Source of the DNA: Elusimicrobiota bacterium | GTDB lineage: Bacteria > Elusimicrobiota > Elusimicrobia > Elusimicrobiales > UBA9959 | NCBI GenBank assembly: GCA_003482905.1 | Contig: DMXM01000003.1 | Coordinates: 5,285 to 69,284 of the forward strand | Direction: 5' to 3' | Length of the DNA: 64,000 bases | Part shown: positions 1-64,000 of the stretch, piece after piece | Numbering within the stretch: position 1 is the first letter of the stretch | Layout of the letters: each line of letters opens with the position of its first letter | Notes under the pieces: generated by a model | The model's input: the letters and a program-made list of their open reading frames with translations, nothing else | Told to the model about the DNA's origin: nothing | The model's database searches: none | Position numbers and translations under genes: made by a program

Positions 1-550
1 GGCGGCCGGTGAGCTCCGTTATTTTCCTGGCGCCCAGCTCCATCTCGTCCACCACGTCGCCCAGGTCGCGGGTGCCGCGCACGCCGTACTTGGTCTTCCC
101 CTCGGTGGAACAGAGGCGGTGCATCAGCCCGTGGTTCTCTATTTCAAACAGCGGGTCCGCCGACAGCGCCGCAAAAGTCTCCCTGTTCTTCTCTATCCAG
201 ACGCCGGTGACAAAAAGCGTGGCGGGGATCCGCTCGCGCCGCAGGTATTCTATGAGCGGCGCGTTATAGCCGCTATGGCGCCCGCCGCAAGCGTCGAAAG
301 TCAGCACCAGCGCCTTCTGGTCCATGCTTTTATCTTCGTCCTTGCGGCGGTATTTTACGAATTCGCTGAATTTCCCGGCGGCCGCCTTTTCGAATTCCCC
401 GACTATCAGTTTTTTAAAAGCCAGGTATTCCGGGGTGTAGTAGGATTTGAAAACATTGCGCTCGTCGCCGCGCGGGCGCCTGGCCGCCGCGGCCGGGGCC
501 AGCAGGCACGTGATGAAGAGCGCGGTGAGCAGCCAGTTGCGGTACGGCAT
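1..550 (-). CDS. polysaccharide deacetylase-family (NodB-like) protein; C-terminal part lies outside the window
   Basis: Not in the ORF track because no stop falls in the window. My minus-strand translation from the ATG at 550-548 reads MPYRNWLLTALFITCLLAPAAAARRP (signal-like), then ...KALVLTFDACGGRHSGYNAPLIEYLRRERIPATLFVTGVWIEKN...FEIENHGLMH. This resembles the divergent deacetylase motif set. The frame stays open to position 1. Confidence 0.55.
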   Translation of the reverse strand, partial: MPYRNWLLTALFITCLLAPAAAARRPRGDERNVFKSYYTPEYLAFKKLIVGEFEKAAAGKFSEFVKYRRKDEDKSMDQKALVLTFDACGGRHSGYNAPLIEYLRRERIPATLFVTGVWIEKNRETFAALSADPLFEIENHGLMHRLCSTEGKTKYGVRGTRDLGDVVDEMELGARKITELTGR

Positions 551-670
551 ATGTACATTCTAGGAAATTCGGCGCCGTTTTAACGCGACACCACGGTGTC
601 GGGATGACCTGCTATGCTATTAACGGATACCAAGGGAGCTTCCGGGGAAATTTGGCGGCGGGGAGGTTTT

Positions 671-967
671 ATGAAATGGACCGTGAACGAGTGGCTGACG
701 GAAGGGTACAGGGCCAGCAAGACCGGCGCGCTGAACGCCTATATTTACCGCGCGCTGAAATGGCCGGACTTCTACAATAACGGCGCCCCGGCCTACGAGG
801 TTAAATACAGCGGCGCCACCATAGCCCTTATACGCTTTGAAGGCAAAGGGGCCACGGTAAAGACGCTGGCGGCGGCGGCCCGCTTCCCGGAGATAAACGA
901 CCTGGACCTGGTGGAAATTGCGCTGTGGGTCAGCAAGCTGCGCGGGGCGTGCTCAAGCCCCAATTGA
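671..967 (+). CDS. small hypothetical protein (alternative start at 614)
   Basis: ORF 614..967. The internal start MKWTVNEWLTEGYRASK... has an ordinary amino-acid composition, unlike the neighbouring R/P-rich shadow ORFs. No recognisable motif. It overlaps the convergent SDR gene by 15 nt. Confidence 0.35.
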   Translation: MKWTVNEWLTEGYRASKTGALNAYIYRALKWPDFYNNGAPAYEVKYSGATIALIRFEGKGATVKTLAAAARFPEINDLDLVEIALWVSKLRGACSSPN

Positions 968-2416
968 TTCGGCCCGGCGGCGGATCTCGCGCAAGAGGCC
1001 GCGGAAGATGTAAGTATGTACGGGGTAGAGGGAGTACCAGTAAAGATTGCCCCAGAAACCGCGCGGCTCGAAGTAGGCCGTCATGCGCAGCAGGGAGGAG
1101 GAAGCGTTGCGCGGCCTGGCCTCGAACTGCAGCCAGCCCTTGCCCGGCAGCTTCATCTCGGCGCGCAGCAGCAGCATGCGGCCGTCTATCACGCGCTCCA
1201 CGCGCCAGAAGTCCAGCGCCTCCCCCTGGTGTATTACGTCCGGGTGGCGGCGGCCGCGGCGCATGCCCACCCCGCCGATAAGGCGGTCCTGCAGTGCCTT
1301 GAGGTTCCAGAGCCACTGGGCGTAGAACCAGCCGCGCCGGCCGCCTATGCCGCTGAAAGCCTTAAAGACGGCGCCGGCCGGGGCCTCCACGGTTATAAAA
1401 TGGTCCTGCAGTATCAGGCCCTCGGTATCTATGAAGGAACAGGGCCTGGCATAATGCGGCTCGTAGGCCGTGGTCCAGGAGGTCTCCACGGTGTTATCGG
1501 TGACGCGCATCAGCGCGTACTGCACGGCCGTGCGGTAATCCAGCGGCTTTATCTCCGGGAACAGGCGCAGGGCCTCGTCCGAAGAGCAGACCACGTCGTT
1601 GCGCAGGCTTTCCAGCAGCGGCCGGGCCAGCACGGCCGGCACGGGGGTCACCAGGCCTATCAGCCGGGAAGAAAGGTCCGGGGACCAGAGCACGCAGGAG
1701 AAGAAATTCCGCTTTAAGCCGCGGCTCTCGGCGTAGATAGCCATCATCTCCCGGTAGGTGTGCACGCTGGCGCCGCCTATCTCTATTGTTTTTCCGTCGG
1801 AGCCCGGCTTGTCCAGGGCGGCCGCCAGGTAGGCCAGCACGTCGCGGATGGCCACGGGCTGGCAGCGGGTGTCGCGCAGGTAGCGGAAGCACGGGATGAA
1901 CGGCAGGCGCTCCACCAGGTAGCGTATGATCTCAAAAGAGACGCTGCCCGAGCCCACTATTATGGCCGCGCGCAGTTCCGTCACGTTCAAGCCGGCCCCG
2001 CGCATTATCTCGCCCATGCGGTGGCGCGAATGCAGGTGGTGGGACAGCCCGGCGGCGTCCCCCCCCAGCCCACCCAGGTAGATCACCTTCTTTATCCCTG
2101 CCTCAACGGCCGCGGCGGCGAAATTGCGGGCTGAAGTTTCCTCGAAGGCCTCGAAATTCTCGGTATCGGCCATCGAATGTATAAGGTAATAAGCCGCGTC
2201 CGCGCCGGCCATGGCCTCTTTAAGGCCCAATCCGCAGAACACGTCGCCCTTAAAAATATCGACGCTGCCGGACCAGGGGCGTCCTTCCAGGTTCTCTGGG
2301 TGGCGGGCCAGCGCCCTCACGCGGTAGCCCCGGGCCAGCAGCCGCGGGATCAGGCGCCCGCCGATATAACCGGTGGGGCCGGTGACAAGTATGGTTTTAA
2401 TAGCGCTGGCGGACAT
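953..2416 (-). CDS. NAD(P)-binding SDR/NmrA-like oxidoreductase with a DUF2867-like C-terminal domain
   Basis: N-terminal Rossmann motif ILVTGPTGYIGGRLIPRLLARGYRVRAL. The C-terminal half (GWFYAQWLWNLKALQDRLIGGVGMRRGRR...FWRVE) is typical of DUF2867 fusions. Confidence 0.85.
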   Translation of the reverse strand: MSASAIKTILVTGPTGYIGGRLIPRLLARGYRVRALARHPENLEGRPWSGSVDIFKGDVFCGLGLKEAMAGADAAYYLIHSMADTENFEAFEETSARNFAAAAVEAGIKKVIYLGGLGGDAAGLSHHLHSRHRMGEIMRGAGLNVTELRAAIIVGSGSVSFEIIRYLVERLPFIPCFRYLRDTRCQPVAIRDVLAYLAAALDKPGSDGKTIEIGGASVHTYREMMAIYAESRGLKRNFFSCVLWSPDLSSRLIGLVTPVPAVLARPLLESLRNDVVCSSDEALRLFPEIKPLDYRTAVQYALMRVTDNTVETSWTTAYEPHYARPCSFIDTEGLILQDHFITVEAPAGAVFKAFSGIGGRRGWFYAQWLWNLKALQDRLIGGVGMRRGRRHPDVIHQGEALDFWRVERVIDGRMLLLRAEMKLPGKGWLQFEARPRNASSSLLRMTAYFEPRGFWGNLYWYSLYPVHTYIFRGLLREIRRRAESIGA

Positions 2417-2418
2417 AA

Positions 2419-4761
<2,343 letters not shown>

Positions 4762-4773
4762 TAAAAAGGCCGC

Positions 4774-4806
4774 AAAAAAAGCCCCCGGACCGCCGGGGGC
4801 TTTTTA
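4774..4806. terminator. bidirectional rho-independent terminator between convergent icd and the AAA ATPase gene
   Basis: The sequence is aaaaaaAGCCCCCGGaccgCCGGGGGCTtttt: a 9-bp GC stem flanked by an A-run and a T-run. Confidence 0.8.
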
Positions 4807-4819
4807 TTTATATGGAGGC

Positions 4820-6298
4820 TCAAACCGGCAGGATATTGCGCTCTTTGGCCCAATTGCGCAGGAAATCCACGGCTTCCGCTTTTATCACCGAAAGCGGGCG
4901 GGTGAGCTTTAGCTGCTCCAGAACATGCTTTGACGATATCTTCTCATTAGCGCCGGAGGCGCTGTAAAGGGCGGCGATGACGGCCTGCTCTATTTCGGCG
5001 CCGCTGAAACCTTCCGAGTTAAGGGCCAGGGAGGGCACCTCGAACAGTTCCGGGTCAAGACCGCGCTTGGCCAGGTGTATGCGCAATATACCCTCGCGCG
5101 CGGCGGCGTCGGGCAGGTCGGAGAAGAAGATCTCGTCGAAGCGCCCCTTACGCAGCAGTTCCGGCGGCAGATTATTTATATCGTTGGAGGTGGCGGCTAT
5201 AAAAGAGCGGTCGCGCCTCTCCTGCATCCAGGTAAGCATGGTCCCGAGCACGCGCTTGGACACCCCGCCGTCTATATCGCCGGAAGAGGAGGCGAAGATC
5301 TTCTCTATTTCGTCTATCCACAGGCAGACTGGGGCCAGGCGCTCCACCGTGGCCAGCGCCTTGCGCAGGTTCTCCTCGGTCTCGCCTATGTACTTGGAAT
5401 AAAGCCGGTTCAGGTCCAGCCGGTAAAGCGGAATGCCAAGCTCTCCGGCTATCACTTTGGCGGCCAGGGACTTGCCACAACCCTGCACGCCCAGCAGCAG
5501 CAGGCCCTTGGGCGGCGGCAGGGAACTTTCAGTGAAGAAAGAATTTCTCCTGTCGGCCACCCAGCGTTTCAGATTCTCGAAGCCGGCTATCCCGGCCTTA
5601 TGCTCGGCGCCGAAGAATTCCAGTATGCCGTCGCGGTCGAAGGCCTCTTTCTTGAACTTCTCTATTTCCGCCAGGTCGCCGCCGTCGAAGCGGCCGTCCT
5701 TAAGCAGGCACATATTAAGGGCGTTGCGCACCTGCTGCAGGGAAAGGCCTTTAAGCGTTTTTACCACGCGCTTAAGGATCTCCGGCGGCATATCCACCAC
5801 AAGGCTGGAGGAGGCCCGGCTGAACTCGCTCACCACGTTATTGACCTCTTCCATTATCTGCCGTTCGTCGGGATAGCCGCCGGTTATGCGGGCGGCCAGC
5901 GGGGCTATATCCGGGGGGAGCTTGATCTCGGAACCCAGCAGGACTACCGTGGTTGGCGTGCCCTTTATGGTATTGAGCATGTCCTTGAAAAAGCGGGCGG
6001 CGGCGGCTTCGGTCAGGAAGCGGTCCAGGTCGCTGAAGGCGAAAACGGCGCTGTGCGGGTCTTTGATGAGGTCGTTGGCGACGCGCAGCATGGCCACGGC
6101 GTCGTTGGTCTTATAGAAGGAGTTTTTATTGTTCCCGACGCGCAGCCCCATGGTGAGCGACCAGGAGTAGAAGGTCAGGGATTGGGTCTCCGCCACGCGG
6201 GCAAGCTGGCCCTGCACGTAGCCCTCGTCGATGGTGTCGACGAGGACCAGCGGGTAGCGGGATTTTATCAGGAGGGAGATTTCTTCTTCGAAGTTCAT
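4820..6298 (-). CDS. AAA+ ATPase (classic clade, single ATPase domain); start uncertain (6298, 6352 or 6397)
   Basis: Walker A LLLGVQGCGKSLAAK and Walker B CLWIDEIEKIF. The second region of homology FIAATSNDINNLPPELLRKGRFDE is present. MNFEEEISLLIK at 6298 looks like the natural N-terminus. Confidence 0.85.
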   Translation of the reverse strand: MNFEEEISLLIKSRYPLVLVDTIDEGYVQGQLARVAETQSLTFYSWSLTMGLRVGNNKNSFYKTNDAVAMLRVANDLIKDPHSAVFAFSDLDRFLTEAAAARFFKDMLNTIKGTPTTVVLLGSEIKLPPDIAPLAARITGGYPDERQIMEEVNNVVSEFSRASSSLVVDMPPEILKRVVKTLKGLSLQQVRNALNMCLLKDGRFDGGDLAEIEKFKKEAFDRDGILEFFGAEHKAGIAGFENLKRWVADRRNSFFTESSLPPPKGLLLLGVQGCGKSLAAKVIAGELGIPLYRLDLNRLYSKYIGETEENLRKALATVERLAPVCLWIDEIEKIFASSSGDIDGGVSKRVLGTMLTWMQERRDRSFIAATSNDINNLPPELLRKGRFDEIFFSDLPDAAAREGILRIHLAKRGLDPELFEVPSLALNSEGFSGAEIEQAVIAALYSASGANEKISSKHVLEQLKLTRPLSVIKAEAVDFLRNWAKERNILPV

Positions 6299-6537
6299 GA
6301 AGACGATTGGGGAAGAACAACTGCAGTCGGCGGATTTGTCGCTTTGCTCCATCCGCCTATAAGGAATACCGATGCTTAGGGCCCGGCAGACGGCCACAAC
6401 TTTCGCCTTCGCCGTCGCTCAGGCGAAGTCGCGGCCCCGCCTCGCCGCTGCGGCCTGGTGGCCTCGCGGCTCCGGCTTTCGATTCCTAGCGCGAGCCATA
6501 TTATGGCTCGCTCCGGGCGCAATGCCCAGAAATTATT

Positions 6538-6609
6538 TGCGCCCGGCAGGAATCGAACCTGCACTAGAAGCTTCGGAGGCTCCTGTGATATCCATTTCAC
6601 CACGGGCGC
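6538..6609 (-). tRNA. tRNA-Arg (anticodon CCG)
   Basis: The minus strand reads GCGCCCGTGGTGAAATGGATATCACAGGAGCCTCCGAAGCTTCTAGTGCAGGTTCGATTCCTGCCGGGCGCA. It has a 7-bp acceptor stem, a GGTTCGATTCC T-arm and the anticodon loop CTCCGAA. No CCA is encoded. Confidence 0.9.
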
Positions 6610-6680
6610 TTAAAGAGAACGGCAAAAAGAACTTAAAACTTCGGGAAACCGAGACTTACATTATACTTTTTCGGCCGCGT

Positions 6681-9329
6681 TTACACATGCTTCTTAGCTA
6701 TTTCCACTAGGCCGCGCTCGAAGGCCGGGAGGTCGGCGGGGATCTCGCCGCCGCCCTGGGCGAAGTCTTTGCGGCCGCCGCCGGAGCCGTTTATAACGTC
6801 AGCCACGCTCTTGGCTATAGCCGAGGCGTCGGCCTTAACATCGCCGGTGTGGGTGATGATAAAAGAGAACTTGCCCTCAGCCCTGGAGTAGATGAAAAGC
6901 AGGGTGGATTTGAGATCCTTTTTAACCTCGTCGGAAATGCCGCGCAGCTCTTTCATCTCCATCGTCCCCGCGTCATAAACCATGAAGCTCGACCCCGAGC
7001 CGTCTATGCCCTCGGCCAGCAATTTACGGCTGCCCGCCGCGGCAGCGGCCTGGGGAACCTTGCCCTTGCCGGCTTTCAGCTCTTTTATATTCTGCAGCAG
7101 CTGGTCCACGCGCGCGGGCAGCTCGGCCGGCGGCACGGAGAGGCGGGCGGAAAGGGCCTCCGCCACGCGGGCCAGCCCGGAGAGGTAAGAAACGGCGGCC
7201 GGCCCGGCCACGCCCTCTATGCGGCGCACGCCGCGCGATACCGAGGAATCCTTCAATATCTTTATCACCAGCAGCTCGCCGGTATGGTCGATATGGGTGC
7301 CGCCGCAGAGTTCCAGGCTGTAGCGGTCCCTGGCGGCTTCGAAGCCGCCCCGGTTTATAAGCACAAAGCGGGCCGGGTCCCTGTATTTCTCGCCCAGCAG
7401 GGTGGTGGCGCCGAACTTCCCGGCGTCAGCCAGCGGCCGCTCCGCCTTGGAAACGCGGTAATCCTCGCGCACCGCGGCGTTGGCTATTTCCTCCACGCGC
7501 GCCAGTTCCTCTTTGGTGGGGGTCTTGTTGATGGTATAGTCGAAGCGGAACCGGACCGGGTCCACCTCGGAGCCGGCCTGGCGGGTGGTGTCGCCGAACA
7601 CCTGCTTTAACGCGGCGTTGATGACGTGCGTGGCGGTATGGTTGCAGGCCGTGCGGTGCCTGTCGCCGGAAACGCGGGCCAGAACCTTCATGCCGGTCTT
7701 AAGCGGCACCAGCGCCTTTATGGCGTGAAAATAAACCTTGGTCACCGGCTTCTGCGTGTCGGTCACCGCGGCCAGCTCCGTTCCCTCGAAGAAAAGGGAG
7801 CCCGTATCCCCGGCCTGGCCGCCCGACTGGGCGTAGAAAGGCGTAACGTCCAATACGGCGTAGCCTTCGGCCCCGACCGACAGTTTCTCCACCATCAGAC
7901 CTTTGGCGTCCAGCAGCGCGATAACCGCGGACTCCGTTTCGGTGGCGTCGTAGCCTTTAAAAACGGTGGCCGGCAGTTTCTCCTCGGCGGTCTGAAAAAT
8001 AAATGAATTCTTTTCCCCGGAATCCTTCCAGCCGGCTTTGGCAACGCCTTGCGCGGCTTTGCGGGCTTCGTTAAAACCCTTCTCGTCCACCTCCACGCCT
8101 TTCTTCAGGGCCAGTTCGCGGGTAAGCTCGAACGGGAAGCCGTAGGTCTCGTAAAGGCTGAAGGCCTCCTTGCCGGGGATGCCGTTGGGATATTTATCCT
8201 GCAGGTCGGCCAGAAATTTCTCGCCGGTCTCCAGGGTCTCTATAAAGCCCTGCTCCTCAAAGCGCAGCGTCTCGTTTATCTGCTTGGCCGCGGCTTCCAC
8301 CTCCGGGTAGACCCCCTTGAAGACGGAGAAAACGGCGGGTGTGAGCTTGTGCAGGAAAGGGTCGCCCGCGCCCATGATGCGGCCGTAGCGGCTGGCGCGG
8401 CGGATAAGGCGGCGCAGCACGTAGCCGCGGCCCTCGTTGGAGGGGATCACGCCCTCGGAGATCAGGAAAGCCGAGGCGCGCAGATGTTCGCTGATGATGC
8501 GGAAGGCCGACACGGATTCGTCCGATCTTCTATAATCGGTTTTCAGCAACTTGGCGGCGGCCTCTATTATCGGGTGAAAAAGCGAGGTTTCAAAAGGGGA
8601 TTCCTTTTCCTCTACCACAAAAGCCAGGCGCTCCAGGCCCATGCCGGTGTCTATATTCTTGCGGGGCAGCGGCTTGTACACGCCGCCGGGCTGCTTGTCG
8701 AACTGCGTGAAGACGTGGTTCCAGATCTCTATGTAGCGGTCGCAGGAACAGGCGCCGGGACCGGCGCAGCCGGGGTGGTCGTACTTCCCGCCGCGGTCCC
8801 AGTAGACCTCGGAACAGGGGCCCGCCGGGCCGGTGTCGCCCATGGCCCAGAAATTATCCTTGTCGCCCAGTTCCACTATATGCGAATGCAGGTTCCCCGG
8901 CAGTATGCTCTCCCAGATGGCGCGGGCTTCCTCGTCGCGCGGGGCCACGCCGCCCTTGTAGATGGAAGGATAAAAGCGCTCGGCCGGCAGGCCCATTTCT
9001 TTTGTCAGGAATTCCCAGCCCCAGGCCAGGGATTCTTTTTTGAAATAGTCGCCGAAGGAAAAATTCCCCAGCATCTCGAAAAAGGTCAGATGGCGTATGG
9101 TTTTGCCCACATTGTCTATGTCGGTGGTGCGGAAGCTCTTCTGGCAGGAGGCCGCGCGCTTCATGTCCGTCTTCAGGCCCAGATAATAAGGCTTGAACTG
9201 CACCATGCCGGCGGAGGTAAAAAGCAGGGAGGGGTCGCCTTCGGGTATCAGCGGGCTGGACTTGACCACGGGGTGGCCCTGCCTGGCGAAATAATCCAAG
9301 AAACTCTGGCGTATCTGGTGGCTTTTCAT
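6681..9329 (-). CDS. alaS: alanine--tRNA ligase
   Basis: MKSHQIRQSFLDYFARQGHPVVKSSPLIP...LLFTSAGMVQFKPYYLG, an editing-domain HTATH motif and a C-terminal DHHA1-like GGGRKDFAQGGG. The track ORF begins at a TTG (9365). The ATG at 9329 is preceded by AGGAAG. Confidence 0.97.
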   Translation of the reverse strand: MKSHQIRQSFLDYFARQGHPVVKSSPLIPEGDPSLLFTSAGMVQFKPYYLGLKTDMKRAASCQKSFRTTDIDNVGKTIRHLTFFEMLGNFSFGDYFKKESLAWGWEFLTKEMGLPAERFYPSIYKGGVAPRDEEARAIWESILPGNLHSHIVELGDKDNFWAMGDTGPAGPCSEVYWDRGGKYDHPGCAGPGACSCDRYIEIWNHVFTQFDKQPGGVYKPLPRKNIDTGMGLERLAFVVEEKESPFETSLFHPIIEAAAKLLKTDYRRSDESVSAFRIISEHLRASAFLISEGVIPSNEGRGYVLRRLIRRASRYGRIMGAGDPFLHKLTPAVFSVFKGVYPEVEAAAKQINETLRFEEQGFIETLETGEKFLADLQDKYPNGIPGKEAFSLYETYGFPFELTRELALKKGVEVDEKGFNEARKAAQGVAKAGWKDSGEKNSFIFQTAEEKLPATVFKGYDATETESAVIALLDAKGLMVEKLSVGAEGYAVLDVTPFYAQSGGQAGDTGSLFFEGTELAAVTDTQKPVTKVYFHAIKALVPLKTGMKVLARVSGDRHRTACNHTATHVINAALKQVFGDTTRQAGSEVDPVRFRFDYTINKTPTKEELARVEEIANAAVREDYRVSKAERPLADAGKFGATTLLGEKYRDPARFVLINRGGFEAARDRYSLELCGGTHIDHTGELLVIKILKDSSVSRGVRRIEGVAGPAAVSYLSGLARVAEALSARLSVPPAELPARVDQLLQNIKELKAGKGKVPQAAAAAGSRKLLAEGIDGSGSSFMVYDAGTMEMKELRGISDEVKKDLKSTLLFIYSRAEGKFSFIITHTGDVKADASAIAKSVADVINGSGGGRKDFAQGGGEIPADLPAFERGLVEIAKKHV

Positions 9330-9370
9330 GCTGGTAGCGCTTCCTTTTTTTCTGCGATAAATCAAAACTG

Positions 9371-9378
9371 ATTATACA
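9371..9378 (-). promoter_or_regulatory. extended -10 (TGTATAAT) upstream of alaS
   Basis: The minus strand reads acaaaatTGTATAATcagttttgatt, about 40 nt upstream of the ATG at 9329. No clear -35. Confidence 0.45.
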
Positions 9379-9402
9379 ATTTTGTCCCGCCGCCCCGCCC
9401 GG

Positions 9403-9438
9403 CAAAGAAAAAGCCCGGAAGGTTTTATCCCCCCGGGC
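9403..9438 (-). terminator. rho-independent terminator after the 9468..10376 gene
   Basis: The minus strand reads GCCCGGggggataaaaccttCCGGGCTTTTTCTTTG. Confidence 0.5.
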
Positions 9439-9467
9439 CTTCTTACGGCCGCCAGGCCGCCGGCGCC

Positions 9468-10376
9468 CTATATTTTCAATATGTCGAAGTGTTTGTAATT
9501 ATCCAGGCCTACCCTGAATATCTCGGGCCTGAGCACGCCCATCTTCTCATACTGCTTCACGGCCAGCACGGGGATGGCGGCACTGGGGTTGATCATCCCG
9601 GAGGATTCAAGCGGGATGCGCTGATTCTTTAACAGGACCTGGTTCACCAACCCGACATTATTATTGGTGCAGCTGTTGGAGAGCATGTTGTAGACCTCAT
9701 GGTTGCGGTTGGTCTCGTCTATGCGGGCCATCAGCAGTTCGAACAGGCGCAGGGTCTGGGCGCGGCTGATGTTCATGTTCCTGAAGAATATCTCCATTTT
9801 GGTAAAACCCACCACGTAGTCGGCGTAGCTTTCGAACGTGGTCGCACTCCAGATAAGCGGGTAGCGCCCCTCGAACGCGTGGCTAAGCGTGTAACCGTAC
9901 GGCTCCCTGGCCCAGGCCTCGGCGCCGAAAGTCAGAACGCGCGCCGTCGCGCCCCGGGAGTCGGTCACTCCGCCCTCTTTAAAAACGAAGATCAGCAGGG
10001 TATGGCCCGTGCCGAAAGTTTTATAACCGTATATCACCTTTTCAATAAGGTCGGGGTTTATCCTGACCGTTTTCCAGGAAAAGCTTTTGTGGTCCGCTGG
10101 GGTGCGGCCCCAGCGCACGTTCTCCAATGTTACGCCGGCGCCGGCGGCCAATTTGGCCGGCTTCTGGTAGTAGGAAAAAGGGGCGGCCGGGTCCCAGGTG
10201 TTGTGCACGCTGTTTATATGGGAAAGCGCGGCGCCGCGTTCTGACGGCAGCGGCGCCTCCGGGAGGGAGATCCCCGGGGCGGACTTGGCCAGTTGGGCCA
10301 GTGGTAAATTCTGCTGTGCAAAAGAAACAGAAAGGAACGAAGTCACTATCACTATAGCCAGAAGGTGTTTTTTCAT
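9468..10376 (-). CDS. secreted hypothetical protein, possibly DUF4105 (Lnb N-terminal) family
   Basis: The internal ATG at 10376 gives the signal peptide MKKHLLAIVIVTSFLSVSFAQQ. GHTLLIFVF and the C-terminal YNMLSNSCTNN resemble DUF4105 motifs, recognised from memory only. Confidence 0.55.
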   Translation of the reverse strand: MKKHLLAIVIVTSFLSVSFAQQNLPLAQLAKSAPGISLPEAPLPSERGAALSHINSVHNTWDPAAPFSYYQKPAKLAAGAGVTLENVRWGRTPADHKSFSWKTVRINPDLIEKVIYGYKTFGTGHTLLIFVFKEGGVTDSRGATARVLTFGAEAWAREPYGYTLSHAFEGRYPLIWSATTFESYADYVVGFTKMEIFFRNMNISRAQTLRLFELLMARIDETNRNHEVYNMLSNSCTNNNVGLVNQVLLKNQRIPLESSGMINPSAAIPVLAVKQYEKMGVLRPEIFRVGLDNYKHFDILKI

Positions 10377-10431
10377 TGGTTGTCCCTTTTTAACATTGGC
10401 GCCATAATATTCTAGCTGATAGGCAGCCGTA

Positions 10432-10492
10432 CGGAAAAGGCGCAGGGCCCAGCCGCGGTCGGTTATTGGACCTATACGCGGCTGGGCCCTGC
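10432..10492 (-). terminator. strong hairpin terminator after the PiT gene
   Basis: A 16-bp perfect stem, GCAGGGCCCAGCCGCG (10442-10457) paired with CGCGGCTGGGCCCTGC (10477-10492). It is followed on the minus strand by GCCTTTTCC. Confidence 0.6.
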
Positions 10493-10514
10493 GGGCAATG
10501 CGGCGCAAAAGCGC

Positions 10515-11516
10515 CTACTTGAACAGAATTACCGCCAACTGGTAGCAGGCGGCCGATATAAGGGCGGCGGCGGGGATGGTGATGATCCAGGCCCAGACTA
10601 TGTTGCCGGCCACGCCCCATTTCACGGCGCGTATGCCTTTAAGGGTACCAACGCCCACTATGGCGCCGGTTATGGTATGGGTGGTGCTTATAGGCACGCC
10701 TATAGCCGAAGCGCCGAACAGCACCATGGAGGCGCCCAGCTCGGCGCAGAAACCGTCCACCGGGCGCAGCTTGGACAGCTTGTTGCCCATGGTCTTAACA
10801 ATGCGCCAGCCGCCGGACATGGTGCCCAGGGCTATGGCTCCGTTGGCCGAGAGCACCACCCAGAGCGGTATATGGAATTCCGTCCCCAGGTAGCCGGCGC
10901 TGAACAGCAGGCCGGCAATTATGCCCATGGTCTTCTGCGCGTCGTTGCCGCCGTGCCCCAGGCTGTAGGCCGCCGCGCTGAGCAGCTGTCCCTTGCGGAA
11001 CAAATGGTCCACCTTAGAAGGGGTAGATTTGGCGGCCAGATTATAAACGAGAACCCCGAGCGTTAGCCCCAATAGCATTCCCACTACCGGAGAAATAACT
11101 ATGAAAGCCAGCGTTTTCAATATACCGCTCATCACCAGCGCGGTAGGCCCGGCCTTCACCAGCGCGGCGCCTATAAGCCCGCCCACCAGGGCGTGCGAGG
11201 AGCTGGCCGGTATGCCGAAATACCAGGTTATGATATTCCAGGAGGAGGCGCCCATCAGCGCGCCGAATATGATGTAGCTGTCCACCTGGGCGATATCCAC
11301 TATGCCCTTGCCGATGGTGCCGGCCACGTGCAGGCCGAAGAAGGCGAAGGCTATGAAGTTGAAGAAAGCCGCCCACAGCACCGCGTACTTGGGAGAAAGC
11401 ACGCGGGTGGCCACTATGGTGGCTATGGAGTTGGCGGCGTCGTGGAAGCCGTTCAAAAAGTCGAAGAACAGCGCCAGCGCCACCAGGAAGATTATGGCTA
11501 TAAGCGTGCTATCCAT
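10515..11516 (-). CDS. pit: inorganic phosphate transporter, PiT family
   Basis: The PiT signature FFDFLNGFHDAANSIAT occurs near the N-terminus and the repeated GGNDAQKTMG motif in the second half. The protein is polytopic. Confidence 0.93.
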   Translation of the reverse strand: MDSTLIAIIFLVALALFFDFLNGFHDAANSIATIVATRVLSPKYAVLWAAFFNFIAFAFFGLHVAGTIGKGIVDIAQVDSYIIFGALMGASSWNIITWYFGIPASSSHALVGGLIGAALVKAGPTALVMSGILKTLAFIVISPVVGMLLGLTLGVLVYNLAAKSTPSKVDHLFRKGQLLSAAAYSLGHGGNDAQKTMGIIAGLLFSAGYLGTEFHIPLWVVLSANGAIALGTMSGGWRIVKTMGNKLSKLRPVDGFCAELGASMVLFGASAIGVPISTTHTITGAIVGVGTLKGIRAVKWGVAGNIVWAWIITIPAAALISAACYQLAVILFK

Positions 11517-12135
11517 GTTTCACCAGTATGGACTCGATGACCTTGGCCACGTGCTCGCATTTGTCCAGCGTGCCCTCCGCCACCTCGTAGATCTCCTTCC
11601 ACTTTATCACCATGATGGGGTCCTTCTCGGTCTCGAACAGGTGGCTGATGGCTTTTTCCCGCACCTGGTCGCCCATATTCTCCAGGCGGTTGATCTCTAT
11701 GCAGTAGTCCAGCACGCGGCGCTGGCGCTTGGTATCGGGCATATATTTGACCGCGCTGGCCAGGGCGGCGGCGGCCTGGTCTATCAGGTCTATGAACTGC
11801 GCGAAGTGCTCGTCGCCCGGCTTCAGCTTGTAGAGCTTCATGCGGCCGGCCATGGCGTTGAGCATGTCCAGCACGTCGTCGAGCTGGTTGGCCAGCGCGT
11901 AGATGTCCTCGCGGTCTATGGGCGTGATGAACGTGCGGTTGAGCATGTCGGTGATCTCGTGAGCCAGGGTATCACCCTCATGCTCCAGGTTATGGATCTT
12001 TTTCACTTCCGCCTCGTCCAGCACGCCGTCCTTCACGGCTTCCTTAAAGAAGGCGGCGGCCTTCATCAGGTTCTCGGCCTGCAGGTTGAGGTAGTCGAAG
12101 AACTTCACTTCCTTGGGGATGAAATTTATAGCCAT
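11509..12135 (-). CDS. DUF47/TIGR00153-family PhoU-like Pit accessory protein
   Basis: FFDYLNLQAENLMKAA...HNLEHEGDTLAHEI...TPIDREDIYALANQLDDVLD is typical of the family. It overlaps pit by 8 nt, the classic pairing. Confidence 0.85.
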   Translation of the reverse strand: MAINFIPKEVKFFDYLNLQAENLMKAAAFFKEAVKDGVLDEAEVKKIHNLEHEGDTLAHEITDMLNRTFITPIDREDIYALANQLDDVLDMLNAMAGRMKLYKLKPGDEHFAQFIDLIDQAAAALASAVKYMPDTKRQRRVLDYCIEINRLENMGDQVREKAISHLFETEKDPIMVIKWKEIYEVAEGTLDKCEHVAKVIESILVKHG

Positions 12136-12233
12136 ATATTCTCCTGGGTTCCGTTTTAACTACCCTTATAATCTACAAAAAGCGGATAAAGGCCGCTTAA
12201 AGCCCGTGTAAAATGTATGTAAAAACGGGCGGG

Positions 12234-13448
12234 CTATTTGGGGACTGTAAACCAGAAAACGGAGCCGCGGCCCCCGGCGCTGTCCACGCCTACGGAGCCG
12301 CCGTGCAGCTCCACCAGGTGCTTAACTATGGAAAGCCCCAGCCCCGTGCCGCCCAGCTCGCGCGAGCGCGCCTTGTCCACGCGGTAGAACCGCTCGAAAA
12401 TGCGCGGCAGATGCGCGGCCGGGATACCGGCGCCGGTATCCTCCACCGAGACCTTCGCGCAGGAGCCTTCATCGGCCGCCGCTATCTTTATTTCCCCGCC
12501 CTCGCGGTTGTACTTGGCGGCGTTGTCCAGCAGGTTTATCAACACCTGGGAAAGGCGGTCCCTGTCGGCGTTTACCGCGAAGCCGGCCGGGACCAGGTTT
12601 ACAACGGAGATCTTCTTTTTCGCCAGGATGGCGGCCAGCCCGCCGCCGAGATCGTCCACCAGCGGCTTCAGCTCCACCTGGGTCTTCTCAAGCTGGGCCC
12701 GGCCCGATTCGGCGTAGGAGATCTTAAGCAGGTCGTTTACCAGGTTGTCGAGGCGCACGGCCTGTTCGTGTATGCTGCGGGCGAACTGCGGCCCGTGCTC
12801 CCGGTCCTCGAGCGCCCCGTTAAGCAGGGTTTCGGCGCAGCCCCTTATGGCGGTAAGCGGGGTTTTCAGTTCGTGCGAGACGTTCGCCACAAAATCCCGC
12901 CGCATGGCCTCCAGCCTGCTCGGGCCCGTTATATCCCTGGCCACCAGCACGCAGCCGCGCACCGCACCGTCCTCCACTATGGGGGAAGCGCTGACGCTTA
13001 AGACCGTGCCGGGGGCGGCGGCCGGCTCTATTTCGAAAGAGACCGGGCGGCCGCTGGAAAGGGCCTTGATGGCCGCCGAGGACAGTTCCGGCCCGGCCGG
13101 CATGCCGGACAGGCGCATGCCCTCGGCGTCGAAGCCCGCCGCGCCCATAAGCTGGCGCGCGCGGGGGTTCAGGCGCGTTATAACGCCGGCCCCGTCGGTG
13201 ACCAGGATGGCCTCGGACATGTCGCGGAAGGCGGCCTCCAGTTCCAGGCGGCGCAGTTCCGCGTCGCGCATTTTCGCGCCTATCTCGCCCGCCATGAAGT
13301 TGAGGGTTTCGGAAAGCTTTTTCAGTTCGCCCGACGAGCCCACGGGGATGCGGTAGCCGAAATCCCCCGCGGCGAAGCGCTTGGAGCCGGTTATTATTTC
13401 ACCGAACTGCCCGCCGACCAGCAGTTTAAGCGTGGAGAATATATTCAT
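12234..13448 (-). CDS. sensor histidine kinase, PhoR-like (HAMP remnant-PAS-HisKA-HATPase); no transmembrane segment
   Basis: H-box FVANVSHELKTPLTAIRG, N-box NLLDNAAKYN, and G-boxes VEDTGAGIP and GGTGLGLSIV. ATGA start/stop overlap with the upstream response regulator. Confidence 0.9.
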   Translation of the reverse strand: MNIFSTLKLLVGGQFGEIITGSKRFAAGDFGYRIPVGSSGELKKLSETLNFMAGEIGAKMRDAELRRLELEAAFRDMSEAILVTDGAGVITRLNPRARQLMGAAGFDAEGMRLSGMPAGPELSSAAIKALSSGRPVSFEIEPAAAPGTVLSVSASPIVEDGAVRGCVLVARDITGPSRLEAMRRDFVANVSHELKTPLTAIRGCAETLLNGALEDREHGPQFARSIHEQAVRLDNLVNDLLKISYAESGRAQLEKTQVELKPLVDDLGGGLAAILAKKKISVVNLVPAGFAVNADRDRLSQVLINLLDNAAKYNREGGEIKIAAADEGSCAKVSVEDTGAGIPAAHLPRIFERFYRVDKARSRELGGTGLGLSIVKHLVELHGGSVGVDSAGGRGSVFWFTVPK

Positions 13449-14140
13449 TTCTTTCCGGCTTCGAACCGGTAGCCGTAGTTCTTCACCGTCACTATCCGGC
13501 GCCCTTCCGCCCCGAGTTTTTTGCGCAGCGTCCCTATGTGCACGTCCACGGTGCGGGTCTCCACTTCCAGGGAGGCGTCCAGGCCCCAGACTTTTTCCAG
13601 CAGGGCCTCGCGCGACAGCATTTTTTCCCCGGCGGTCATCAGGGCCTTTAAAAGCTCGAATTCCCGGGAGGTGAGGTCCGCGGGCCTGCCTTTTACCAGC
13701 GCCAGCACGCGGGAGCAGTCCAGCTCCAGGTCGCCGGCGCGGTACACTTCCAGAACTTCGCCCAGCAGCGCCGACCGCCGCAGCACGGCTTTCACCCTGG
13801 ATAGCAGCTCCTTGATACCGAAAGGCTTGGTCACATAATCGTCCGCGCCCATCTCCAGCCCCACCACCTTGTCGGCCTCTTCGCCCTTGGCGGTAAGCAT
13901 TATTATAGGGATGGCGGCGGTCTTGGCGTCGACCCTGATACGGCGGCAGACCTCCAGGCCGTCCAGGCCCGGCAGCATAAGGTCCAATATTATCAGGGCG
14001 GGGCGCTCTTTGGCGGCCAGCAGCGCGGCCGAGGCCCCCTCATGCGCCAGCACGGTGCGGTAACCCTCTTTTTTAAGGTTATAGTCCAGCATCCTGGCTA
14101 TATCCTTCTCGTCCTCCACTATAAGGATCTTCTCGTCCAT
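13445..14140 (-). CDS. OmpR/PhoB-family response regulator
   Basis: Receiver domain ILIVEDEKDIARML...LIILDLMLPGLDG...TAKG, plus the winged-helix C-terminus LTSREFELLKAL...VDVHIGTLRKKL...VKNYGYRF. Confidence 0.92.
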   Translation of the reverse strand: MDEKILIVEDEKDIARMLDYNLKKEGYRTVLAHEGASAALLAAKERPALIILDLMLPGLDGLEVCRRIRVDAKTAAIPIIMLTAKGEEADKVVGLEMGADDYVTKPFGIKELLSRVKAVLRRSALLGEVLEVYRAGDLELDCSRVLALVKGRPADLTSREFELLKALMTAGEKMLSREALLEKVWGLDASLEVETRTVDVHIGTLRKKLGAEGRRIVTVKNYGYRFEAGKK

Positions 14141-14245
14141 TGTGGATATGATAGCAAACCTAAAAGTAAGCCGGCGCAGCCTGAGTTGTAAGCCGGCAAT
14201 AATTAATGGTATGAATACCCTAGGTTAGAGAGGTTAGGGGGACAC

Positions 14246-14641
14246 ATGACCTATTCAGGCAGACGCATACTTATTGTGGAAGACGAGCCTATTGTGGCGA
14301 GACTGGTGGCAAAGATATTGGAAGGCCACAACGCGCATATTTCCACCTCCGCCACCATAAAGGAAACCGAGGCCCTGCTAAGCAAAGAAACCTTCGATAT
14401 AATAATCCTGGACCGGATCCTTCCCGACGGCGACGGGGTGCGGATATTCCGGAAACTGAGGTCCTCGCCGGACCTCCGGCTTATCCCGGTGCTGATCCTT
14501 AGCGGGAAAGACCGGCTGGCGGACCAGGCCGACGGGCTGGACCTGGGCGCGGACGATTATATGACCAAGCCCTTCTCCCTGGTGGAACTGAAGGCCCGCG
14601 TGGAGGCCCTTCTCCGCCGGGCCGGGAAGTTCGTCCATTGA
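14246..14641 (+). CDS. single-domain (CheY-like) response regulator
   Basis: ILIVEDEPIVARL...DIIILDRILPDGDG...LILSGK...DDYMTKPFSLVELKARV. There is no output domain. Confidence 0.85.
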   Translation: MTYSGRRILIVEDEPIVARLVAKILEGHNAHISTSATIKETEALLSKETFDIIILDRILPDGDGVRIFRKLRSSPDLRLIPVLILSGKDRLADQADGLDLGADDYMTKPFSLVELKARVEALLRRAGKFVH

Positions 14642-14689
14642 CGCCGGCGGGCCGCGGGCCCGCGCCGCCGTGGCCTCCCCGATTTTTAT

Positions 14690-14695
14690 TATAAT
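14690..14695 (+). promoter_or_regulatory. -10 box TATAAT, 6 nt upstream of the tilS ATG (leaderless-type arrangement)
   Basis: The sequence is gatttttatTATAATtccactATG. No Shine-Dalgarno is possible in the 6-nt gap. Confidence 0.5.
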
Positions 14696-14701
14696 TCCAC
14701 T

Positions 14702-15448
14702 ATGATCTCAAAAAGGGCGGCCACGATGAGCCTGTGGAACAAGGTGATGGCGCACGCGCGGGCGCACAAGCTGTTCACCGACGGAGACGCCATACTGCTG
14801 GCCGTGTCCGGCGGGCCGGATTCGGTGGCGATGCTGGATTTTTTCGCCGCGCAGGCGCGCGGCCACCGCCTGACGCTCTATGTCTGCCATATCAACCACA
14901 AGCTCAGGGGTAAATTGGCGGACTTGGACGCCGCCTTCGTTAAAAAGCTGGGGGCGCAATACGGCCTGGAGACCTTCATCCTGTCGGCGGACGTCAAGAA
15001 ACTAGCCAGGAAGTCCGGGACCAGCATAGAGCACGCCGCCCGCAACGCCCGCTACCGCCTGCTGTCTGAGGTAGCCTTAAAGAAAAAATGCGCCCTGGTG
15101 GCGACGGCGCACCACTCGGACGACCAGGCTGAAACGATATTATTGAACCTGCTCAGGGGGACCGAACCGAAGGGCCTGCTGGGCATACCCGTAAAACGCG
15201 CACTCTGCGGCGGGAAGCCGCGCGTAGAACTGATAAGGCCCATGTTGGCGGTTTCCAGGCACGACATAGAGGCTTACATTAAAGCCAATGCCCTGCCGTC
15301 CAGGAAAGACCACACCAACGACGACGAATATTACACCCGCAACTGGATACGCAAAACCCTGCTGCCGCTGATGCTCAGGAAGCAGCCCCGCCTGCGCGAG
15401 CACCTGGCGGAGCTGTCCGGCAAACTCTCTCTTATCCTGAAGAACTAA
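14702..15448 (+). CDS. tilS: tRNA(Ile)-lysidine synthetase, short form (PP-loop domain only)
   Basis: PP-loop LLAVSGGPDSVAML, then HINHKLRG and ATAHHSDDQAETILLNLLRG. At 248 aa it lacks the long C-terminal domain of E. coli-type TilS. Confidence 0.8.
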   Translation: MISKRAATMSLWNKVMAHARAHKLFTDGDAILLAVSGGPDSVAMLDFFAAQARGHRLTLYVCHINHKLRGKLADLDAAFVKKLGAQYGLETFILSADVKKLARKSGTSIEHAARNARYRLLSEVALKKKCALVATAHHSDDQAETILLNLLRGTEPKGLLGIPVKRALCGGKPRVELIRPMLAVSRHDIEAYIKANALPSRKDHTNDDEYYTRNWIRKTLLPLMLRKQPRLREHLAELSGKLSLILKN

Positions 15449-15472
15449 ACCCTTCGCCGGAAGGGTCGGATG

Positions 15473-16201
15473 CTAACCGCGGGCCTCTTCTATCAGCGCG
15501 GCCGGGTAGCCTATGGGGAGAACCTTGATCTCCCCCGTATTCGGCCGGGCGTGGGCGGCCATAAGGCCGGTCTTGGCGAAACCCAGCGTCAGGGTCAACC
15601 GGGCTATAATAAATACGCCGCTGTGGTGGCCGGTATCGGGGCTGAGGCCGCTCGGCAAATCCACGGCTATTATCGGCCGGCCGCTTTTGTTCATTAACTG
15701 GATGACGCGGTGTACCGGCCCGGTAGGTTTGCCGACGGCGCTGACGCCCAGCAGCGCGTCAAGCAGCAGGTCGGCCGAAGCGAAAGCGGCGGACAGTTTC
15801 TCCAGGTCCTCTTTTTGGGTCAGCTCCACTGGCACTCCGGCCTCTTTAGCGGCCTGGAGATTCTTAACCACCAGCTCCCCGTAGCCGGTCTCTTTTGGCG
15901 GCAGTATAAAAACTTTGACGGCGACGCCGGCCTGCTTTATATACCGGGCGGCCACCAAGCCGTCCCCGCCGTTATTCCCCTTGCCGCAGCAGACAACTAC
16001 GGAAAGCGCTGACGACTGTTTGCCGATTTCCCCCGCCGCGAATTTAAGAGCCGCCTCGGCCACGGCGCGGCCTGCGTTCTCCATCAGGGTCCCGGAGGCA
16101 ACGCCGTATTCCTGCGACGCTTTCTTATCCAAATATTTCATTTTCTCGGCGGTAACCACCGGGAGGCCGTCGAATTCTTTAACCTGCGGGATCTTGGACA
16201 T
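15473..16201 (-). CDS. nnrE: NAD(P)H-hydrate epimerase (YjeF N-terminal domain only)
   Basis: [11 protein letters not shown]...[21 protein letters not shown]-like motif...VDLPSGL. The internal ATG at 16201 ([10 protein letters not shown]) removes an R/A-rich artefactual extension. Confidence 0.85.
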   Translation of the reverse strand: [242 protein letters not shown]

Positions 16202-16212
16202 ATTTCTTGCGG

Positions 16213-16764
16213 TTACACTATCAGCCAGACCAGCCAGACCATGCCGTAAAAGAAGCCGGCGAAGAACAGCGCCGTCAGCCCGGCGTAAGGCAGCCAGACC
16301 GCCAGCAGGGCTTTGTTGGCCGAAACCGCATAAAGCCGGCGCACCAGGCGCACGCGGGCGTAAATGAGCGCCAGAACGCACAGGCAGAACCAGAGAAAAG
16401 CGTTGAGCACTTTGACTCCGGCAAAAAAGCCCAGCGGCACCAGCAGCGTCAGCAGGAAATCGGTGCAGCCGAAAGCCAGGAACAGCCTGGCCGCGCCGCC
16501 CGGCCTTTCCGCCCCGGTAAGGTCCATAAAGAGGTGCATGATAGCGGCGAACAGGAAATTAGCCGCGAGCACCAGCGCGAATACCGCCAGGAAGGACAGC
16601 ACGCCAGGGGGAACGGCCTCCTGCATACGCAGGAAAGTAAAAAGCCCCAGCGTGCCGGCAAAATAACCCAGCAGACCGGCGCGCCCCAGGCCTTCCGGCC
16701 TTTCGGGCCCGGTCAGCGTCCCGGGGCGGTCTATCAGCGCTTCAAGAGTTTTAAAAGGGTCCAT
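16213..16764 (-). CDS. polytopic membrane protein (Yip1-like), function unknown
   Basis: About five hydrophobic helices (LLGYFAGTLGLFTFL, VLSFLAVFALVLAANFLFAAIM, ...). The ATG at 16764 lies 1 nt after the sppA stop. Confidence 0.5.
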   Translation of the reverse strand: MDPFKTLEALIDRPGTLTGPERPEGLGRAGLLGYFAGTLGLFTFLRMQEAVPPGVLSFLAVFALVLAANFLFAAIMHLFMDLTGAERPGGAARLFLAFGCTDFLLTLLVPLGFFAGVKVLNAFLWFCLCVLALIYARVRLVRRLYAVSANKALLAVWLPYAGLTALFFAGFFYGMVWLVWLIV

Positions 16765-16765
16765 A

Positions 16766-17803
16766 TCAGCGCCCATACCAGCGGTACTCCAGGCTTGGCG
16801 CGGAGTCCAGCGCGTCCACAACGGCCTTGGTCCCGAAGAATTGCAGTTTGCTGTCCATCAGGGACATCAACTGTTCGAAGGGGGCCGCGTCCCGTATCAC
16901 GCGCGGGTTCTTGCCTATGCCGCCCATTTCGCCGGCGGCGTCCAGCGCGTCCTGCAGGTCGCCCAGCTTGTCCACCAGGCCCAGCTCCACGGCCTGCCTG
17001 CCCGTGTATATGCGGCCGTCGGCCAGCGTCTTGGTCTTCTCCACCGTCATCTTGCGGCCCTCGGCCACCGCCGCCACGAACTGCTCGTAAGAATCGTCTA
17101 TCATGCCCTGCAGCAGCTTGCGCTCGTCGGCGGTCATCTCGCGCATGGGCGAGCCTATATCCTTGAACCTGCCGGACTTGATGGCCTCGTTCCTGAAGCC
17201 GACTTTCTTCATCAGGCCCTCCAGGTTGGTCACGCTGAATATGACGCCGATGGAACCGGTTATGGTGCCGGGCTGCGCCATCACCAGGTCGCAGGCGGAA
17301 GCCACATAGTAGCCGCCGCTGGCCGAAACCTCGCCGAAACGGGCGATAAAAGGCTTCCTGGTGCCGGCCTTGGCGCGCTTTATGGCGGAGTAGATCTCCT
17401 GCACGGCGCCCACGGAGCCGCCGGGGGTGTTTATATCCAGCACCACGGCCTTTACGTCCTTGTCGGCGGCCAGGGAAGCTATCTTCTTGGCTATCTGCTG
17501 GCTGCCGCGCTCCCAGGCCCGGCTGGAACTGCCCTGCGATATGGCCCCGTAGATCTCCACCAGGCCCACGGCGTGCTTTTTAGCCTGCCCGAGGGCGGCC
17601 AGTTTGGAGATGTCCATATCTTTAGTCCTGGTTTTTTTGACGGCGTCGGCCTTGCCGATAAGGACGAAAGCCGCCACGATGGAAACCGCGTAAAGCACGG
17701 CTATTATTTTAAGCCAGAAGCCCGTGCCGCGGGCGGCCACGGACGGAGCCGGCGCAGGTTTTACCGCTTGATCAACCGCTTCGCTGTTGCCCTGTTCTTC
17801 CAT
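16766..17803 (-). CDS. sppA: signal peptide peptidase SppA, 36K type
   Basis: VVLDINTPGGSVGAVQEIY...SGGYYVASACDLVMAQPGTITGSIGV...GRIYTGRQAVELGLVD, with an N-terminal membrane anchor. Confidence 0.9.
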   Translation of the reverse strand: MEEQGNSEAVDQAVKPAPAPSVAARGTGFWLKIIAVLYAVSIVAAFVLIGKADAVKKTRTKDMDISKLAALGQAKKHAVGLVEIYGAISQGSSSRAWERGSQQIAKKIASLAADKDVKAVVLDINTPGGSVGAVQEIYSAIKRAKAGTRKPFIARFGEVSASGGYYVASACDLVMAQPGTITGSIGVIFSVTNLEGLMKKVGFRNEAIKSGRFKDIGSPMREMTADERKLLQGMIDDSYEQFVAAVAEGRKMTVEKTKTLADGRIYTGRQAVELGLVDKLGDLQDALDAAGEMGGIGKNPRVIRDAAPFEQLMSLMDSKLQFFGTKAVVDALDSAPSLEYRWYGR

Positions 17804-17838
17804 TAGTCCTCCGGACTTAAATAAAAATCACCGCGCTA

Positions 17839-19083
17839 TTAAAATTTGCCGGCCTCAACCACGCGGTTGCGGCCGCCTTCTTTGGCGGCGTACAGCGCCT
17901 TGTCGGCCGCGGCCACCAGTTCCTCCGGCCCGCGCCCGTCCCTGGGGAAATGCGCTATGCCTATGGAAACCGTAAGCCGCACTTTCTCCAGCCCCTGGGA
18001 AAAGACCTCGGCCTCTATGCGGGCCCGCACGGACTCGGCCTTGCGCAGCAGACCGGCGGAATCGGCGCGCGGCAGCACTATGCCGAACTCCTCGCCCCCG
18101 TAGCGCCCGACGAAGTCGGTCTCGTAGACGCCGGCCTTGAGCAGCTGCGCCACCCTTTTGAGCACCGCGTCGCCGAATTGGTGGCCGTAGGTATCGTTGA
18201 GGCGCTTGAAATGGTCTATATCGGCTATCATGAAGCCCATCGTCGTCTTGAAGGCGGAGGCGCGGCGCATCTCCTCGCGTATTTTCTCGTCCAGGGCGTT
18301 ACGGCGCCACAGGCCGGTCAGCCCGTCCGTAAGGGACAGCCATTCCACCTGGCGGAAGAGCATGACGCGTTTAAGCGCGAACGAAATTTCGGAGGTGAAC
18401 CTGGCCGCGCCTTCCACGGCTTCCGGGGCCAGGCGCAGCACCAGCAGGCCCAGCGGTTCCCCCGCCGGGGCCACGGGCGCCAACACCAGGCCGGAGACGG
18501 CCAGCGTCTCCCGCGGGAAGCCGCCCGCCGTCACCAGCTCCGCCAGGGACGGCAGGGCGGAGCCTTTGGCCCCCTGCGCGAAAAGCTCCATATCCATGAC
18601 GCCGCCGGAGTTGCCGGCCAGATAAAGCGCGGCTTCCTCGGTGTCGAAATAGTCGGTCAGGTACTTGCCCAGCTGCTTGGCCGCGCTTTGCGGCTCCACG
18701 GTTTCGGAAAGAAGTTTTACCGCCGAATAAATGGCCAGGGATTTCTTTTCACCGGCCGCGTTAAGCATGGTCTCCCGCTTGATGCCGGCCAGTTCAGCTT
18801 CCAGCGCGCCGGCTTTCCTGCGCGCGGCTTCCACGGCCGGGTTTACCGCCGCGTCCGTATAATGCCCGTTAAGCAGCACGGAGTGGGCCAGGGCGGCCGC
18901 CACCCACAGCGCCAGCGCCGCGAAAGGGGCGCCCGCTGAGATCTCCCCCGCCAGCATGAATGAACAGAAAACAAAGAACAGCAGGCCGGCGGCCAGGCCC
19001 GCCCAGCGGTTAATACGCCCTAAAAAGTAGGAGAGGACCGGGGCGGCGGCCGCGGCGGCTATCCAGAGTTCCGGCCTGTTCAT
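17839..19083 (-). CDS. membrane-anchored diguanylate cyclase (GGDEF)
   Basis: N-terminal TM helices and the C-terminus DIDHFKRLNDTYGHQFGDAVL...RYGGEEFGIVLP. Confidence 0.9.
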   Translation of the reverse strand: MNRPELWIAAAAAAPVLSYFLGRINRWAGLAAGLLFFVFCSFMLAGEISAGAPFAALALWVAAALAHSVLLNGHYTDAAVNPAVEAARRKAGALEAELAGIKRETMLNAAGEKKSLAIYSAVKLLSETVEPQSAAKQLGKYLTDYFDTEEAALYLAGNSGGVMDMELFAQGAKGSALPSLAELVTAGGFPRETLAVSGLVLAPVAPAGEPLGLLVLRLAPEAVEGAARFTSEISFALKRVMLFRQVEWLSLTDGLTGLWRRNALDEKIREEMRRASAFKTTMGFMIADIDHFKRLNDTYGHQFGDAVLKRVAQLLKAGVYETDFVGRYGGEEFGIVLPRADSAGLLRKAESVRARIEAEVFSQGLEKVRLTVSIGIAHFPRDGRGPEELVAAADKALYAAKEGGRNRVVEAGKF

Positions 19084-20426
19084 TCCAGCACCACCCTGTT
19101 GCGCCCGCCCTCTTTGGCCTTGTAAAGACGCTCGTCGGAAGCGCGCACCAGCTGGCTGGCCGCCGCGCCCTCCGACGGGAACTCGGCCACGCCGAAGCTG
19201 GCCGTAACGCGCGAGGGCCGGCCGCCGAAATTGAAGGCCCTGGCCTCCAGCGTCCGGCGCAGGTTTTCGGCCACGGCGGCCGCCTGCGCCTTGTCCGCCC
19301 CGGTTATCACCAGCGCAAACTCCTCCCCGCCGTAGCGGGAGACAAAATCTATGTCGCGCACGCCGCCGGCGAACACCTCGGCCACGGCCTTAAGCACCGT
19401 GTCCCCCGCTTGGTGGCCGAAGTTGTCGTTGTAGGATTTAAAATGGTCGATGTCGGCCATTATCACCGAGAAAGGCACCTTGGAGCGGGCCGCGCGCAGT
19501 ATCTCTTCCTCCACCCTGCCCTGGAAAGCCCGGTGCGTGTAAAGGCCGGTGAGCCCGTCCTTTATGGCCAGCTCCTTCACCTTGTCGAAGAGGTAGATGT
19601 TCTCCATGCTGACCCCGGCCAGCGTGCAGGCGAGCTCGGCGCCGCGCAGGTCTTCGGATTTAAAACGGTCCGGCTCCGAAGCCGCGGCGCGCACAAAGCC
19701 GACCAGCCGCCCGAACAGGTACAGCGGCAGCGCCATGAAAGAGCGCTCGGCCGGCCCGAAGAAACCGCGGTTAAAGCGGCTGTCCGCGTCGGAGTTGCGC
19801 ACCAGCAGCGGGATCTTCCGCTCCGCCACCCAGTTATCGGCAAAATCGCGCGGGGCGCCGGTGCGCAGTTCCACGGAGGCGCCGGGGAAATATTCGCGCA
19901 GCAGGGTTTCCAGCCGGCCGCGCACCTCGTCGGGAGTCGAGGCGGAGCCCATGTCGTGGATGGCGGCCGCCAGGGCGCCCTTGTCCCTTATGCGGGCCAG
20001 GGTACTGTCGAGGTGCAGGCGGTAGCGGGCCAGTTCGTCCTCCAGATTCTTCACTTTTTCCGCGGCCTCCTCCTCCTCCGCTTCAAGGCGCTGGCGCGCG
20101 GCGATGCACGCAGTCTCGAAGTGGGACAAGGCGTAGAAAAGCAGCCAGAGGGAAATGGTTTCGGCTATGGCGCCCGCCGTCAGGAATAGGGAATCGCCTT
20201 CCGGGGAAAGCTTGGGCATTATGAACCCGGCCGCGGTGACCAGGAAAAGGAAAATGTATTTAACCTCGCGTTCCCCAGACCAGGAGAACCACAGGAACAG
20301 CGCCCCGCTGGCCGGGTAAACCCAGAGAAAATGGGACGGCCACAGCCAGATAGACCAGCCGACGGCAAGCAGTATAGCCGCCGGAACGGCAACCTTGGTA
20401 AAAGCGTTAGGCCGCGTCATGCTCAA
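19080..20426 (-). CDS. membrane-anchored diguanylate cyclase with a GAF-like sensor (GGDEF)
   Basis: DIDHFKSYNDNFGHQAGDTVL...RYGGEEFALVITG. It overlaps the next GGDEF gene by 4 nt. Confidence 0.9.
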   Translation of the reverse strand: MSMTRPNAFTKVAVPAAILLAVGWSIWLWPSHFLWVYPASGALFLWFSWSGEREVKYIFLFLVTAAGFIMPKLSPEGDSLFLTAGAIAETISLWLLFYALSHFETACIAARQRLEAEEEEAAEKVKNLEDELARYRLHLDSTLARIRDKGALAAAIHDMGSASTPDEVRGRLETLLREYFPGASVELRTGAPRDFADNWVAERKIPLLVRNSDADSRFNRGFFGPAERSFMALPLYLFGRLVGFVRAAASEPDRFKSEDLRGAELACTLAGVSMENIYLFDKVKELAIKDGLTGLYTHRAFQGRVEEEILRAARSKVPFSVIMADIDHFKSYNDNFGHQAGDTVLKAVAEVFAGGVRDIDFVSRYGGEEFALVITGADKAQAAAVAENLRRTLEARAFNFGGRPSRVTASFGVAEFPSEGAAASQLVRASDERLYKAKEGGRNRVVLE

Positions 20427-20515
20427 ATTTTACAATAAATACGGGTATACATACGGGAAGCGGCGTGAATCGTGTGCTCGCCATTATATAGGCCTATACT
20501 AACTACGCGGTTATA

Positions 20516-21337
20516 TTATCGTAGACCCGCCGCCTTCAGCAGATAAGCGACTTTTTCGTAGGCGTCGCGCTGGAGCATGTCGCGCTGCTCGCCGGGGGGC
20601 AGTTCCTCGAAGTCCGCCGCCATTTTGGGGCCGATGTACTTTTCGGAGGCGAATTTCTCCGCCATTTTAAGGAAACCTTCCCTGACCAGCTTATTGGATG
20701 CGTGTTTTTTTATCTCCGCCGCCAGCACATCAAGGCCGCCGGGGTAATTGTTGAGGCAGTAATAAATATCCCAGGCGTCTTTTGCTTTCAGGCGGCTGTG
20801 CAAAGCCATCCCCTTCATAACCAGGAACGGCACAATGGAGGCGACTCTCACCATTACGCTGTCTTTGCCGCCATCCGGCAATTCGCCATCCACTTTGACC
20901 TCCGTGAACATCGAGAAAGCAAGATCGCAGGCGCGGGCCTTCCTGGCCTTTATGTCCTGCACAGTCTGATGACGCCGTGCTTTGGCGGAGCCGCCGTATT
21001 CCCCGGACAAAAAGTCCACTTCAACCGAAAAAGCCTGCCCTTCCATTTTTATCGCCCGCCTAAACACATAAGGGCGCTGCTCATCCGGGGAATAGCCGCG
21101 CCCGAGAAGCAGCTTCCCTATCTTCGCATAGGCTGCGCTTGTGATGGCTTTATGATCCAGGGCCAGGTCAACGTCCGTACTGCCTACATGCGCACCAGGG
21201 CCCAGAAGCAGCGGCGGAACCCAGCCGCCTATCAGCACAATGCCGTCATGATATTCGCCCAGAAGATGCGACAGCTCTATCAGGACGCTTTTAGCAGCCC
21301 TCACCATGACCTCGTTATAGTCTTTCCTGCTTACCAT
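20516..21337 (-). CDS. nucleotidyltransferase-fold protein, AbiEii/AbiGii-like toxin candidate
   Basis: Pol-beta NTase signature LIGGWVPPLLLGPGAHVGSTDVDLALD (hGG...DxD). About 270 aa. It overlaps the upstream AbiEi-like gene by 7 nt. Confidence 0.6.
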   Translation of the reverse strand: MVSRKDYNEVMVRAAKSVLIELSHLLGEYHDGIVLIGGWVPPLLLGPGAHVGSTDVDLALDHKAITSAAYAKIGKLLLGRGYSPDEQRPYVFRRAIKMEGQAFSVEVDFLSGEYGGSAKARRHQTVQDIKARKARACDLAFSMFTEVKVDGELPDGGKDSVMVRVASIVPFLVMKGMALHSRLKAKDAWDIYYCLNNYPGGLDVLAAEIKKHASNKLVREGFLKMAEKFASEKYIGPKMAADFEELPPGEQRDMLQRDAYEKVAYLLKAAGLR

Positions 21338-22380
21338 AATGGCTTTATCACATTCTCAAGGATTTCGGTCGCGGCTTCCGCGCCTCTTCCTTTATAACCG
21401 GCCAGGTCCAGATAAGTCTGCACTGCGCCGGCCACGGTGCCGCCGTTCACTTTCCCGGCGCCGTAAAAAACACCGGCATCGTATGGCAGCATCAGCAGAA
21501 GGTTCCCCCCGCTTTCCACCTCTTTGATACCGGCGGAAGCAAACAGCTCCGCACGGAATTCACCCACATACGCCATAGCACGCTGATATCTTACGGCCGG
21601 CCAGAAGCGGGCCGCCGCGGAAAAACCGGCAAGGGCGAAGCGTATTCCGTTCTTTGCGCAAAGTTCTTCCAAAGCGGCCTCGGTCTCGGCAAGGCTTTTA
21701 ACGCTGTAACACTCTTTGAGCGTATTTTTCCGGAAGTAATAATTCTGCGCCCATTGGGAAAGCACCGCCGCCGGGTTGGAGAGCCGCAAACCAGGCGCGG
21801 AGGTATCCAGCCATTCCCTTTCAGCCAGGGCGTTTTTGACATTAGCGATCTGCCCCAGGCTTACGCCTGCTTCCCCTGCCAATTCCGCCATTTTCCATGG
21901 TTTTTTGGCCGCCGACAGAAGTACCCGCAATACGCGTTCAGCCTTAGGCGAATATAGTTTACGCAGGTCCCTTTTAACGGTAAAAGCGTTGGGATTGCCT
22001 TTACACTCTATGTAAATGCCGCCAAAAGAGAGGCGGCAATTCCCGCTGAAATCCATGTAGCCGGTATTATTTCCCGCCAACACTTCCCCGGCCTCAACGG
22101 AGATGTAAGGAGCCATAAATATCCCGTATATCTCAGGGTGGCTGTCATTGTATTTCTTAAGCTGGTAAGCGGCGTCCCTGGCGTATTTGGGTTGTCCAAG
22201 ACTTTTGACTTCCACGGCACAGGTTAAAAGTTTCCCCTTATGTTTCAGTTTCAATAAAATATCAGCCCCTCCTGCGGGCTGGTCCTTTATGGAAACCAGT
22301 TCAATAAAAGGAATAGCCGCGAGAGTCTCTTTTAAAATCTCTTTTGCCCTGCCCAAAGAAGCATTTTCATTAATATTCAT
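21331..22380 (-). CDS. AbiEi-like antitoxin/transcriptional regulator candidate with an extra N-terminal nuclease-like domain
   Basis: Central wHTH-like WKMAELAGEAGVSLGQIANVKNAL. The C-terminal VQTYLDLAGYKGRGAEAA is typical of AbiEi C-terminal domains. The N-terminal ADILLKL...CAVEVKS resembles a PD-(D/E)xK core. Confidence 0.55.
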   Translation of the reverse strand: MNINENASLGRAKEILKETLAAIPFIELVSIKDQPAGGADILLKLKHKGKLLTCAVEVKSLGQPKYARDAAYQLKKYNDSHPEIYGIFMAPYISVEAGEVLAGNNTGYMDFSGNCRLSFGGIYIECKGNPNAFTVKRDLRKLYSPKAERVLRVLLSAAKKPWKMAELAGEAGVSLGQIANVKNALAEREWLDTSAPGLRLSNPAAVLSQWAQNYYFRKNTLKECYSVKSLAETEAALEELCAKNGIRFALAGFSAAARFWPAVRYQRAMAYVGEFRAELFASAGIKEVESGGNLLLMLPYDAGVFYGAGKVNGGTVAGAVQTYLDLAGYKGRGAEAATEILENVIKPLW

Positions 22381-22403
22381 GGTTTCAGCGTTTGCTGAAA
22401 TAT

Positions 22404-22432
22404 ATTATATAGGTGAAACTACGAGTTGTCAA
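22404..22432 (-). promoter_or_regulatory. consensus sigma70 promoter (TTGACA-N17-TATAAT) for the AbiEi/AbiEii-like operon
   Basis: The minus strand reads ggggcTTGACAactcgtagtttcacctaTATAATatatttcagc. The -35 is at 22432-22427 and the -10 at 22409-22404, 23 nt upstream of the ATG at 22380. Confidence 0.65.
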
Positions 22433-22467
22433 GCCCCGCTCCCCCGGCACGGCGGTGCGGCCGACGC

Positions 22468-23313
22468 TCAACCCAACAGAAGAATCTCCTGTTCCAGACC
22501 GGAATTGCAGACATTCATCTGCTCAATAATACGAAGCGCGTCCGGGTCTTTTGTCGCGCGCAAGCGGCGCAAGACGGCTTCAGAGTCTATAAGCAATTCG
22601 CGCTTGCCGTATTTTTCAAACAGGTTTTCTATATTCGCGGGGGTATGCAGTTTTACCCTGGCACCGCAGACTTCCTTAAGACGTAAATATTCATCAATCC
22701 CTACCGGGTCATAGTCTCCACAATGCACGAAGCTGCATTTGGACATTTCTGCTGAAGTGAACCACGCCAGCATTCTGCCGGACATCTTCCCCCCGGCATA
22801 AACGGCGGCATCAGCGGCGACCTTCATCTTTTCAAAACACAAAAACGGTTCAAGGTTTTCTACAATCGCCAGCGTTCCTCCGCAACCCCAGAAGGGCAGC
22901 TCCTTAAGCAGGAATGCCGCTACTCCGTATTTCCCGGTTAAGGACGCCGCGGGCAGCGCCTCCCCCTTTCTTTCAAAGACCATATTGTTAAAAGCTCTGA
23001 TCAAAACCGGTTCAGCCACTGTAATCCCGGCTGCTTTTGCATCCCGATAATAGCCCACGGCTGTGGCACGGGGCGTATCTCCAGCCGGGGCTACACTCAA
23101 ACCCGAAGGGAAAAGCTGCGCGGCAAATGCCTCCAGCACGGCTTTGTTGCGCACCGCAACCCTGGTACCGGCCCCAATGCGTTCTTCCTGCAGAATGCCG
23201 GCGGCGAACTGCGGGCTTAAAGCGGCCCGCGCGGAGGCGGAGAACAGGGACAGCGGAGCGGAGCCTTCCTTTAAAAGCGTACCGAGCAGTTTCGCCAGGG
23301 CGGGCCGCCTCAT
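22468..23313 (-). CDS. jetD: JetD/MksG-like Toprim (DUF2220-like) nuclease subunit, short form
   Basis: Toprim-type acidic motifs LAIVENLEPF (about 22850-22875) and FVHCGDYDPVGIDEY (about 22697-22725). It is last in the four-gene cassette, with a 4-nt overlap with the ATPase gene. At 281 aa it is shorter than typical JetD. Confidence 0.65.
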   Translation of the reverse strand: MRRPALAKLLGTLLKEGSAPLSLFSASARAALSPQFAAGILQEERIGAGTRVAVRNKAVLEAFAAQLFPSGLSVAPAGDTPRATAVGYYRDAKAAGITVAEPVLIRAFNNMVFERKGEALPAASLTGKYGVAAFLLKELPFWGCGGTLAIVENLEPFLCFEKMKVAADAAVYAGGKMSGRMLAWFTSAEMSKCSFVHCGDYDPVGIDEYLRLKEVCGARVKLHTPANIENLFEKYGKRELLIDSEAVLRRLRATKDPDALRIIEQMNVCNSGLEQEILLLG

Positions 23314-26027
23314 GGCGCCGCCTTTTCAGCCGCCCTGTGACAGCGGACGCGGGAATTGCCGTCCAGGGAGACGCGGCCGTTTTCTTCGCGAACGAAGTAA
23401 ACATACTCGGCCGCGTCCAGCGCGTCGGGGCTGGCCAGCACGGGCACAAAATTCAGGCTGCCTGCCGTCTTCATTATGGCCAGCAGATTGGCGCGGTCCA
23501 GGCTGGAAGCCTCGTCCAGGTAAAACGGCAGCACTACCTTGTCGCTATCCAACAAGCCGCGCAATAAAAGCAGATTTATCAGCACTTTTATCGTGATGGT
23601 AGTTCCGTTGGATTCGATCCTATCCAGATCGGGATAGCGGCGGGTTTCGCCGCCAGGCCGCGTAATTTCAAAATGCAGGTCGAAAAGGTCCTGCAATTTT
23701 ATCTGCGGATACTTGCCCAGCAGGGCGCCCAGCTCTTCCAGCGCCTTATCCGCGCCGGAGAGGTCGGCGAAGAGCGGGGTTTCATCCGCGTCTATCAAAG
23801 CCTTCAAACGGTCATCCCAATCCCTGCGGGTCTCGGCATTCAGGCGCACCTGGTCGAGATTGGAGATATCCACCTCGGCGAGTTTGCGATTAAGGTCCGA
23901 AACCTTGGTTTTAAGCGTATCCAGATCGCGCTTTAGGCCTTTGAAAGCGTTTTTCAGGCTGACGGCAAGGCTGGTCCAGGCCTCCTGCGCCAGTTTTTCT
24001 TTTTCCGGCAGCGCTTCCAGCTGCTGGCGTAGTTTAGTTATGGTTTCTTCCTCGGTAGCCGCTTTAAAGGCCGAATAAGTAGCCGCTTCTATACGCGCCA
24101 GGTAATCCTGCGCCTGGGCGTCTTCCCGCTCTTCCCGCGCGAAGCCGTCACGGTACAAAGCCAGCAGCTCCTCAAAATCTTCAGGCACAGGCTGCGCAGC
24201 CGCGGGCGGTGCTGCCGACCAGCTCTCTGGCAGCGCCGGAAGCCCCTGTCTTTGTTTCAGCAGGTTCCGCCGCTGGCGGTCCGCCTCCTCGCCCCTGCGC
24301 CCGAGCGCGTCGGCTTCCGCACGCAGCCGCTCTCTTTCAGTTTCCAGGCGGTTCTGCTCGCTGCGTATTTGGGCCGCTTCTTTTTCCAACCCGGCCGCCT
24401 GCTGCTGCCACTGCGGAGCCTGCGCCGCCTTTAAACTGAAAGTTTCAAATTCAAGAAGTTCCCGGTCTAGAGCGTCAGCTTCTTCTTGTTTTTGCGCCTT
24501 GAGCTTTTTCAGCTCTGTGGTTCTTTCAATATTCTTTAAGATCTCCCCATCTTTAGCGAGTTGCCTTTCGAGAATTTCGATTTCGGCTTTAAGCGCTTCG
24601 GGGTTAGTAAACGAAGCGAAATCCGCGCCGTGCAGAGCCGCTAGGTTAACGCTTAAGCCGGCAGCGTTAAACCGCCCGTCCCCAAGCTTCTCGTGCAGCC
24701 AGGTCAATTCTTTCAGCGCAGCCGCCTCGTCTTTGACCGTTATGCCGTCTTTAGTAAACGGCAGACCCAGCAGTTCCGGGTTAAGGATTTTAAAAACAGC
24801 TTCGGACTTCTCGGCTCCGAACTTCTCTTTCAGGCGCGAAGCCGCGTTGCCGGCGGAATTCTTAAGCCGCTCGCGCGCTTTTTCCAGATCCAGTTCCGCC
24901 CTGTCCAGCCGCGCCTTCACGCGCCCGGCAGGCTCCTCGCCGGCGTTACGCAGTTGAAAGGCCAGGTTTTCTATTTCCGTCCCCAGTGCCCGCCGGCGCT
25001 CCCGCTTCCAGTCCTCTACGAAATCCGCAAAGCGCAGCCGCCCTTGTTCCACTTCGGCCAGCGCATCGTTAACCCGGCTCAGGGCGGAGGCGGCTTTTAT
25101 CTGCCGCTCCAGGCCCGCCGCAATATCCCGGCGCACGCCCGCCTGCTCCCCCTCCAGAGCGCGCTGACGCGCCACAATGTCGGCTGCTTCCCGTTCAAGG
25201 CGGTTCTTATTCTTCTCGTAGGCTGCCCCGATGGCGGCCCATAAAGCCGGTAGCCTGCCGCGCAAGCGGCCGCGCTCATCGGCGTGGGCCAAAAACTTTG
25301 TTATATCCGGAACCAGGTTTTTAAGCGTGCGCACTTCCTGCGTGCCGCGTTTGATGGCGGTATACTGGCTGGTATAGCCACGTTCAAGGTCTATGGCGCG
25401 CACCTGAAATTCCGTGTCGTAAATTTCCAACAGAAGCTCTTTCAGCTCCTCCTGTTTAAGGTGCGAAAGGCGCAGCAGGTTGCAGAAAGCGGAGCGGAAA
25501 CGTTCATAGTAATCCCGGTGGCGCAACGGTACCAGGCCCAGGTTCACGCCATTATTATCCCCTACGCCTGTTAGCGCCGCCCGCAGATGCTTAGGCTCCA
25601 GTTCGGCGTAGCCTTTGAGCGAGAGTTTTTCTTTGATCTTCTGGAAAGGCAGCGGCCGCCTGTCGCCGTCAATAAAGTCCTCTTCCTCGAACTTGCCGGT
25701 CCAGGCAAAACGTTCGTAATCATGCATTTTAAGCGGCCCAAGGCCGCGCACCCCCAGGCACTGTATGCCCGTGGGCGTCATGCACTCAAAGATCACGTAG
25801 CTGTACGCATCCGGAAAGTAATATCTGCGCGTCTGCTCCAGGCTGCGCGAGAAGTGCATTTTACGCTGGTCGTCGATATACAGAAATTGCAGCAAGGCAA
25901 TAAGGGAAGTCTTCCCCACATTATTAGGACCGACCAGGTGCAGGGAAGAATCGGTGTCCACGCAGGCGTAATCATACTTGCCGCAATGAATGGCTATAAG
26001 GCGGGCGAGGCCCTGGCGGGAGATCAT
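23310..26027 (-). CDS. jetC: JetC/MksB-like SMC-family ABC ATPase with a long coiled coil, short form (905 aa)
   Basis: Walker A LVGPNNVGKTSLIALL (about 25908-25935). A central E/R/K/L/A-rich coiled coil of about 550 aa. Walker B LPFYLDEASSLD (about 23500-23535). The signature-motif position reads ESNGTT rather than LSGGE. Confidence 0.7.
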   Translation of the reverse strand: MISRQGLARLIAIHCGKYDYACVDTDSSLHLVGPNNVGKTSLIALLQFLYIDDQRKMHFSRSLEQTRRYYFPDAYSYVIFECMTPTGIQCLGVRGLGPLKMHDYERFAWTGKFEEEDFIDGDRRPLPFQKIKEKLSLKGYAELEPKHLRAALTGVGDNNGVNLGLVPLRHRDYYERFRSAFCNLLRLSHLKQEELKELLLEIYDTEFQVRAIDLERGYTSQYTAIKRGTQEVRTLKNLVPDITKFLAHADERGRLRGRLPALWAAIGAAYEKNKNRLEREAADIVARQRALEGEQAGVRRDIAAGLERQIKAASALSRVNDALAEVEQGRLRFADFVEDWKRERRRALGTEIENLAFQLRNAGEEPAGRVKARLDRAELDLEKARERLKNSAGNAASRLKEKFGAEKSEAVFKILNPELLGLPFTKDGITVKDEAAALKELTWLHEKLGDGRFNAAGLSVNLAALHGADFASFTNPEALKAEIEILERQLAKDGEILKNIERTTELKKLKAQKQEEADALDRELLEFETFSLKAAQAPQWQQQAAGLEKEAAQIRSEQNRLETERERLRAEADALGRRGEEADRQRRNLLKQRQGLPALPESWSAAPPAAAQPVPEDFEELLALYRDGFAREEREDAQAQDYLARIEAATYSAFKAATEEETITKLRQQLEALPEKEKLAQEAWTSLAVSLKNAFKGLKRDLDTLKTKVSDLNRKLAEVDISNLDQVRLNAETRRDWDDRLKALIDADETPLFADLSGADKALEELGALLGKYPQIKLQDLFDLHFEITRPGGETRRYPDLDRIESNGTTITIKVLINLLLLRGLLDSDKVVLPFYLDEASSLDRANLLAIMKTAGSLNFVPVLASPDALDAAEYVYFVREENGRVSLDGNSRVRCHRAAEKAAP

Positions 26028-26566
26028 ATTTTCTCCTCCGCGGCTTCGCTTTCTTTAAAGATCTCCATGCAGAGGTCCAAAAAGCGGTACGCCGGCGCTC
26101 TGAAACGAAAGGAATCCGGGCCTTCCATTTTGAGAAAGCCGAAGCGCTCCATGGTGCGCAGGGTCTGGCGCAGCTCTTCCTCGGTTGGCATGCCGGCTTC
26201 CAGCATAATGTCACGGTAGCGTTCACGGCGGAGGTGTTCCAGCTTATCGACAAAGAATAGGGAAGTCATTATCTGTTCTTCAGCGCTGGCCCCGGAGTCG
26301 GCCAGGGTTTCCACCAATATAAACATGAAGACGGCCATCCGGGAGGAAGTGTCGCTTATATCCACCTCCCCTTTGAAGTAATAAAAGCCGCGTGGATGTT
26401 TTATGAGCTCGAAACCGAGCTTAGCGAATAGTTCCGTGAAAGCGGCTTCGCCGTTGTGCAGGTTAAAATAGAGGTCCGCGTCTTCGGGCGCTATATGGCG
26501 GCCTTTGCGCAGCGCGTCAAAAACCTCGTCAAGGCGCGGCAACTCCGTGTTTTTCTCAGTTTCCAT
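26024..26566 (-). CDS. jetB: JetB/MksE-like small subunit (about 180 aa)
   Basis: Its position between the kleisin-like gene and the ATPase gene, and its size. The internal ATG at 26566 gives METEKNTELPRLDEVFDALRKG.... 4-nt overlap with jetC and 11-nt overlap with jetA. No strong motif, so the call rests on context. Confidence 0.5.
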   Translation of the reverse strand: METEKNTELPRLDEVFDALRKGRHIAPEDADLYFNLHNGEAAFTELFAKLGFELIKHPRGFYYFKGEVDISDTSSRMAVFMFILVETLADSGASAEEQIMTSLFFVDKLEHLRRERYRDIMLEAGMPTEEELRQTLRTMERFGFLKMEGPDSFRFRAPAYRFLDLCMEIFKESEAAEEKI

Positions 26567-27782
26567 TTTTTTTAACTCCCATCGGCTTGGCCGAGAAAGA
26601 AAGGCCCTGCGCTGCGTAACTCTTTTCCGTCCTGTCGGCAAAGCGTGTAGTGCCGAATTCGCCGTAATAAAAACGCGCGTAGCAGCGCAGCAGCTGTTCC
26701 GGCGCGGCCTGCGGATACTGCGCTATCAGCCAGGCCAGCGCGTCATCCAGGGGAACGGCTTTTTTAGCTTTTGTTTTAAAGTCGTCCGCCTGGATAAGGG
26801 ACGCCAGGTCAGGCGCGCGCACGGCGCACAGCGGGGGAGGCAGTTTCGGGGTATAACCCTTTAGCCCCAGCATGTACGCGCGTATAGCTTCGTCCGCAAA
26901 CAGGCCTTTGGCGCGCCAACTGGAAATCCCAAGGCGTTTTGTAAGGTCTATAGTCTGCAAACCGCCCCGCTTTATAAGCCCAAGCGCGTGAGCCGCGCCG
27001 CGCGACACCGCGCTTTCCCGGTGCAGTTCGTTATGCAGCGGCAGCAGTTCTTTTATGCTTTCTTTAAAGTCGGCGGCAATCTCGCGGCGCAGACGCAGCG
27101 CGCGGCTGCGCAGCGCGGCGAACTCCCGGTGCACGGCCAGGTCGGTTTCAAAAGCCGTTTCCCCGTGCGCAAGCGCCGCTTCAAGTGAATCAAGCTGGCG
27201 TTCCATTTCTTTGCGCACGTCCAGCATATCGCGCAGCGGCGCCATATAGCGCGTCCAGAGATAATCCACCCGGCCAAGCCGCTCTTTCACCGTCAGCCCC
27301 GCTTTGTTCGCCTTCAGCTTCACCACATCGGCAACAATAGCTTCACGGCTGTGGCGGGAATCCTGGCGCATGCGCTCCACTTCGTCGGCGGCGTCGGCCA
27401 GCAGGCGCACGGCCCCGGCCCCGTCTTTGTCCGCCACGGCTTTAACAAGCCCACCGCCCAGCTTTTGTAAATCGGACAGGTAGGCCTGGATAACTTCCAC
27501 GGAAGTAAGCCGGTATTCGTGCAGGAGATAGGCCAATAATTGCGCCACGGGCCGGCGCATTTCATAGGCGGCCGTGGCTTCCGGCGACGGTTCTATGATC
27601 CCTAATTCCTCAAGCTGGTTTATCACCCGCTGCGGCGCGGGGTCATTTTCTTTGCGGCAGGCAAGCACATATTCGCGCAGTTCCGTTTCGGTTATACGCG
27701 AGCGTTTTTCATAGAGGCGTTCTAAAAGCTCGCTATGGTCGGCCGCAAAGCGAAAAAAAGTAAGAGGGCTTATTATTGCCAT
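26556..27782 (-). CDS. jetA: JetA/MksF-like kleisin-type subunit (408 aa)
   Basis: First gene of the cassette. N-terminal wHTH-like segment (INQLEELGIIEP), a helical middle and a C-terminal WH-like region. The call rests on context and architecture. Confidence 0.5.
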   Translation of the reverse strand: MAIISPLTFFRFAADHSELLERLYEKRSRITETELREYVLACRKENDPAPQRVINQLEELGIIEPSPEATAAYEMRRPVAQLLAYLLHEYRLTSVEVIQAYLSDLQKLGGGLVKAVADKDGAGAVRLLADAADEVERMRQDSRHSREAIVADVVKLKANKAGLTVKERLGRVDYLWTRYMAPLRDMLDVRKEMERQLDSLEAALAHGETAFETDLAVHREFAALRSRALRLRREIAADFKESIKELLPLHNELHRESAVSRGAAHALGLIKRGGLQTIDLTKRLGISSWRAKGLFADEAIRAYMLGLKGYTPKLPPPLCAVRAPDLASLIQADDFKTKAKKAVPLDDALAWLIAQYPQAAPEQLLRCYARFYYGEFGTTRFADRTEKSYAAQGLSFSAKPMGVKKNGN

Positions 27783-28025
27783 AAACTGATAGCTGCCAAG
27801 TATATCCTATCTTTTTGAAATACCATGGGCAATCGGCGCAAAACTAACCGGCCCCGGATAAATACCGGAAACACACATAACTTTATGCTTTACCTATAAG
27901 CCTTTGAGCAAAGCGGCCGCGCTGCGTGGCCACGCCCGCGACGACACCTCGCGGATAAGGGACTCACTCGCTCCCATCCGGGTGTTCATCGAAAAAGTGG
28001 CGAACTTCGACCAATAGCCGCCACC

Positions 28026-28055
28026 AATTAAAATCCGGCCCTTTTAAAGGCCGGA
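28026..28055 (-). terminator. rho-independent terminator of ssrA
   Basis: The minus strand reads TCCGGCCtttaaaagGGCCGGATTTTAATT, starting 8 nt after the tmRNA CCA end. Confidence 0.65.
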
Positions 28056-28062
28056 TCTTAAA

Positions 28063-28414
28063 TGGTGGAGGTGCCGGGATTCGCACCCGGGTCCGTAAAC
28101 CGCTTGTCAGAACCGCTACAGGCTTAGCCTCGAGTTTGTCTCGGCCGGACTAAGTTCAAGGCGACAAGTACCGGCCAAGTTCCGTTTAGTCTTTTGCCTA
28201 CCAGGGACGAAACGCGCCCCAGGAGACAGCATCCCGCATTGTAACGCTCTACATTCCGCGCGGGCGGCAGTCTGCGAGCGAGGCACACTTAAGCGTGCGC
28301 CCAGGCCATCTCGTTGGAGTTGGCTTTTGTTGTTTTGACCCTGTTTTACATGGCCTGGTCAACCATGGCCTGCTGATCTGACAGAACAAGTTAACGTCGA
28401 ACCTATTCACCCCC
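28063..28414 (-). ncRNA. ssrA: tmRNA (SsrA)
   Basis: The minus strand begins GGGGGTGAATAGGTTCGACG and ends GGGTGCGAATCCCGGCACCTCCACCA, a tRNA-like acceptor and T-arm. The internal tag frame is GCC AAC TCC AAC GAG ATG GCC TGG GCG CAC GCT TAA (ANSNEMAWAHA). The stop codon sits in the loop of a GGCGCAC/GTGTGCC helix. Confidence 0.9.
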
Positions 28415-28468
28415 GCTTGTCGCACCCCGCTCGCACTGCACAGCGAGCGGGGCGAATAACGCCGGCCC

Positions 28469-28497
28469 TTTATAGGAACCGGGCCGGTGCGACACAA
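28469..28497 (-). promoter_or_regulatory. weak candidate promoter for ssrA (TTGTGT-N17-TATAAA)
   Basis: The minus-strand -35 is at 28497-28492 and the -10 at 28474-28469. This would give a leader of about 50 nt containing the CCCCGCTCGC/GCGAGCGGGG hairpin, to be removed by processing. Confidence 0.3.
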
Positions 28498-28751
28498 GGA
28501 GGGCTCTGCCCTCCGTTTCATCGTCGCTTGCTTACTGCGCTTCGCTTGTGCGCTGCGCTGAACCACCCGAAGATGAAATCTCCTTATTGGAGTTGTACCG
28601 CACCCCTCATCCGGGATGAGGGCGCGCTTAAACAAAAGGGTTCTCAAAGAACTGTGTGTTGCTGACGTCTATATATAGTCTAGCACGTTTTCATTGGGAA
28701 GACCATAGGTAAAATGGACCGGGATAGAGCGGGCTTTGGGCCTATACTTTG

Positions 28752-31700
28752 TCAGTTTTCAAGGGTATGAGCTACTACGGCTATATCGGACAGGGGGTCG
28801 TCCACGGCGGAAATATTTATGCCGTCGCCGGATTTAGACGGCAGGAACGAGAGCCGGGGCCCGAAAGCCTGACGCCAGCCGCCTATAACCTTGGGCTCCA
28901 CAACGGCCCCTGGCAGGAACAGGACCTCAAGGTCCTCCCCCTTCTGTGTTACGGAGCGCACTAACTTTCTAGCCAGCGCTTTTTTCAGGCGGATAAGCTC
29001 CACCAGGTTCTTCAGGGGTCCGGGCGCGGGGCCCGAGATGTCCTCCAGGTCCTTCAGCAGCCCGGCCAACTCCGCTTGTTTCGCGTTAAGCAGCTTCTTA
29101 TAGAAGTTAAGCCGCTCCATATCGTCGCCCACATAATCCTCGGGGATGAAAGCCGGCACAAGCAGGTCCATTTTGGGCTCGGGCAGTTCGCGCGCGCCGG
29201 CGCGGCCTTTTATGCGGTCTATTTCCCCGTTCAAGAGCTTGATGTACATCTCAAGGCCTATCGAATTTATAAAGCCGTGCTGGCGCAGCCCCAGCAGCTC
29301 CCCCGCGCCGCGTATCTCCAGGTCGCGCATGGCCAGGCGGAAGCCGGAACCCAGTTCCGTAAATTCCTCCAGCGCCGATAGGCGCCGCACGGCGTCCTCG
29401 CTGATGGGGGCCGGCTCGTCGTTGCCCTCCGCCCTGGATTTCAAAAGCTGCGCCTTCTGTTTTAGCCGCTCCGCGCCGGTCTTCATCCAGCCGGGATAAA
29501 AAAGGTAGCAATAGGCCTTCTGTTTTTCGCGGCCTATGCGCCCGCGCAGCTGGTAAAGCTGGGCCAGGCCCATTTCGTGGGCGTTCTCCACCAGCAGGGT
29601 GTTCACACTGGGGATATCCAGGCCGGATTCTATGATGGTGGTGGCCATCAGCACGTCATACTTGCGGTTGAGGAAGTCCCACATGGCCTTTTCCACCGCG
29701 TCCGCGCGCATCTGGCCGTGTATCACGGCTATGCGCAGTTCCGGCATGAGTTTTTTCAGGTAGGCTTTGCGGCTCTCTATGGTCTGCACGCGGTTGTGCA
29801 CGTAATAAACCTGGCCGCCGCGCGCCAGTTCGTAGGTGACGGCCTCGGCCGCGCTTTTTTCCGTAAAAGGCCGCACAAAAGTAGAAATAGCCTGGCGTCC
29901 CACCGGAGCGCTTTCGATAACGGACATGGACTTAAGGGAGGACAACGACTGATAGAGCGTGCGCGGGATGGGTGTGGCGCTCATCAGCAGGCAGTGCACG
30001 CCTTTGGCGGCCGCCTTTATTTTATCCTTGTCTTTCACCCCGAAGCGGTGCTCCTCGTCAGCCACCATAAGGCCGAGAGCGGAGAACTCCACGTCCTTCT
30101 GCAACAGGCGGTGCGTGCCAACTATTATATCCACCTTGCCGCGGGCCAGGTCCGCCAGTATCTTTTTCTGCTCGGCCGGCGGAACAAAGCGGGAGATGAC
30201 GCGGATGTTCACCGGGAAGCCGGCGAAGCGCTTGGTGAAATTCCTCGCGTGCTGGTCGGCCAGGATGGTGGTGGGCACCAATATGGCCGCCTGCCGGCCG
30301 TTGGCCACGGCGCGCATGGCGGCCCGCATGGCCACCTCGGTCTTGCCGAAACCCACGTCGCCGGCCACCAGGCGGTTCATGGGCATTTCAGACTCCAGGT
30401 CGGCCAGCACCTCGGCTATGGCGCGGGCCTGGTCGGGGGTCTCGTCGAAAGGGAAGGAGGCCGCGAACTCGTCCTCCAAGTGCCCGCCGTGCGGCAGGGC
30501 GGCCGTCTTGGAAGCCGCGCGCTCGGCCTCAAGCTTTAAAATGTCCAGCGCCAGGGCCTCCACCTCTTTCTTCACCCGGCCCTTCATCTCCGTCCAGGTC
30601 TTGGTGTCCATGTGGGACAGGCGCGGCACCTTGCCCTCGGAGCTTATATATTTCTGCACGTGGGTAAAGTCGTGCAGGGGCACCATTAATTTATCTCCGC
30701 GCGCGTACTCCAGGTAGAGGCAGTCGGAATCCTCCACCCGCTCGCCGTAGGCGTTCCTGAAAAAAGCTTTTTTTATGCCGAGGTAGCGGCCCACGCCGTA
30801 ATCCTCGTGCACTATGAAGTCCCCGGTCTTAAGGTCCGTCCACTTGAAGAATTTATTCTTGGGCTTTATAGAAGCCGGGTCGAACCTGTAACGGCGCCGG
30901 AAGAGTTCCGAGGAGGTTATAACGGCGGTCTTCGAGGGCGCGTGGACAAAACCCTCCTCTATATAGCCGGTGGAGATGGAAACCAGGCCGCCGGCCCCCT
31001 CGTCGGCCAGGGACTCGGCCAGGCGCTCCGATTCGCCGCGGTTAATGCAGAAAAGCTTAACCGACAGGCCGGTCTTTTTAAGGCGTTTCAGTTCCCCGGC
31101 CAGCAGCTTGATGTCCGAATTAAAATTCAAGTTGGAGGCCGCGCCGAAATCGGTTTCCGCGCCGCCGGCGCCCAGAATGCCGAAGCTGTAAATTTCCCCG
31201 GCGCCGGTCTCCGGCGCTTCGGGCAGGGCCGCGTCCAGGAACAGCTTCCACTCCGGCCCGGCGCAGGCTGAAAGCGGCCGCCCGGTTCCGCCGAAGATAT
31301 TGGGCGGCACGTCCACGCTTTCCAGGAAATCCGAGGTGTGCTGGGTGTCTATCTCGAAATAGCGGATACTGTCCAGTTTTTTATCCGAAAAGAAAAGGCG
31401 CACCGGCTTTTCAAAGCCCGGCGCATAAAAGTCGACCACCGAGCCGCGCGCGGCGAACTGCCCCTTCTCCTCAACGAATGAGGTCCTTTCGTAACCGGCC
31501 TTTATAAAAAGGTCCAGCGAGGCCCCCCTTTCATAGGAGTGCCCCTGCCTGAAATAGAAGCGCAGCGCGGCGTAAGCCTCCCCCGCCATCAACGGCTCGG
31601 CCAGGGCCTGCGGCGAGGCCACGTGGATATAATTTTTGCCGGGTTCAGGGGAATAGAGGGCACGCATGGCCCTGGCGCGTTCGGAACTGTCGGCGCCCCA

Positions 31701-31892
31701 GAGGCATACCTCGAAAGGCGGCAGGTCTTTGATAAGGCCGGAAAGAGAATTGAAAGCGTGCTGCCAGGAGACAAGGACGTCCTCGCCGGCGGCGGCGACC
31801 AGCATATTCGACGGGGCCCTTTCACAGGCCTTCAGCGCGAACCAGGCTTTGGCGCTCAGATTGGGCGCACCCTTGATAACTTTAACGGTCAT
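28752..31892 (-). CDS. mfd: transcription-repair coupling factor
   Basis: 1046 aa. The CarD-like region FIVHEDYGVGRYLGI is present. Superfamily-2 helicase motifs are also present: GDVGFGKTEVAMRAA, ADEEHRFGV, LMSATPIPRTL and QLRGRIGR. Confidence 0.95.
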   Translation of the reverse strand: MTVKVIKGAPNLSAKAWFALKACERAPSNMLVAAAGEDVLVSWQHAFNSLSGLIKDLPPFEVCLWGADSSERARAMRALYSPEPGKNYIHVASPQALAEPLMAGEAYAALRFYFRQGHSYERGASLDLFIKAGYERTSFVEEKGQFAARGSVVDFYAPGFEKPVRLFFSDKKLDSIRYFEIDTQHTSDFLESVDVPPNIFGGTGRPLSACAGPEWKLFLDAALPEAPETGAGEIYSFGILGAGGAETDFGAASNLNFNSDIKLLAGELKRLKKTGLSVKLFCINRGESERLAESLADEGAGGLVSISTGYIEEGFVHAPSKTAVITSSELFRRRYRFDPASIKPKNKFFKWTDLKTGDFIVHEDYGVGRYLGIKKAFFRNAYGERVEDSDCLYLEYARGDKLMVPLHDFTHVQKYISSEGKVPRLSHMDTKTWTEMKGRVKKEVEALALDILKLEAERAASKTAALPHGGHLEDEFAASFPFDETPDQARAIAEVLADLESEMPMNRLVAGDVGFGKTEVAMRAAMRAVANGRQAAILVPTTILADQHARNFTKRFAGFPVNIRVISRFVPPAEQKKILADLARGKVDIIVGTHRLLQKDVEFSALGLMVADEEHRFGVKDKDKIKAAAKGVHCLLMSATPIPRTLYQSLSSLKSMSVIESAPVGRQAISTFVRPFTEKSAAEAVTYELARGGQVYYVHNRVQTIESRKAYLKKLMPELRIAVIHGQMRADAVEKAMWDFLNRKYDVLMATTIIESGLDIPSVNTLLVENAHEMGLAQLYQLRGRIGREKQKAYCYLFYPGWMKTGAERLKQKAQLLKSRAEGNDEPAPISEDAVRRLSALEEFTELGSGFRLAMRDLEIRGAGELLGLRQHGFINSIGLEMYIKLLNGEIDRIKGRAGARELPEPKMDLLVPAFIPEDYVGDDMERLNFYKKLLNAKQAELAGLLKDLEDISGPAPGPLKNLVELIRLKKALARKLVRSVTQKGEDLEVLFLPGAVVEPKVIGGWRQAFGPRLSFLPSKSGDGINISAVDDPLSDIAVVAHTLEN

Positions 31893-31904
31893 GCAATACA
31901 GTAA

Positions 31905-31913
31905 TGATATAAT
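31905..31913 (+). promoter_or_regulatory. extended -10 (TGaTATAAT) 14 nt upstream of the alr ATG
   Basis: The sequence is cagtaaTGaTATAATtttctcaacgaactATG. No Shine-Dalgarno is visible. Confidence 0.4.
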
Positions 31914-31927
31914 TTTCTCAACGAACT

Positions 31928-33001
31928 ATGCTTAAGTGGGTTGAAATAGATTTAAAGTCGATGGCCGGCAACGTGAGGGCCATAAAAAAGGCCCTCTCCC
32001 CTGGCGTGCTGTTCATGGCCGCCGTGAAAGCGGATGGTTACGGCCATGGCGCCGCCGCGGCGGCTAAAACGGCGCTTGCCAACGGCGCCGACTCCGTCGG
32101 TGTGCTTACCGCCGACGAAGGCGCGGCGCTCAGGAGCGCCCTGCCGAAAACCCCTATCCATTTGCTCGCCCCCTCCCTGCCTGAAGAAGCGCCGCTTATA
32201 GTGAAGACCGGCCTTGTGCCGACAGCCGACTCTCTGGCCTTTATAAAAGCGCTGGACCGCGCGGCAAAGAAGAAGATCTCCTACCACCTAGACATAGACC
32301 TGGGCCTTGGCCGCTGGGGGGTGCAGCCGGCGGCCGCGGCGGCCATATTGAAAGATGCCGTAAAATTTAAGAAAGCGGTCCCTTACGGTCTGTCCGCGCA
32401 CCTGGCCTACAGGCCCGCCCAGAACATGACGGAGACCGAGGAAAGACTTTCGACTTTCAGCGCGCTGGCGCAGGAACTGCGCGCGTTGGCGCCCGGCCTG
32501 AAGGCGCACGCGGCCAACAGCTCCATCCTAAGCGATTTTCCGCACTGGCAGCTGGATATGGTGCGCGTGGGGAACCTGATGTACGGGATCTACCCCACCG
32601 ACATTTATAAGAAAAAAAAGCAGGGCCCGCCCCTGCCCGGCCTGGGCCGGCCATGGCAGTTCTATGCCAGGATAATTTCAGTAAAGAATGTGAAGAAAGG
32701 TGAATCGCTGGGCTATGCCGGCGAATTTACGGCCCAACGCGCCATGCGCCTGGCCACCATACCAGCCGGCTATTCCGACGGGCTCACCATGGAACCTACG
32801 GAAAACCACATCCGCATAACTTCCGGCTTTCAGTATTGGGGCGTAATAAACGGCAAGAGGGCCTGGTTCACCGGCAAAACTGGCATAGCGCACACCATGC
32901 TGGACGTCACCGATATCCCAGAGGCCGTCATCGGCACCCCTGTAGCCCTGCACGTGCGCCGCACCGCCGCCAACGCCAGGATCCCGCGCATCTACAAATA
33001 G
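31928..33001 (+). CDS. alr: alanine racemase
   Basis: PLP-lysine motif AAVKADGYGHGA and a C-terminal beta domain with GYSDG. Confidence 0.9.
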   Translation: MLKWVEIDLKSMAGNVRAIKKALSPGVLFMAAVKADGYGHGAAAAAKTALANGADSVGVLTADEGAALRSALPKTPIHLLAPSLPEEAPLIVKTGLVPTADSLAFIKALDRAAKKKISYHLDIDLGLGRWGVQPAAAAAILKDAVKFKKAVPYGLSAHLAYRPAQNMTETEERLSTFSALAQELRALAPGLKAHAANSSILSDFPHWQLDMVRVGNLMYGIYPTDIYKKKKQGPPLPGLGRPWQFYARIISVKNVKKGESLGYAGEFTAQRAMRLATIPAGYSDGLTMEPTENHIRITSGFQYWGVINGKRAWFTGKTGIAHTMLDVTDIPEAVIGTPVALHVRRTAANARIPRIYK

Positions 33002-33002
33002 T

Positions 33003-33092
33003 TTGGGGACGCTGCTTACTTTCTTACTTATTGAGATGTGAGACAGGTTGTTTTACGCTTGGAATAAGTAAGAAAGTAAGCAGCGTCCCCAA
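33003..33092. repeat. perfect 28-bp (30 bp with flanks) inverted repeat with a 30-nt loop between convergent alr and the PBP gene
   Basis: GGGGACGCTGCTTACTTTCTTACTTATT (33005-33032) is the exact reverse complement of 33063-33090. The arms are AT-rich relative to the flanks. Confidence 0.9.
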
Positions 33093-33098
33093 TCCCTA

Positions 33099-35228
33099 TC
33101 AATGCTGCACGTCGCAGAATTCTTTGGGCTCGGTGCCTTTTATGAAGGCCTCGAGGATCTTTTTCTTGCAGGTGGGCAGCGCCAGTTTTCCGGTCTCCTG
33201 GTCCACCGTCACGAACACTATGCCGTCCGGCACCGGGAAGTCGCGCACGGGCTGGTCTTTGAGTACTGTCTCCATTATCTCCGTCCACCAGGGCACCACG
33301 GTGCCGCCGCCGGTCCAGTCCTTCATCGGCAGCGATATAAAATCATCATAGCCCATCCAGGCGGAGGCCGTCAGGTCCGGCGTCATGCCTATAAACCACA
33401 TATCCTTGGAATCCTGGCTGGTGCCTGTTTTGCCGGCCACCGGGCGCTTCAGGCGCGAGGCGTAGGAGCCGGTACCGCGTTGCACCACGCCCTTCATCAT
33501 GTTCACCAGCACGTAGGAAAGTTGCGGCGAGAAGCTTTCGCTTTCTTCGGGCACCGCCTCCTCCAGCACGCGCCCCTGGTTGTCGGTGACCTTCAGCACG
33601 CCGAAAGGCGCCACATGGATGCCGCCGTTGGCGAAAGTGGAGAAGGAACTGGCCATTTCCATCTGCGTCACCAGGGAGGTGCCGAGCCCTATCGAGGGCA
33701 CGGCCTCCAGATTGCGCTTTATGCCGGCCCGGTGCCCCACGTCGGCCACCAGGGTGGGCCCCACCCTTGTGACCAGGTAGATGGACGCCAGGTTGCGCGA
33801 AAGCTCCAGTCCCCGGCGCAGGGTTATGCGGCCCTGCGTTTTCCCGTCGAAGTCGCTGGGCACCCAGATCTTGAAATCCTTGTTGCCGATAAAAGGCTGT
33901 ATGGCCAGGTCTATGGCGTACTGGTCCGTAGCGCCCTCCAGCAGGCGCCAGTCCTTGCCGTCGTAATAATAGGCCATCGGCGAATCTTCGACGATGGTGG
34001 CCGGGGTATAGCCGTTCATCAGCGCCGCCATCCACACCATGGGTTTAAAGGTGGACCCCGCCTGTCGCGCGGCCTGGGTGGCGCGGTTGAATTTGCTGTC
34101 GCGGTAATTGCGGCCGCCTATCATGGCCTTTATGGCGCCGGTCCTGTTGTCCAGTATGACAAAAGCGCCCTGCAGGCTGACGGGGGCTTTCGCCGCGTCT
34201 TCGGCCTTCCCCTCCTCCGCCGGCTCGCGGCTTTTGGCGGCGTCGGCGTCGTACTTGGCCAGGTTCTTCTCCATGATATCTTCCGCCGGCACCTGCATGG
34301 CCAGGTCCAGCGTGGTATAGATCCTCATGCCGCCTTTCCAGAGCTGGTCCACCCCGTAGCGGGGCTCAAGCTGCTGGCGCACGTACTCCACGAAATAAGC
34401 CGCGTGGCTGGCGAACAGCGTGGACTTCTCGGTGGGGATGGGCTCCAGGGCGGCGGCCTCGGCCTCTTTCTCACCTATAAAACGTTCGTCTTTCATCCGC
34501 TGCAGCACCAGGCGGCGGCGCTGCCTGGCCTTCTCCGCGTTATTGAAAGGGGAGAAGCGTTCCGGCGAGGGGATCAGGCCGGTAAGCAGGGCGCATTCGC
34601 CCAGCGTCATCTCGGAAACGTCCTTGCCGAAATAAAGCTTGGAGGCGGACTGCACGCCGTAAACCCCGTTGCCCAGATAGATCTGGTTGAGGTACAGCGC
34701 CAGGATCTCCTGTTTGGAGAAATTCCGCTCTATCTGCAGGGCCAGGATCATTTCCTTCAGCTTCCGGGTGATGGTTTTCTCGGGCTTGAGGAAGATAAGC
34801 TTGGACAACTGCTGCGTCAGCGTGGAACCGCCCTGCGCGCTGCGCCTGTGCAGGATGTCGCGCAGCAGGGCGCGCATGATGCCGCGCGGGGAAATGCCCC
34901 AGTGGCGGAAGAAGTTCTGGTCTTCCATGGCTATCACGGCGTTCTGCATGTCCACCGGGATCTTGGAGAGCGGCAGGATAGCGCGCTTTTCCACCGAGAA
35001 CTCCGCGATCACCTGATTATTGACGTCGTACACGTAGGTGGCAAGGGACGGCGTGTACTCGTCCAGCTTGTCGATGGAAGGGATGTCGGAGAGCACCTTG
35101 CGCATCATAAGCGAGGCGGCCAGGATGAGGACGGCCGAAACCGCGCCTATGAGGTACACGGCCTTCAATACCAGTTCGCGGGCCGAAAGCCCGTCAATAT
35201 GGTCCAGGAAACTGCGGACGAAATTCAT
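33099..35228 (-). CDS. class A penicillin-binding protein (PBP1A family; glycosyltransferase plus transpeptidase)
   Basis: GT51 motifs AMEDQNFFRHWGISPRG and GGSTLTQQL. Transpeptidase motifs STFKP, SRN and KTGTS. N-terminal TM anchor. Confidence 0.95.
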   Translation of the reverse strand: MNFVRSFLDHIDGLSARELVLKAVYLIGAVSAVLILAASLMMRKVLSDIPSIDKLDEYTPSLATYVYDVNNQVIAEFSVEKRAILPLSKIPVDMQNAVIAMEDQNFFRHWGISPRGIMRALLRDILHRRSAQGGSTLTQQLSKLIFLKPEKTITRKLKEMILALQIERNFSKQEILALYLNQIYLGNGVYGVQSASKLYFGKDVSEMTLGECALLTGLIPSPERFSPFNNAEKARQRRRLVLQRMKDERFIGEKEAEAAALEPIPTEKSTLFASHAAYFVEYVRQQLEPRYGVDQLWKGGMRIYTTLDLAMQVPAEDIMEKNLAKYDADAAKSREPAEEGKAEDAAKAPVSLQGAFVILDNRTGAIKAMIGGRNYRDSKFNRATQAARQAGSTFKPMVWMAALMNGYTPATIVEDSPMAYYYDGKDWRLLEGATDQYAIDLAIQPFIGNKDFKIWVPSDFDGKTQGRITLRRGLELSRNLASIYLVTRVGPTLVADVGHRAGIKRNLEAVPSIGLGTSLVTQMEMASSFSTFANGGIHVAPFGVLKVTDNQGRVLEEAVPEESESFSPQLSYVLVNMMKGVVQRGTGSYASRLKRPVAGKTGTSQDSKDMWFIGMTPDLTASAWMGYDDFISLPMKDWTGGGTVVPWWTEIMETVLKDQPVRDFPVPDGIVFVTVDQETGKLALPTCKKKILEAFIKGTEPKEFCDVQH

Positions 35229-35312
35229 TAGTAATGATTATATAACAAGGCCGACCCGCGCCGCGAGGCCCGGTCTTTTCCCTCTTCGATAAAAATGATA
35301 CATTTAGACCAT

Positions 35313-36116
35313 ATGAAAAGACTTTTACCTCTTGTCTGCGCCGCCCTGCTGGCCCCCGCCTGCTCCAACAAGGACGGGAAAGTAGTGGCGCGCGTGGGTT
35401 CCGAAAAAATAACGGAGAGCTACCTGCAGGAAAAATTCATGGAGATCAGCCCGGCGGCCCAGGCCTACCTGGCCACCAAGCCCGGCCGCAGGCAGTTCCT
35501 GGACGTGCTCATCCACGAGCGCCTGATGCTGCTGGCCGCCAAAAAAAGCCGGGTGGCGGCGGGCAAGGACTACAAGGACCGGATGAAGCAGAAAGAAGCC
35601 GAGCTGCGCCAGAACCTCGGTGAATACAAGGATTTCATGCTCACAAAGATGTGGGTGGAAGATATGCGCGCGGGCGAACTGAACGTGACCGACGCCGAAG
35701 TAGAGGAGTACTACCAGAAATATCCGTATAAGGTCACGCTGGCCCACATCCTGCTGCCCAGCTACGAAGAGGCCGAAAAAGTCGTCGCGAAGATCAAGGC
35801 CGGGGCCGATTTCGAGCGTACCGCCAAAGAATATTCCCTGGACAAGGAAGCCGTGCGCCTGCCGCCGGTGATGTACGGGGAATTCATGCAGGAGCTGGAG
35901 GATATGGCCTTCAAGATGCGCGTCGGGGAGACGCAGGGCATCGTAAAGACCCCCATGGGTTTCCACATAATAAAAAAGCTGGCCCAGGACAGGGCCGAAA
36001 GGGTACCCTCGCTGGAAAGGGTGCGCAAGATCCTTGAAAAAAAGAAATTCGACGGTTACCTGGCGAAGTTCCAGGAGAAAGCCAAAGTGGAGGTACTCGA
36101 TGAAAACTACAAATAA
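35313..36116 (+). CDS. PpiC-type peptidyl-prolyl isomerase lipoprotein (PrsA/SurA-like)
   Basis: The ATG at 35313 gives MKRLLPLVCAALLAPAC (lipobox). Parvulin motifs LAHILL...AKEYS...GFHIIK. Confidence 0.8.
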   Translation: MKRLLPLVCAALLAPACSNKDGKVVARVGSEKITESYLQEKFMEISPAAQAYLATKPGRRQFLDVLIHERLMLLAAKKSRVAAGKDYKDRMKQKEAELRQNLGEYKDFMLTKMWVEDMRAGELNVTDAEVEEYYQKYPYKVTLAHILLPSYEEAEKVVAKIKAGADFERTAKEYSLDKEAVRLPPVMYGEFMQELEDMAFKMRVGETQGIVKTPMGFHIIKKLAQDRAERVPSLERVRKILEKKKFDGYLAKFQEKAKVEVLDENYK

Positions 36117-37200
36117 ACTCGCTCTCGCCGCCGCCCTGTGCGCCTGCGCGCTGACGGCCCAGGCCAAAGTGGTGGAGGAACTGGCCGCCAGCGTCAATAA
36201 CGAGCCGGTCACCATTTCGGACTACAACCGGGCCAAAGAGGCCCTGGCCGAGCAGTACGCCGCGGCCATGCCCGACTTCTTCAAGCAGCCTAACGCCGGC
36301 GAACAGCTGGCCAAGGCCGCCCTGGACAAGCTTGTGGACGAGGCCCTGCTCCGCCAGAAAGCGGAGCTGATGAAGATAAAGGTTTACGAACGCGAACTGG
36401 AGAACGGCGTGGCCGAGATCCGCAAGCGCTTCTCCCGCGCGCCCGGCGGGGAGGCCCTGTCCACCGAAAAAGCCGAGGCGGCCTTCCGCGACGAGCTTAA
36501 GAAGGAAGGCGTGACCATGGAGGAGTTCCGGGAGCGCATCCGGCGCCAGCTGATGGTGCAGAAACTGGTGCAGGACACCGTAAGGACCCGCGCCAAAATG
36601 CCCGGCGACGCCGAGACCAAAGCCTATTTCGACAACATCAACCGGGTACTCGGCGGCCGGGAGGCCGACATAAAAGGCCTGGACGAGGAAGCCATGCAGG
36701 ACCTGCTGGCCGTGGCCGGCCGCTTCAAGGAGCTTACCTCCGAGCGCCTGCGCCTGCGCCATGTGCTTATAAAGCTGAAGGAAGGCGCCGCCCCGGAAGA
36801 GAAAAAAGCCGCCCAGGCCAAAGCCGTGGCGCTGCGCAAAAGCCTCGACGGCGGCCTGGACTTTGACGAGGCCGTGGAAAAGAATTCCGACGACAAAGAA
36901 AGCGCCGGCCGCGCCGGCGACCTCGGCTACGTGGTAAAAGGCATGCTTCCGGCTGAAGTGGAAGCCGCAGCCTTCAAGATGCAGGTGGGCGAGAACTCCC
37001 AGCCGGTGGAAAGCAAGTTCGGCTGGCATATACTGCGCCTGGAAGAAAAACGCGCCGCCCAGAAACTCCGCTACGAGGCCGTAAAGGAAGACCTGGAGCA
37101 GGTGCTCTCCCAGAACGCCTTCGCCACCGAGCTCGGCTCTTATATAAAAGAACTCCGCAAGGACGCGAAGATCCAGATATTTATCGCCGACAAGAAATAG
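36100..37200 (+). CDS. SurA-like periplasmic chaperone/PpiC-type isomerase
   Basis: The internal ATG at 36100 gives the signal peptide MKTTNKLALAAALCACALTAQA. Parvulin domain LRHVLIKL...GDLGYV...FGWHILRL. It lies upstream of pdxA, as in the E. coli surA-pdxA arrangement. Confidence 0.8.
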   Translation: MKTTNKLALAAALCACALTAQAKVVEELAASVNNEPVTISDYNRAKEALAEQYAAAMPDFFKQPNAGEQLAKAALDKLVDEALLRQKAELMKIKVYERELENGVAEIRKRFSRAPGGEALSTEKAEAAFRDELKKEGVTMEEFRERIRRQLMVQKLVQDTVRTRAKMPGDAETKAYFDNINRVLGGREADIKGLDEEAMQDLLAVAGRFKELTSERLRLRHVLIKLKEGAAPEEKKAAQAKAVALRKSLDGGLDFDEAVEKNSDDKESAGRAGDLGYVVKGMLPAEVEAAAFKMQVGENSQPVESKFGWHILRLEEKRAAQKLRYEAVKEDLEQVLSQNAFATELGSYIKELRKDAKIQIFIADKK

Positions 37201-37213
37201 CGGACGGCGGCTG

Positions 37214-37274
37214 AAGCCACGGAACGGTCTGAAGGCAGGAATTTAAAAAATACCCCTTCAACTTTCCGTGGCTT
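37214..37274 (+). terminator. long-loop hairpin followed by a T-rich tract between the surA-like gene and pdxA (possible terminator or attenuator)
   Basis: AAGCCACGGAA (37214-37224) pairs with TTCCGTGGCTT (37264-37274), followed by ttctttgctttc. The loop is 39 nt. Confidence 0.3.
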
Positions 37275-37306
37275 TTCTTTGCTTTCGCGGGAACGGTTCC
37301 ACTTAT

Positions 37307-38272
37307 ATGAAGCCCCAAATACTGATAACGGCCGGAGACCCGCTGGGCGTAGGCCCGGAGATAACGGTAAAGGCGCTCAGGAGCGCGGCCGTGCGGAGGG
37401 CCTGCCGGCCTTTCGTAGCAGGGGACACGGCGGCCATGAAGCGGGCCGGCTGGACGCCGGCGCTTTGCCCGCTGCTCCCGGTGGACGCCCCGCGGCTGGA
37501 TTTCACCAGGCCCGGGCCGACCCGCGCCGGAGGCAGGGCCTCCCTTGAGGCGGTATTGCTGGCGGCCGGACTGGTCAGGGCGGGTTTTTTCTCGGCCCTG
37601 GTGACCGCCCCCGTCTCAAAGGAGGCCTGGAAAATGGCCGGGGCCCCGGCCCCGGCGCATACGGACCTGTTCAGGCTCATAGAGAAGAAAGAGCCGCTGA
37701 TGCTTTTCTCGCGCGGCAGGATAAACGCGGCCCTGGTAACGGAACACCTGCCGGTAAAAGCCCTCAGCGGGAAGATAACGCTGGCGCTGGTAAAACAAAA
37801 AGCCGCCCTTTTCCGGGCGGCCCTGGAAGCGCTGGGGCTGCGGCGGCCGGCCATAACGCTTTGCGCGCTCAATCCCCACGCCGGCGACGGCGGGGTTATA
37901 GGCCTGGAGGAAATAGAAGTTCTCCGCCCGGCCGCCGCGGGCCTCAGGGCGGGCGGCATGAGGATAAGCGGCCCCCTGCCGACCGACGCCGCCTGGGCGG
38001 AGCACCTGGCGGGGAAAAGCGACGGCCTGCTGGCCCTCTACCACGACCAGGCCCTGGCCCCTCTTAAGGTCGCCCCCGGCGCGGACAGCGCCGTGCATTG
38101 GACCTGGGGCCTTTCTTTCGCGCGGACCTCCCCGGCCCACGGCACGGCTTTCGACAGGGCCTGGCGCGCGGGGGCGGACGCCGCCGGCATGAAAGCGGCC
38201 ATTCTTTTCGCCGCGCACCTGGCGAAAAACAAAAGGCCAGCGCGGGGACCTGCCGCACGTTATTTTGGGTAA
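37307..38272 (+). CDS. pdxA: 4-hydroxythreonine-4-phosphate dehydrogenase
   Basis: MKPQILITAGDPLGVGPEI..., NPHAGDGG and ALYHDQALAPLK are PdxA hallmarks. Confidence 0.9.
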   Translation: MKPQILITAGDPLGVGPEITVKALRSAAVRRACRPFVAGDTAAMKRAGWTPALCPLLPVDAPRLDFTRPGPTRAGGRASLEAVLLAAGLVRAGFFSALVTAPVSKEAWKMAGAPAPAHTDLFRLIEKKEPLMLFSRGRINAALVTEHLPVKALSGKITLALVKQKAALFRAALEALGLRRPAITLCALNPHAGDGGVIGLEEIEVLRPAAAGLRAGGMRISGPLPTDAAWAEHLAGKSDGLLALYHDQALAPLKVAPGADSAVHWTWGLSFARTSPAHGTAFDRAWRAGADAAGMKAAILFAAHLAKNKRPARGPAARYFG

Positions 38273-38274
38273 AT

Positions 38275-39201
38275 TTACGGCACCTGCCGCAGTTTCAGGG
38301 GAACGCCTTTAGGGATAACCGCGGCCGAATAAAAATCATGCTGGTCGCCGCCGGCGGCCATGGCCAGCGGGTCCACCCGGTAGTCCAGCCGCAGTTCCTT
38401 GCCGGTTCTCTCCACCCCGGTTATTTTAAATATCCCGTTCGGCAGTTCCGACACGGAGACCAGCACCACTACCGAGTAGCGCGAGAAATCCGGGCTGGCG
38501 AACGGGGACGCCGCCGGCGTCCCGCCGGAACCGGCCGCCAAAGCCGGACGGCACTTGCGTGAAGCGGTGAAAGCCCGCCAGGTCTCCGAGCTCTTGAAAA
38601 TTTTATAATCCACCGGCGCGTTAAGCAGCGTGACGCCCTCCCGCCCGGGCTGGCGGCCCAGTTCGGGCATGGAGGCGGCGGGCCTGCGGACCTCTTTGCC
38701 GGCCACGCCCTCCACCGTTATCTTCTTGTCGAGGTCCGAATCCTTTATGGCTACGGGAGCGGGTTTGCTCTTGTCCCCGCCGCTCATCTCGCTGAGCACC
38801 GACATCAGGTCTTTGGGCGCCTCCGCCACTCCGTCGAAAGACATTTCCTTGACCAGCATTATCGCTCCGTCCGTCTTTACCGCAGACGTAGAGAGCCCCG
38901 GCCTGTAGGAGGGGATCATGGAGCCTCTGGCCACCCCGCCGTATTGCGCGGCCGCCAGGGCTTCCTGCGCCAAAGCCGACGCGCCAGGCTCTTTTTTCCC
39001 GGCCGCCTCCTGACCCGGCAGGTCCAGGCGCGCCCCGGCCAGGCTGCCGAAATAGTTCACCAGCATCAGCAGGGAGAAAACGACGATAAGCCCCGAAAAG
39101 ATATAGATAAGCGTGCGCAGGAACTTGGTATCCATAAAGCGATTGTACAAAACTTGCGCTGTCCGTTCCGCGGAGGACGGACGGGACAACATCTCTTTCA
39201 A
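38275..39201 (-). CDS. membrane-anchored hypothetical protein
   Basis: One N-terminal TM helix (LIYIFSGLIVVFSLLMLV) and an ordinary composition. The C-terminal beta-rich domain is weakly reminiscent of PrcB-like domains. No firm motif. Confidence 0.5.
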   Translation of the reverse strand: MKEMLSRPSSAERTAQVLYNRFMDTKFLRTLIYIFSGLIVVFSLLMLVNYFGSLAGARLDLPGQEAAGKKEPGASALAQEALAAAQYGGVARGSMIPSYRPGLSTSAVKTDGAIMLVKEMSFDGVAEAPKDLMSVLSEMSGGDKSKPAPVAIKDSDLDKKITVEGVAGKEVRRPAASMPELGRQPGREGVTLLNAPVDYKIFKSSETWRAFTASRKCRPALAAGSGGTPAASPFASPDFSRYSVVVLVSVSELPNGIFKITGVERTGKELRLDYRVDPLAMAAGGDQHDFYSAAVIPKGVPLKLRQVP

Positions 39202-39312
39202 TAGTTTTGAAACTTTTTTGTAACAGGGTTCGGGTAGAATTTATATAGATTAATAAAAGCATAATTCCTTTTTTAGTCCGGGAAGGTTCCCGGGCGCAAC
39301 GGAGAGAGCGCT

Positions 39313-41007
39313 ATGAAATATTGGGCATATGTCAGTAACGAAATACTCGGCCCTTTTGAAAAAGAAAAACTCCTGGAGCTTCCGTCTTTTTCCCCGTCGC
39401 TGCTTATATGCCCGCAGACGCCGGTAGGGGAAAAGACCGAGGACTGGAAAGAAGCCTCCGCCTACCCGGAACTGTCGGCGCTTATAGGCCCCGCGGCCGA
39501 AGGCGCGCTGAAATATTCAGCGCCCCCGGCGCCGGCCGCCCCGGCCCCCGCGAGCGAGCCCAGGCCCGAGCCCGCCCAACCCGCGGCGGCGCTTAAGCCG
39601 CTTACGGCCTCTTCCGTAGAGCCCGTAGCCCCGGCGGACCATAACATTGGCGGCGGCAACATTCAGAGCAACCGCTTGGGGAAGGCGCAAGCCGAACCCT
39701 CCCCTTCGCGGGAAGCGTCGGCGCGGACCGAGCGGCTGACCGCGGCCGGCTTCGAACCCGCTTCTGTTTCTCTGCCTGGCGGCGGGGCGGATAACACTTT
39801 CGGACAGGGGACCCCGCCCGCGGCCGGCGCCGCTCCCGGGGCTTTCGAAAGAACTGAACCGGCCTTCACGCCGGGCGCTGCGCCGGAACTTGAAAATTTT
39901 TCCAGGCCGGCTTTTTTCGCGGCCCCGGCAGAGCCCGCTCCCGCGGCGGCCGCTCCGTCAAGCGACGCCCTTGCGGCCAAGCTCGACTCCCTTGCCGGCA
40001 ATGCCGTCAGCAAGCAGGACCTTTCCATGGCGCTGGACCCGCTTCGCCTGAAACTTGACCAGATGGGCGAGGTAATTTCCTCTATAAAGAACCAGCAGTT
40101 CCAGCGCGACATAATGGATAAGCTGGCTTATCTTGAAAACTCGATCGGCGACATAAAAGCCGCCATGAAGACCGGCGCGGCCGCCGCCGTGCGCCCGCAG
40201 GCCGAGACGACAGCCTCCATAGCGCCGGCCCAGGCCAAAGAACCCAGCGGAAGGACCATTTTTACGCCCCCCCAGGCCAAAGGCGCCATAGTCGATACCG
40301 GGACCAGGAGATTCGATATCGGGTCCATTTTCAGGAAGCTGACGCGCCTTATATTAACCCTCGCCCTCCTTGCGGCGGTGGTCCTTGGCGGGATTGTCAG
40401 CCTTAAGAATCTCGGAGTCTTCGACGCCACCACGTTCATCCCCTTTCCCCTGCCCTTCGTTAAGAGCGCGCCGCCCCCCCAGCCCGCGGCCGAGCCTCAA
40501 CCCGCGCCGCAGGCCCCGGTTCCCCAGCCGGAGGAACAGGCCCGGCAGCCCAAAGCCCCTGACCTGTCCCCCGAAATAATATATTTCACCCGCACCTACA
40601 AGGCCGGACCATCGGGGCCGTCCCTGGAGGATAAGATAGCGGAGAACTCCGCTGCGGCGGGCGGGGACTACGCCAATGTCAACTGGCAGTTAAAACCGGG
40701 ACCGGAAGGAGTTTTTGAGATAGCCGGAGTGGTGCCGGCAAAGGCGGGTCCGCTGACCTTCACCTATGTCGTGGATTACGGCAAAAAGACCATCCTCCCC
40801 GGCGACGAGCGGGGGAAGGCGGCCTTCGACGCGCTGACGGCCAGGCCTCCCGCCAGGGCACGGGCCGCGGCCAGGGCCAGGAAAGCCGCTGCCCAGCCCA
40901 GGCAAAGAGCCCAGGCAAGGAAACCGGCGGCGGCGCCAAAACAGACGGAATCTAAAGAGGACGAATATGAGTACGTCTACGAGGAGGACGACGGCACCGG
41001 CCAGTAA
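39313..41007 (+). CDS. GYF_2-like domain protein with a P/A-rich linker, one TM helix and a basic/acidic tail
   Basis: The N-terminus MKYWAYVSNEILGPFEKEKLLEL...EDWKEASAYPEL fits the GYF_2 (DUF4339) pattern. TM helix LILTLALLAAVVLGGIV. A GGAGAG Shine-Dalgarno precedes the ATG. Confidence 0.6.
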   Translation: MKYWAYVSNEILGPFEKEKLLELPSFSPSLLICPQTPVGEKTEDWKEASAYPELSALIGPAAEGALKYSAPPAPAAPAPASEPRPEPAQPAAALKPLTASSVEPVAPADHNIGGGNIQSNRLGKAQAEPSPSREASARTERLTAAGFEPASVSLPGGGADNTFGQGTPPAAGAAPGAFERTEPAFTPGAAPELENFSRPAFFAAPAEPAPAAAAPSSDALAAKLDSLAGNAVSKQDLSMALDPLRLKLDQMGEVISSIKNQQFQRDIMDKLAYLENSIGDIKAAMKTGAAAAVRPQAETTASIAPAQAKEPSGRTIFTPPQAKGAIVDTGTRRFDIGSIFRKLTRLILTLALLAAVVLGGIVSLKNLGVFDATTFIPFPLPFVKSAPPPQPAAEPQPAPQAPVPQPEEQARQPKAPDLSPEIIYFTRTYKAGPSGPSLEDKIAENSAAAGGDYANVNWQLKPGPEGVFEIAGVVPAKAGPLTFTYVVDYGKKTILPGDERGKAAFDALTARPPARARAAARARKAAAQPRQRAQARKPAAAPKQTESKEDEYEYVYEEDDGTGQ

Positions 41008-41034
41008 GCGGACAACGCGGTCGTTCAATGCCGC

Positions 41035-42114
41035 CTATTTTCTTGAAGTTACCAGGCGCCGGCGGGAAGCCATCGAGCGGACGGCGATATTTACCAGTTC
41101 TTTCAGCACTTTTTCCGGCTTAAGGCCGGTCTTCCCCCAAAGGCGGGGGTAAAGGCTGTGCGAGGTAAAGCCGGGCAGGGTGTTTATTTCGCAGAAATAT
41201 ACTTTGCGCTCGTCCTTCGGGTCAACTAAGAAATCCACGCGGGCCATGCCTGTCCCGCCCAACGCCAGAAAGATCTTCACGGTCAGCGCCCTTATTTTCG
41301 AGGAGGCGGCGGCGGAAAGCGGCGCGGGCAGCAGAAAATCCATGCCGTCGTCGTCGAGATACTTGGCCTCGTAGTCGAAGAATTCATGCTTCCCCTTGGG
41401 AACTACCTCCCCGGTCACGCTGGCCTTGGCCCCCGCCGGGGAGCCTAATACGCCGCAGACTATTTCACGCGCGCGGTCCACTCCCTTTTCTATCAGAACG
41501 GCCGTGTCGAAACGGAACGCGGCGGCCACCGCGGGGCGCAGCCCGGCGGCGCTCTTAACCTTGGAAACCCCTACCGACGATCCCTGGGCCACCGGCTTTA
41601 CAAAAAGCGGAAACCCCAGCTTCGCGGCCTCCTTAAGCAGCGGCCCCATAGCGCCGCGCTGATGCGCGCGGATCACCACATGCGGCAGTACCGGCACACC
41701 GTCCAGGGCCGCAAGCTCTTTCGAGATCACCTTGTCCATGCCCACCGCGGAGGCCGTTACGCCGCTGCCGGTGTAAGGAACGCCAAGCAGCTCGAGCAAC
41801 CCCTGCAGCGCGCCGTCCTCGCCGGTAGAACCGTGAATTATTGGAAAAAGCGCGTCAAGCCCGACGCGCCCGCCGTTCTTTTTGACGAATCCGCCGGACG
41901 CGAAGGACGGCTCGATCAGCGGCCCCGAAAGGCGGCGGCCGCCCAGCAGGTCCTTAAGCGCCACAAGTCGCCAGCCCCCTGAGCGCGGGGCATAGAGGGG
42001 CTGCGCCCTGAACCCGGCCTTCTCGAGGCCAGCGCATACGGTTTTAGCGGACTCTATAGAAACCTCGTGCTCCGGCGATCTGCCGCCGAAAATAACGCCT
42101 ATTTTTTTCTTCAT
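41035..42114 (-). CDS. ddl: D-alanine--D-alanine ligase
   Basis: IGVIFGGRSPEHEVSIESA...IHGSTGEDGALQGLLE...ATP-grasp...EINTLPGFT. Confidence 0.95.
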   Translation of the reverse strand: MKKKIGVIFGGRSPEHEVSIESAKTVCAGLEKAGFRAQPLYAPRSGGWRLVALKDLLGGRRLSGPLIEPSFASGGFVKKNGGRVGLDALFPIIHGSTGEDGALQGLLELLGVPYTGSGVTASAVGMDKVISKELAALDGVPVLPHVVIRAHQRGAMGPLLKEAAKLGFPLFVKPVAQGSSVGVSKVKSAAGLRPAVAAAFRFDTAVLIEKGVDRAREIVCGVLGSPAGAKASVTGEVVPKGKHEFFDYEAKYLDDDGMDFLLPAPLSAAASSKIRALTVKIFLALGGTGMARVDFLVDPKDERKVYFCEINTLPGFTSHSLYPRLWGKTGLKPEKVLKELVNIAVRSMASRRRLVTSRK

Positions 42115-42140
42115 AAAAGCTCCTTAAAATTATTCGCGCT

Positions 42141-43214
42141 TCACTGTGCCGGCTTTACGGGCCATATTATCCCCCCGCCCAGGACCCGGTCCCCGCCGTA
42201 AAAAACAGCCGACTGCCCCGGCGCCACCGCAAACTGCGGTTCCGCCAGGCGCACCAGGGCTCCGCCGCCCGCCTCGGGAATAACCAGGCATGGGGCCGGC
42301 TTGTGCCTGTAGCGTATCTGGACGGCGGACTTGAATTCCCCCGCCGGCGGCGGAACAAGCCAGTTGATGTCGCGCATGGCGAAAACCGGACTATGCGCGG
42401 CCTCCAGCGGCCCCAGCACCACCTCGTTGGTTTCTGGCCTTATTTCGGTCACATAAAGCCTGGCCCCGCCGTAAACCCCGGTGCCGCGGCGCTGGCCCAC
42501 GGTGAAATTATAAAATCCGTTATGCCTGCCTATGCGTTTACCCGAAGCGTCAAGTATATAGCCGGGCCTGGGTTTTATCCCCGCCGTCCTTTTAAGATAC
42601 AGGTCGTAGTTCCCTTCCGTCACAAAACATATATCGTTGGATTCCGGAGCAGCGGCGGTGGGCAGAGAGAAGTCCGCGGCCAGGCGGCGCACCTCTTTTT
42701 TTGTCAGGCCGCCCAGCGGGAACAGCAGCCTGTCCAACTGGGCTTTCCCCAGGCAATACAGGAAATAACTCTGGTCCTTCAGCGGATCAACGCCGCGGTA
42801 AAGGCCATACTCCCCTCTTTCTTCTTTAATTACCGCGTAATGGCCGGTGGCCAGGTAGTCCGCCCCCATGGAGCGGGCCAGGTCGAAAAGGTAGGAAAAC
42901 TTCAGATGGCGGTTGCACTCCACGCAAGGGTTGGGGGTGGAGCCGGCCAGATAGCCGCTGACGAAATCGTCTATGACGGTTTTAGAAAAAAGCTCCTGGG
43001 CGCTCTTGAAGTAATGGCGTATGCCTATGGCCTGCGCCGAGGCGCGCGCCGAGGCCGCGCTGTCGGCGCCGCCGCAGCACTTTACGGCGTCCTTGCGCTC
43101 GGCGAAAAGCCGCAGGGTTACGCCCACCACCTCGTAGCCCTCTTTTTTAAGCAGGGCCGCGGTGACGGAGGAGTCGACGCCTCCCGACATGGCAACCACG
43201 ACTTTTTTCTTCAT
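42141..43214 (-). CDS. mnmA: tRNA 2-thiouridine(34) synthase
   Basis: PP-loop VVVAMSGGVDSSV, NPCVECNRHLKF and KDQSYFL. Confidence 0.95.
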   Translation of the reverse strand: MKKKVVVAMSGGVDSSVTAALLKKEGYEVVGVTLRLFAERKDAVKCCGGADSAASARASAQAIGIRHYFKSAQELFSKTVIDDFVSGYLAGSTPNPCVECNRHLKFSYLFDLARSMGADYLATGHYAVIKEERGEYGLYRGVDPLKDQSYFLYCLGKAQLDRLLFPLGGLTKKEVRRLAADFSLPTAAAPESNDICFVTEGNYDLYLKRTAGIKPRPGYILDASGKRIGRHNGFYNFTVGQRRGTGVYGGARLYVTEIRPETNEVVLGPLEAAHSPVFAMRDINWLVPPPAGEFKSAVQIRYRHKPAPCLVIPEAGGGALVRLAEPQFAVAPGQSAVFYGGDRVLGGGIIWPVKPAQ

Positions 43215-43234
43215 AGGCAGGCTACTATTCTATT

Positions 43235-43261
43235 AAAAAAGAGGGCCTAAGGCCCTCTTTT
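43235..43261 (-). terminator. rho-independent terminator closing the stator/lipoprotein operon
   Basis: The minus strand reads AGAGGGCCttaGGCCCTCTTTTTTAA, 30 nt after the stop at 43291. Confidence 0.65.
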
Positions 43262-43290
43262 CTCTGACGACGTTCAACCCCAACTGGATC

Positions 43291-44052
43291 TTACTGGCCG
43301 AAATCGAAGCCCTTGAACAGGTCTTCTTCGGCCTTATTCGCCCCGGCGGGTGCCGCCTGCCCGGCCTGGGGGAGCGCGGCCGGTTCCGGGCCCCTGGACC
43401 CGGGCAGGGCCTGCATGCGGCCGCGGCCCTCGCCCACCGGCTGCACTATGATCTTGCGCACGCCTTCGGCGAAGGCCAGGAAGCCGGTTTCCATGTTATA
43501 GTAAAGCCTGAAAGGGGATTCCTTCTGCTGCGGCTCATAAGCCTTGCCCAGGTTCATCTTCTGCTGGTCCCAGCCCGGGTTGTACACCAGCTTGCCGCGC
43601 ACGTCCACTTCTTTGTCCACCACTGGCAGGGAGAAATGTATCTTGTAGAGCCCCATCGTGTCGCTTATGCCCGGCGCGAAGGAAAGGTTGATAACGGCGC
43701 CCGCGCTCTCCTCGACTCCGGCGTACTCGTCGGTACCGCCTCCCGCGCTGGTCTTGGATTTGCCGGCCTCGGGCTGTATCTTTATGGTGACCCCTTCTAT
43801 GGGGTTGCCCTGGTAGTCGGTTATTATCCCCTGTATATTGCCGTCCAGGAACATCCCCATTTTTGTGGTGGAGAAGAACAGGAAATCCCTTTTTCCGGTG
43901 ACCTTCTTGGTAAGCGACAGGTCGCCGACCCGCTGGTCGGTGAAGTCCACCACTTTCAGGCTCTTGAACCCGCCGCAGCCGGCGAAAGCCGTCGCCAGCG
44001 TAAAAAGCAGGGCCGATCTTAAACCGATCTTTATTTTTTTCATGTATTTCAC
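43291..44052 (-). CDS. lipoprotein with a carboxypeptidase-regulatory-like beta-sandwich segment
   Basis: Lipobox LATAFAGCGG. IQGIITDYQGNPIEGVTIKI resembles CarboxypepD_reg. It lies 14 nt downstream of motB. Confidence 0.6.
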   Translation of the reverse strand: MKYMKKIKIGLRSALLFTLATAFAGCGGFKSLKVVDFTDQRVGDLSLTKKVTGKRDFLFFSTTKMGMFLDGNIQGIITDYQGNPIEGVTIKIQPEAGKSKTSAGGGTDEYAGVEESAGAVINLSFAPGISDTMGLYKIHFSLPVVDKEVDVRGKLVYNPGWDQQKMNLGKAYEPQQKESPFRLYYNMETGFLAFAEGVRKIIVQPVGEGRGRMQALPGSRGPEPAALPQAGQAAPAGANKAEEDLFKGFDFGQ

Positions 44053-44066
44053 CGTTGTCCGGGCCC

Positions 44067-44864
44067 TTACAGGCCTTCTTCCTCGGGGGCGGCTTCAGCC
44101 GGCTGCTCACCGGCAGGAGCGGTTTCAAAAGCCTGGTCCTGGACCGGGACGCCTTCGGGAGACGCCGGCTCCATAGTAGCGTCGGGGGCCGGGGGAGGCG
44201 GAACGGCGTTGGCGGCCGCGGCCGGCGGGCCGGTTACGGGAGCTTCCGGGTAAGGGTTGTTCTTTATGAAGAAGACCACCCTGCGGTTCTTCTTCCTGTT
44301 CAGTTCGCTGTCGTTGGGCACTATGGGGTGATTCTCGCCGTAGCCTACGGCGGCCAGGTGCTTGGGATTAAAATTGGAGCCCAGCAGGTACTTGACCACG
44401 CTGGTGGCGCGCGCCGAGGAGAGTTCCCAGTTGGAGGCGTACTGCCTGGTGGCTATGGGGACATTGTCGGTATGTCCCTCCACTATGATATCGTGCCTCT
44501 CGGAAAGTTTGCGGAGCACCGGGGCCAGCTTGGCCATCTGCACCTGCATCTGGTCGGTCAGGTCGGCCTTGCCGCTCTCGAAAAAAGCGATCTGGCTCTG
44601 CTCTTCTAGGGTAATGCGCATGCCCTCCTTATCCATGGCCACCTGCCCGGCCATCTTGCCCTCTTTTATCATCTCCTGCACGTCGGCCTGGGCCTTCTGC
44701 ATATCCTTGTTGAGGGCGGCGCTGAGGGCGTAGAGGATGACGAAAAAGCAGACCAGTTCCGTCATCAGGTCGGCGTAATTGACCATCCACGGCGGCGCCG
44801 GGTGGCCTATCTGGGCCACCCTGGAGTCATCCTCCGGGATCATCCCTCTGACTTTTAAAGCCAT
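44067..44864 (-). CDS. motB: MotB-type stator protein (OmpA-like peptidoglycan-binding C-terminus)
   Basis: Plug/TM region PPWMVNYADLMTELVCFFVILYAL with the conserved channel Asp. OmpA-like region VEGHTDNVP...NWELSSARATSV...NRRVVFFI. P/A/E-rich tail. Confidence 0.85.
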   Translation of the reverse strand: MALKVRGMIPEDDSRVAQIGHPAPPWMVNYADLMTELVCFFVILYALSAALNKDMQKAQADVQEMIKEGKMAGQVAMDKEGMRITLEEQSQIAFFESGKADLTDQMQVQMAKLAPVLRKLSERHDIIVEGHTDNVPIATRQYASNWELSSARATSVVKYLLGSNFNPKHLAAVGYGENHPIVPNDSELNRKKNRRVVFFIKNNPYPEAPVTGPPAAAANAVPPPPAPDATMEPASPEGVPVQDQAFETAPAGEQPAEAAPEEEGL

Positions 44865-44867
44865 AGA

Positions 44868-45653
44868 TTAAGCGGCGGCCTCTTTCTTAACGGTCTTGCG
44901 TTTTTCCGGCTCCAGGTAGGCCTTCAGATTGGCTTCCACCACGCTCGGGGTGGCGCCGCTCTGCAGCAGCAGCACGCCGCGGATCACGATCTCTTTGACG
45001 AAGAGCTCTTCCTCGGAGCGGTGCTTCAGCTTGCCGGCCATGGGCAGAAACAGCCAGTAGCCGGACCCCAGGCCGTAGAAAGCCGCGGCCAGCGCCAGGG
45101 CCATGCGGCGCGGCACCTGGGCCACATCGTCGATGGAGGATAGCATCAGGATCATGCCCAGCACGGTGCCGATGATGCCGAAAGCGGGGGCGTAAGTTCC
45201 CAGCGCGTTGAAGATCTCGCGGCCGGCCTTATGGCGCTCGCGGATAAAGTCCAGTTCGGTCTCGAGCATGTTGCGGATAAATTCATGGTCGGCGCCGTCT
45301 ATGACCAGCTGCACGCCGCGCTTGAGGAAATCGTTGTCGATGGCCTTGGCGTCGGTTTCAAGGGCCAGGAAACCCTCTTTCTTGGCCTTCTGGGAGAGCG
45401 CCACAAAAGTGGAGACCAGTTTGGAGGTATCCTCGCCTTTGGAGGTCATGACTTTTTTAAGGACCTTGGTCACGCCTATCACGGAGGAAAGCGGGAAGTT
45501 GACGAGCAGCGCGCAGAAGGTGCCGCCGATGACCACCAGGAAGGCTTCGACATTAAGGAATGGCTTGAAGCCTGCGATGCCTTCGCCCAGGTAAACGGAC
45601 GCGATCACGAAACCAAAAAAGACTATTATGCCGGTGAATGTTGCTATATCCAT
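44868..45653 (-). CDS. motA: MotA/PomA-type stator protein
   Basis: 261 aa, four TM helices with a large cytoplasmic loop. C-terminal YAPAFGIIGTVLGMI...ALAAAFYGLGSGYWLFLPMAGKL, typical of the MotA/TolQ/ExbB channel family. Confidence 0.9.
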   Translation of the reverse strand: MDIATFTGIIVFFGFVIASVYLGEGIAGFKPFLNVEAFLVVIGGTFCALLVNFPLSSVIGVTKVLKKVMTSKGEDTSKLVSTFVALSQKAKKEGFLALETDAKAIDNDFLKRGVQLVIDGADHEFIRNMLETELDFIRERHKAGREIFNALGTYAPAFGIIGTVLGMILMLSSIDDVAQVPRRMALALAAAFYGLGSGYWLFLPMAGKLKHRSEEELFVKEIVIRGVLLLQSGATPSVVEANLKAYLEPEKRKTVKKEAAA

Positions 45654-45677
45654 AATTTAGCTCCAAGGTCTGCGCGG

Positions 45678-45902
45678 CTACTTCTTCTCGAATCCCTCTA
45701 TGGGGTTCACGCATTTCCGCTCCGCGTAAACCTGTTTCTTATATTCCACCACCTTGGCTATCACCGATTCTACGGAGTCTTTAACTATAAACCTGTTGCC
45801 GGTGGCCAGGTTCAACACGGTATCGGGGGCGGCCTCGACGCTTTCTATAAGTTCGGCGTTCACCACCACGAGCGACCCGTTGAGTTTTTCAAGCTTTATC
45901 AT
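45678..45902 (-). CDS. flbD: FlbD-like flagellar protein (74 aa)
   Basis: MIKLEKLNGSLVVVNAELIESVEAAPDTVLNLATGNRFIVKDSVESVIAKVVEYKK matches the FlbD pattern. It lies directly upstream of motA, as in spirochaete and Bacillus flbD-motA-motB operons. The longer 193-aa track ORF is rejected. Confidence 0.75.
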   Translation of the reverse strand: MIKLEKLNGSLVVVNAELIESVEAAPDTVLNLATGNRFIVKDSVESVIAKVVEYKKQVYAERKCVNPIEGFEKK

Positions 45903-45909
45903 TTGAGTA

Positions 45910-45915
45910 ATTATA
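45910..45915 (-). promoter_or_regulatory. -10 box TATAAT, 7 nt upstream of the flbD ATG (leaderless-type arrangement)
   Basis: The minus strand reads ctATTAGTATAATTActcaaATG. The 13-mer ATTAGTATAATTA is identical to the one at 2424-2436. Confidence 0.5.
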
Positions 45916-46014
45916 CTAATAGTAGGTGATAGGCGGTAGGGGATGGGGTATAGGTTATAGGGCGCGGGGATCAGGACGCTCCGTCCACGCAATCCGCAAC
46001 CTGCCACCCACCGC

Positions 46015-48309
46015 CTATTCTTTCTTGCCCTTAACGGCCCACTTGAGCCTGTCGGCCAGGGATCCTTCCATTTCTTTGTAGCTCTCCAGCTCCGCGGATA
46101 TTTCGGCCAGCCTGGCGGCGTCGGCCTCGCGCTGCTGGGCGGCGGAGGCCTGCAGGCTGAGAAGGCCGGCGTGCTCCGTCTCCAGCGCCCCCGCGCTTTC
46201 CTGGACCTGGAACTCCATCTGCTGCGCTCTTTGTTTGAGGAACAGAACTTCGGATTCAAAACGGGCGCGGTTCTCGCTTTCGGTTTTAAGCTGTTCGGCC
46301 TGGGCGCGGAGCTCGGCGGCCAGGCTGGCGGCCTGCGCCTCCGCGGCGGTTTTCTGCGCTGCGGTCACCGAGGACTGTTCCCGGAAAGCGGCGGCCTCGG
46401 CGGCAAGGCGCTGGCGGTCGGCTTCCACGGCGCGGGCGTATTTTTCGGCTTCAGCCTTCTGAGCGGCGGCGGCAGCGGCGGCGCTCTCCTGCCTGGCGGC
46501 CTCGGCCTCGGCCCTTGCCACCCTGGCTTCGTACTCCTTCGCCTTTTTATCTATGGCGCCCTCATAATCCATGGAGACGGCGGAAAGGCGGTTGTTTTCT
46601 ATCTCTAATTTATGCGCCGCACCCTGTACCGCGGAGAGGGATTCGCGCAGCTCTTTGATCTGCGCGGAATATTCGGTCTCGAGCTGGCGCCGGAGGGCGT
46701 TCTTTTCCTCTTCGGCGGAATTTTCATACTTGGCGCGCAGCTGCGCCGTCCTGGCGTCGAATTCGGCCTGGCGTTCCGACACCAGCTTCTCCGCGGCTTG
46801 CCTGGCGGCGGCCGTAGTGGCGGCCAGCCCTGCCTGCCCGGCCGCGGTTATCTTTAAAATTTCTTCCTGGTGGGCGCGCATAAGGCCGGCGATCTCTTCT
46901 GCGTGCTTGCGGTCCATCTCGGCGGCGTAACTGTTCTTCACGCGGTCCATCTCCGCGGCGCTGCCGCTCTTGACGCGGTCTATCTGTGAGACGCAGTCGC
47001 TCTTGACGCGGTCGGTCTCGGCGCGCATCTTCGCGGCCATAGCTTCCAGCTCCCCCTGGTGGGAGGCCTTGAAACTTTCGTTCTCGGCCTTAAGGCGCTT
47101 TATTTCCTCCAGCTGGGCGGCCATGTTCTGGGCCAACTGCATTTTTTCAAGCCGCAGCTGCCCGCGCTCTTTTTCCAGCACGGTATTGATGGCCTGCACC
47201 CGGCCTACAAAACCCTTCAGCTTAAGCAGTTCGGAAAGCGCCCGCACCTTTTCCCCGGACACATCGGCGATGGCCTTCTCCTTCTCCTGCAGCTGCAGCT
47301 CGAAACGCCCCTGGAGCTGCTTCAGCTCGTCGTTCTTCTCGGCGTTCTTGCGGTCGGAAATGGAGCCTATCTCCGCCTGGAGGCGGCCTATTTCCTTCTG
47401 CAGCTTCTCTACCTCGAAATTAGCCCTCTCGTCGCGCAGCTTGGCCTCGCCAAGGGCGGCCGCCTCGCGCGACCGCATCATGATATTGTCCGATTTAAGT
47501 TCGGCCAGCTGGCGCTCCTTCTCGGGGATCACCTTTATATAGGACTCTATGGAGGCCTTCTCGCGCTCGGCGCGGGCCACCTCGTCCTTCATTTTGGAGA
47601 GGTCCCGCTCCAGCATGGATTTCTCCATGGAAACCTTGCGGAACTCGTCCTCGGTCTCGCGCAGCTTTACGTCGGCGTATTTGAGCGAGCTGATGGCGGC
47701 CTCGCGGGAGGCTATCTCTTTCTGCCACTGGGCTTTCTCGTCAAGCCAGCGGCGCTCCATCTCCTGAAGGCGGTGTATGAAATGGCCCTCCACGTCGCGG
47801 CCCTGGGTCTCGCGCTCCGACATCTGGTTCTTGAGCGTCCCCATCCAGGTCTCGCGCTCCTGGGCCAGGCGGGTCTCCATTTCTTTTATCTTGGACTTGA
47901 GCGAAAGACGCTCCTCCTCCACCTCGTGGTCGCGGCGGTCGCGGCGCATCTTCTCCTGTATATCCTTCAGCGAAGACTCCACGCGGGAGGAAAGGGCTTC
48001 GTCCTGCTGATTCTTAAGTGTGGCCAGCAGGGCTTTTTCCTTCTCCTGGGACAGAAGTTTTTCCATGTCCGAGATCTTTTTTTCCAGCTTGTCTTTCTCT
48101 TCCTGTATCTTTTTAGCCTCTTCCGCGGAAGAGTCCTTTGCGGGCTGGGGGGCGGCCGCGGGCTGGGCGAACTGGGGAGCGAAAGGCGCCTGCGGCAGGG
48201 GCAAAGAAGGTCTCCCCCCCGGCGGGGGCGGGAAACTGTTGGGCTTGATCATGCCGGGAGGCAGCGGGGGCATCCCGGGTTTAGAAATTTTTTTATCCCT
48301 GTCGTCCAT
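46015..48309 (-). CDS. 764-aa coiled-coil protein with a proline-rich N-terminus
   Basis: PGMPPLPPGMIKPNSFPPPPGGRPSLPLP is followed by about 700 aa of E/K/R/A/L/Q-rich heptad-like sequence. Three 33-nt tandem repeats occur at 46936-47013 (DRVKS... units). Confidence 0.7.
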   Translation of the reverse strand: MDDRDKKISKPGMPPLPPGMIKPNSFPPPPGGRPSLPLPQAPFAPQFAQPAAAPQPAKDSSAEEAKKIQEEKDKLEKKISDMEKLLSQEKEKALLATLKNQQDEALSSRVESSLKDIQEKMRRDRRDHEVEEERLSLKSKIKEMETRLAQERETWMGTLKNQMSERETQGRDVEGHFIHRLQEMERRWLDEKAQWQKEIASREAAISSLKYADVKLRETEDEFRKVSMEKSMLERDLSKMKDEVARAEREKASIESYIKVIPEKERQLAELKSDNIMMRSREAAALGEAKLRDERANFEVEKLQKEIGRLQAEIGSISDRKNAEKNDELKQLQGRFELQLQEKEKAIADVSGEKVRALSELLKLKGFVGRVQAINTVLEKERGQLRLEKMQLAQNMAAQLEEIKRLKAENESFKASHQGELEAMAAKMRAETDRVKSDCVSQIDRVKSGSAAEMDRVKNSYAAEMDRKHAEEIAGLMRAHQEEILKITAAGQAGLAATTAAARQAAEKLVSERQAEFDARTAQLRAKYENSAEEEKNALRRQLETEYSAQIKELRESLSAVQGAAHKLEIENNRLSAVSMDYEGAIDKKAKEYEARVARAEAEAARQESAAAAAAAQKAEAEKYARAVEADRQRLAAEAAAFREQSSVTAAQKTAAEAQAASLAAELRAQAEQLKTESENRARFESEVLFLKQRAQQMEFQVQESAGALETEHAGLLSLQASAAQQREADAARLAEISAELESYKEMEGSLADRLKWAVKGKKE

Positions 48310-48390
48310 ATATTATTCCGGCTGAACTATCAGCACACCTATATTCTAAAGAAAGCGGGTTTCAATTAAGTTACGTAAATGTTAATTCTC

Positions 48391-50337
48391 CTAGCGGCCC
48401 ACCTGGGTCTTGAAACCGGACAGCCATTCGACGGCGGCCGGGTCTCCGGACAGCGCCGCGTAGCGCTCGTAGGCGGCCACGGCCTCGTCCACGCGCTGCA
48501 GGGCGTAGTAGACGGTGCCCAGGTATTGCCAGGTCTGCGCGTTCCCCGCGTCCAGCGAGGAGGCGTATTCCAGGTACTGCAGGCTCTCCGGCAGCTTGCC
48601 CTGGTTGTAAAGGTCCATGCCGGCGGCCAGGTACTGCCCGGCCTGGGCGGACTGCTCCGCGGAAGGGCCGGCGGACGGTTCAGCCTTCGGGGCGGACATG
48701 CTTTCGAATTTGCGCTTGCGCTCGTCGCCGGAGGACATCTCCGCGCCGTCTATTATATAGACTTCCTGGGTGTTGCCCTGGCGCACGTTTATCTTGCCCT
48801 CCGCCTCCAGCGCCTTTACCGCATCCAGGATCTTCATCTGGGCCTCGTCCTGCAGGGCCGGGGTGATCTCGCCCGAGTACTCCATTATTTCCTTAATGGC
48901 GTTCACCGCGCCCTGCGACATGTTGGAGAAGAACTTGTTGGCGATGGCCGGGTCCGCCTTGGCCACGGCCTTGGCGATATCCTCGTTGGAGAGGTTCCTG
49001 ATGACGGTCTGCATATCGCGGTCCGGGAAATTGACGACATCCTCGAACATCAGCACTATGCGCTTGACCTTTTCGTAGATATCCGGCTTCTGCGTTTTGA
49101 GGTATTCGATGATATTCTTGCGGGTCGCCGGGTCGGAATCGTCCAGCATCTTCGCCAGCCGCTCTATGCCGCCCATCACGAAATCCACGTTCTCGCGTAT
49201 ATCCTTATCTATGGCGTCTATCTGTTCGCGGGTGGCCTGGCGCACGGTAAGGGCTTCCAGGGCCACGCGGGACTGCATCTCCACGGGCAGCATGGACAGG
49301 GCCTGGCGGGAGAGGTCCGGCTTGATGTAGCTGAGCACCACGGCTATCACCCACGGGTCCTCCTTCCTCAGCAGGAACAGGTAGATCAGCCGCTTCAGGT
49401 TTTCCTCGTTCAGGTACGTGAAAGGTTCAAATTTCTTCATACTCTCGTCCTCTTCTTCCTTCGCCTCCGCTTCCTTCTGCAGAAAATTCATGTCTATGCT
49501 CTGGTGCCCCTCCGTCTCCTCCTTACCCTCCCCTTCGCCGGCGCCGCCGCCTTCCTCCCTCTTATCCTCTATATTCACCTCGGCGCCGGGCTTGGCCATG
49601 AGCGCCTTGACGTATTTGCGGAAAAAGCCCCAGAGCGGGCCGAAGAGGAACAATAGCAGTATAAGGAAAAGCAGCGCGTAAAGCAACGGCAGGTAGACCC
49701 CGGGCCGTTTCAGGTCGTCGAACATGTTGTGAACATTGAACTTAGTCGCCTTAAAGACCACGGTCGGCGCGTCTTTCTTGCGGATCTTATAAGGGACGAG
49801 GAAGTCGTCCACCCGCTCGCGGGCCAGCTTCACGGCGGCCGCCGGCAGAGTATCGTCGTGTATTACCGTCAGCTGAAAGCGGGTTATCTCGTTCTCGAGG
49901 CCGTAGCGTATTTCCTGCACGCCCTTGGCCTGCTGGGCCTGCTGGCCCTGGGCCGCCTCCGGCCGTTTATTATCCCCGCCCAGCACCGACTTGGGCTTGG
50001 GGATGCCGGGCAGGATGAAATCGGTATCGGAGCCGGCGCCCTGGCCGGGCCCCTTTTCCTTGTACTTCTGTATTATGCCTATGCCTTCCTTGTTCTGTTC
50101 GGCCCTCTTCGAGATAACCTCCAGTTCCACGTCCGCGAAAACGAAGGATTTATTGGGCCCGAGGATGGGGTCGAGGATCTCGGTCTTTATCTTGGTCTCG
50201 GTCTCGCGGCGCAGGGAATCCTGCCGCTCCATCAGCGACGCGCCCATGGTGTCGGTCACCGGCGACGAGCCCGACTGGGCCGAAACCCCGGGCGCCGCCA
50301 TGGCCAGCAATATAAATATAAGCGCAAGTTTACGCAT
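48391..50337 (-). CDS. signal peptide, periplasmic domain, TM helix, FliG-like middle/C-terminal domains and TPR in one fusion protein
   Basis: - Signal peptide: MRKLALIFILLAMAAPGVSAQ.
- TM helix at about aa 214-239: VYLPLLYALLFLILLLFLFGPLWGFF.
- Acidic linker follows the TM helix.
- FliG-like blocks at aa ~305-517: LMFEDVVNFPDRDMQTVIRNL...IAKAVAKADPAIANKFFSNMSQGAVNAIKEIMEYSGEI...EAQMKILDAVKALEAEGKI.
- C-terminal TPRs: YLAAGMDLYNQGK...AQTWQYLGTVYYALQRVDEAVAAYERY. Confidence 0.7.
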   Translation of the reverse strand: MRKLALIFILLAMAAPGVSAQSGSSPVTDTMGASLMERQDSLRRETETKIKTEILDPILGPNKSFVFADVELEVISKRAEQNKEGIGIIQKYKEKGPGQGAGSDTDFILPGIPKPKSVLGGDNKRPEAAQGQQAQQAKGVQEIRYGLENEITRFQLTVIHDDTLPAAAVKLARERVDDFLVPYKIRKKDAPTVVFKATKFNVHNMFDDLKRPGVYLPLLYALLFLILLLFLFGPLWGFFRKYVKALMAKPGAEVNIEDKREEGGGAGEGEGKEETEGHQSIDMNFLQKEAEAKEEEDESMKKFEPFTYLNEENLKRLIYLFLLRKEDPWVIAVVLSYIKPDLSRQALSMLPVEMQSRVALEALTVRQATREQIDAIDKDIRENVDFVMGGIERLAKMLDDSDPATRKNIIEYLKTQKPDIYEKVKRIVLMFEDVVNFPDRDMQTVIRNLSNEDIAKAVAKADPAIANKFFSNMSQGAVNAIKEIMEYSGEITPALQDEAQMKILDAVKALEAEGKINVRQGNTQEVYIIDGAEMSSGDERKRKFESMSAPKAEPSAGPSAEQSAQAGQYLAAGMDLYNQGKLPESLQYLEYASSLDAGNAQTWQYLGTVYYALQRVDEAVAAYERYAALSGDPAAVEWLSGFKTQVGR

Positions 50338-50400
50338 GACAATACTATTCTATCTTTATCCTATTACAGGAATGTTTCAAAAAAGTTCAACATTTAATTT

Positions 50401-50542
50401 CGCTTCGGCGCAGGCCGGGCCGGATAAGCAAAACCCTGCCGGAAGCCCGAGCTTGCATAAGCGCGAGGGCTGAGGCGGGGAAGGGCGGGCACGGTGTGTC
50501 CCGACCCTGTTTTTGCGTTCCGGCCCGGCCTGCTCCGAAGCG
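50401..50542 (-). repeat. structured intergenic repeat, copy 1 (3' of the PorV-like gene)
   Basis: It starts 6 nt after the stop at 50549. The terminal arms CGCTTCGGCGCAGGCCGGGCCGG and CCGGCCCGGCCTGCTCCGAAGCG are inverted repeats. The core GCCCGAGCTTGCATAAGCGCGAGGGC is identical to copy 2. Confidence 0.8.
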
Positions 50543-50548
50543 CCGCCC

Positions 50549-52165
50549 TTAGCGGACCTGTTTCAGGAAGTTCTTGACCATGGTGTTGTTGGGGTTGATC
50601 TCCACCACCCGCTCCCAGATAACCTTGGCCTTCTCTTTCTGGTCCATCAGGTAGAACGCGCTGCCCATGATCTCAAGGGCCGTCTCGTTATTGGGCTCCA
50701 GGTCCAGAATGTCCTGCGCGCGCTTCATGGCCAGGTCGTACTTGCCGTCATAGATGGACTGGCGGGCGTCGTAGGTGCGCTGGTCTATGTAAGTGAAGAT
50801 CTCGGGGCCCTCGGGCTTGCGGGTAAGCTCGCTGACATTGGCCTCTTTCTCCACCATGTTGAGCAGGGAGAGCAGGCGGTCGTTCTTCGGCTCCTTGTTG
50901 AAAGCGTGGCGCAGCACGTTGACGGAGGCCCGCAGGTCCTTGCCGTCCACGTAGGCGATAATGCCGCGGCGGGTCAGGGTGGGCACTTCCTCGCCGCCGG
51001 TGGCGTCGGGCACGTAGTCTATGGCGCCCTGCAGGCGGGTGATCATGCGGCGGATCTCGTTATTGCCGGGGTCGGCGTCCATGGCGCTGCGCAGTTTCTC
51101 CATGGCGCGGGTGAAGTAGCCGGACTTGAAATACTGCAGGGCCTGGCGGACGATGTCGCGGACCTCGCGGTCGTGCTTGGTCTTGTTGGACTGCCCCATG
51201 CGCAGGGTGACGGAAAAGCGGGTGGTGGTGCCGAGCGCGTGCACGCCCTGGGCCACGTCGAAACCGAGGTTCTTGTATTTGATGCCCAGGCCGAAGTCGG
51301 CCTCCTGTATGCCCGGGGTCCCCATTACGCCGAAGCGCAGGGCGCTCCAGTACATCAGCCAGTACTCGCCGCCGAAGCGCCAGTTGGTGGCCGAGTTCTG
51401 GGGCTTGGCGATGTCGAAGCCGAAAACCAGGCTGCCCTTGAAGAGGCTGAGCGCCTGGCCGAACTTGAGGGTCAGGGGCAGCTTGTCGTCGGTATCCCCG
51501 GAGGCCATGGAGAAAACGTTCTGGATGCCTACGGCCGCGCGGTAGGTCTTGGAGAACTTATTCAGCATCGCCACGTCTATGGCGTTGAAGGAATCGGCCG
51601 AGGTATCCAGGGTGCGGGAGATGTTCTTGGCCATGACGCCGAAAGAGAGCTTGTCCGAAACCTCGCGGCCCCAGGAGAAAGCCAGCGCCCGCTCCACGCT
51701 GTCGAAAGAGCCCAGGGTCTTGATATCGATAATCTCGTCGCCGCCGGGGTTGGCGGTGATGGAGATCTTCTCGAAGCCCACGGACTTAAGCTGGGTCATG
51801 CTGACGGCCCAGGTGCCCTTGGTGGTGGTGGGGTGCGCGTAGGTGAAGAAGTTAAGCGTGGTGTCCGCGAAAAGGGTGGCCTGCATGGCGGTGAATTCCT
51901 TGCGCTCAAGCAGGGTGAGGGCGGCGGGGTTCCAGTAGGAGGCGGAAGCGTCGTCCGCCACCGCGAAGAAGGCGCCGCCCATGCCCAGGGACCTGGCGCC
52001 GGCGCCGTAGGCCATGAACTGCCCGGGCTGGCCGCCGCTCTGGGCCAGGGCCGACGCCGCCGAAAACGCAATAAAAAGCCCCATGGCCGGGCTGAAGCGC
52101 ATTACACGCTTCAAGGAAGCCCATATAGCCAAGGGGGCAAAAGCAATACAATAATTGCGTTTCAT
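50549..52165 (-). CDS. PorV/PorQ-like outer-membrane beta-barrel fused to C-terminal TPR repeats (alternative start 52102)
   Basis: Signal peptide MRFSPAMGLFIAFSAASALAQS. The family-typical N-terminal strand is GARSLGMGGAFFAVADDASASYWNPAAL. Alternating beta-strand pattern to about aa 330, then TPR-like helices (ALQYFKSGYFTRAMEKLRSAMDADPGN, ...ALEIMGSAFYLMDQKEKAKVIWERVVEINPNN). Confidence 0.65.
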   Translation of the reverse strand: MKRNYCIAFAPLAIWASLKRVMRFSPAMGLFIAFSAASALAQSGGQPGQFMAYGAGARSLGMGGAFFAVADDASASYWNPAALTLLERKEFTAMQATLFADTTLNFFTYAHPTTTKGTWAVSMTQLKSVGFEKISITANPGGDEIIDIKTLGSFDSVERALAFSWGREVSDKLSFGVMAKNISRTLDTSADSFNAIDVAMLNKFSKTYRAAVGIQNVFSMASGDTDDKLPLTLKFGQALSLFKGSLVFGFDIAKPQNSATNWRFGGEYWLMYWSALRFGVMGTPGIQEADFGLGIKYKNLGFDVAQGVHALGTTTRFSVTLRMGQSNKTKHDREVRDIVRQALQYFKSGYFTRAMEKLRSAMDADPGNNEIRRMITRLQGAIDYVPDATGGEEVPTLTRRGIIAYVDGKDLRASVNVLRHAFNKEPKNDRLLSLLNMVEKEANVSELTRKPEGPEIFTYIDQRTYDARQSIYDGKYDLAMKRAQDILDLEPNNETALEIMGSAFYLMDQKEKAKVIWERVVEINPNNTMVKNFLKQVR

Positions 52166-52290
52166 TGTTTTCGGCAGCCTGACCCCCGCTCACTTAGCGG
52201 GTCTTAGCTTTGCGCCGCCGGTTTTCACCGGCTTTGCTATTATCGTAACAATACGGCGTTACAAACTCGTTACAGATTTACGGCATTAAT

Positions 52291-52318
52291 ATTATAGCAC
52301 ATTAAAATGGTTTGTCAA
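52291..52318 (-). promoter_or_regulatory. near-consensus sigma70 promoter (TTGACA-N16-TATAAT) for the PorV-like gene
   Basis: The minus strand reads ggggcTTGACAaaccattttaatgtgcTATAATattaatg. The -35 is at 52318-52313 and the -10 at 52296-52291. It shares GGGGCTTGACA with the promoter at 22427-22437. Confidence 0.55.
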
Positions 52319-52328
52319 GCCCCACCCC

Positions 52329-52340
52329 TTGACATGTCAA
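52329..52340. promoter_or_regulatory. perfect 12-bp palindrome TTGACATGTCAA abutting the -35 box (operator candidate)
   Basis: Read directly from the sequence. It lies 10 bp upstream of the -35 hexamer on the transcribed (minus) strand. Confidence 0.35.
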
Positions 52341-52361
52341 TCCCATCACACCTTTCGTGGC

Positions 52362-52492
52362 GGCCCGCCTGGGGACCGGGTTAGCAAAACCGTGTCGGAG
52401 GCCCGAGCTTGCATAAGCGCGAGGGCCGAGACGCGGAAGCGCGCGCACGGTGTGCGCGACGCTGTTTTTGCGTTCCGGTCCCCAGGCAGGCC
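52362..52492 (-). repeat. structured intergenic repeat, copy 2 (3' of the giant gene)
   Basis: It ends 4 nt from the stop codon at 52497-52499. Arms are GGCCCGCCTGGGGACCGG and CCGGTCCCCAGGCAGGCC. The interior aligns with copy 1 (AGCAAAACC...GCCCGAGCTTGCATAAGCGCGAGGGC...GCACGGTGTG...CTGTTTTTGCGTTCCGG). Confidence 0.8.
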
Positions 52493-52496
52493 TAGC

Positions 52497-55400
52497 CTAG
52501 TGTATAACGCCCACCTTGCGCATTATCACCTTGCTGCCCTTGGGGCTGGCCGCTTTCACCCTCACTATATAGCCGCCCTTGGAAACATAGCCGCCCAGGC
52601 CGTTGCGGCCGTCCCAGATTACGAAATTCGGGCCCAGCTTGCCGCCATCGGCGCCGCTGGTGAACTTGAATTCCCTCACCACATAGCCCAGCAGGTCGTA
52701 AAGGGTTATGGTCACCTCGGCGTTATCGTTAAGCGTATAATTAATGACCGTCCTCCCCTCAACGCCGCCTTTGCGCAGGTCCACCGGGTTAGGGTAGTTG
52801 GACACCTTACTGAGCAGCTCCGCGCCTATGGTGGTGCCGGCCGGGGTGGAAACCGCGGACCATTCGGAATGCAGGCCGGCAAAGTTCCAGCTGCGCACGC
52901 GGTAGGTATAGTACTTGCCGAAAGGCCTGGGGGTCTCGCCGGGGCTCACGGGGTCGCCTATGGTATAGATGTTGTTTATGGCGCCGCCGGTCTTAAAGCC
53001 GGGGATGGCGGCCACCGTATGCCAGACGGGGTTGGTGCCCTCGCGCTCCTGGATCTCGTAGGACATCACGTTGGATTCGCCGTCGGCGGAAGAATCCCAT
53101 TTAAGCGTATAGGCCTGGCCCGAAGACACGCCCTTGGCCACCTGCGGCTCCGGCGCGCCCGGCGTAGTGGGATAGGTGGTGTCTATGCGGTAGATCATTA
53201 TCGGCACGCCGCTCTCGCTCGGGATATAGCGCCCGTCGGCCATAATACCGCGCACGCTCAGCACGTAGCCGCGGTCGGACACGGTCTCGCCCCAGGCCGT
53301 ATGCGGCCCGCGGAAGGAGCCCTGCGCGCCGCGCTCGTTGATCTTAAATGTGGTCCCGTCTATCTTGGTCACCACCATTATCTCGTTGCCCACGTACACC
53401 ACGCCCTCCGCGGCGAAGCCCTCGGCCGAGACCACCGAGAACGAGGAGGTGTTGACGTCGATGCGGCTGGTCAGGTGCGTGAAATGGCCGGGCGAGAGCG
53501 CCACATTGGTGACCTTCCCCGCCAGGGCCGAGCCGGCCGACTGCCAGGTGTTCTTAATGCCGGTCGGGTCGGCAAAGCTGCCTCCGAGCGAGAGTTCGTA
53601 ACCGGTCACCAGCCCCGACGAGGGGTTCCACATGGCGGGAAGCTCCGTGGTCTTGGACGCCCAGACGGAGGGCACGGCCCCGAGCTCCGAAACGGCCAGC
53701 AGCAGCTTAACGTTCTGTACGTTGTCGCCGATGAAGTAAAGCGGCTTGCCCGTGCCGTCGTTTATGATCCTGTCCGGCACGTAGTCGATATTGGACTCGA
53801 AGTCGAGGAGGCGGTCCCCGTCGATATCGAAAGTGGGGATGCCGGAATTATTCAGGCTGATATTGTTGCACTTGCCCGATCCGTAATAATCGAAGTTGTC
53901 CGGGATATTGTCCCCGTTGATGTCTATCAGCGGCTCGTCGGCGCGGCAGCCGGAGGCCGTATAATTGGTCCGCCAGCGGCTGGTGTCCGCCAGCGGCAGA
54001 TTGCCGGCCCCCATCACCACGTTCCCGCTGGAATCCAGCAGCGCGTAGGCGGGATAACCGTTGGAGGCCAGCATCACCGGGCTGTAAACGGGCGTCAGCG
54101 GGATGATCGCCGGCGAGATCAGTATCTGGTTTGAATCCATCGGGTACGTGTCGGCGTAATGCTGGCCGGCGGCCAGCGGCATGCCGCCGACGCCGCGCAG
54201 GTCCGTAAAGGCGCCCAGCGTAAGACCCGCCAGGTGCCCCATGATGTCCGCACCCGAAAGGTCCGCGGCCGAGCTGATATCGCAGGCGAGGTGCAGGATC
54301 GTAGGCGCGGTGGAGATCATCATGTACGGCAGATTGCCGTCGGTAATGGAGATGAAGACACCGTCAACGAACGGGTTGGTGGCCGAGTGCAGGGTGAAGC
54401 CCAGGCGCTTGTCTCCCACCGGGCTGAAGGCCCCATCGCCGTCGTCCTTCCACAGGGCCACTCCGGCCAGGTCTCCGTCGCCGAAACCGACGGTGGTGCT
54501 GCTGATGCTGCCCGACTGCTGAAATTTGATCTGGCCGAGCATTACATAGTCCGCCAGGGTGGCCATGGTGAAGGTCATCATGGGCACGTTGCGCGTGTTC
54601 TTCTCGGCCGATTTCGGGGCGATATTGACGCTTTTCACCGTAACGTTCACGGCTTTCACCGGGACAAGGCTCGAACTGAACGGATAGATATCCACGTACG
54701 TACCCCTCGGCAGCGCCTTGCTTATGCCGACAAAGACGTTTGGCGAGATGTCGTGCGGGGCATTTACAACTATCCAGGACTTGTCGCGTATCATCAGGCC
54801 GACCTTATTGGCCTTTATGGCCATTTCGCCGAGGTCGTACACCGCGAAATACGTCTGCGGCAGCGGGCTAAGGGTCTGGCTCTGCGACAGCTGGATATGC
54901 GTCTGCGTGTTCAGCGGGTTCTCCTGGTCGAAGACATCCACCTTGCGCACCGCTACGCGGGCGGCATGGGTGACCACCGGCGTATTGAAGTCCCCCAGCT
55001 TCTCCCCCCTCGAAAACACCCTCAGGTACGGCTTGCCGGTGCCGGCGTCCACGCCGGAGCCGGAGTAGGAGGCCAGCTCGGCTTCACCGATATATATGCG
55101 GCCCTCGGCCGGGAAACCGGTCGTGGAGGCCAGCACCAGGTTGAACGGCAGCGTATCCGTGGAGGTGAACGGTATGGCCAGTGTCGACCTGGCCTCGGAA
55201 ATATTCGTATCGTTCACGTCCAGCATGTCGTTCTGGTTGGAGTCCTGGTAGATCCTTATGAACTTGACGTCGCCGTTCTTGCCGAACGGGGCGGCCGGGT
55301 CGTTGGAAGCGCCGGTGCGCTGCACCTTTATGGCGCTCCAGCGAGCGTTGCCCGCTTCGGTAATAAGGTTAAACCGGATCATCGGCGCGTTGATCTGGGC

Positions 55401-58400
55401 CTGGTTGACGCCGCCGGCCAGCACCAGGTCGCCGGCCACGTCGTTGCCGCCCATCACCACGTTGGACGGGATCTCCCGCACCAGCATGGGCATAGTGTTG
55501 ATAGGCGAGGTGGTAAGCGTGATGACGTTGGGAATGCCTATGGTGAAGTTCGCGGCCGAGGAGATGGAGAGGGCGGCCGTGCTGCCTATGATGGCGAACT
55601 GTGACATATCGTAGCTGATAAAGGCACAGGCCGTGTTGGTAGTTACGATTATAGGGGATTTCAGCGCTATATTGACGGTGCTGGACGAATAAGACTCGTT
55701 GCCGTAGCTGGCCAGGTACGGGTACGCGCCGGCGGAGTTGCTGGCGGTATCCACGGAGTCCAGGATACAGTTGTCGTTGGAGTCTTTCCAGACCTTTATC
55801 AGGTCTATATCCGAGTCGTTGGATGTCCCGCGGCGGCTCAGCCTTATAGCCTCCACGCGGGCCGAGGTCTTGTCCGTTACCAGGCGCATGGCCAGTACGC
55901 CCACGTTCTTATCGTTCTGCGTCACGCTCACCGGCGAGATATCCTCGGGTGTCATGGTGACATTGTTCATCGTCGGAAGCAGCGTGTTCATCTGGCTGAC
56001 CACCGGCGACAGGAACTGGGCGACATGGCCGGAATTTTCCGGGCCGAACAGGAAATTGGTCTCGAACGGCACCTCTATCCCCAAGACGTCGTTCTGGGGG
56101 CTCAGCAGAACATTGGAGAACCTGGACGTCTTGTCTATATCCACGGAAACGAAGATGACCGTGGGGGTTGACCTTATGACCACGTAATCCTGGTTATTCA
56201 GCTCCGGGTCCTTAACAGCTATGGTGGCCTTGCCCACCGGGTCGTTGACGCCGAAGCGGCCGGTGCCGATGAGGGTGTCCGAGGTGTTCAGGCCTGTGGC
56301 GGCGTCGCGGTCGAACACGCCGTTGCCGTTGTCTTTCCAGACCTTTATCACCTCCGCGTCTTCGTCGTAGCCGGCCAGGCCGGCCGGCTGCTTGCGGGAC
56401 AGCCTGACCCCCTGCCAGCGCACGCCGTAGCCCGACGTGGTCAGGGCCATCCGCATTACCGGGTAATTGAGCCAGCCCTGGTATACCATGCCGCCGATAA
56501 CGCTGTTGTTGGCGTGGTTGACCACCGGGGTATTGAAGGCCCCGCGGGTGACCGCGGTCAGGGCCCCGGCGGCGGTGCCGGCGTAACTTATTATTTCGTT
56601 GTCCACCACCGCGTAGCCCGAAGCGGGAATGCCCGCCGTGGAGGTCACCAGCCAGGCGGCGTCCACGGGACCCGGGCTGGCGACGTCCTGCGCCAGGCGC
56701 AGGGAAGGCGCGGAGCCGGCATTGTCCGGCGAGAAGATAGAAGCGGCCAGCACGGTCACGGTACTGGGGCTGGAGACGATCTCGCGGACCTTGGAAACAT
56801 AGGTCAGATTGGAATTAGCCGCGGAGAAGTAATTCGGCAGCGAGAGGGAGTTCTTGGCCGGATCGTCCGTAGCGGGGCTGTTCTGCGGCAGCGAATCCGC
56901 CTTAAGATAGGCGCCCAGGTAGCGCGGGTTGCCCAGCGGATCGTTAGGCATGGCCGAGGCGCGTATATCGTAGGTCAGGAAATAACGCGGGGACATGGAA
57001 TTATTGAGCGCCTCCAGGTCCGTGACCACGCGCCGCTCGGAGGCAAAATCCACCCGCGCGGTCAGGGGGCCGTAGATGGTATTGCCGAATGTGCCGGACC
57101 CGACCATAACGTCGGAGGCGCCGAGGAAGCCGTTATTGTCCGCGTCGTGCCAGACCTTGACCGCGGAGACGTCGTTTATGGCCGTGCCGTCCTGCATGAC
57201 CGTGCCGGTGGCGTAAACCATCATCCAGCGCCACATGGCGTCTGCCACGCTGGTCTTGATCGTGAAAACCATGACCGGCTGATTCTGCGCCTGCTGCTGC
57301 AGCGTCGGCCCAAGTACGGTATCGGTGGCCTTCACTACGACCTCGTCGGCGTACTCGCGCACCTTTCCCACCAGCGAGAGGGTCTTGCCGGGGGCGGTGA
57401 CGCCCACATTAACCGTGCTCATATGCTTCGGCGAGGTTATCATGAAGTAATCCGTGCTGCGCAGGGCCACGCCGATATATGAGAAGTTGGAGACATTGGC
57501 CAGCGGGTCGATGTCGTAGGCCACGAAGTAGTCCTTGGGCACGTTGTAAATAACCTGCCCGTCCAGCGCGCCGCCCGTTCCTATCATGGGCAGGACGGCC
57601 TGGCCGGAAACTACCGTGCCTGTGGACCAGTCCGCTATCGCGGTGGCCTCGGCGCCGCGGGTAAGCCCGCCGAAAGCGTTGGAAAGGACGTCCACGCTGG
57701 AATAATATATGACCTCTTTCAGGGACGGGTCGGCCTGGCCGTCGTTCATGATAAGACGGCCCGGCGCCATGGGGAAGGGGCTGTCGGCCGGGAAGAATTT
57801 TTGGATGTCGTAAACACGAAGCACCGTGTCTGTGGCCAGCAGCGGGGCCTTCAGCGTATCGTACGGGAAGGTGCGGACACTGGGGGCTATCAGCAGCACC
57901 TCGGTATCCTTCACCGTGCCGGTGGTCTCCAGCAGGCCGTCAAGGGTGGAGTCGTACCAGATGCTGATCTTCTTGACGTCCGTAACCTTGTTCCAGGCCG
58001 GGGTATTACCGTTCTCCGCCCCGGTCACCCAGCGGTCCAGCTTTAGGCCGCTCCAGATGGCCGACCCCTGAGAGCCGTTTATCTGCATCGTCAGCCTGAC
58101 TACGGCCTTATCCTTGTCGTTCTGGGTAACAAAAGAGGGCTTGGCGAAGTCGTTGGGCTGGGACTTGTTGACGTCCGCCAGGTAAACGATATCGGCCGTG
58201 GCGTAAAGCGGTATCGTGGAGGAAACTACCGGCTGGAAAGCCCCTACCCAGCCGTCGATCAGGTTGACGCCGGAGTTCTCAAGGCGGGCGCCGTGGGTCA
58301 TATTGGGCACGGAGTCCGGCCCGAACTCGTAGACTACGTAATAGGTGCGGGTGCTGATCGAAATGGCGCCGTCCAGGCCGGGGTTTATCAGCGGCAGGAC

Positions 58401-61400
58401 GAACGTGTCCGGGTCCTGGATATCGTAGGACGGCGGGTTCACCGGGTCCGTGACCTCCTTGTCTATACTGGGGGCGAAGATGCCGTCGCCCAGCGTCGGG
58501 TCGCCGCCGGAGGAGTCCAGGAACAGGCGCACGCTCTTCAAGTCGGCGCCGGAGCCCGTGCCCGTCTTTATGATCTTGAACGCCTTCAGCACGCCGGTAA
58601 AATTCTCGGTCCAGGCCTTTATCTCCAGGAAGCCGACGCGGCCCTGGCCCTGCTCCACGTAGGTGTACTGGCCCAGGGTCAGCGTGGTGGTGCCGACGGA
58701 GGGCTGCCACCAGGCCGCGATATCGTTGCCCTTTATCATTATGGTGGCCGGCTGGTTGCGCACCGGGCTGGTGGCGGTGGCGATGGGGAAGTTGTTATAG
58801 GCCACGCCCACAAAAGTGGAGTCCAGCACCACGTACGACGGGTTCTCCATCACCAGGGAGAAGCTGCGCGGCGTGGCGGCGACGGTGGACATGCGCACCG
58901 TAAAGAAGAAGTTGCGCGGCGTATTGGAGACCAGGGCGGCGGTGGATACCTTGGCTTGCAGGTCGTTAAAGTGCCAGGCCATCAGGCCGGGGTCGTAGGT
59001 GCCGCTGGACATAAAGATATCAACGGGCGCGCCGCCCAGGGAAGTTTCGCCGTCAAAAGCGCCGGTCTGGCCGAAAGTCGGGTTATCGGCGTACATGCCC
59101 ACTTCCACGATATCGGCCCAGTTCAGGGTGCCGGAGCTCTTGACCTGCACCGATTTCAGGTAGGCCGTCGGCGTCCCCACCGGCTCGGTCTGCATGGTCA
59201 GGCGCAGCATAGGCACGGGGGCCGGCACTACGGCAATGACCCCGTCGCCCTGGTAGATGGCGTTCTTATTTATGCCGTTGTTGGTCTTGGCGACCGGCAG
59301 GGGGTCTTCCGGAGACATATCCAGGGGCGTGATCCTCAACCCCGACAGGACGACGTCGGGGCTGGAAGCCGCCGGCATGCCGCGGGCGCCGTCGCCGGTG
59401 TAGCCGTAAATGCCCGGGATGTGATAGTCGGTAACGCTGACCTTCAAAGTCTCTACAATGGTATCCTGCAGCAGCAGCTGGCGCTCGCCGTGGTCGGCGG
59501 GCACAAAAACATAGTCGGTGGTGTTGGCCAGCCAGTCGCGCAGATCGGCGGTCCCCTTGGAATTGGTGGCCATTTTTATCTTGCTGACATAGTAATTGCC
59601 GTTCACGGGGTCGCCGGCCGCCACGTTGCCGAACTGGTCGCGGGCGCGCAGTGTGACGTTGCCGGGGGTCTGTACCCGCAGCGGGCTGGCCAGGCTGTAA
59701 CCGTGGTGCAGCGTGAAGTAGGCCGCCGCGCCGGGGGTGATATATGTTTCCTGGTTTATCTGCGGCAGGACGACGCCGTCCGCCGGTATGGAGGCGTCGG
59801 CGGTAAGGGCGGCGGTACCGACGATAGTGTCCCAGATATATACATTCGCGTAGCTCTGACCGGGGAAGATGGGGACGTCCAGCGGGTTGGTCTTGAGCAG
59901 TTTCCAGTTGGGATTGGAGGCCAGCACGGCCTCGGACGGGTCTATACCGCCGTACATGCTGTTGCGCACGGCGGTGAAGCGCACGGTGGCCGCGGAGGAG
60001 GTGCTGGTAGCGTTCCCGTAGCGGTCTTTCAGCACCACGCTCACCACGGTGGGCGTGGTGAGGTTCAGCGCGAAGTCGGCGTATTGCAGCGTGGTTCCAG
60101 CCACCAGGCGCCGGGACGGCGTGTGGAACACCACATGGTCCGGGGGTGCCGGCACCACGGTATAGGAGGAGATGGCCGGCAGCCAGCCCTTGGAATTTAC
60201 CGTATTTATTGTGAGCTGGTGCGTCGGGTTGGACAACAGCGTGTCTATCAGGTAGAAACTGGTGGCGGACTCGCCCAGCGCCAGCTTGGCGTAACCGGGC
60301 TGGGCCGTAAAGCTGGAAACCGACGGGGCGGAGAACCGCACGTCGCCGGTGGAGCCGGACTCCAGCTTGAACAGAACGCCGGCGCCTATCGCGTCTTCCT
60401 GGCCGGAGGCGATGGGGGTCGGGTTGCCGTAGCGGTCCTCTATGGCCATGGCGAACATCTGCGAGGTGGTCCCCGCCATCACGGTTTGGCCGGCGTTAAG
60501 GCTGACGTTCACGCGGTAAGTGAAGTCCGGCAGCACGTGCACGGGCTGGGTGGAGGCGGACCAGGCCGGCCGGTCCGGAGCCGCTATCTTTATCACCGGC
60601 CGCAGCGGTATGGTGGAGCCGTAAACGGCGGAGGCCGTGGTGTCCAGGTAGTAGAACGTGGCAAAGTAGGCATCCAGCGGTATATCCAGGAAAGTGGCCG
60701 TGGAGGCGAAGACAGGCGGGAAAGCGGCGGCCAGGGAACTGGAAGCCGAGAAAGAGAAAGCGTCGTTGACCTGCGAGGGCTGGCGGGTGAACGTGGAAAG
60801 GACGACCCGCACCGTAGCCGTGGCCAGGGACGGGTTGTCGAACATATCGCGCAATTCCGCCTCGAAATTCCGGACCAGGCCGAAGCTGTCGGTTATCCTG
60901 CCGGCCACCAGGGAGACCGGCTGGTTGCCGAAAGAAACCTTGGCTATATCCACCGGGTTCAGGCGCAGCGGGTGTATGGCCGGCTGCATGGAGCCGCTGC
61001 GGGCCTCAATCTGCCAGTAGCCGGGCCTGCCGCCCTCCCCGGTGTTCAGCGCCGGCGAGAGGCCGGAATAGGACGACGTCCTGTCATGGTAACGGAAGGA
61101 GATCTGCGTCTGGTTAGGCGGAATGCTGACGGTCTGGACGAACTGCGTGTTACCCTGGTCGCGGTAGCCGTAGTCGCCTAAAGTGCCGAAAGTACCCAGC
61201 GTACGGCCCAAAGCCGTGTGAATGGTTCCCTGGGCCGACGGCAGGCCGAGGAAAACGTCGGTCTGGCCTTCCCTGGTCAGGTTGTCGAAGTCGTCGCGGC
61301 GCTCCACCGTGAAGAACGCGCCGGCGCCGGCCACTTCCTGTATGCCGGCCGCCGCCGCCGCCTGGCTGGAAACGAAGAGCAGCTTGGAGGGCACGCCGCC

Positions 61401-64000
61401 TTTGGTCGTCATCTTGCCGGTGACGTTCTGCCTGGCGGACAGGTAAGCGGCATAAGCCGGGGAAGTGTTGACCGGGGCGCTGGTGGTGCCTATCCAGACG
61501 CGCGCCCAGTCGCCGGCCTTGCTGGACACCTTGTAGACCATCTGCGTGGAAACACCCACCTGGCCTGTGGCGTCCGTATAGACTATGGTCGAAGTCCCCA
61601 TGTCGAACCAGGCGGAAGCTATATTGGCCTGCAGCGCCCCGGTGGAACCGTACACCTCCGGGATCTCCACGTAGGCCGGCACCCCCGCGGACGATATATT
61701 ATTGTCGAAGGCGTCGGACAACTGCGCCGTCAGGGCCTGGCGGCCCGGCAGAACCGTGGAGCCAGCGCCCACTTCCGTATCCGCGTTGGGCATAACGCGG
61801 TAAATATTAGGGGGGCCGGGCTGTACATAAACTTCCGCCGGCGGCGCGACATTGATGCCGGGAAGGAGAGTGTCGTAAGCGCCCAGGGTATTGACCCCGG
61901 CCTTCCTGAAAGTGAACCAGCCGGGCAGGTCTTTCACGCCCAGGTCCGAACGGTAGAAAGGCACGGTCCAGGCGGACGGCGTCGGGTCCTGGTTGGGGTT
62001 TACCTGGTCCACCAGCACGAAGGCCGCCGTGCCCAGGTAAACATTATTGCCGGTGGAGCAGTTGTTCTCGAAAGTATCCTTCGCCAGCAGCGCGGCCGAG
62101 AACGGCAAACCGGCCACCACCGTGGTGGAGGGCAGCACGTAGACCATATGCGTGACCGGGCCGGGATTAACGGTAAGGGTGGATACCCCGGCGGCGTAGT
62201 AGGCCGCGGAAGCCGCCGTGGTGGCGGCCACCACCGTGTAGGTGCTGAAAGAGGTGCGGGCGTCTATGGCGAATACGGCGCTGCCGTTGGACAGGGTCTG
62301 GACTCCGGGCGGCGTCGTTTTAAAATCGCCCGGCATGGAAACCACTACGGCGGGCATCACGGCCACGGGGTTAGTGTCCTGGGCCGCGCCGGCCAGCTCG
62401 GTGGCCTTGTTATAGAAATCGTCGGTCAGGTAAACGCTGGCGAACAGCGGGCCGGCGCCTATGGTATGTACCGCCGGCGGGCCGGTGCGGCCGGGCCAGG
62501 CGATGAGCGGGTCGCGGCAGGGGCCGATATTGCATTTACCTTCGGCCAGCCCCTGGCCCGGCAGCACCACTTCCAGGCGCGTGGCTGTCGAGGAGAACAC
62601 CTTAAGATAGGCCCTGGCGGCCGCATCGTTGCCCAGGCAGACGCCGCCGGCGCCGCCGAAACACATATTATTGTCGGCGGCCGCCACCGGGTAGACCTTT
62701 ATGGAGGCGTCGCTCCGCCTGGTCACCAGGTTCAACTGCGTCTGGAGGGTGCCGTAATTCAGGGCGGTGCTGGAACCGTCGTTGTCGTAGATATCGGAAG
62801 TGATCAGGTAGACGGTGGGGCCCACCGACAGGCCGGTATAGCGGTTCATGTACTGGTCCACCAGGTTTATGGTCACGCTGAAAGGCGTGCCGGCGGTAGC
62901 CGTGGAGATCAGCGAGGCCTTGCCGCCGGCCGGGTACGCGCCCGAGCCCGGCACGGCCGTCTCACCGGGGACCAGCAGCTGCAGGCCCACCGGGTCGGCC
63001 GGCCGCACTGTAAATGTCGAGGACTGCGGGTCGGACGAAAGGCCGGAAGAGCCGTAGTCGGCGGCGGTCAGGTAATGCGTGGCGGCCTTACGCATGCTCA
63101 CATAAATAAAGTCGGTAACTCCGGACGCTATGTTTATGGCGGCCGTGCTTACGGCCGGGGCGTAAGCGTCCGACGGCGTGTTCACGCGCACATCGGCCGG
63201 ACGGCCCGTTACCTTGTTGTAGAAGCTGTCCACTACACCCACCTTAACACCGAAGCTGGCCCCGGCTTTCTGTTCGGTGGCCACCCCCGCCTTGCCGGTG
63301 GCGGAACCCTGGTCGAAATCCTCTCCGGGGAGCACCAGCAGCAGGCGGCTGGGAACGCCGGGTGCCACGCTGACCACCGTGGCCGTGTCCACGTTAAGCG
63401 TCGGGCCCCAGGGCGGCACCGCGTTGACCAGTTCGGCCCGCACATACGTAGCGCCGGCCCTTTTCGGCGTCACGGTGAACGTGGCGGAGCCTACCACCAC
63501 CTGGGTGGAGGGGCTGACCACCGAGAAGGGGTCGTCGCAGACCAGGCGTATCTCCTGGCTGGTCCCCGGCGTCAGGTTCCAGAAAGCGTCGGCTATATCC
63601 ACGGTTACGGTGAAGGGGAAGCCCGCCTGCTGGCCTGCCACCACTCCGGCGCGGCCGTTGCCGGTAGAGCCAGGCACACGGGTTTCATTGGGTACCATGG
63701 CCCTGAGCTTGGTCGGGTTATTAGGGCTAAGCGCGAAAACGCCGCTTGACGTGGCCCCCAGGTTGGTCCCGGTACCGCTCAGATCCGTGGCCGTAACGGT
63801 CCTGAAACCGGCGCTGCGCAGGGTGATATTGCCGATGGTGGCGCTGCCGTCGGTCATATTGAAGGAGCCCAGATTGGCGGCGAAGGCGTCGTCCGAAGTG
63901 GCGACGATATTGGCCTTGTTTATGCCGTAAACCCGGTTATAGCGGGTGTCGGCGGCGTAGACATAAGCGTTGAAGGGGACGCCGGCGGTCTGGGTGGAGA
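52497..64000 (-). CDS. giant cell-surface repeat protein, more than 3,830 aa; N-terminus outside the window
   Basis: The track ORF is 52497..63857 (3786 aa). My translation of 63858-64000 in the same frame has no stop (...AYVYAADTRYNRVYGINKANIVATSDDAFAANLGSFN-MTDG), so the gene continues upstream.
- At least 11 Big_1-like units with a D-x-[FY]-x-N motif (DAFWNL, DSFYNKV, DQYMNRY, DRYGNPT, DQFGNVA...).
- Seven modules with [VI][KR][VI]W.D....G..D loops.
- Calcium-binding-like DINGDNIPDN...DIDGDRLLD (about 53760-53935).
- FN3 domain (about 52850-53175).
- C-terminal YPNPVDL...TITLYDLLGYVV...VIWDGRNGLGGYVSKGGYIVRV, a T9SS/FlgD-Ig-like CTD (52500-52815). Confidence 0.85.
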   Translation of the reverse strand, partial: STQTAGVPFNAYVYAADTRYNRVYGINKANIVATSDDAFAANLGSFNMTDGSATIGNITLRSAGFRTVTATDLSGTGTNLGATSSGVFALSPNNPTKLRAMVPNETRVPGSTGNGRAGVVAGQQAGFPFTVTVDIADAFWNLTPGTSQEIRLVCDDPFSVVSPSTQVVVGSATFTVTPKRAGATYVRAELVNAVPPWGPTLNVDTATVVSVAPGVPSRLLLVLPGEDFDQGSATGKAGVATEQKAGASFGVKVGVVDSFYNKVTGRPADVRVNTPSDAYAPAVSTAAINIASGVTDFIYVSMRKAATHYLTAADYGSSGLSSDPQSSTFTVRPADPVGLQLLVPGETAVPGSGAYPAGGKASLISTATAGTPFSVTINLVDQYMNRYTGLSVGPTVYLITSDIYDNDGSSTALNYGTLQTQLNLVTRRSDASIKVYPVAAADNNMCFGGAGGVCLGNDAAARAYLKVFSSTATRLEVVLPGQGLAEGKCNIGPCRDPLIAWPGRTGPPAVHTIGAGPLFASVYLTDDFYNKATELAGAAQDTNPVAVMPAVVVSMPGDFKTTPPGVQTLSNGSAVFAIDARTSFSTYTVVAATTAASAAYYAAGVSTLTVNPGPVTHMVYVLPSTTVVAGLPFSAALLAKDTFENNCSTGNNVYLGTAAFVLVDQVNPNQDPTPSAWTVPFYRSDLGVKDLPGWFTFRKAGVNTLGAYDTLLPGINVAPPAEVYVQPGPPNIYRVMPNADTEVGAGSTVLPGRQALTAQLSDAFDNNISSAGVPAYVEIPEVYGSTGALQANIASAWFDMGTSTIVYTDATGQVGVSTQMVYKVSSKAGDWARVWIGTTSAPVNTSPAYAAYLSARQNVTGKMTTKGGVPSKLLFVSSQAAAAAGIQEVAGAGAFFTVERRDDFDNLTREGQTDVFLGLPSAQGTIHTALGRTLGTFGTLGDYGYRDQGNTQFVQTVSIPPNQTQISFRYHDRTSSYSGLSPALNTGEGGRPGYWQIEARSGSMQPAIHPLRLNPVDIAKVSFGNQPVSLVAGRITDSFGLVRNFEAELRDMFDNPSLATATVRVVLSTFTRQPSQVNDAFSFSASSSLAAAFPPVFASTATFLDIPLDAYFATFYYLDTTASAVYGSTIPLRPVIKIAAPDRPAWSASTQPVHVLPDFTYRVNVSLNAGQTVMAGTTSQMFAMAIEDRYGNPTPIASGQEDAIGAGVLFKLESGSTGDVRFSAPSVSSFTAQPGYAKLALGESATSFYLIDTLLSNPTHQLTINTVNSKGWLPAISSYTVVPAPPDHVVFHTPSRRLVAGTTLQYADFALNLTTPTVVSVVLKDRYGNATSTSSAATVRFTAVRNSMYGGIDPSEAVLASNPNWKLLKTNPLDVPIFPGQSYANVYIWDTIVGTAALTADASIPADGVVLPQINQETYITPGAAAYFTLHHGYSLASPLRVQTPGNVTLRARDQFGNVAAGDPVNGNYYVSKIKMATNSKGTADLRDWLANTTDYVFVPADHGERQLLLQDTIVETLKVSVTDYHIPGIYGYTGDGARGMPAASSPDVVLSGLRITPLDMSPEDPLPVAKTNNGINKNAIYQGDGVIAVVPAPVPMLRLTMQTEPVGTPTAYLKSVQVKSSGTLNWADIVEVGMYADNPTFGQTGAFDGETSLGGAPVDIFMSSGTYDPGLMAWHFNDLQAKVSTAALVSNTPRNFFFTVRMSTVAATPRSFSLVMENPSYVVLDSTFVGVAYNNFPIATATSPVRNQPATIMIKGNDIAAWWQPSVGTTTLTLGQYTYVEQGQGRVGFLEIKAWTENFTGVLKAFKIIKTGTGSGADLKSVRLFLDSSGGDPTLGDGIFAPSIDKEVTDPVNPPSYDIQDPDTFVLPLINPGLDGAISISTRTYYVVYEFGPDSVPNMTHGARLENSGVNLIDGWVGAFQPVVSSTIPLYATADIVYLADVNKSQPNDFAKPSFVTQNDKDKAVVRLTMQINGSQGSAIWSGLKLDRWVTGAENGNTPAWNKVTDVKKISIWYDSTLDGLLETTGTVKDTEVLLIAPSVRTFPYDTLKAPLLATDTVLRVYDIQKFFPADSPFPMAPGRLIMNDGQADPSLKEVIYYSSVDVLSNAFGGLTRGAEATAIADWSTGTVVSGQAVLPMIGTGGALDGQVIYNVPKDYFVAYDIDPLANVSNFSYIGVALRSTDYFMITSPKHMSTVNVGVTAPGKTLSLVGKVREYADEVVVKATDTVLGPTLQQQAQNQPVMVFTIKTSVADAMWRWMMVYATGTVMQDGTAINDVSAVKVWHDADNNGFLGASDVMVGSGTFGNTIYGPLTARVDFASERRVVTDLEALNNSMSPRYFLTYDIRASAMPNDPLGNPRYLGAYLKADSLPQNSPATDDPAKNSLSLPNYFSAANSNLTYVSKVREIVSSPSTVTVLAASIFSPDNAGSAPSLRLAQDVASPGPVDAAWLVTSTAGIPASGYAVVDNEIISYAGTAAGALTAVTRGAFNTPVVNHANNSVIGGMVYQGWLNYPVMRMALTTSGYGVRWQGVRLSRKQPAGLAGYDEDAEVIKVWKDNGNGVFDRDAATGLNTSDTLIGTGRFGVNDPVGKATIAVKDPELNNQDYVVIRSTPTVIFVSVDIDKTSRFSNVLLSPQNDVLGIEVPFETNFLFGPENSGHVAQFLSPVVSQMNTLLPTMNNVTMTPEDISPVSVTQNDKNVGVLAMRLVTDKTSARVEAIRLSRRGTSNDSDIDLIKVWKDSNDNCILDSVDTASNSAGAYPYLASYGNESYSSSTVNIALKSPIIVTTNTACAFISYDMSQFAIIGSTAALSISSAANFTIGIPNVITLTTSPINTMPMLVREIPSNVVMGGNDVAGDLVLAGGVNQAQINAPMIRFNLITEAGNARWSAIKVQRTGASNDPAAPFGKNGDVKFIRIYQDSNQNDMLDVNDTNISEARSTLAIPFTSTDTLPFNLVLASTTGFPAEGRIYIGEAELASYSGSGVDAGTGKPYLRVFSRGEKLGDFNTPVVTHAARVAVRKVDVFDQENPLNTQTHIQLSQSQTLSPLPQTYFAVYDLGEMAIKANKVGLMIRDKSWIVVNAPHDISPNVFVGISKALPRGTYVDIYPFSSSLVPVKAVNVTVKSVNIAPKSAEKNTRNVPMMTFTMATLADYVMLGQIKFQQSGSISSTTVGFGDGDLAGVALWKDDGDGAFSPVGDKRLGFTLHSATNPFVDGVFISITDGNLPYMMISTAPTILHLACDISSAADLSGADIMGHLAGLTLGAFTDLRGVGGMPLAAGQHYADTYPMDSNQILISPAIIPLTPVYSPVMLASNGYPAYALLDSSGNVVMGAGNLPLADTSRWRTNYTASGCRADEPLIDINGDNIPDNFDYYGSGKCNNISLNNSGIPTFDIDGDRLLDFESNIDYVPDRIINDGTGKPLYFIGDNVQNVKLLLAVSELGAVPSVWASKTTELPAMWNPSSGLVTGYELSLGGSFADPTGIKNTWQSAGSALAGKVTNVALSPGHFTHLTSRIDVNTSSFSVVSAEGFAAEGVVYVGNEIMVVTKIDGTTFKINERGAQGSFRGPHTAWGETVSDRGYVLSVRGIMADGRYIPSESGVPIMIYRIDTTYPTTPGAPEPQVAKGVSSGQAYTLKWDSSADGESNVMSYEIQEREGTNPVWHTVAAIPGFKTGGAINNIYTIGDPVSPGETPRPFGKYYTYRVRSWNFAGLHSEWSAVSTPAGTTIGAELLSKVSNYPNPVDLRKGGVEGRTVINYTLNDNAEVTITLYDLLGYVVREFKFTSGADGGKLGPNFVIWDGRNGLGGYVSKGGYIVRVKAASPKGSKVIMRKVGVIH

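Follow-up and report, generated by a model that had tools for sequence, protein, structure and literature searches.

A conserved Elusimicrobiota operon joining flagellar stator genes to a predicted FliF–FliG fusion and a PorV-family barrel: a candidate flagellum-independent motor

Most free-living Elusimicrobiota carry motAB, flbD, and fliG without structural flagellar genes, "a few" members of the phylum have full flagella, and the role of the orphan genes has been termed enigmatic (Uzun et al., bioRxiv 10.1101/2022.07.08.499144). The same work explicitly left open how the nonflagellated free-living Elusimicrobiota, magnetosome-bearing ones included, move. What might a flagellar motor be driving in such cells? 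We addressed this question with a 64,000-nucleotide stretch of an Elusimicrobiota contig (here called the window), for which an initial annotation had proposed a nonflagellar, pmf-driven machine of a kind not previously described. The novelty holds in part: the orphan genes were already in print, though not in this operon architecture. The genes and the phylum treated by Uzun et al. are identical to those of our case, but that study is a KEGG-level gene count that labels FlbD, mistakenly, a transcriptional activator; it describes neither the operon nor the fusion protein, the PorV-TPR protein, the C-terminal domain (CTD) protein, the lipoprotein peptide, or the riboswitch reported below. In a literature search, we found no described FliG-containing nonflagellar machine and no natural FliF–FliG fusion, and searches on Elusimicrobia returned nothing relevant about either T9SS or c-di-GMP riboswitches.

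Organization, control, and conservation of the operon

The ORF list confirmed eight co-directional genes on the minus strand, all at the positions given in the initial annotation (Table 1). From the giant gene through the lipoprotein gene, the intergenic gaps are 331, 211, 81, 112, 24, 3, and 14 nt. The earlier family calls (FlbD, MotA, MotB, FliG_M/FliG_C, PorV/PorQ plus TPR, and a type-A CTD) all have profile support, which was significant for the FliG-like and PorV-like calls. Since a σ70-type promoter, matching 12 of 12 consensus positions, and a c-di-GMP-I riboswitch precede the PorV-TPR gene, the core is a seven-gene operon encoding PorV-TPR, the FliF/FliG fusion, a coiled-coil protein, FlbD, MotA, MotB, and a lipoprotein; promoter, riboswitch, and terminator bracket these seven genes. 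The terminator that had been annotated after the lipoprotein gene was read as a hairpin followed by T6. With the promoter and riboswitch in between, the giant gene forms a transcription unit of its own, upstream of the seven core genes. A 193-aa ORF starting with TTG and overlapping flbD was dismissed as a high-GC artifact, as were many antisense ORFs. In the remaining 43 kb of the window, we found housekeeping and defense genes only and no flagellar, chemotaxis, or T9SS families, in agreement with the earlier observation that nothing else flagellar is present in the 64 kb.

Table 1. Positions of genes, protein domains, and regulatory elements at the locus (nucleotides of the window; residues of the respective protein)
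Feature	Position (nt)	Residues (aa)	Strand	Remarks
Intrinsic terminator at operon end	43235..43257		-	GAGGGCC-TTA-GGCCCTC, then TTTTTT, read in the sequence
Lipoprotein gene	43291-44052		-	No family match
Lipoprotein C-terminus	43294-43329			EEDLFKGFDFGQ-COOH
motB	44067-44864		-	MotB_plug, 45.1 bits; OmpA, 67.1 bits
motA	44868-45653		-	MotA_ExbB, 98 bits
flbD	45678-45902		-	74 aa; PF06289, 84.5 bits (cutoff, 24.7)
764-aa protein gene	46015-48309		-	Without family match
Predicted FliF–FliG fusion gene	48391-50337		-	FliG_C, FliG_M, plus TPR
Fusion, cytoplasmic TPR	48400-48660	560-646	-	
Fusion, FliG_C with torque helix	48787-49104	412-517	-	88.7 bits
Fusion, FliG_M	49168-49428	304-390	-	40.7 bits
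Fusion, TM helix	49618-49704	212-240	-	Acidic linker after it
Fusion, FliF RBM3/β-collar-like periplasmic domain	49699-50241	33-213	-	
Fusion, signal peptide		1-20		
PorV-TPR gene	50549-52165		-	NF033709, 110.7 bits (cutoff, 90), plus TPR
PorV-TPR, PorV/PorQ-family β-barrel	51200-52021	49-322	-	
PorV-TPR, C-terminal TPR domain		~337-535		TPR_19, TPR_2, and TPR_14 match
c-di-GMP-I riboswitch aptamer (GEMM-I), in 5' leader	52170..52248		-	RF01051, 60.4 bits
σ70-type promoter	52291..52318		-	TTGACA, 16-nt spacer with TG, TATAAT
Giant protein gene	52497..64000, continues past the window		-	Frame open to the window end
T9SS type-A-like CTD, FlgD-Ig-like	52500..52823		-	YPNPVD at start, RKVGVIH at end

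The aptamer matched the full Rfam covariance model (positions 1 to 87; gathering score, 35), and the ATG of the PorV-TPR gene begins 4 nt past it. RF01051 or its variant RF03167 was present at the matching position in all 18 other loci that retain the 5' region of the PorV-TPR gene (19/19 with the window's own locus included), and an in-frame AUG lay 3 to 7 nt past the aptamer in each of 14 loci inspected. The core operon is under predicted c-di-GMP riboswitch control, a feature that, like the FliF homology and the lipoprotein C-terminal peptide described below, the initial annotation had missed.

The fusion protein is encoded by 134 species genomes. The operon is present in at least 80 Elusimicrobiota species and probably in 134; the 80 loci that we kept come from Elusimicrobiota-named or unclassified metagenome-assembled genomes (MAGs). 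Recurrence of the neighborhood in relatives had been suggested as a check, and it proved to be strongly conserved: the order of the core genes is kept across the 80 species-level genomes examined, which places the arrangement far beyond chance. In 60/63 loci the PorV-TPR gene precedes the fusion gene, in 50/51 the coiled-coil, FlbD, and MotAB genes stand beside it, and in 42/47 the lipoprotein gene is present. Carriers include GCA_001799615.1 (GWA2_61_42), whose fusion is 88% identical, and the MAG JBFXJL01 with its 528-kb contig. Two loci (L046 and L048) are missing the PorV-TPR and lipoprotein genes, and in another (L038) che genes stand where flbD-motAB would be. The ORFs are intact in every locus examined, 80 species together, and in the distant tier MotA retains 73% identity compared to 43% for the neighboring mnmA product. 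When a divergent, AT-rich member (L045) served as the query, no cultured Elusimicrobium or Endomicrobium appeared among the best 120 matches.

Predicted rotor and stator proteins

Sequence profiles and structural models mark the rotor protein, which public pipelines label "flagellar motor switch protein FliG," as a probable natural FliF–FliG fusion. It consists, in order, of a signal peptide, a FliF RBM3/β-collar-like domain, one TM helix, FliG_M, FliG_C, and a TPR domain. FliG_M and FliG_C both scored above their profile cutoffs, Thermotoga maritima FliG_MC (1lkv) aligned with the fusion at an E value of 6e-31, and in Foldseek the FliG_C model gave TM-scores of 0.86 to 0.96 (0.92 to the MotAB-bound FliG_C of 8ucs). 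The full-length FliG model TIGR00207 gave 110 bits compared to a cutoff of 226.7 and aligned at profile positions 112 to 337 only, indicating that the fusion is without FliG_N. The N-terminal half instead has the secreted FliF-like domain and the TM helix where FliG_N, which binds the FliF C-terminus, would be.

Foldseek with the full-length model of the fusion returned FliG and TPR matches only, and the N domain was modeled separately. The best 18 PDB matches to this domain model were all FliF MS-ring RBM3/collar structures (probability, 0.92 to 1.0), with TM-scores of only 0.32 to 0.45 and ~10% identity, and the model has a 60-residue low-confidence loop. Ten of 19 divergent members of the fusion family matched PF08345 (YscJ_FliF_C; best E value, 3.2e-6), and PF08345 scored 24.8 bits in the divergent member P0204 (cutoff, 23.8); the N domain of the window's own fusion had no significant Pfam match. 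PF01514, the model for FliF RBM1/RBM2, was not found in the fusion. The periplasmic part is only ~180 residues long behind a cleavable signal peptide, and TM1, RBM1, and RBM2, the parts of FliF that hold the export gate, are missing. Engineered or recombinant FliF–FliG fusions exist (e.g., Vibrio, PDB 8z4d/8z4g), whereas this one is natural and conserved.

Alignment of the fusion sequences revealed selective retention of FliG interface residues. The Gly-Gly linker between FliG_M and FliG_C is present in 78/78 sequences, and the FliG_M–GG–FliG_C organization used in ring polymerization is intact. The FliM-docking EHPQ of FliG has become EDPW (in general [ED][ED]PW, its P and W found in 78/78 sequences). 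Of the five canonical torque-helix charges, three are lost: R281 is replaced by G (77/78), D289 by I (also S), and R297 by T (also S). The position of D288 is E483, with E in all 78 sequences, so that this charge is kept, and K264 is K in 45 of the 78. The most conserved segment of the whole fusion is the TM helix, which suggests intramembrane contacts.

The stator proteins are divergent yet recognizably of flagellar type. MotA aligned over its full length to the MotP/MotA/PomA models and to Clostridium sporogenes MotA (E value, 1.5e-50) and Vibrio PomA (1.6e-48), and it has the cytoplasmic torque-generating loop of the flagellar type; its NCBIfam equivalog score (240.7, with a cutoff of 394) marks it as a divergent family member. 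The positive charge at the position of R90 is kept as K91 in 60/60 sequences, and the charge of E98 is kept in part (E in 26/60, Q in 34/60). Covariation between MotA E99 and FliG K460 tracks the two clades and is inseparable from phylogeny. MotB has a TM helix, a plug, and an OmpA-like peptidoglycan-binding domain, matches PDB MotB and PomB chains, and has the proton-carrying Asp (D32) in 59/59 sequences. FlbD (SwrD) is a small flagellar protein associated with the stator; the copy here retains all six of the residues reported as most conserved in SwrD, N15, I19, E23, P26, D27, and T28 (PMC13232269); a PDB sequence search with FlbD found nothing.

Two other classes of motor were ruled out. 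A Tol/Ton/Exb motor was eliminated by the full-length alignment of MotA to MotA/PomA/MotP together with the MotB plug. Zorya and other defense systems were eliminated as well: no ZorA match was seen, a PADLOC scan of MotA, the 764-aa protein, and the fusion gave no match, and MotB showed only a generic MotB/ZorB similarity in PADLOC (~70 bits to ZorB, below the 154 bits of the MotB/MotD models).

Outer-membrane module, coiled-coil protein, and giant protein

The PorV-TPR protein joins a PorV/PorQ-family barrel to a TPR domain that would lie in the periplasm. It scored below the equivalog cutoffs for PorV (35.9; cutoff, 250), PorQ (48.6; cutoff, 220), and PorV2 (78; cutoff, 325) and weakly matched the Flavobacterium johnsoniae PorV chain 6h3i_F. 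In the lipoprotein, a lipobox (AFAGC) is followed by a β-rich body and a Pro/Ala tail that varies; profile and PDB sequence searches gave no family or PDB match. It ends in a peptide that recurs as [ED][ED]DLFKGF[DG]FG[QP]-stop in 43/43 loci, once per locus. The 764-aa protein is cytoplasmic, without a signal peptide or TM segment, and its gene always separates the fusion gene from flbD. The N-terminus is Pro-rich, with a conserved PPLPPG, and the long Glu/Lys/Ala/Gln-rich body is by composition probably a coiled coil; a C-terminal RLKWA[IL]KG is conserved in the close tier.

Gene calls on an identical public contig (L001) give the giant protein 10,213 aa, so the window holds only its C-terminal 3,833 aa. 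We found no Pfam or PDB domains in it apart from the tail, and a self-BLAST gave no internal repeats. As an isolated 130-aa tail, the CTD scored 24.4 bits against TIGR04183 (cutoff, 23); scanned inside the full-length protein, it scored 16.8 bits, below the threshold, and the call for this sequence is thus marginal. TIGR04183 matched 14/14 orthologous giant-protein tails (best E value, 1.8e-6), the CTD also matched PorU and PorZ tails, and its conservation is far above that of the giant-protein body. There is one CTD tail per locus, that of the giant protein. An insensitive search of a 5.8-billion-protein index with the CTD returned only 12 short fragments and no wider cargo set. The initial annotation had placed a giant CTD adhesin in the cluster; an ortholog does lie immediately upstream of the PorV-TPR gene in 34/60 loci, but mainly in one clade, and the gene is transcribed separately.

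Comparison with known machines and possible functions

The operon resembles the flagellar motor core in its MotA, MotB, and FlbD homologs, in FliG_M/FliG_C with the GG linker and torque-helix fold, and in the order of FliF-like periplasmic domain, TM helix, and FliG, which is that of FliF TM2 followed by FliG; the torque mechanism is presumably shared too. It differs in that neither the operon nor the window nor the flanks examined encode FliF RBM1/RBM2, FliG_N, FliM/FliN, or any of the export apparatus, rod, hook, and filament, and in the altered docking motif, the lost torque-helix charges, the C-terminal TPR, the PorV-like barrel, lipoprotein, and coiled-coil partners, and the riboswitch. 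To our knowledge, FliG-based torque generation is known from flagella only. A parallel with the T9SS/gliding machinery of Bacteroidota had also been drawn; it stands as a parallel of logic and goes no further. Each system has an ion-driven motor of the 5:2 type in the inner membrane, a PorV/PorQ-family barrel in the outer membrane, and a giant type-A-like CTD protein, and the placement of a cargo gene beside a dedicated barrel gene recalls the SprB–SprF pairing. In contrast, the motor here is of the MotAB/FliG type rather than GldLM, the barrel carries a TPR arm, the window and flanks showed no GldK/N, SprA, or PorU/Z, and Elusimicrobiota lie outside the FCB group. The Agl–Glt gliding complex of Myxococcus combines a MotAB/TolQR-family motor with partners that span the envelope, with proteins of the outer membrane, and with AglZ, a long coiled-coil protein of the cytoplasm. 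It likewise uses no flagellum, and the 764-aa protein could be the counterpart of AglZ, but the Glt proteins are not homologous to the parts described here and the Agl motor is TolQR-like, without FliG.

We favor, as rather probable on the sequence evidence, the reading that the operon encodes a pmf-driven rotor–stator machine that derives from the flagellar motor, works independently of a flagellum, and is coupled to proteins of the outer membrane and the cell surface. The nonflagellar, pmf-driven character proposed in the initial annotation is well supported by the missing FliG_N, the fused FliF-like domain and TM helix, the EDPW motif, and the preprint of Uzun et al. According to this model, MotA5B2 stators would be held on peptidoglycan by MotB and probably helped by FlbD/SwrD, protons would pass via the conserved MotB Asp, and the stators would push against FliG_C in a rotor made of one polypeptide. 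The fusion would assemble as a minimal MS-ring/FliG ring, with its FliF RBM3/β-collar-like domain in the periplasm and FliG_M and FliG_C in the cytoplasm, and would turn without a rod, an export gate, or a FliM/FliN switch. Motion would pass to an outer-membrane module consisting of the PorV-family barrel, with its periplasmic TPR arm, and the lipoprotein, which would probably dock through its invariant C-terminal peptide; in many lineages this module would add the giant surface protein, held via its T9SS-type CTD. The output may be the moving or deploying of that protein, as in gliding-type motility or adhesin handling, and the c-di-GMP level would set expression of the operon. Several observations weigh against this model: it has no axial element and no known means by which a ring turning in the inner membrane could drive a barrel in the outer membrane, the CTD protein would have to cross the outer membrane without a T9SS translocon, the giant gene is outside the operon and adjacent in little more than half of the loci, and the FliF similarity is modest, with three torque-helix charges gone and MotA E98 mostly Q.

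The same parts could be read as an energizer that replaces GldLM/PorLM and serves the export, attachment, or release of CTD cargo through the PorV-like barrel in a T9SS-like manner, with no motility device. A PorV-family barrel and a type-A-like CTD are the outer-membrane and cargo hallmarks of T9SS, the cargo gene often adjoins the barrel gene, and strong conservation of the CTD relative to the cargo body is expected of a sorting signal. However, no SprA/PorU/GldK-N homolog was seen in the window or the ±10-kb flanks, there is a single CTD protein per locus with no wider cargo set from the insensitive CTD search, the core operon occurs without an adjacent cargo gene in many genomes, and no role in secretion is known for a rotating FliG ring; we consider this reading unlikely. 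A nonrotary envelope tether or sensor, either a pmf-dependent force transducer working like Tol-Pal or Ton or a mechanosensor that stabilizes the outer-membrane barrel or relays signals from it, without a ring or continuous rotation, is more doubtful still. Tol, Ton, Agl, and Zor are driven by 5:2 motors without a FliG ring (listed in PMC12204202), and the loss of most canonical torque-helix charges, the exceptional conservation of the TM helix, and the TPR arms and terminal peptides are compatible with a static scaffold. The N domain, though, specifically resembles the ring-forming FliF RBM3/collar, MotA with its cytoplasmic loop is flagellar and unlike TolQ/ExbB, and the organization for ring polymerization is preserved in the fusion.

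Could the operon simply be the motor/switch part of an ordinary flagellum, a suboperon of a complete regulon elsewhere in the genome? The core proteins are all flagellar homologs, the fusion is labeled FliG by pipelines, and a few Elusimicrobiota do have complete flagellar sets. Nevertheless, FliG_N is replaced by a covalent FliF-like domain and TM helix, the FliM-binding EHPQR is altered, a TPR domain follows FliG_C, and the operon holds a PorV-like barrel gene and a c-di-GMP riboswitch. No flagellar gene was found in the 64-kb window, among the called genes around the identical contig and two further loci (L001-L003), or among the ORFs of nine relatives' loci, and most carriers lack structural flagellar genes (10.1101/2022.07.08.499144). 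We infer that this particular genome has no flagellum, and we regard the suboperon explanation as very improbable. Least credible to us is the idea that an ancestral flagellar locus is decaying here and no longer has a function. The lineage is probably of flagellated ancestry, many flagellar parts are missing, and a 2026 preprint makes the case for a complex flagellum in the last bacterial common ancestor (10.64898/2026.06.11.731707). The conservation data already contradict this explanation: ORFs are intact across 80 species, catalytic residues are invariant, MotA is more conserved than its housekeeping neighbors, and a dedicated riboswitch is conserved.

If the rotor–stator reading is correct, the flagellar motor would be reusable as a stand-alone engine, without the rod, hook, filament, export gate, or FliM/FliN. 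In the injectisome, it was the flagellar export apparatus that was retained and the motor that was lost. We tentatively suggest that the operon may represent a third flagellum-derived nanomachine lineage, specific to Elusimicrobiota, in which the motor was kept, the export and axial parts were lost, and rotation in the inner membrane drives a PorV-like/TPR module and a giant CTD-anchored protein, giving a hitherto undescribed form of c-di-GMP-regulated surface motility or adhesin actuation. The fusion would then be a natural minimal rotor of ~650 aa from one gene, combining a FliF ring domain, FliG_MC, and a TPR domain, and would lend itself to structural and single-molecule studies and to asking how MS-ring, FliG, and stator coevolved. 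The riboswitch gives experiments a point of entry, and specific, testable interaction hypotheses follow from the lipoprotein peptide and from both TPR arms. For the phylum, such a machine would be a candidate explanation for the movement of nonflagellated free-living Elusimicrobiota, including those that bear magnetosomes.

The gene cluster and its conservation

Eight consecutive minus-strand ORFs occupy positions 43291-64000, as the initial annotation had read from the sequence, and profile searches upheld the family assignments it had made. The terminator that it placed 3' of the lipoprotein gene is evident on reading the sequence. It had also described nothing else in the 64 kb as flagellar; the other 43 kb of the window indeed contains no flagellar, chemotaxis, or T9SS families and consists of housekeeping genes, two GGDEF proteins, and a small defence island. 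Since the 331 nt that separate the giant gene from the PorV-TPR gene contain a promoter and a riboswitch, the predicted functional unit is the promoter, the riboswitch, seven genes, and the terminator, and the giant gene, which encodes a CTD-bearing surface protein, is a neighbouring unit outside it.

Features of the window, with profile-search scores
Feature	Position (strand)	Length	Evidence or remark
Two tandem GGDEF diguanylate cyclase genes	17839-20426		~32 kb from the riboswitch-controlled operon
Low-GC dip	20516-28414		GC 0.54-0.58
AbiEii/AbiEi toxin-antitoxin pair	20516-22380		inside the low-GC dip
MksE gene	26024-26641		Mks/Wadjet-like operon
tmRNA gene	28063-28414		135 bits; adjoins the Mks/Wadjet-like operon
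Two opposite-strand ORFs	33099-35231	709 aa each	overlap almost perfectly
Protein just past ddl	38275-39201 (-)	308 aa	no Pfam family
Protein just past ddl	39313-41007 (+)	564 aa	no Pfam family
Lipoprotein	(-)	253 aa	lipobox present; no family match
MotB	(-)		MotB_plug 45 bits, OmpA 67 bits
MotA	(-)		MotA_ExbB 98 bits; aligns end to end with MotP/MotA/PomA models
FlbD	(-)		PF06289 84.5 bits (cutoff 24.7)
Coiled-coil protein	(-)	764 aa	no family match, signal peptide, or TM helix
Rotor protein	48391-50337 (-)	648 aa	FliG_M 40.7 bits, FliG_C 88.7 bits, TPRs
Rotor TM helix	49618-49704		most conserved rotor segment
PorV-TPR	(-)	538 aa	NCBIfam PorV/PorQ family model 110.7 bits (cutoff 90), aa 49-322, then TPRs
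c-di-GMP-I riboswitch aptamer	52170-52248		full length; 60.4 bits (gathering 35)
Promoter	52318-52291		σ70 consensus
Giant protein	52497 to window end (-)		open at window edge

Contigs from groundwater metagenomes encode proteins identical to those of the window, as does an NCBI MAG with the name Elusimicrobia bacterium; the closest named relatives are GWA2_61_42 and GWA2_62_23 (GTDB order Elusimicrobiales, family and genus UBA9959). When one genome per GTDB species was scanned, relatives of the 648-aa rotor protein were found in 134 species, of which 80 loci were kept; all come from MAGs named Elusimicrobia or Elusimicrobiota, except for a few whose title is just “MAG: bacterium.” These relatives formed a close tier and a distant tier, with 56-88% and 42-49% identity, respectively, to the window's protein. 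The initial annotation had asked whether the neighbourhood recurs in relatives, and among loci with enough flank it does: PorV-TPR immediately precedes the fusion gene, which encodes the rotor protein, in 60/63 loci, the coiled-coil, FlbD, MotA, and MotB genes lie downstream in 50/51, and the lipoprotein gene is next in order in 42/47. Distant-tier MotA is 73% identical to that of the window, versus 43% and 47% for the flanking housekeeping proteins mnmA and ddl; thus, the module is more strongly constrained than its neighbours. The 564-aa gene holds its place after ddl on the near-identical contigs L001 and L003, and a gene of similar size is found there in L042.

Three loci had a nonstandard layout. 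L046 and L048 have neither PorV-TPR nor its riboswitch, and their lipoprotein gene is also missing; upstream of the fusion gene they encode an S41 peptidase lipoprotein, and downstream of motB a CheY-like receiver (119 aa) and a protein (751 aa) without a known family. At L038 (Elusimicrobia GWA2_56_46, 15408-21887), cheW, cheB, and cheA follow the coiled-coil gene in place of flbD-motAB, together with genes for a receiver-PAS protein and an actin-like (FtsA/MreB-type) protein, so that a chemosensory operon stands beside the rotor genes. The module therefore tolerates rearrangement, and these variants hint at chemosensory input.

Elsewhere in the window, the low-GC stretch looks like a defence island integrated beside ssrA and holds, besides the toxin-antitoxin pair, a four-gene condensin-type operon (281 aa, 905 aa, MksE, and 408 aa). 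Only the minus-strand member of the overlapping 709-aa pair had family matches, which identify it as a class A PBP carrying both a transglycosylase and a transpeptidase domain; the other, with none, was rejected as a high-GC antisense artefact, as were many further long antisense ORFs.

The rotor protein and its stator

The rotor protein was modelled with AlphaFold2 from a 90-sequence alignment. In order, the model has a cleavable signal peptide, a periplasmic domain (aa 35-200), a single TM helix (aa 212-247), an acidic linker, FliG_M/FliG_C helices, and three TPRs. The FliG part matched T. maritima FliG_MC (E 6e-31), and crystal structures of FliG_C superposed on the modelled domain at TM-scores of 0.86-0.96 (0.92 for the MotAB-bound fragment, 8ucs_H). 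The periplasmic domain was predicted as a helix, a long β-hairpin, a 60-residue low-confidence loop, a second long hairpin, a helix, and a strand. A separate model of this N-domain, compared with the PDB, gave as its 18 best matches only RBM3/β-collar structures of the FliF MS-ring (TM-score 0.32-0.45, probability 0.92-1.0, E 1.6e-5 to 1e-2); SpoIIIAG, PrgK, and EscJ ranked lower. Among 1.84 billion representative proteins, just 85 matched its profile. Ten of these, the longest divergent ones, were scanned: seven shared the N-domain, FliG_M, FliG_C, TPR architecture, one was a shorter match with FliG_M only, and two were unrelated proteins. PF08345 (YscJ_FliF_C, “flagellar M-ring protein C-terminal”) matched 10 of 19 divergent N-terminal fragments (best E 3.2e-6), one of them above the curated cutoff. 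Because the structural and sequence evidence agree, we read the rotor protein as a natural fusion of the FliF C-terminal half (RBM3/collar plus TM2) to a FliG lacking FliG_N, the domain that normally binds the FliF C terminus.

The loop, which AlphaFold leaves disordered, carries the motif [FY][ILV]LP[GW][VIL]PxP[KR][ST] in every member, the most distant included; the FliF β-collar is likewise ordered only once the ring has assembled. Mean column conservation of the TM helix was 0.87, versus 0.70 for FliG_C; a simple anchor would not usually reach this level, which suggests specific intramembrane contacts.

On the stator side, the proton-carrying Asp of MotB was kept in 59/59 sequences. The MotA R90 equivalent is Lys (60/60), and the E98 equivalent is Glu in 26 sequences and Gln in 34. 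In FliG, the Gly-Gly linker and E483, which corresponds to D288 and follows a Lys or Arg, are retained in all 78 sequences; Gly replaces R281 in 77 of the 78, and neither D289 nor R297 has a charged counterpart. In E. coli numbering, the R90-D288 pair is kept, and the E98-R281 pair has decayed, on both partners, a pattern consistent with, though short of proof of, a co-adapted MotA-FliG interface. Where FliG normally docks FliM through EHPQR, the rotor instead has [KR][ED][ED]PW, in which P and W never vary. FlbD keeps all six residues most conserved in SwrD, which forms hexameric rings and on which full torque in B. subtilis depends; SwrD-MotA binding is predicted but unverified (PMC13232269).

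Outer-membrane components and riboswitch control

The barrel is a member of the PorV/PorQ family and an equivalog of none of PorV, PorQ, and “PorV2.” PorV barrels have a periplasmic C-terminal end, so the TPR arm that follows the barrel here is expected to lie on that side of the outer membrane, giving the system one periplasmic and one cytoplasmic TPR module. The lipoprotein has a variable Pro/Ala tail that ends in [ED][ED]DLFKGF[DG]FG[QP]-COOH in 43/43 loci of both tiers, once per locus, and the coiled-coil protein has conserved termini (N-terminal PPLPPG and C-terminal RLKWA[IL]KG). Together, the TPR modules and terminal peptides suggest TPR-peptide docking. We also observed small secreted N-domain paralogues (185-244 aa, no TM helix) with an EEDLFKGFDFG-type lipoprotein peptide inside the loop (L085, 9133-11184; L087, 10001-10618). 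Two map to operon-bearing assemblies (those of L068 and L054), and one is flanked by an FlgO/CsgG-like lipoprotein gene and a 152-aa ORF.

The giant ORF runs past the window edge, leaving only the C-terminal 3,833 residues inside; the gene call on a 100%-identical public contig is 10,213 aa long. As for the T9SS-type CTD initially assigned to it, the tail (YPNPVD ... RKVGVIH) fell below the TIGR04183 threshold when the whole protein was scanned, whereas the isolated 130-aa tail scored 24.4 bits (cutoff 23). Matches to TIGR04183 and to the tails of PorU and PorZ were also obtained for each of 14 orthologous tails. The giant gene lies upstream of PorV-TPR in 34/60 loci, comprising nearly the whole close tier and two distant-tier loci.

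An aptamer (RF01051 or the variant RF03167) lies directly upstream of PorV-TPR in all 18 other scanned loci retaining the region and is absent from both scanned loci without PorV-TPR. In 14/14 leaders inspected, an in-frame AUG follows 3-7 nt past the aptamer, which supports the long PorV-TPR start (538 aa) and suggests translational control. Such riboswitches typically control motility, pilus, adhesin, and biofilm genes, and this one is consistent with a surface-behaviour machine. Leaders from much of the distant tier (L058, L059, L061, L065, L074, and L083) scored best with RF03167 (c-di-GMP-I-GGC), above RF01051; to our knowledge, the ligand specificity of RF03167 is unsettled, and the signal sensed may differ between clades. 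The two GGDEF genes are possible suppliers of the ligand.

Proposed mechanism and alternatives

From homology and conserved residues, we infer that peptidoglycan-anchored MotA5B2 units, possibly with an FlbD ring, would use the pmf to turn MotA against FliG_C. Beyond this step, we hypothesize that FliG_C sits in a ring, made by the FliF-like periplasmic domain and by FliG_M/FliG_C stacking, that turns in the inner membrane; that a periplasmic collar with the conserved loop, the lipoprotein peptide, and the barrel's TPR arm would link it to the outer membrane; and that the barrel would grip the CTD of the giant protein, where present, which would be moved laterally, rotated, or deployed.

The main rival is an energiser of secretion or anchoring, analogous to the T9SS. 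The rotor's similarity to FliF ring domains makes a static Tol/Ton-like transducer less probable, and a dead relic is unlikely. An ordinary flagellar sub-operon is also unlikely: a rotor without FliG_N, with an altered FliM site, a covalent FliF-like domain, and extra TPRs, misfits a standard MS/C-ring; the operon partners are nonflagellar; and no flagellar gene was found in the 64-kb window, among called genes around L001-L003, or among ORFs of nine relatives' loci. Moreover, a survey of motility genes across Elusimicrobiota genomes reports a complete flagellar set in “only a few” and notes that most free-living members carry motAB, flbD, and fliG but lack structural flagellar genes (Uzun et al., 10.1101/2022.07.08.499144). 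That study is the only prior mention we found in the literature, and it does not include the operon, fusion, barrel, CTD protein, or riboswitch; Elusimicrobia go unmentioned in a 2025 survey of how MotAB evolved. We conclude that the system is probably a flagellar-type rotor-stator motor in a new, nonflagellar context, with a considerable possibility that the machine is of a categorically new kind.

Follow-up and report, generated by a model that had tools for sequence, protein, structure and literature searches.

The flagellar motor is the paradigm of rotary nanomachines, and it has long been asked how rotor, stator and export parts came to join in it or can separate. A natural fusion of the rotor proteins FliF and FliG is already known from the Chlamydiaceae, a non-flagellated lineage, as a single polypeptide of about 330 aa with a signal/TM segment, periplasmic RBM-type domain(s) (an RBM2-like, SctJ-like part and an unassigned RBM), a TM helix and a cytoplasmic FliG region made of FliG_M only (Bergeron 2016, PeerJ, PMC4768692). 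FliG_C with its torque helix and a TPR are both lacking, MotAB is not encoded alongside, and the protein was proposed to work with the injectisome (PMC4768692). Covalent FliF-FliG linkage has also been engineered, in Salmonella deletion-fusions and in Vibrio FliFG (PDB 8z4d/8z4g), where full-length FliF is joined to full or near full-length FliG in the presence of a complete flagellum; such linkage allows ring assembly and, in Salmonella, rotation (PMC4768692). Two further systems are of relevance: SpoIIIAG, a structural relative of FliF RBM3 that forms large rings through a split RBM with a beta insert (PMC4768692), and the GldLM/PorLM-T9SS motor of Bacteroidota, a PMF-driven 5:2 inner-membrane motor associated genetically with PorV/PorP-family barrels and very large surface proteins bearing T9SS-type CTDs.

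Most free-living Elusimicrobiota were reported to carry motAB, flbD and fliG without flagellar structural genes, in a role described as "unclear", while a few possess complete flagellar gene sets (bioRxiv 10.1101/2022.07.08.499144), and a "clear absence of ... flagellar genes" was stated for Elusimicrobia (PMC7031533). Motility is not mentioned in the groundwater Elusimicrobia paper of Méheust, nor are Elusimicrobia or the cluster described here mentioned in a paper on MotAB evolution (PMC12505986). We took the mostly flagellum-less status of the phylum from the statements in the literature; our own gene scan covered ORFs of the window, that is the whole 64-kb stretch of DNA analysed, and the related loci L081-L083, L052 and L068.

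Within this window we have identified a gene that, like the chlamydial one, fuses FliF- and FliG-type parts in one polypeptide without FliG_N and without the FliF tail (Table 1). It differs in carrying a domain like the C-terminal part of FliF (PF08345, RBM3/collar) and both FliG_M and FliG_C, and in sharing an operon with FlbD, MotA and MotB. The initial annotation listed FliF-FliG fusions as known engineered constructs and called a native one with TPRs next to an orphan stator unusual; the fusion itself stands, yet a natural one is not unprecedented, given the shorter one in Chlamydiaceae (PMC4768692).

Architecture of the fusion protein

The ORF and its architecture are real. The encoded protein is 100% identical to a database entry annotated as 'hypothetical protein [Elusimicrobia bacterium]', and a signal peptide, a periplasmic domain, a TM helix, an acidic linker, FliG_M, FliG_C and TPRs follow each other from N to C terminus. 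The family has hundreds of members and the gene a dN/dS of 0.15-0.35 (seven relatives compared), hence the fusion is more than a chance event.

Table 1. Features of the fusion gene and of its neighbours (nucleotide positions in the window; residues of the respective protein)
Feature	Position	Strand	Residues or length	Basis or remark
Whole fusion gene, FliF(C-half)-FliG(M+C)-TPR	48391..50337	-	648 aa	ORF list; ATG start
Signal peptide (predicted)	50278..50337	-	1-20, MRKLALIFILLAMAAPGVSA followed by QS	Hydrophobic segment and VSA-Q cleavage-type site
Periplasmic FliF RBM3/collar-like domain	49744..50235	-	35-198	AF2 models, Foldseek, PF08345 in relatives
Single TM helix	49624..49698	-	214-238	KD 2.77
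Acidic disordered cytoplasmic linker	49438..49593	-	249-300	pLDDT < 50
FliG middle domain FliG_M	49186..49374	-	322-384	PF14841 40.7 bits, cut-off 25, 2.8e-10
FliG_C torque domain	48787..49104	-	412-517	PF01706 88.7 bits, cut-off 23.3, 3.6e-25
Torque-helix equivalent	48862..48930	-	470-492, FSNMSQGAVNAIKEIMEYSGEIT	Alignment to T. maritima FliG, 48-member column counts
C-terminal cytoplasmic TPR module	48394..48642	-	566-648	TPR_2, TPR_16, TPR_19; pLDDT > 90
PorV/PorQ-family outer-membrane beta-barrel with C-terminal TPRs, upstream	50549..52165	-	538 aa	NF033709, UPF0164, TPR
Giant protein with weak T9SS type-A-like CTD, upstream	52497..63857	-	3786 aa	FlgD_ig, TIGR04183
Protein with Pro-rich N-terminus and coiled coil, downstream	46015..48309	-	764 aa	Conserved part roughly residues 10-330
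FlbD, stator accessory protein	45678..45902	-	74 aa	PF06289 84.5 bits; syntenic
MotA, flagellar-type stator A subunit	44868..45653	-	261 aa	PF01618 98.3 bits
MotB	44067..44864	-	265 aa	PF13677 45.1 bits, PF00691 67.1 bits
Conserved lipoprotein	43291..44052	-	253 aa	LATAFAGC lipobox-like; weak CarboxypepD_reg match

The N-terminus shows the n/h/c layout typical of a Sec signal peptide, as judged by hydrophobicity scan and inspection, and similar N-termini are found across the family. Besides this segment the protein contains exactly one hydrophobic segment, the TM helix, at a spacing of about 193 aa from the signal peptide, and its motif P217...F232-x-P234-L235 is invariant (48 sequences). The helix is flanked by 4 K/R on either side, which leaves the positive-inside rule uninformative. 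The FliG part is placed in the cytoplasm by the combination of signal peptide, single TM helix and domain homology, with the N-terminal segment either cleaved or kept as an anchor. The same scan and inspection bear out the layout in the initial annotation of a signal peptide, ~190 aa in the periplasm, one TM helix (put at nt ~49621-49698) and a cytoplasmic remainder. Beyond the helix, residues 240-303 hold fifteen Glu, and this acidic linker stands in the place of the FliF C-tail and FliG_N.

The periplasmic domain resembles FliF, although for the window protein the homology is transitive or at the level of fold rather than a direct profile match. In the AF2 model a helix (35-59) and a strand (64-82) are followed by an insert (85-140) that is conserved but unmodelled (pLDDT < 50), then by strands 141-161, a helix 166-179 and a strand 192-198, an order of secondary structures matching a split RBM3 fold (alpha-beta, insert, beta-alpha-beta). 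With the domain-only model, Foldseek ranks 1-18 in PDB are taken up entirely by chains of the FliF MS ring, for the most part RBM3/collar or S-ring structures (E 5e-5 to 3e-2, probability 0.72-1.0); the matches are modest, with TM-scores of 0.3-0.5 and an rmsd of about 13 A, and SpoIIIAG, which has no FliG or stator association, is not among the top hits. Moreover, 8 of 10 divergent full-length relatives pass the 23.8-bit cut-off of PF08345 (YscJ_FliF_C) with 24.2-40.7 bits, and the N-domain profile of the window's own clade matches those divergent relatives at 33-68 bits. The link to FliF was made through the fold search and these relatives because the direct sequence tests found none: the window protein has no Pfam match to YscJ_FliF or YscJ_FliF_C (PF08345) at E <= 0.01, and a 20-sequence N-domain profile found no FliF among all PDB sequences at E <= 10. 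The sole match of that profile was a spurious one to the TM of LptG at E about 2. RBM1/RBM2 (PF01514) gave no Pfam match in the window fusion or in 10 relatives, and the periplasmic part is only about 190 residues long. The resemblance to FliF claimed at first thus holds by Foldseek and by PF08345 in relatives, and not as a direct profile match.

The FliG assignment is direct. T. maritima FliG MC (3ajc, 1lkv) is matched by phmmer among PDB sequences with E about 5e-31 over residues 304-526, in agreement with the FliG middle/C-domain hallmarks noted earlier at nt 48787-49425. For the full-length model, FliG chains fill the first 13 places in Foldseek, with a close fit of FliG_C to 1qc7_B (TMt 0.96, rmsd 0.9 A) and 8ucs_H (TMt 0.93); Foldseek of AF2 models, proposed as a check, recovered the likeness to FliG here and that to FliF with the domain-only model, and the engineered Vibrio FliFG 8z4d occurs among both the sequence and the fold matches. 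The whole-protein score for TIGR00207 is 110.1 bits, below the cut-off of 226.7, and profile positions 112-337 alone match. FliG_N is absent, the sole PF14842 match (E 0.005, below cut-off) overlapping the M domain at residues 331-413. At the C-terminus the expected TPRs were recovered by Pfam (TPR_2/TPR_16, residues 570-632); the module is missing in some divergent relatives.

Compared with the canonical rotor (Salmonella 8umd/7bk0, T. maritima 1lkv), the fusion shares the RBM3-like domain, the TM helix, FliG_M, FliG_C, the Gly-Gly hinge (G389-G390, kept in 48/48 members), a partial MFxF hinge and one acidic torque-helix residue facing a basic MotA pair. It departs from it in that two genes are fused, RBM1/RBM2, the FliF C-tail and FliG_N are missing, a TPR tail is added, EHPQ has become E(D/E)PW, a single one of the five torque-helix charges remains, and no genes for export gate, rod, C-ring (FliM/N) or filament lie nearby; the engineered fusions, with the same covalent linkage, likewise differ from this truncated protein in its non-flagellar context. 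EHPQ aligns to E326-D327-P328-W329, P328 and W329 being invariant and H and Q missing in 48/48 members, and by this alignment the FliM-binding motif of FliG_M is lost.

The torque helix had been described as charge-poor (nt about 48880-48930), and it carries 4 charged residues in the window protein versus 8 in T. maritima, with a family mean of 3.6. Among the five E. coli charges (K264, R281, D288, D289, R297), which pair with MotA R90/E98 (PMC12505986), only D288 survives, as E483; R281 corresponds to G476, D289 to I484 and R297 to T492. G476, E483 and K/R482 are each found in 48/48 members, and the family reads S/I/A at the D289, T/S at the R297 and Q/A at the K264 position.

The stator operon and the conserved cluster

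MotA matches the NCBIfam MotP/MotA/PomA models over its full length (E 1e-71 to 1e-65, below equivalog cut-offs) and C. sporogenes MotA, also full length, at E 1.5e-50. MotB bears the plug, the channel Asp32 (invariant in 55/55) and an OmpA-like peptidoglycan-binding domain. Comparison of the two partners, suggested at the outset, showed a torque helix mostly depleted of the canonical charges and a MotA whose Lys pair is kept: K91 is invariant and position 92 is K/R, while the E98 equivalent (E99) is Gln in 37 of 61 relatives. The alignments indicate that rotor-stator charges are remodelled on both sides, with the K91/K92-E483 pair kept and the E98-R281 pair weakened, the arginine being replaced by Gly in the rotor and the glutamate often by Gln in the stator. 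Pfam and NCBIfam matches substantiate a MotA/MotB stator adjoining the fusion gene; to call it 'orphan', as was done initially, is mistaken, for it belongs to the same operon with strict conservation, and the charges that it turns towards the rotor have changed along with those of the fusion.

The cluster runs in the order PorV-like OMP with TPRs, fusion, coiled-coil protein, FlbD, MotA, MotB and lipoprotein, and keeps its synteny across 80 species loci with identities as low as 42%; at the divergent loci L081-L083 MotA/MotB are again present, or FlbD and MotA if the contig stops there. All 129 fusion matches among GTDB species genomes are Elusimicrobia, and across the phylum the single-locus cluster is adjoined by the housekeeping genes mnmA and ddl. 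The PorV-like barrel, syntenic wherever the contig reaches upstream of the fusion gene save in L045 and L083, scores 110.7 bits with NF033709 (PorV_fam, cut-off 90) over residues 49-322, and does not reach the specific T9SS PorV and PorQ equivalogs. The coiled-coil protein finds distant loci by tblastn at E 1e-35 to 1e-53 over its N-terminal third to two-thirds. The protein itself has no match in Pfam, NCBIfam or PADLOC. It was also considered as a derivative of FliH/FliJ, an idea given up when no match in its favour emerged from these databases for five homologues, even at E <= 1. The lipoprotein is 42-49% identical in distant loci and has no PDB sequence match at E <= 1.

Residues 3688-3771 of the giant protein match FlgD_ig (E 4e-4) and TIGR04183 (E 0.005), both below cut-off. 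A giant ORF lies upstream of the cluster in close relatives and some distant ones, but many of the distant loci have no giant protein within 8-10 kb. CTD-like tails, PorP/SprF-like OMPs and UPF0164 OMPs are found beside divergent copies of the fusion. SprA, PorK/N and PorU were not seen in the regions examined. No other flagellar gene, export-gate genes included, was found among the scanned ORFs of the window, in the genes called at L081-L083, or in those neighbouring ORFs of L052 and L068 that were scanned.

A probable single-chain rotor and the rival readings

The cluster probably encodes an undescribed proton-driven envelope machine. We consider it fairly likely that the fusion is the single-chain minimal subunit of a flagellar-type rotor, driven by MotAB and powering a non-flagellar envelope function. 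Its periplasmic domain would be homologous to the C-terminal portion of FliF that builds the ring, in the form of a split RBM3 whose insert lies at the collar position, running into a helix like FliF TM2, from which the acidic linker would lead to FliG_M and FliG_C, with the TPRs last. The handshake between the FliF tail and FliG_N would become dispensable because the two parts are covalently fused, and both of its elements are missing. Through the RBM3-like and the FliG ARM domains the fusion may oligomerise into a membrane ring or arc, which PMF-driven MotA5B2 units would push through the FliG_C domain. The movement could then pass by the collar-like periplasmic insert to the lipoprotein and to the PorV-like barrel of the OM, whose TPRs are periplasmic, for an output in the envelope other than a flagellum. 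Homology and co-variation suggest ring formation, rotation and contact with MotA, and from these likenesses we infer the function of the fusion. Its most plausible function is the export, surface anchoring or movement of the giant CTD-bearing surface proteins, gliding- or T9SS-like; this link to surface-protein transport comes from gene context, as the giant protein is often absent and the CTD matches are below cut-off. The orders flbD-motA-motB and fliF-fliG are like those of flagellar operons, therefore derivation from a flagellar ancestor is indicated rather than a primordial state, and for this reason a surviving pre-flagellar rotor-stator module is rated as very improbable. The complete picture of a non-flagellar rotary nanomachine with a one-gene rotor ring, FlbD-assisted MotAB, a lipoprotein and PorV-like barrel, and export or movement of a giant CTD adhesin, is a tentative one that we hold with some doubt. 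In GldLM/PorLM the resemblance would be one of function, which is speculation by analogy and not homology of the motors, the Elusimicrobia motor being composed of flagellar-type MotAB, FlbD and a FliF/FliG-type rotor instead of GldL/GldM.

Perhaps no ring rotates at all. The fusion could be a PMF force transducer, a static or laterally moving membrane adaptor whose FliG_C is pushed by MotA5B2 to perform TolA/TonB- or GltG/J-like work, pulling or conformational, relayed across the periplasm to the PorV-like OM protein without an MS-ring-like oligomer. This would agree with the loss of most torque-helix charges and of the FliM site, with the weak RBM3-like fold match and its unmodelled collar-position insert, and with the presence in the cluster of a lipoprotein and of an OM barrel bearing periplasmic TPRs; many 5:2 motors also have non-rotary outputs at the OM (PMC12204202). 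Nonetheless we regard it as rather unlikely: RBM domains serve to build rings, and the top fold matches are without exception FliF chains that form them. Conservation extends to the Gly-Gly hinge and to both ARM domains by which FliG subunits stack, and the stator, accompanied by FlbD, belongs to the flagellar MotA/PomA type rather than to the Tol/Exb type. The flagellar-operon-like order of flbD-motA-motB and the flagellar nature of every homologous part would also suit a genuine component of a flagellar motor, such as a paralogous or alternative FliF/FliG employed by flagellated Elusimicrobia in an extra rotor ring or a stator scaffold. A few members of the phylum do own complete flagellar gene sets (bioRxiv 10.1101/2022.07.08.499144). 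That reading is nevertheless improbable in view of the missing FliG_N, FliF tail, RBM1/2 and EHPQR FliM site, the lack of further flagellar genes in the scanned regions, the neighbouring OM barrel and CTD proteins in place of rod or hook genes, and the papers placing motAB/flbD/fliG in lineages without flagellar structural genes.

A role in Zorya-type anti-phage defence, or in another sensor in which the MotAB-like unit would detect perturbation of the envelope, with the FliG/TPR protein as effector or adaptor, is highly improbable, even though MotB matches ZorB models (E 5e-20) and Wadjet-like and AbiE defence genes lie elsewhere in the window. The ZorB match is explained by shared MotB/OmpA homology; MotA has neither a ZorA match nor a long ZorA tail, no ZorC/D-like gene is found, the other five proteins have no PADLOC match, and the vertical, syntenic, single-locus cluster beside mnmA and ddl is unlike mobile defence islands. 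Where Zorya is made up of ZorA, ZorB and ZorC/D or ZorE, MotB alone is matched by PADLOC. The lost torque-helix charges and FliM site could be read as decay too, in a remnant, now without function, of a flagellum since lost, yet this is scarcely credible, and conservation effectively refutes it: 129 species have intact ORFs, dN/dS is 0.15-0.35, MotB D32, MotA K91, FliG G389-G390, E483 and the TM motif are invariant, and the synteny of seven genes is conserved.

Significance for minimal rotors and for Elusimicrobia

On the favoured reading of a single-chain rotor subunit, the fusion would be a natural minimal rotor, one chain of which holds the RBM3 region of the MS ring, a TM helix and FliG_MC; it is conserved, complete stator included, throughout a phylum most of which reportedly lacks flagella. 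It bears on which portions of FliF and FliG are enough to assemble a ring and take up torque, and could serve to test whether a single Lys-Glu charge pair suffices at the rotor-stator interface. Set beside the FliF-FliG(M) of Chlamydia, it speaks to how flagellar modules get repurposed. Moreover, it offers a structural hypothesis for motAB, flbD and fliG in flagellum-less Elusimicrobiota, magnetotactic ones included. The PorV/PorP-like barrels and giant CTD proteins hint at a novel means of driving the transport of surface proteins or gliding and, if true, a 'flagellar motor without a flagellum' would drive gliding-type motility or secretion across free-living Elusimicrobiota.

Architecture and homology of the fusion protein

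The fusion is encoded by a genuine ORF, in which a hydrophobicity scan detects two hydrophobic segments: the N-terminus, MRKLALIFILLAMAAPGVSA|QS, whose n/h/c layout and small-x-small site are those expected for Sec signal peptides, and a strongly hydrophobic helix spanning residues 214-238 (nt 49624-49698). Because of these two segments, the 193 residues between them must be predicted as periplasmic and everything past residue 238 as cytoplasmic, whether the first segment is cleaved or kept. Further along, Pfam recognises FliG_M at residues 322-384 (40.7 bits against a cut-off of 25), FliG_C at residues 412-517 (88.7 bits against 23.3) and TPRs at residues 570-632, and residues 304-526 align with the middle and C-terminal domains of T. 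maritima FliG (E about 5e-31, phmmer against PDB sequences). The topology proposed in the initial annotation (signal peptide, about 190 aa periplasmic, TM helix, cytoplasmic remainder), together with its FliG-like middle and C-terminal domains and C-terminal TPRs, is thus borne out, with coordinates correct to within a few residues. The AlphaFold2 model of the whole protein (mean pLDDT 72.8) is confident in the periplasmic core, TM helix, FliG and TPR parts and not confident at residues 85-140 and 249-300.

In this model the periplasmic elements follow the order helix 35-59, strand(s) 64-82, insert, strands 141-161, helix 166-179 and strand 192-198, which is the same "split RBM" layout as described for FliF RBM3 and SpoIIIAG (PMC4768692). 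The insert, located at the collar position, conserves P110, G111, P113, R125-P126 and a Q-rich stretch. Foldseek listed FliF chains after FliG with the full model, and with a domain-only model (residues 30-250) against the whole PDB, ranks 1-18 were all FliF MS-ring chains, mostly RBM3/collar or S-ring structures (E 5e-5 to 3e-2, probability 0.72-1.0), followed by OsmC and, further down, by PrgK and EscJ. The TM-scores of these FliF matches were only 0.3-0.5, which would be in keeping with the unmodelled insert and the dangling TM helix. The window fusion by itself gave no FliF match at the sequence level (Pfam; N-domain profile against PDB sequences), but the gathering score of PF08345 (YscJ_FliF_C) was passed in 8/10 divergent full-length relatives, including P0339 (40.7 bits) and P0400 (35.7 bits, profile positions 2-147 of 147). 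The window's clade is linked to those relatives as well: its profile of the periplasmic N-domain matches their N-terminal parts with 33-68 bits over near-full profile length. Given the FliF fold matches, the PF08345 hits in relatives and this profile link, the FliF likeness claimed earlier holds, and the family naturally joins the C-terminal half of FliF (TM2 and the RBM3/collar region) to a FliG without its N domain.

A partial precedent exists in Chlamydiaceae, where a natural FliF-FliG fusion of ~330 aa, for which roles in a proto-flagellum or as an accessory to the injectisome have been discussed, comprises an RBM2-like part, one further RBM and a TM helix; it carries FliG_M only, whereas the Elusimicrobia fusion has both FliG_M and FliG_C (PMC4768692). 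The initial annotation knew FliF-FliG fusions as engineered constructs, which is right for Salmonella and Vibrio, where they form rings and, in Salmonella, rotate (PMC4768692 for Salmonella), but overlooks the chlamydial one. No description of either the architecture of the fusion or the conserved cluster came up in a full-text literature search; the gene content of the cluster has already had a one-sentence mention.

Putative rotor-stator interface

FliG_N and the FliF C-tail are the elements that normally join the two rings. The fusion has neither, an acidic disordered linker being found in their place, and the FliM-binding EHPQ aligns with E-D/E-P-W in the family, with P328 and W329 invariant. 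The E. coli torque charges were mapped through the T. maritima FliG alignment and our own count along the E. coli sequence, and compared across 48 family members: K264 corresponds to A459 in the window (Q in 31 of 48 members), R281 to G476 (G in 48/48), D288 to E483 (E in 48/48), D289 to I484 (S, I or A across the family) and R297 to T492 (T or S). One of the five charges is kept, D288 as E483, and the torque helix has 4 charged residues versus 8 in T. maritima, in agreement with the low charge first noticed by eye. Also kept are the Gly-Gly hinge G389-G390, F431-E/D-D, K/R482, E486 and Y487. Since the fusion lacks FliG_N, EHPQR, the set of torque charges and RBM1/2 and falls short of the TIGR00207 score, it is not a FliG or FliF in the equivalog sense; it is made of modules homologous to both and most likely acts like a minimal rotor.

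The window MotA is a full-length flagellar-type A subunit, matching C. sporogenes MotA (E 1.5e-50) and PomA (1.6e-48), as well as the NCBIfam models MotP, MotA and PomA (E 1e-71 to 1e-65, under the equivalog cut-offs), and MotB has a plug and an OmpA-like domain, with the channel Asp in 55/55. The E. coli pairings are MotA R90 with FliG D288/D289 and MotA E98 with FliG R281 (PMC12505986). Among 61 MotA relatives, the basic pair aligned with PomA R88/K89 consists of K91 (invariant) and K/R92, as the counterpart of the kept E483, and E99, equivalent to E98, is Gln in 37 and Glu in 24, as the counterpart of the Gly replacing R281. Judging from these alignments, the stator side is relaxed too where the rotor residue is now Gly, and the Lys-Glu pair is kept on both. 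Owing to these matching changes, we read the fusion and MotA as still in contact; the remodelling of the rotor-stator interface is correlated, and the FliM and FliF/FliG_N interfaces are lost.

Gene neighbourhood

The fusion lies in a minus-strand cluster running from a giant protein to a lipoprotein, and no further flagellar genes were found among the ORFs scanned in the remainder of the 64-kb window. From the PorV-TPR gene to the lipoprotein, this order recurs at nearly all loci with a contig long enough (tblastn, 80 loci). The giant ORF is found upstream in all close relatives and at three other loci (L069, L080 and L081), and was not found within 8-10 kb in many distant loci. Its C-terminus gives sub-threshold matches to T9SS type-A sorting and FlgD_ig; nearly no domains are recognisable beside this weak T9SS-type tail.

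Window genes, the cluster in minus-strand order and then the others
Feature	Position	Strand	Remarks
Giant protein, 3786 aa	52497-63857	-	First gene in minus-strand order
PorV/PorQ-family barrel with C-terminal TPRs	50549-52165	-	NF033709, 110.7 bits against a cut-off of 90
Fusion, 648 aa	48391-50337	-	Start ATG
Coiled-coil protein, Pro-rich, 764 aa	46015-48309	-	Directly after the fusion in gene order
FlbD	45678-45902	-	
MotA	44868-45653	-	
MotB	44067-44864	-	
Lipoprotein	43291-44052	-	
Pro/Ala-rich protein, 564 aa	39313-41007	+	One TM helix (346-364), no family match
Mks/Wadjet-like four-gene set	22468-27782	-	408-aa protein, MksE (Pfam 1.4e-33), 905-aa SMC-like protein, 281-aa protein
AbiEi antitoxin and AbiEii nucleotidyltransferase toxin	20516-22380	-	Type IV TA / abortive infection; adjoins the Wadjet-like genes
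Two tandem diguanylate cyclases (GGDEF)	17839-20426	-	One with GAF

Divergent fusion copies, TPR-less or remote, have neighbourhoods akin to this one. At L081 the corresponding upstream gene call (1-8090) reaches 16,931 aa, which would rank it among the largest bacterial proteins. Next come a UPF0164/PorV-like barrel that has TPRs, then the fusion with MotA and MotB, beyond which lie an 824-aa protein, another UPF0164 barrel, a protein with a FlgD_ig tail and a PilZ protein. At L082 a TPR-less fusion copy is preceded (1129-8408) by an fn3 + CHU_C protein, a PorP/SprF-like outer-membrane barrel (25.8 bits against a cut-off of 22.3), a small CHU_C protein (CHU_C being a T9SS type-B sorting domain) and a histidine kinase/response regulator pair. 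A TPR protein stands between these genes and the fusion, after which MotA and two tandem MotB genes complete this locus. L083 holds the fusion, a 985-aa protein, FlbD and MotA. At L068 (16403-19167), from a distant lineage, a caspase-domain (Peptidase_C14) protein takes the place of the lipoprotein after MotB, and the protein after it has DUF4384 and matches FlgT_N weakly.

In the coiled-coil protein, the first ~330 residues are the part conserved in most distant relatives (E 1e-35 to 1e-53), the long C-terminal coil being variable and the total length ranging from about 480 to 985 aa across lineages; its PPxP-rich N-terminus could be a TPR ligand. Close relatives retain the 564-aa protein where the cluster region ends, encoded on the other strand, with 36-55% identity and a higher value at two loci. 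Elsewhere in the window, the four-gene set resembles a divergent defence system of the condensin type, against plasmids or phages, its SMC-like protein giving weak LmuB/AriA ATPase matches and its 281-aa protein matching DUF7281 and JetD (PADLOC 4e-7), and it forms a small defence island with the AbiE pair. Control of the motor by c-di-GMP is conceivable, considering the GGDEF pair and the PilZ protein next to the L081 motor cluster.

Distribution, origin and possible function

A protein 100% identical to the fusion has been deposited from an Elusimicrobia MAG under the name hypothetical protein, and the nearest named relatives are Elusimicrobiales, such as GWA2_61_42 (88% identity; family and genus UBA9959 in GTDB). 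Each of two word-index sequence searches with the fusion returned >360 clusters, and 129 loci were confirmed (one genome per GTDB species), the 80 listed all being Elusimicrobia with identity down to 42%. A profile search of 1.84 billion representatives added more divergent full-length relatives, some of 490-600 aa without the TPR tail. Those named are Elusimicrobiota, and the hits are restricted to this phylum save for one member, on a 4.9-kb contig that bears the label Thermoprotei and is probably mis-binned. Complete flagellar sets occur in only a few Elusimicrobiota genomes (magnetotactic Elusimicrobiota preprint, bioRxiv 10.1101/2022.07.08.499144); according to this preprint, motAB, flbD and fliG are present in most free-living members of the phylum, where flagellar structural genes are lacking. 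For Elusimicrobia, Doud et al. (PMC7031533) noted a "clear absence of ... flagellar genes". The fusion is under purifying selection (dN/dS 0.15-0.35 against seven relatives).

The flbD-motA-motB and fliF-fliG orders resemble those in flagellar operons of Firmicutes, spirochaetes and Thermotogae, and the FliG part of the fusion is nearest to T. maritima FliG (30-32% identity); on these grounds we think a flagellar origin more likely than an ancestral state. Decay of a relic is excluded by the conservation data, and a role within true flagella is unlikely in view of the phyletic pattern and of the interfaces that are missing. The same parts might instead serve as a non-rotary force transducer, which we consider rather unlikely, and a Zorya-type defence is not supported.

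For the minimal rotor that we prefer, the RBM3-like and FliG ARM domains would build up a ring or arc within the inner membrane, where FlbD-assisted, peptidoglycan-anchored MotA5B2 units would push FliG_C via the kept Lys-Glu contact. The collar-position insert and an invariant TM motif may engage periplasmic or outer-membrane partners, for which the candidates are the lipoprotein and the PorV-like barrel with its TPR arm, and the cytoplasmic TPRs and the coiled-coil protein would form a cytoplasmic scaffold. The output would be an outer-envelope task which, considering the recurrent neighbour genes, is most plausibly the handling of giant surface proteins bearing a T9SS-like C-terminal sorting domain: their secretion, anchoring or gliding-type movement. 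The original reading of a FliF/FliG-like fusion is essentially right, and the system is of high interest because the fusion and its stator offer a natural minimal rotor-stator system and, by the function we infer, a candidate new envelope machine.
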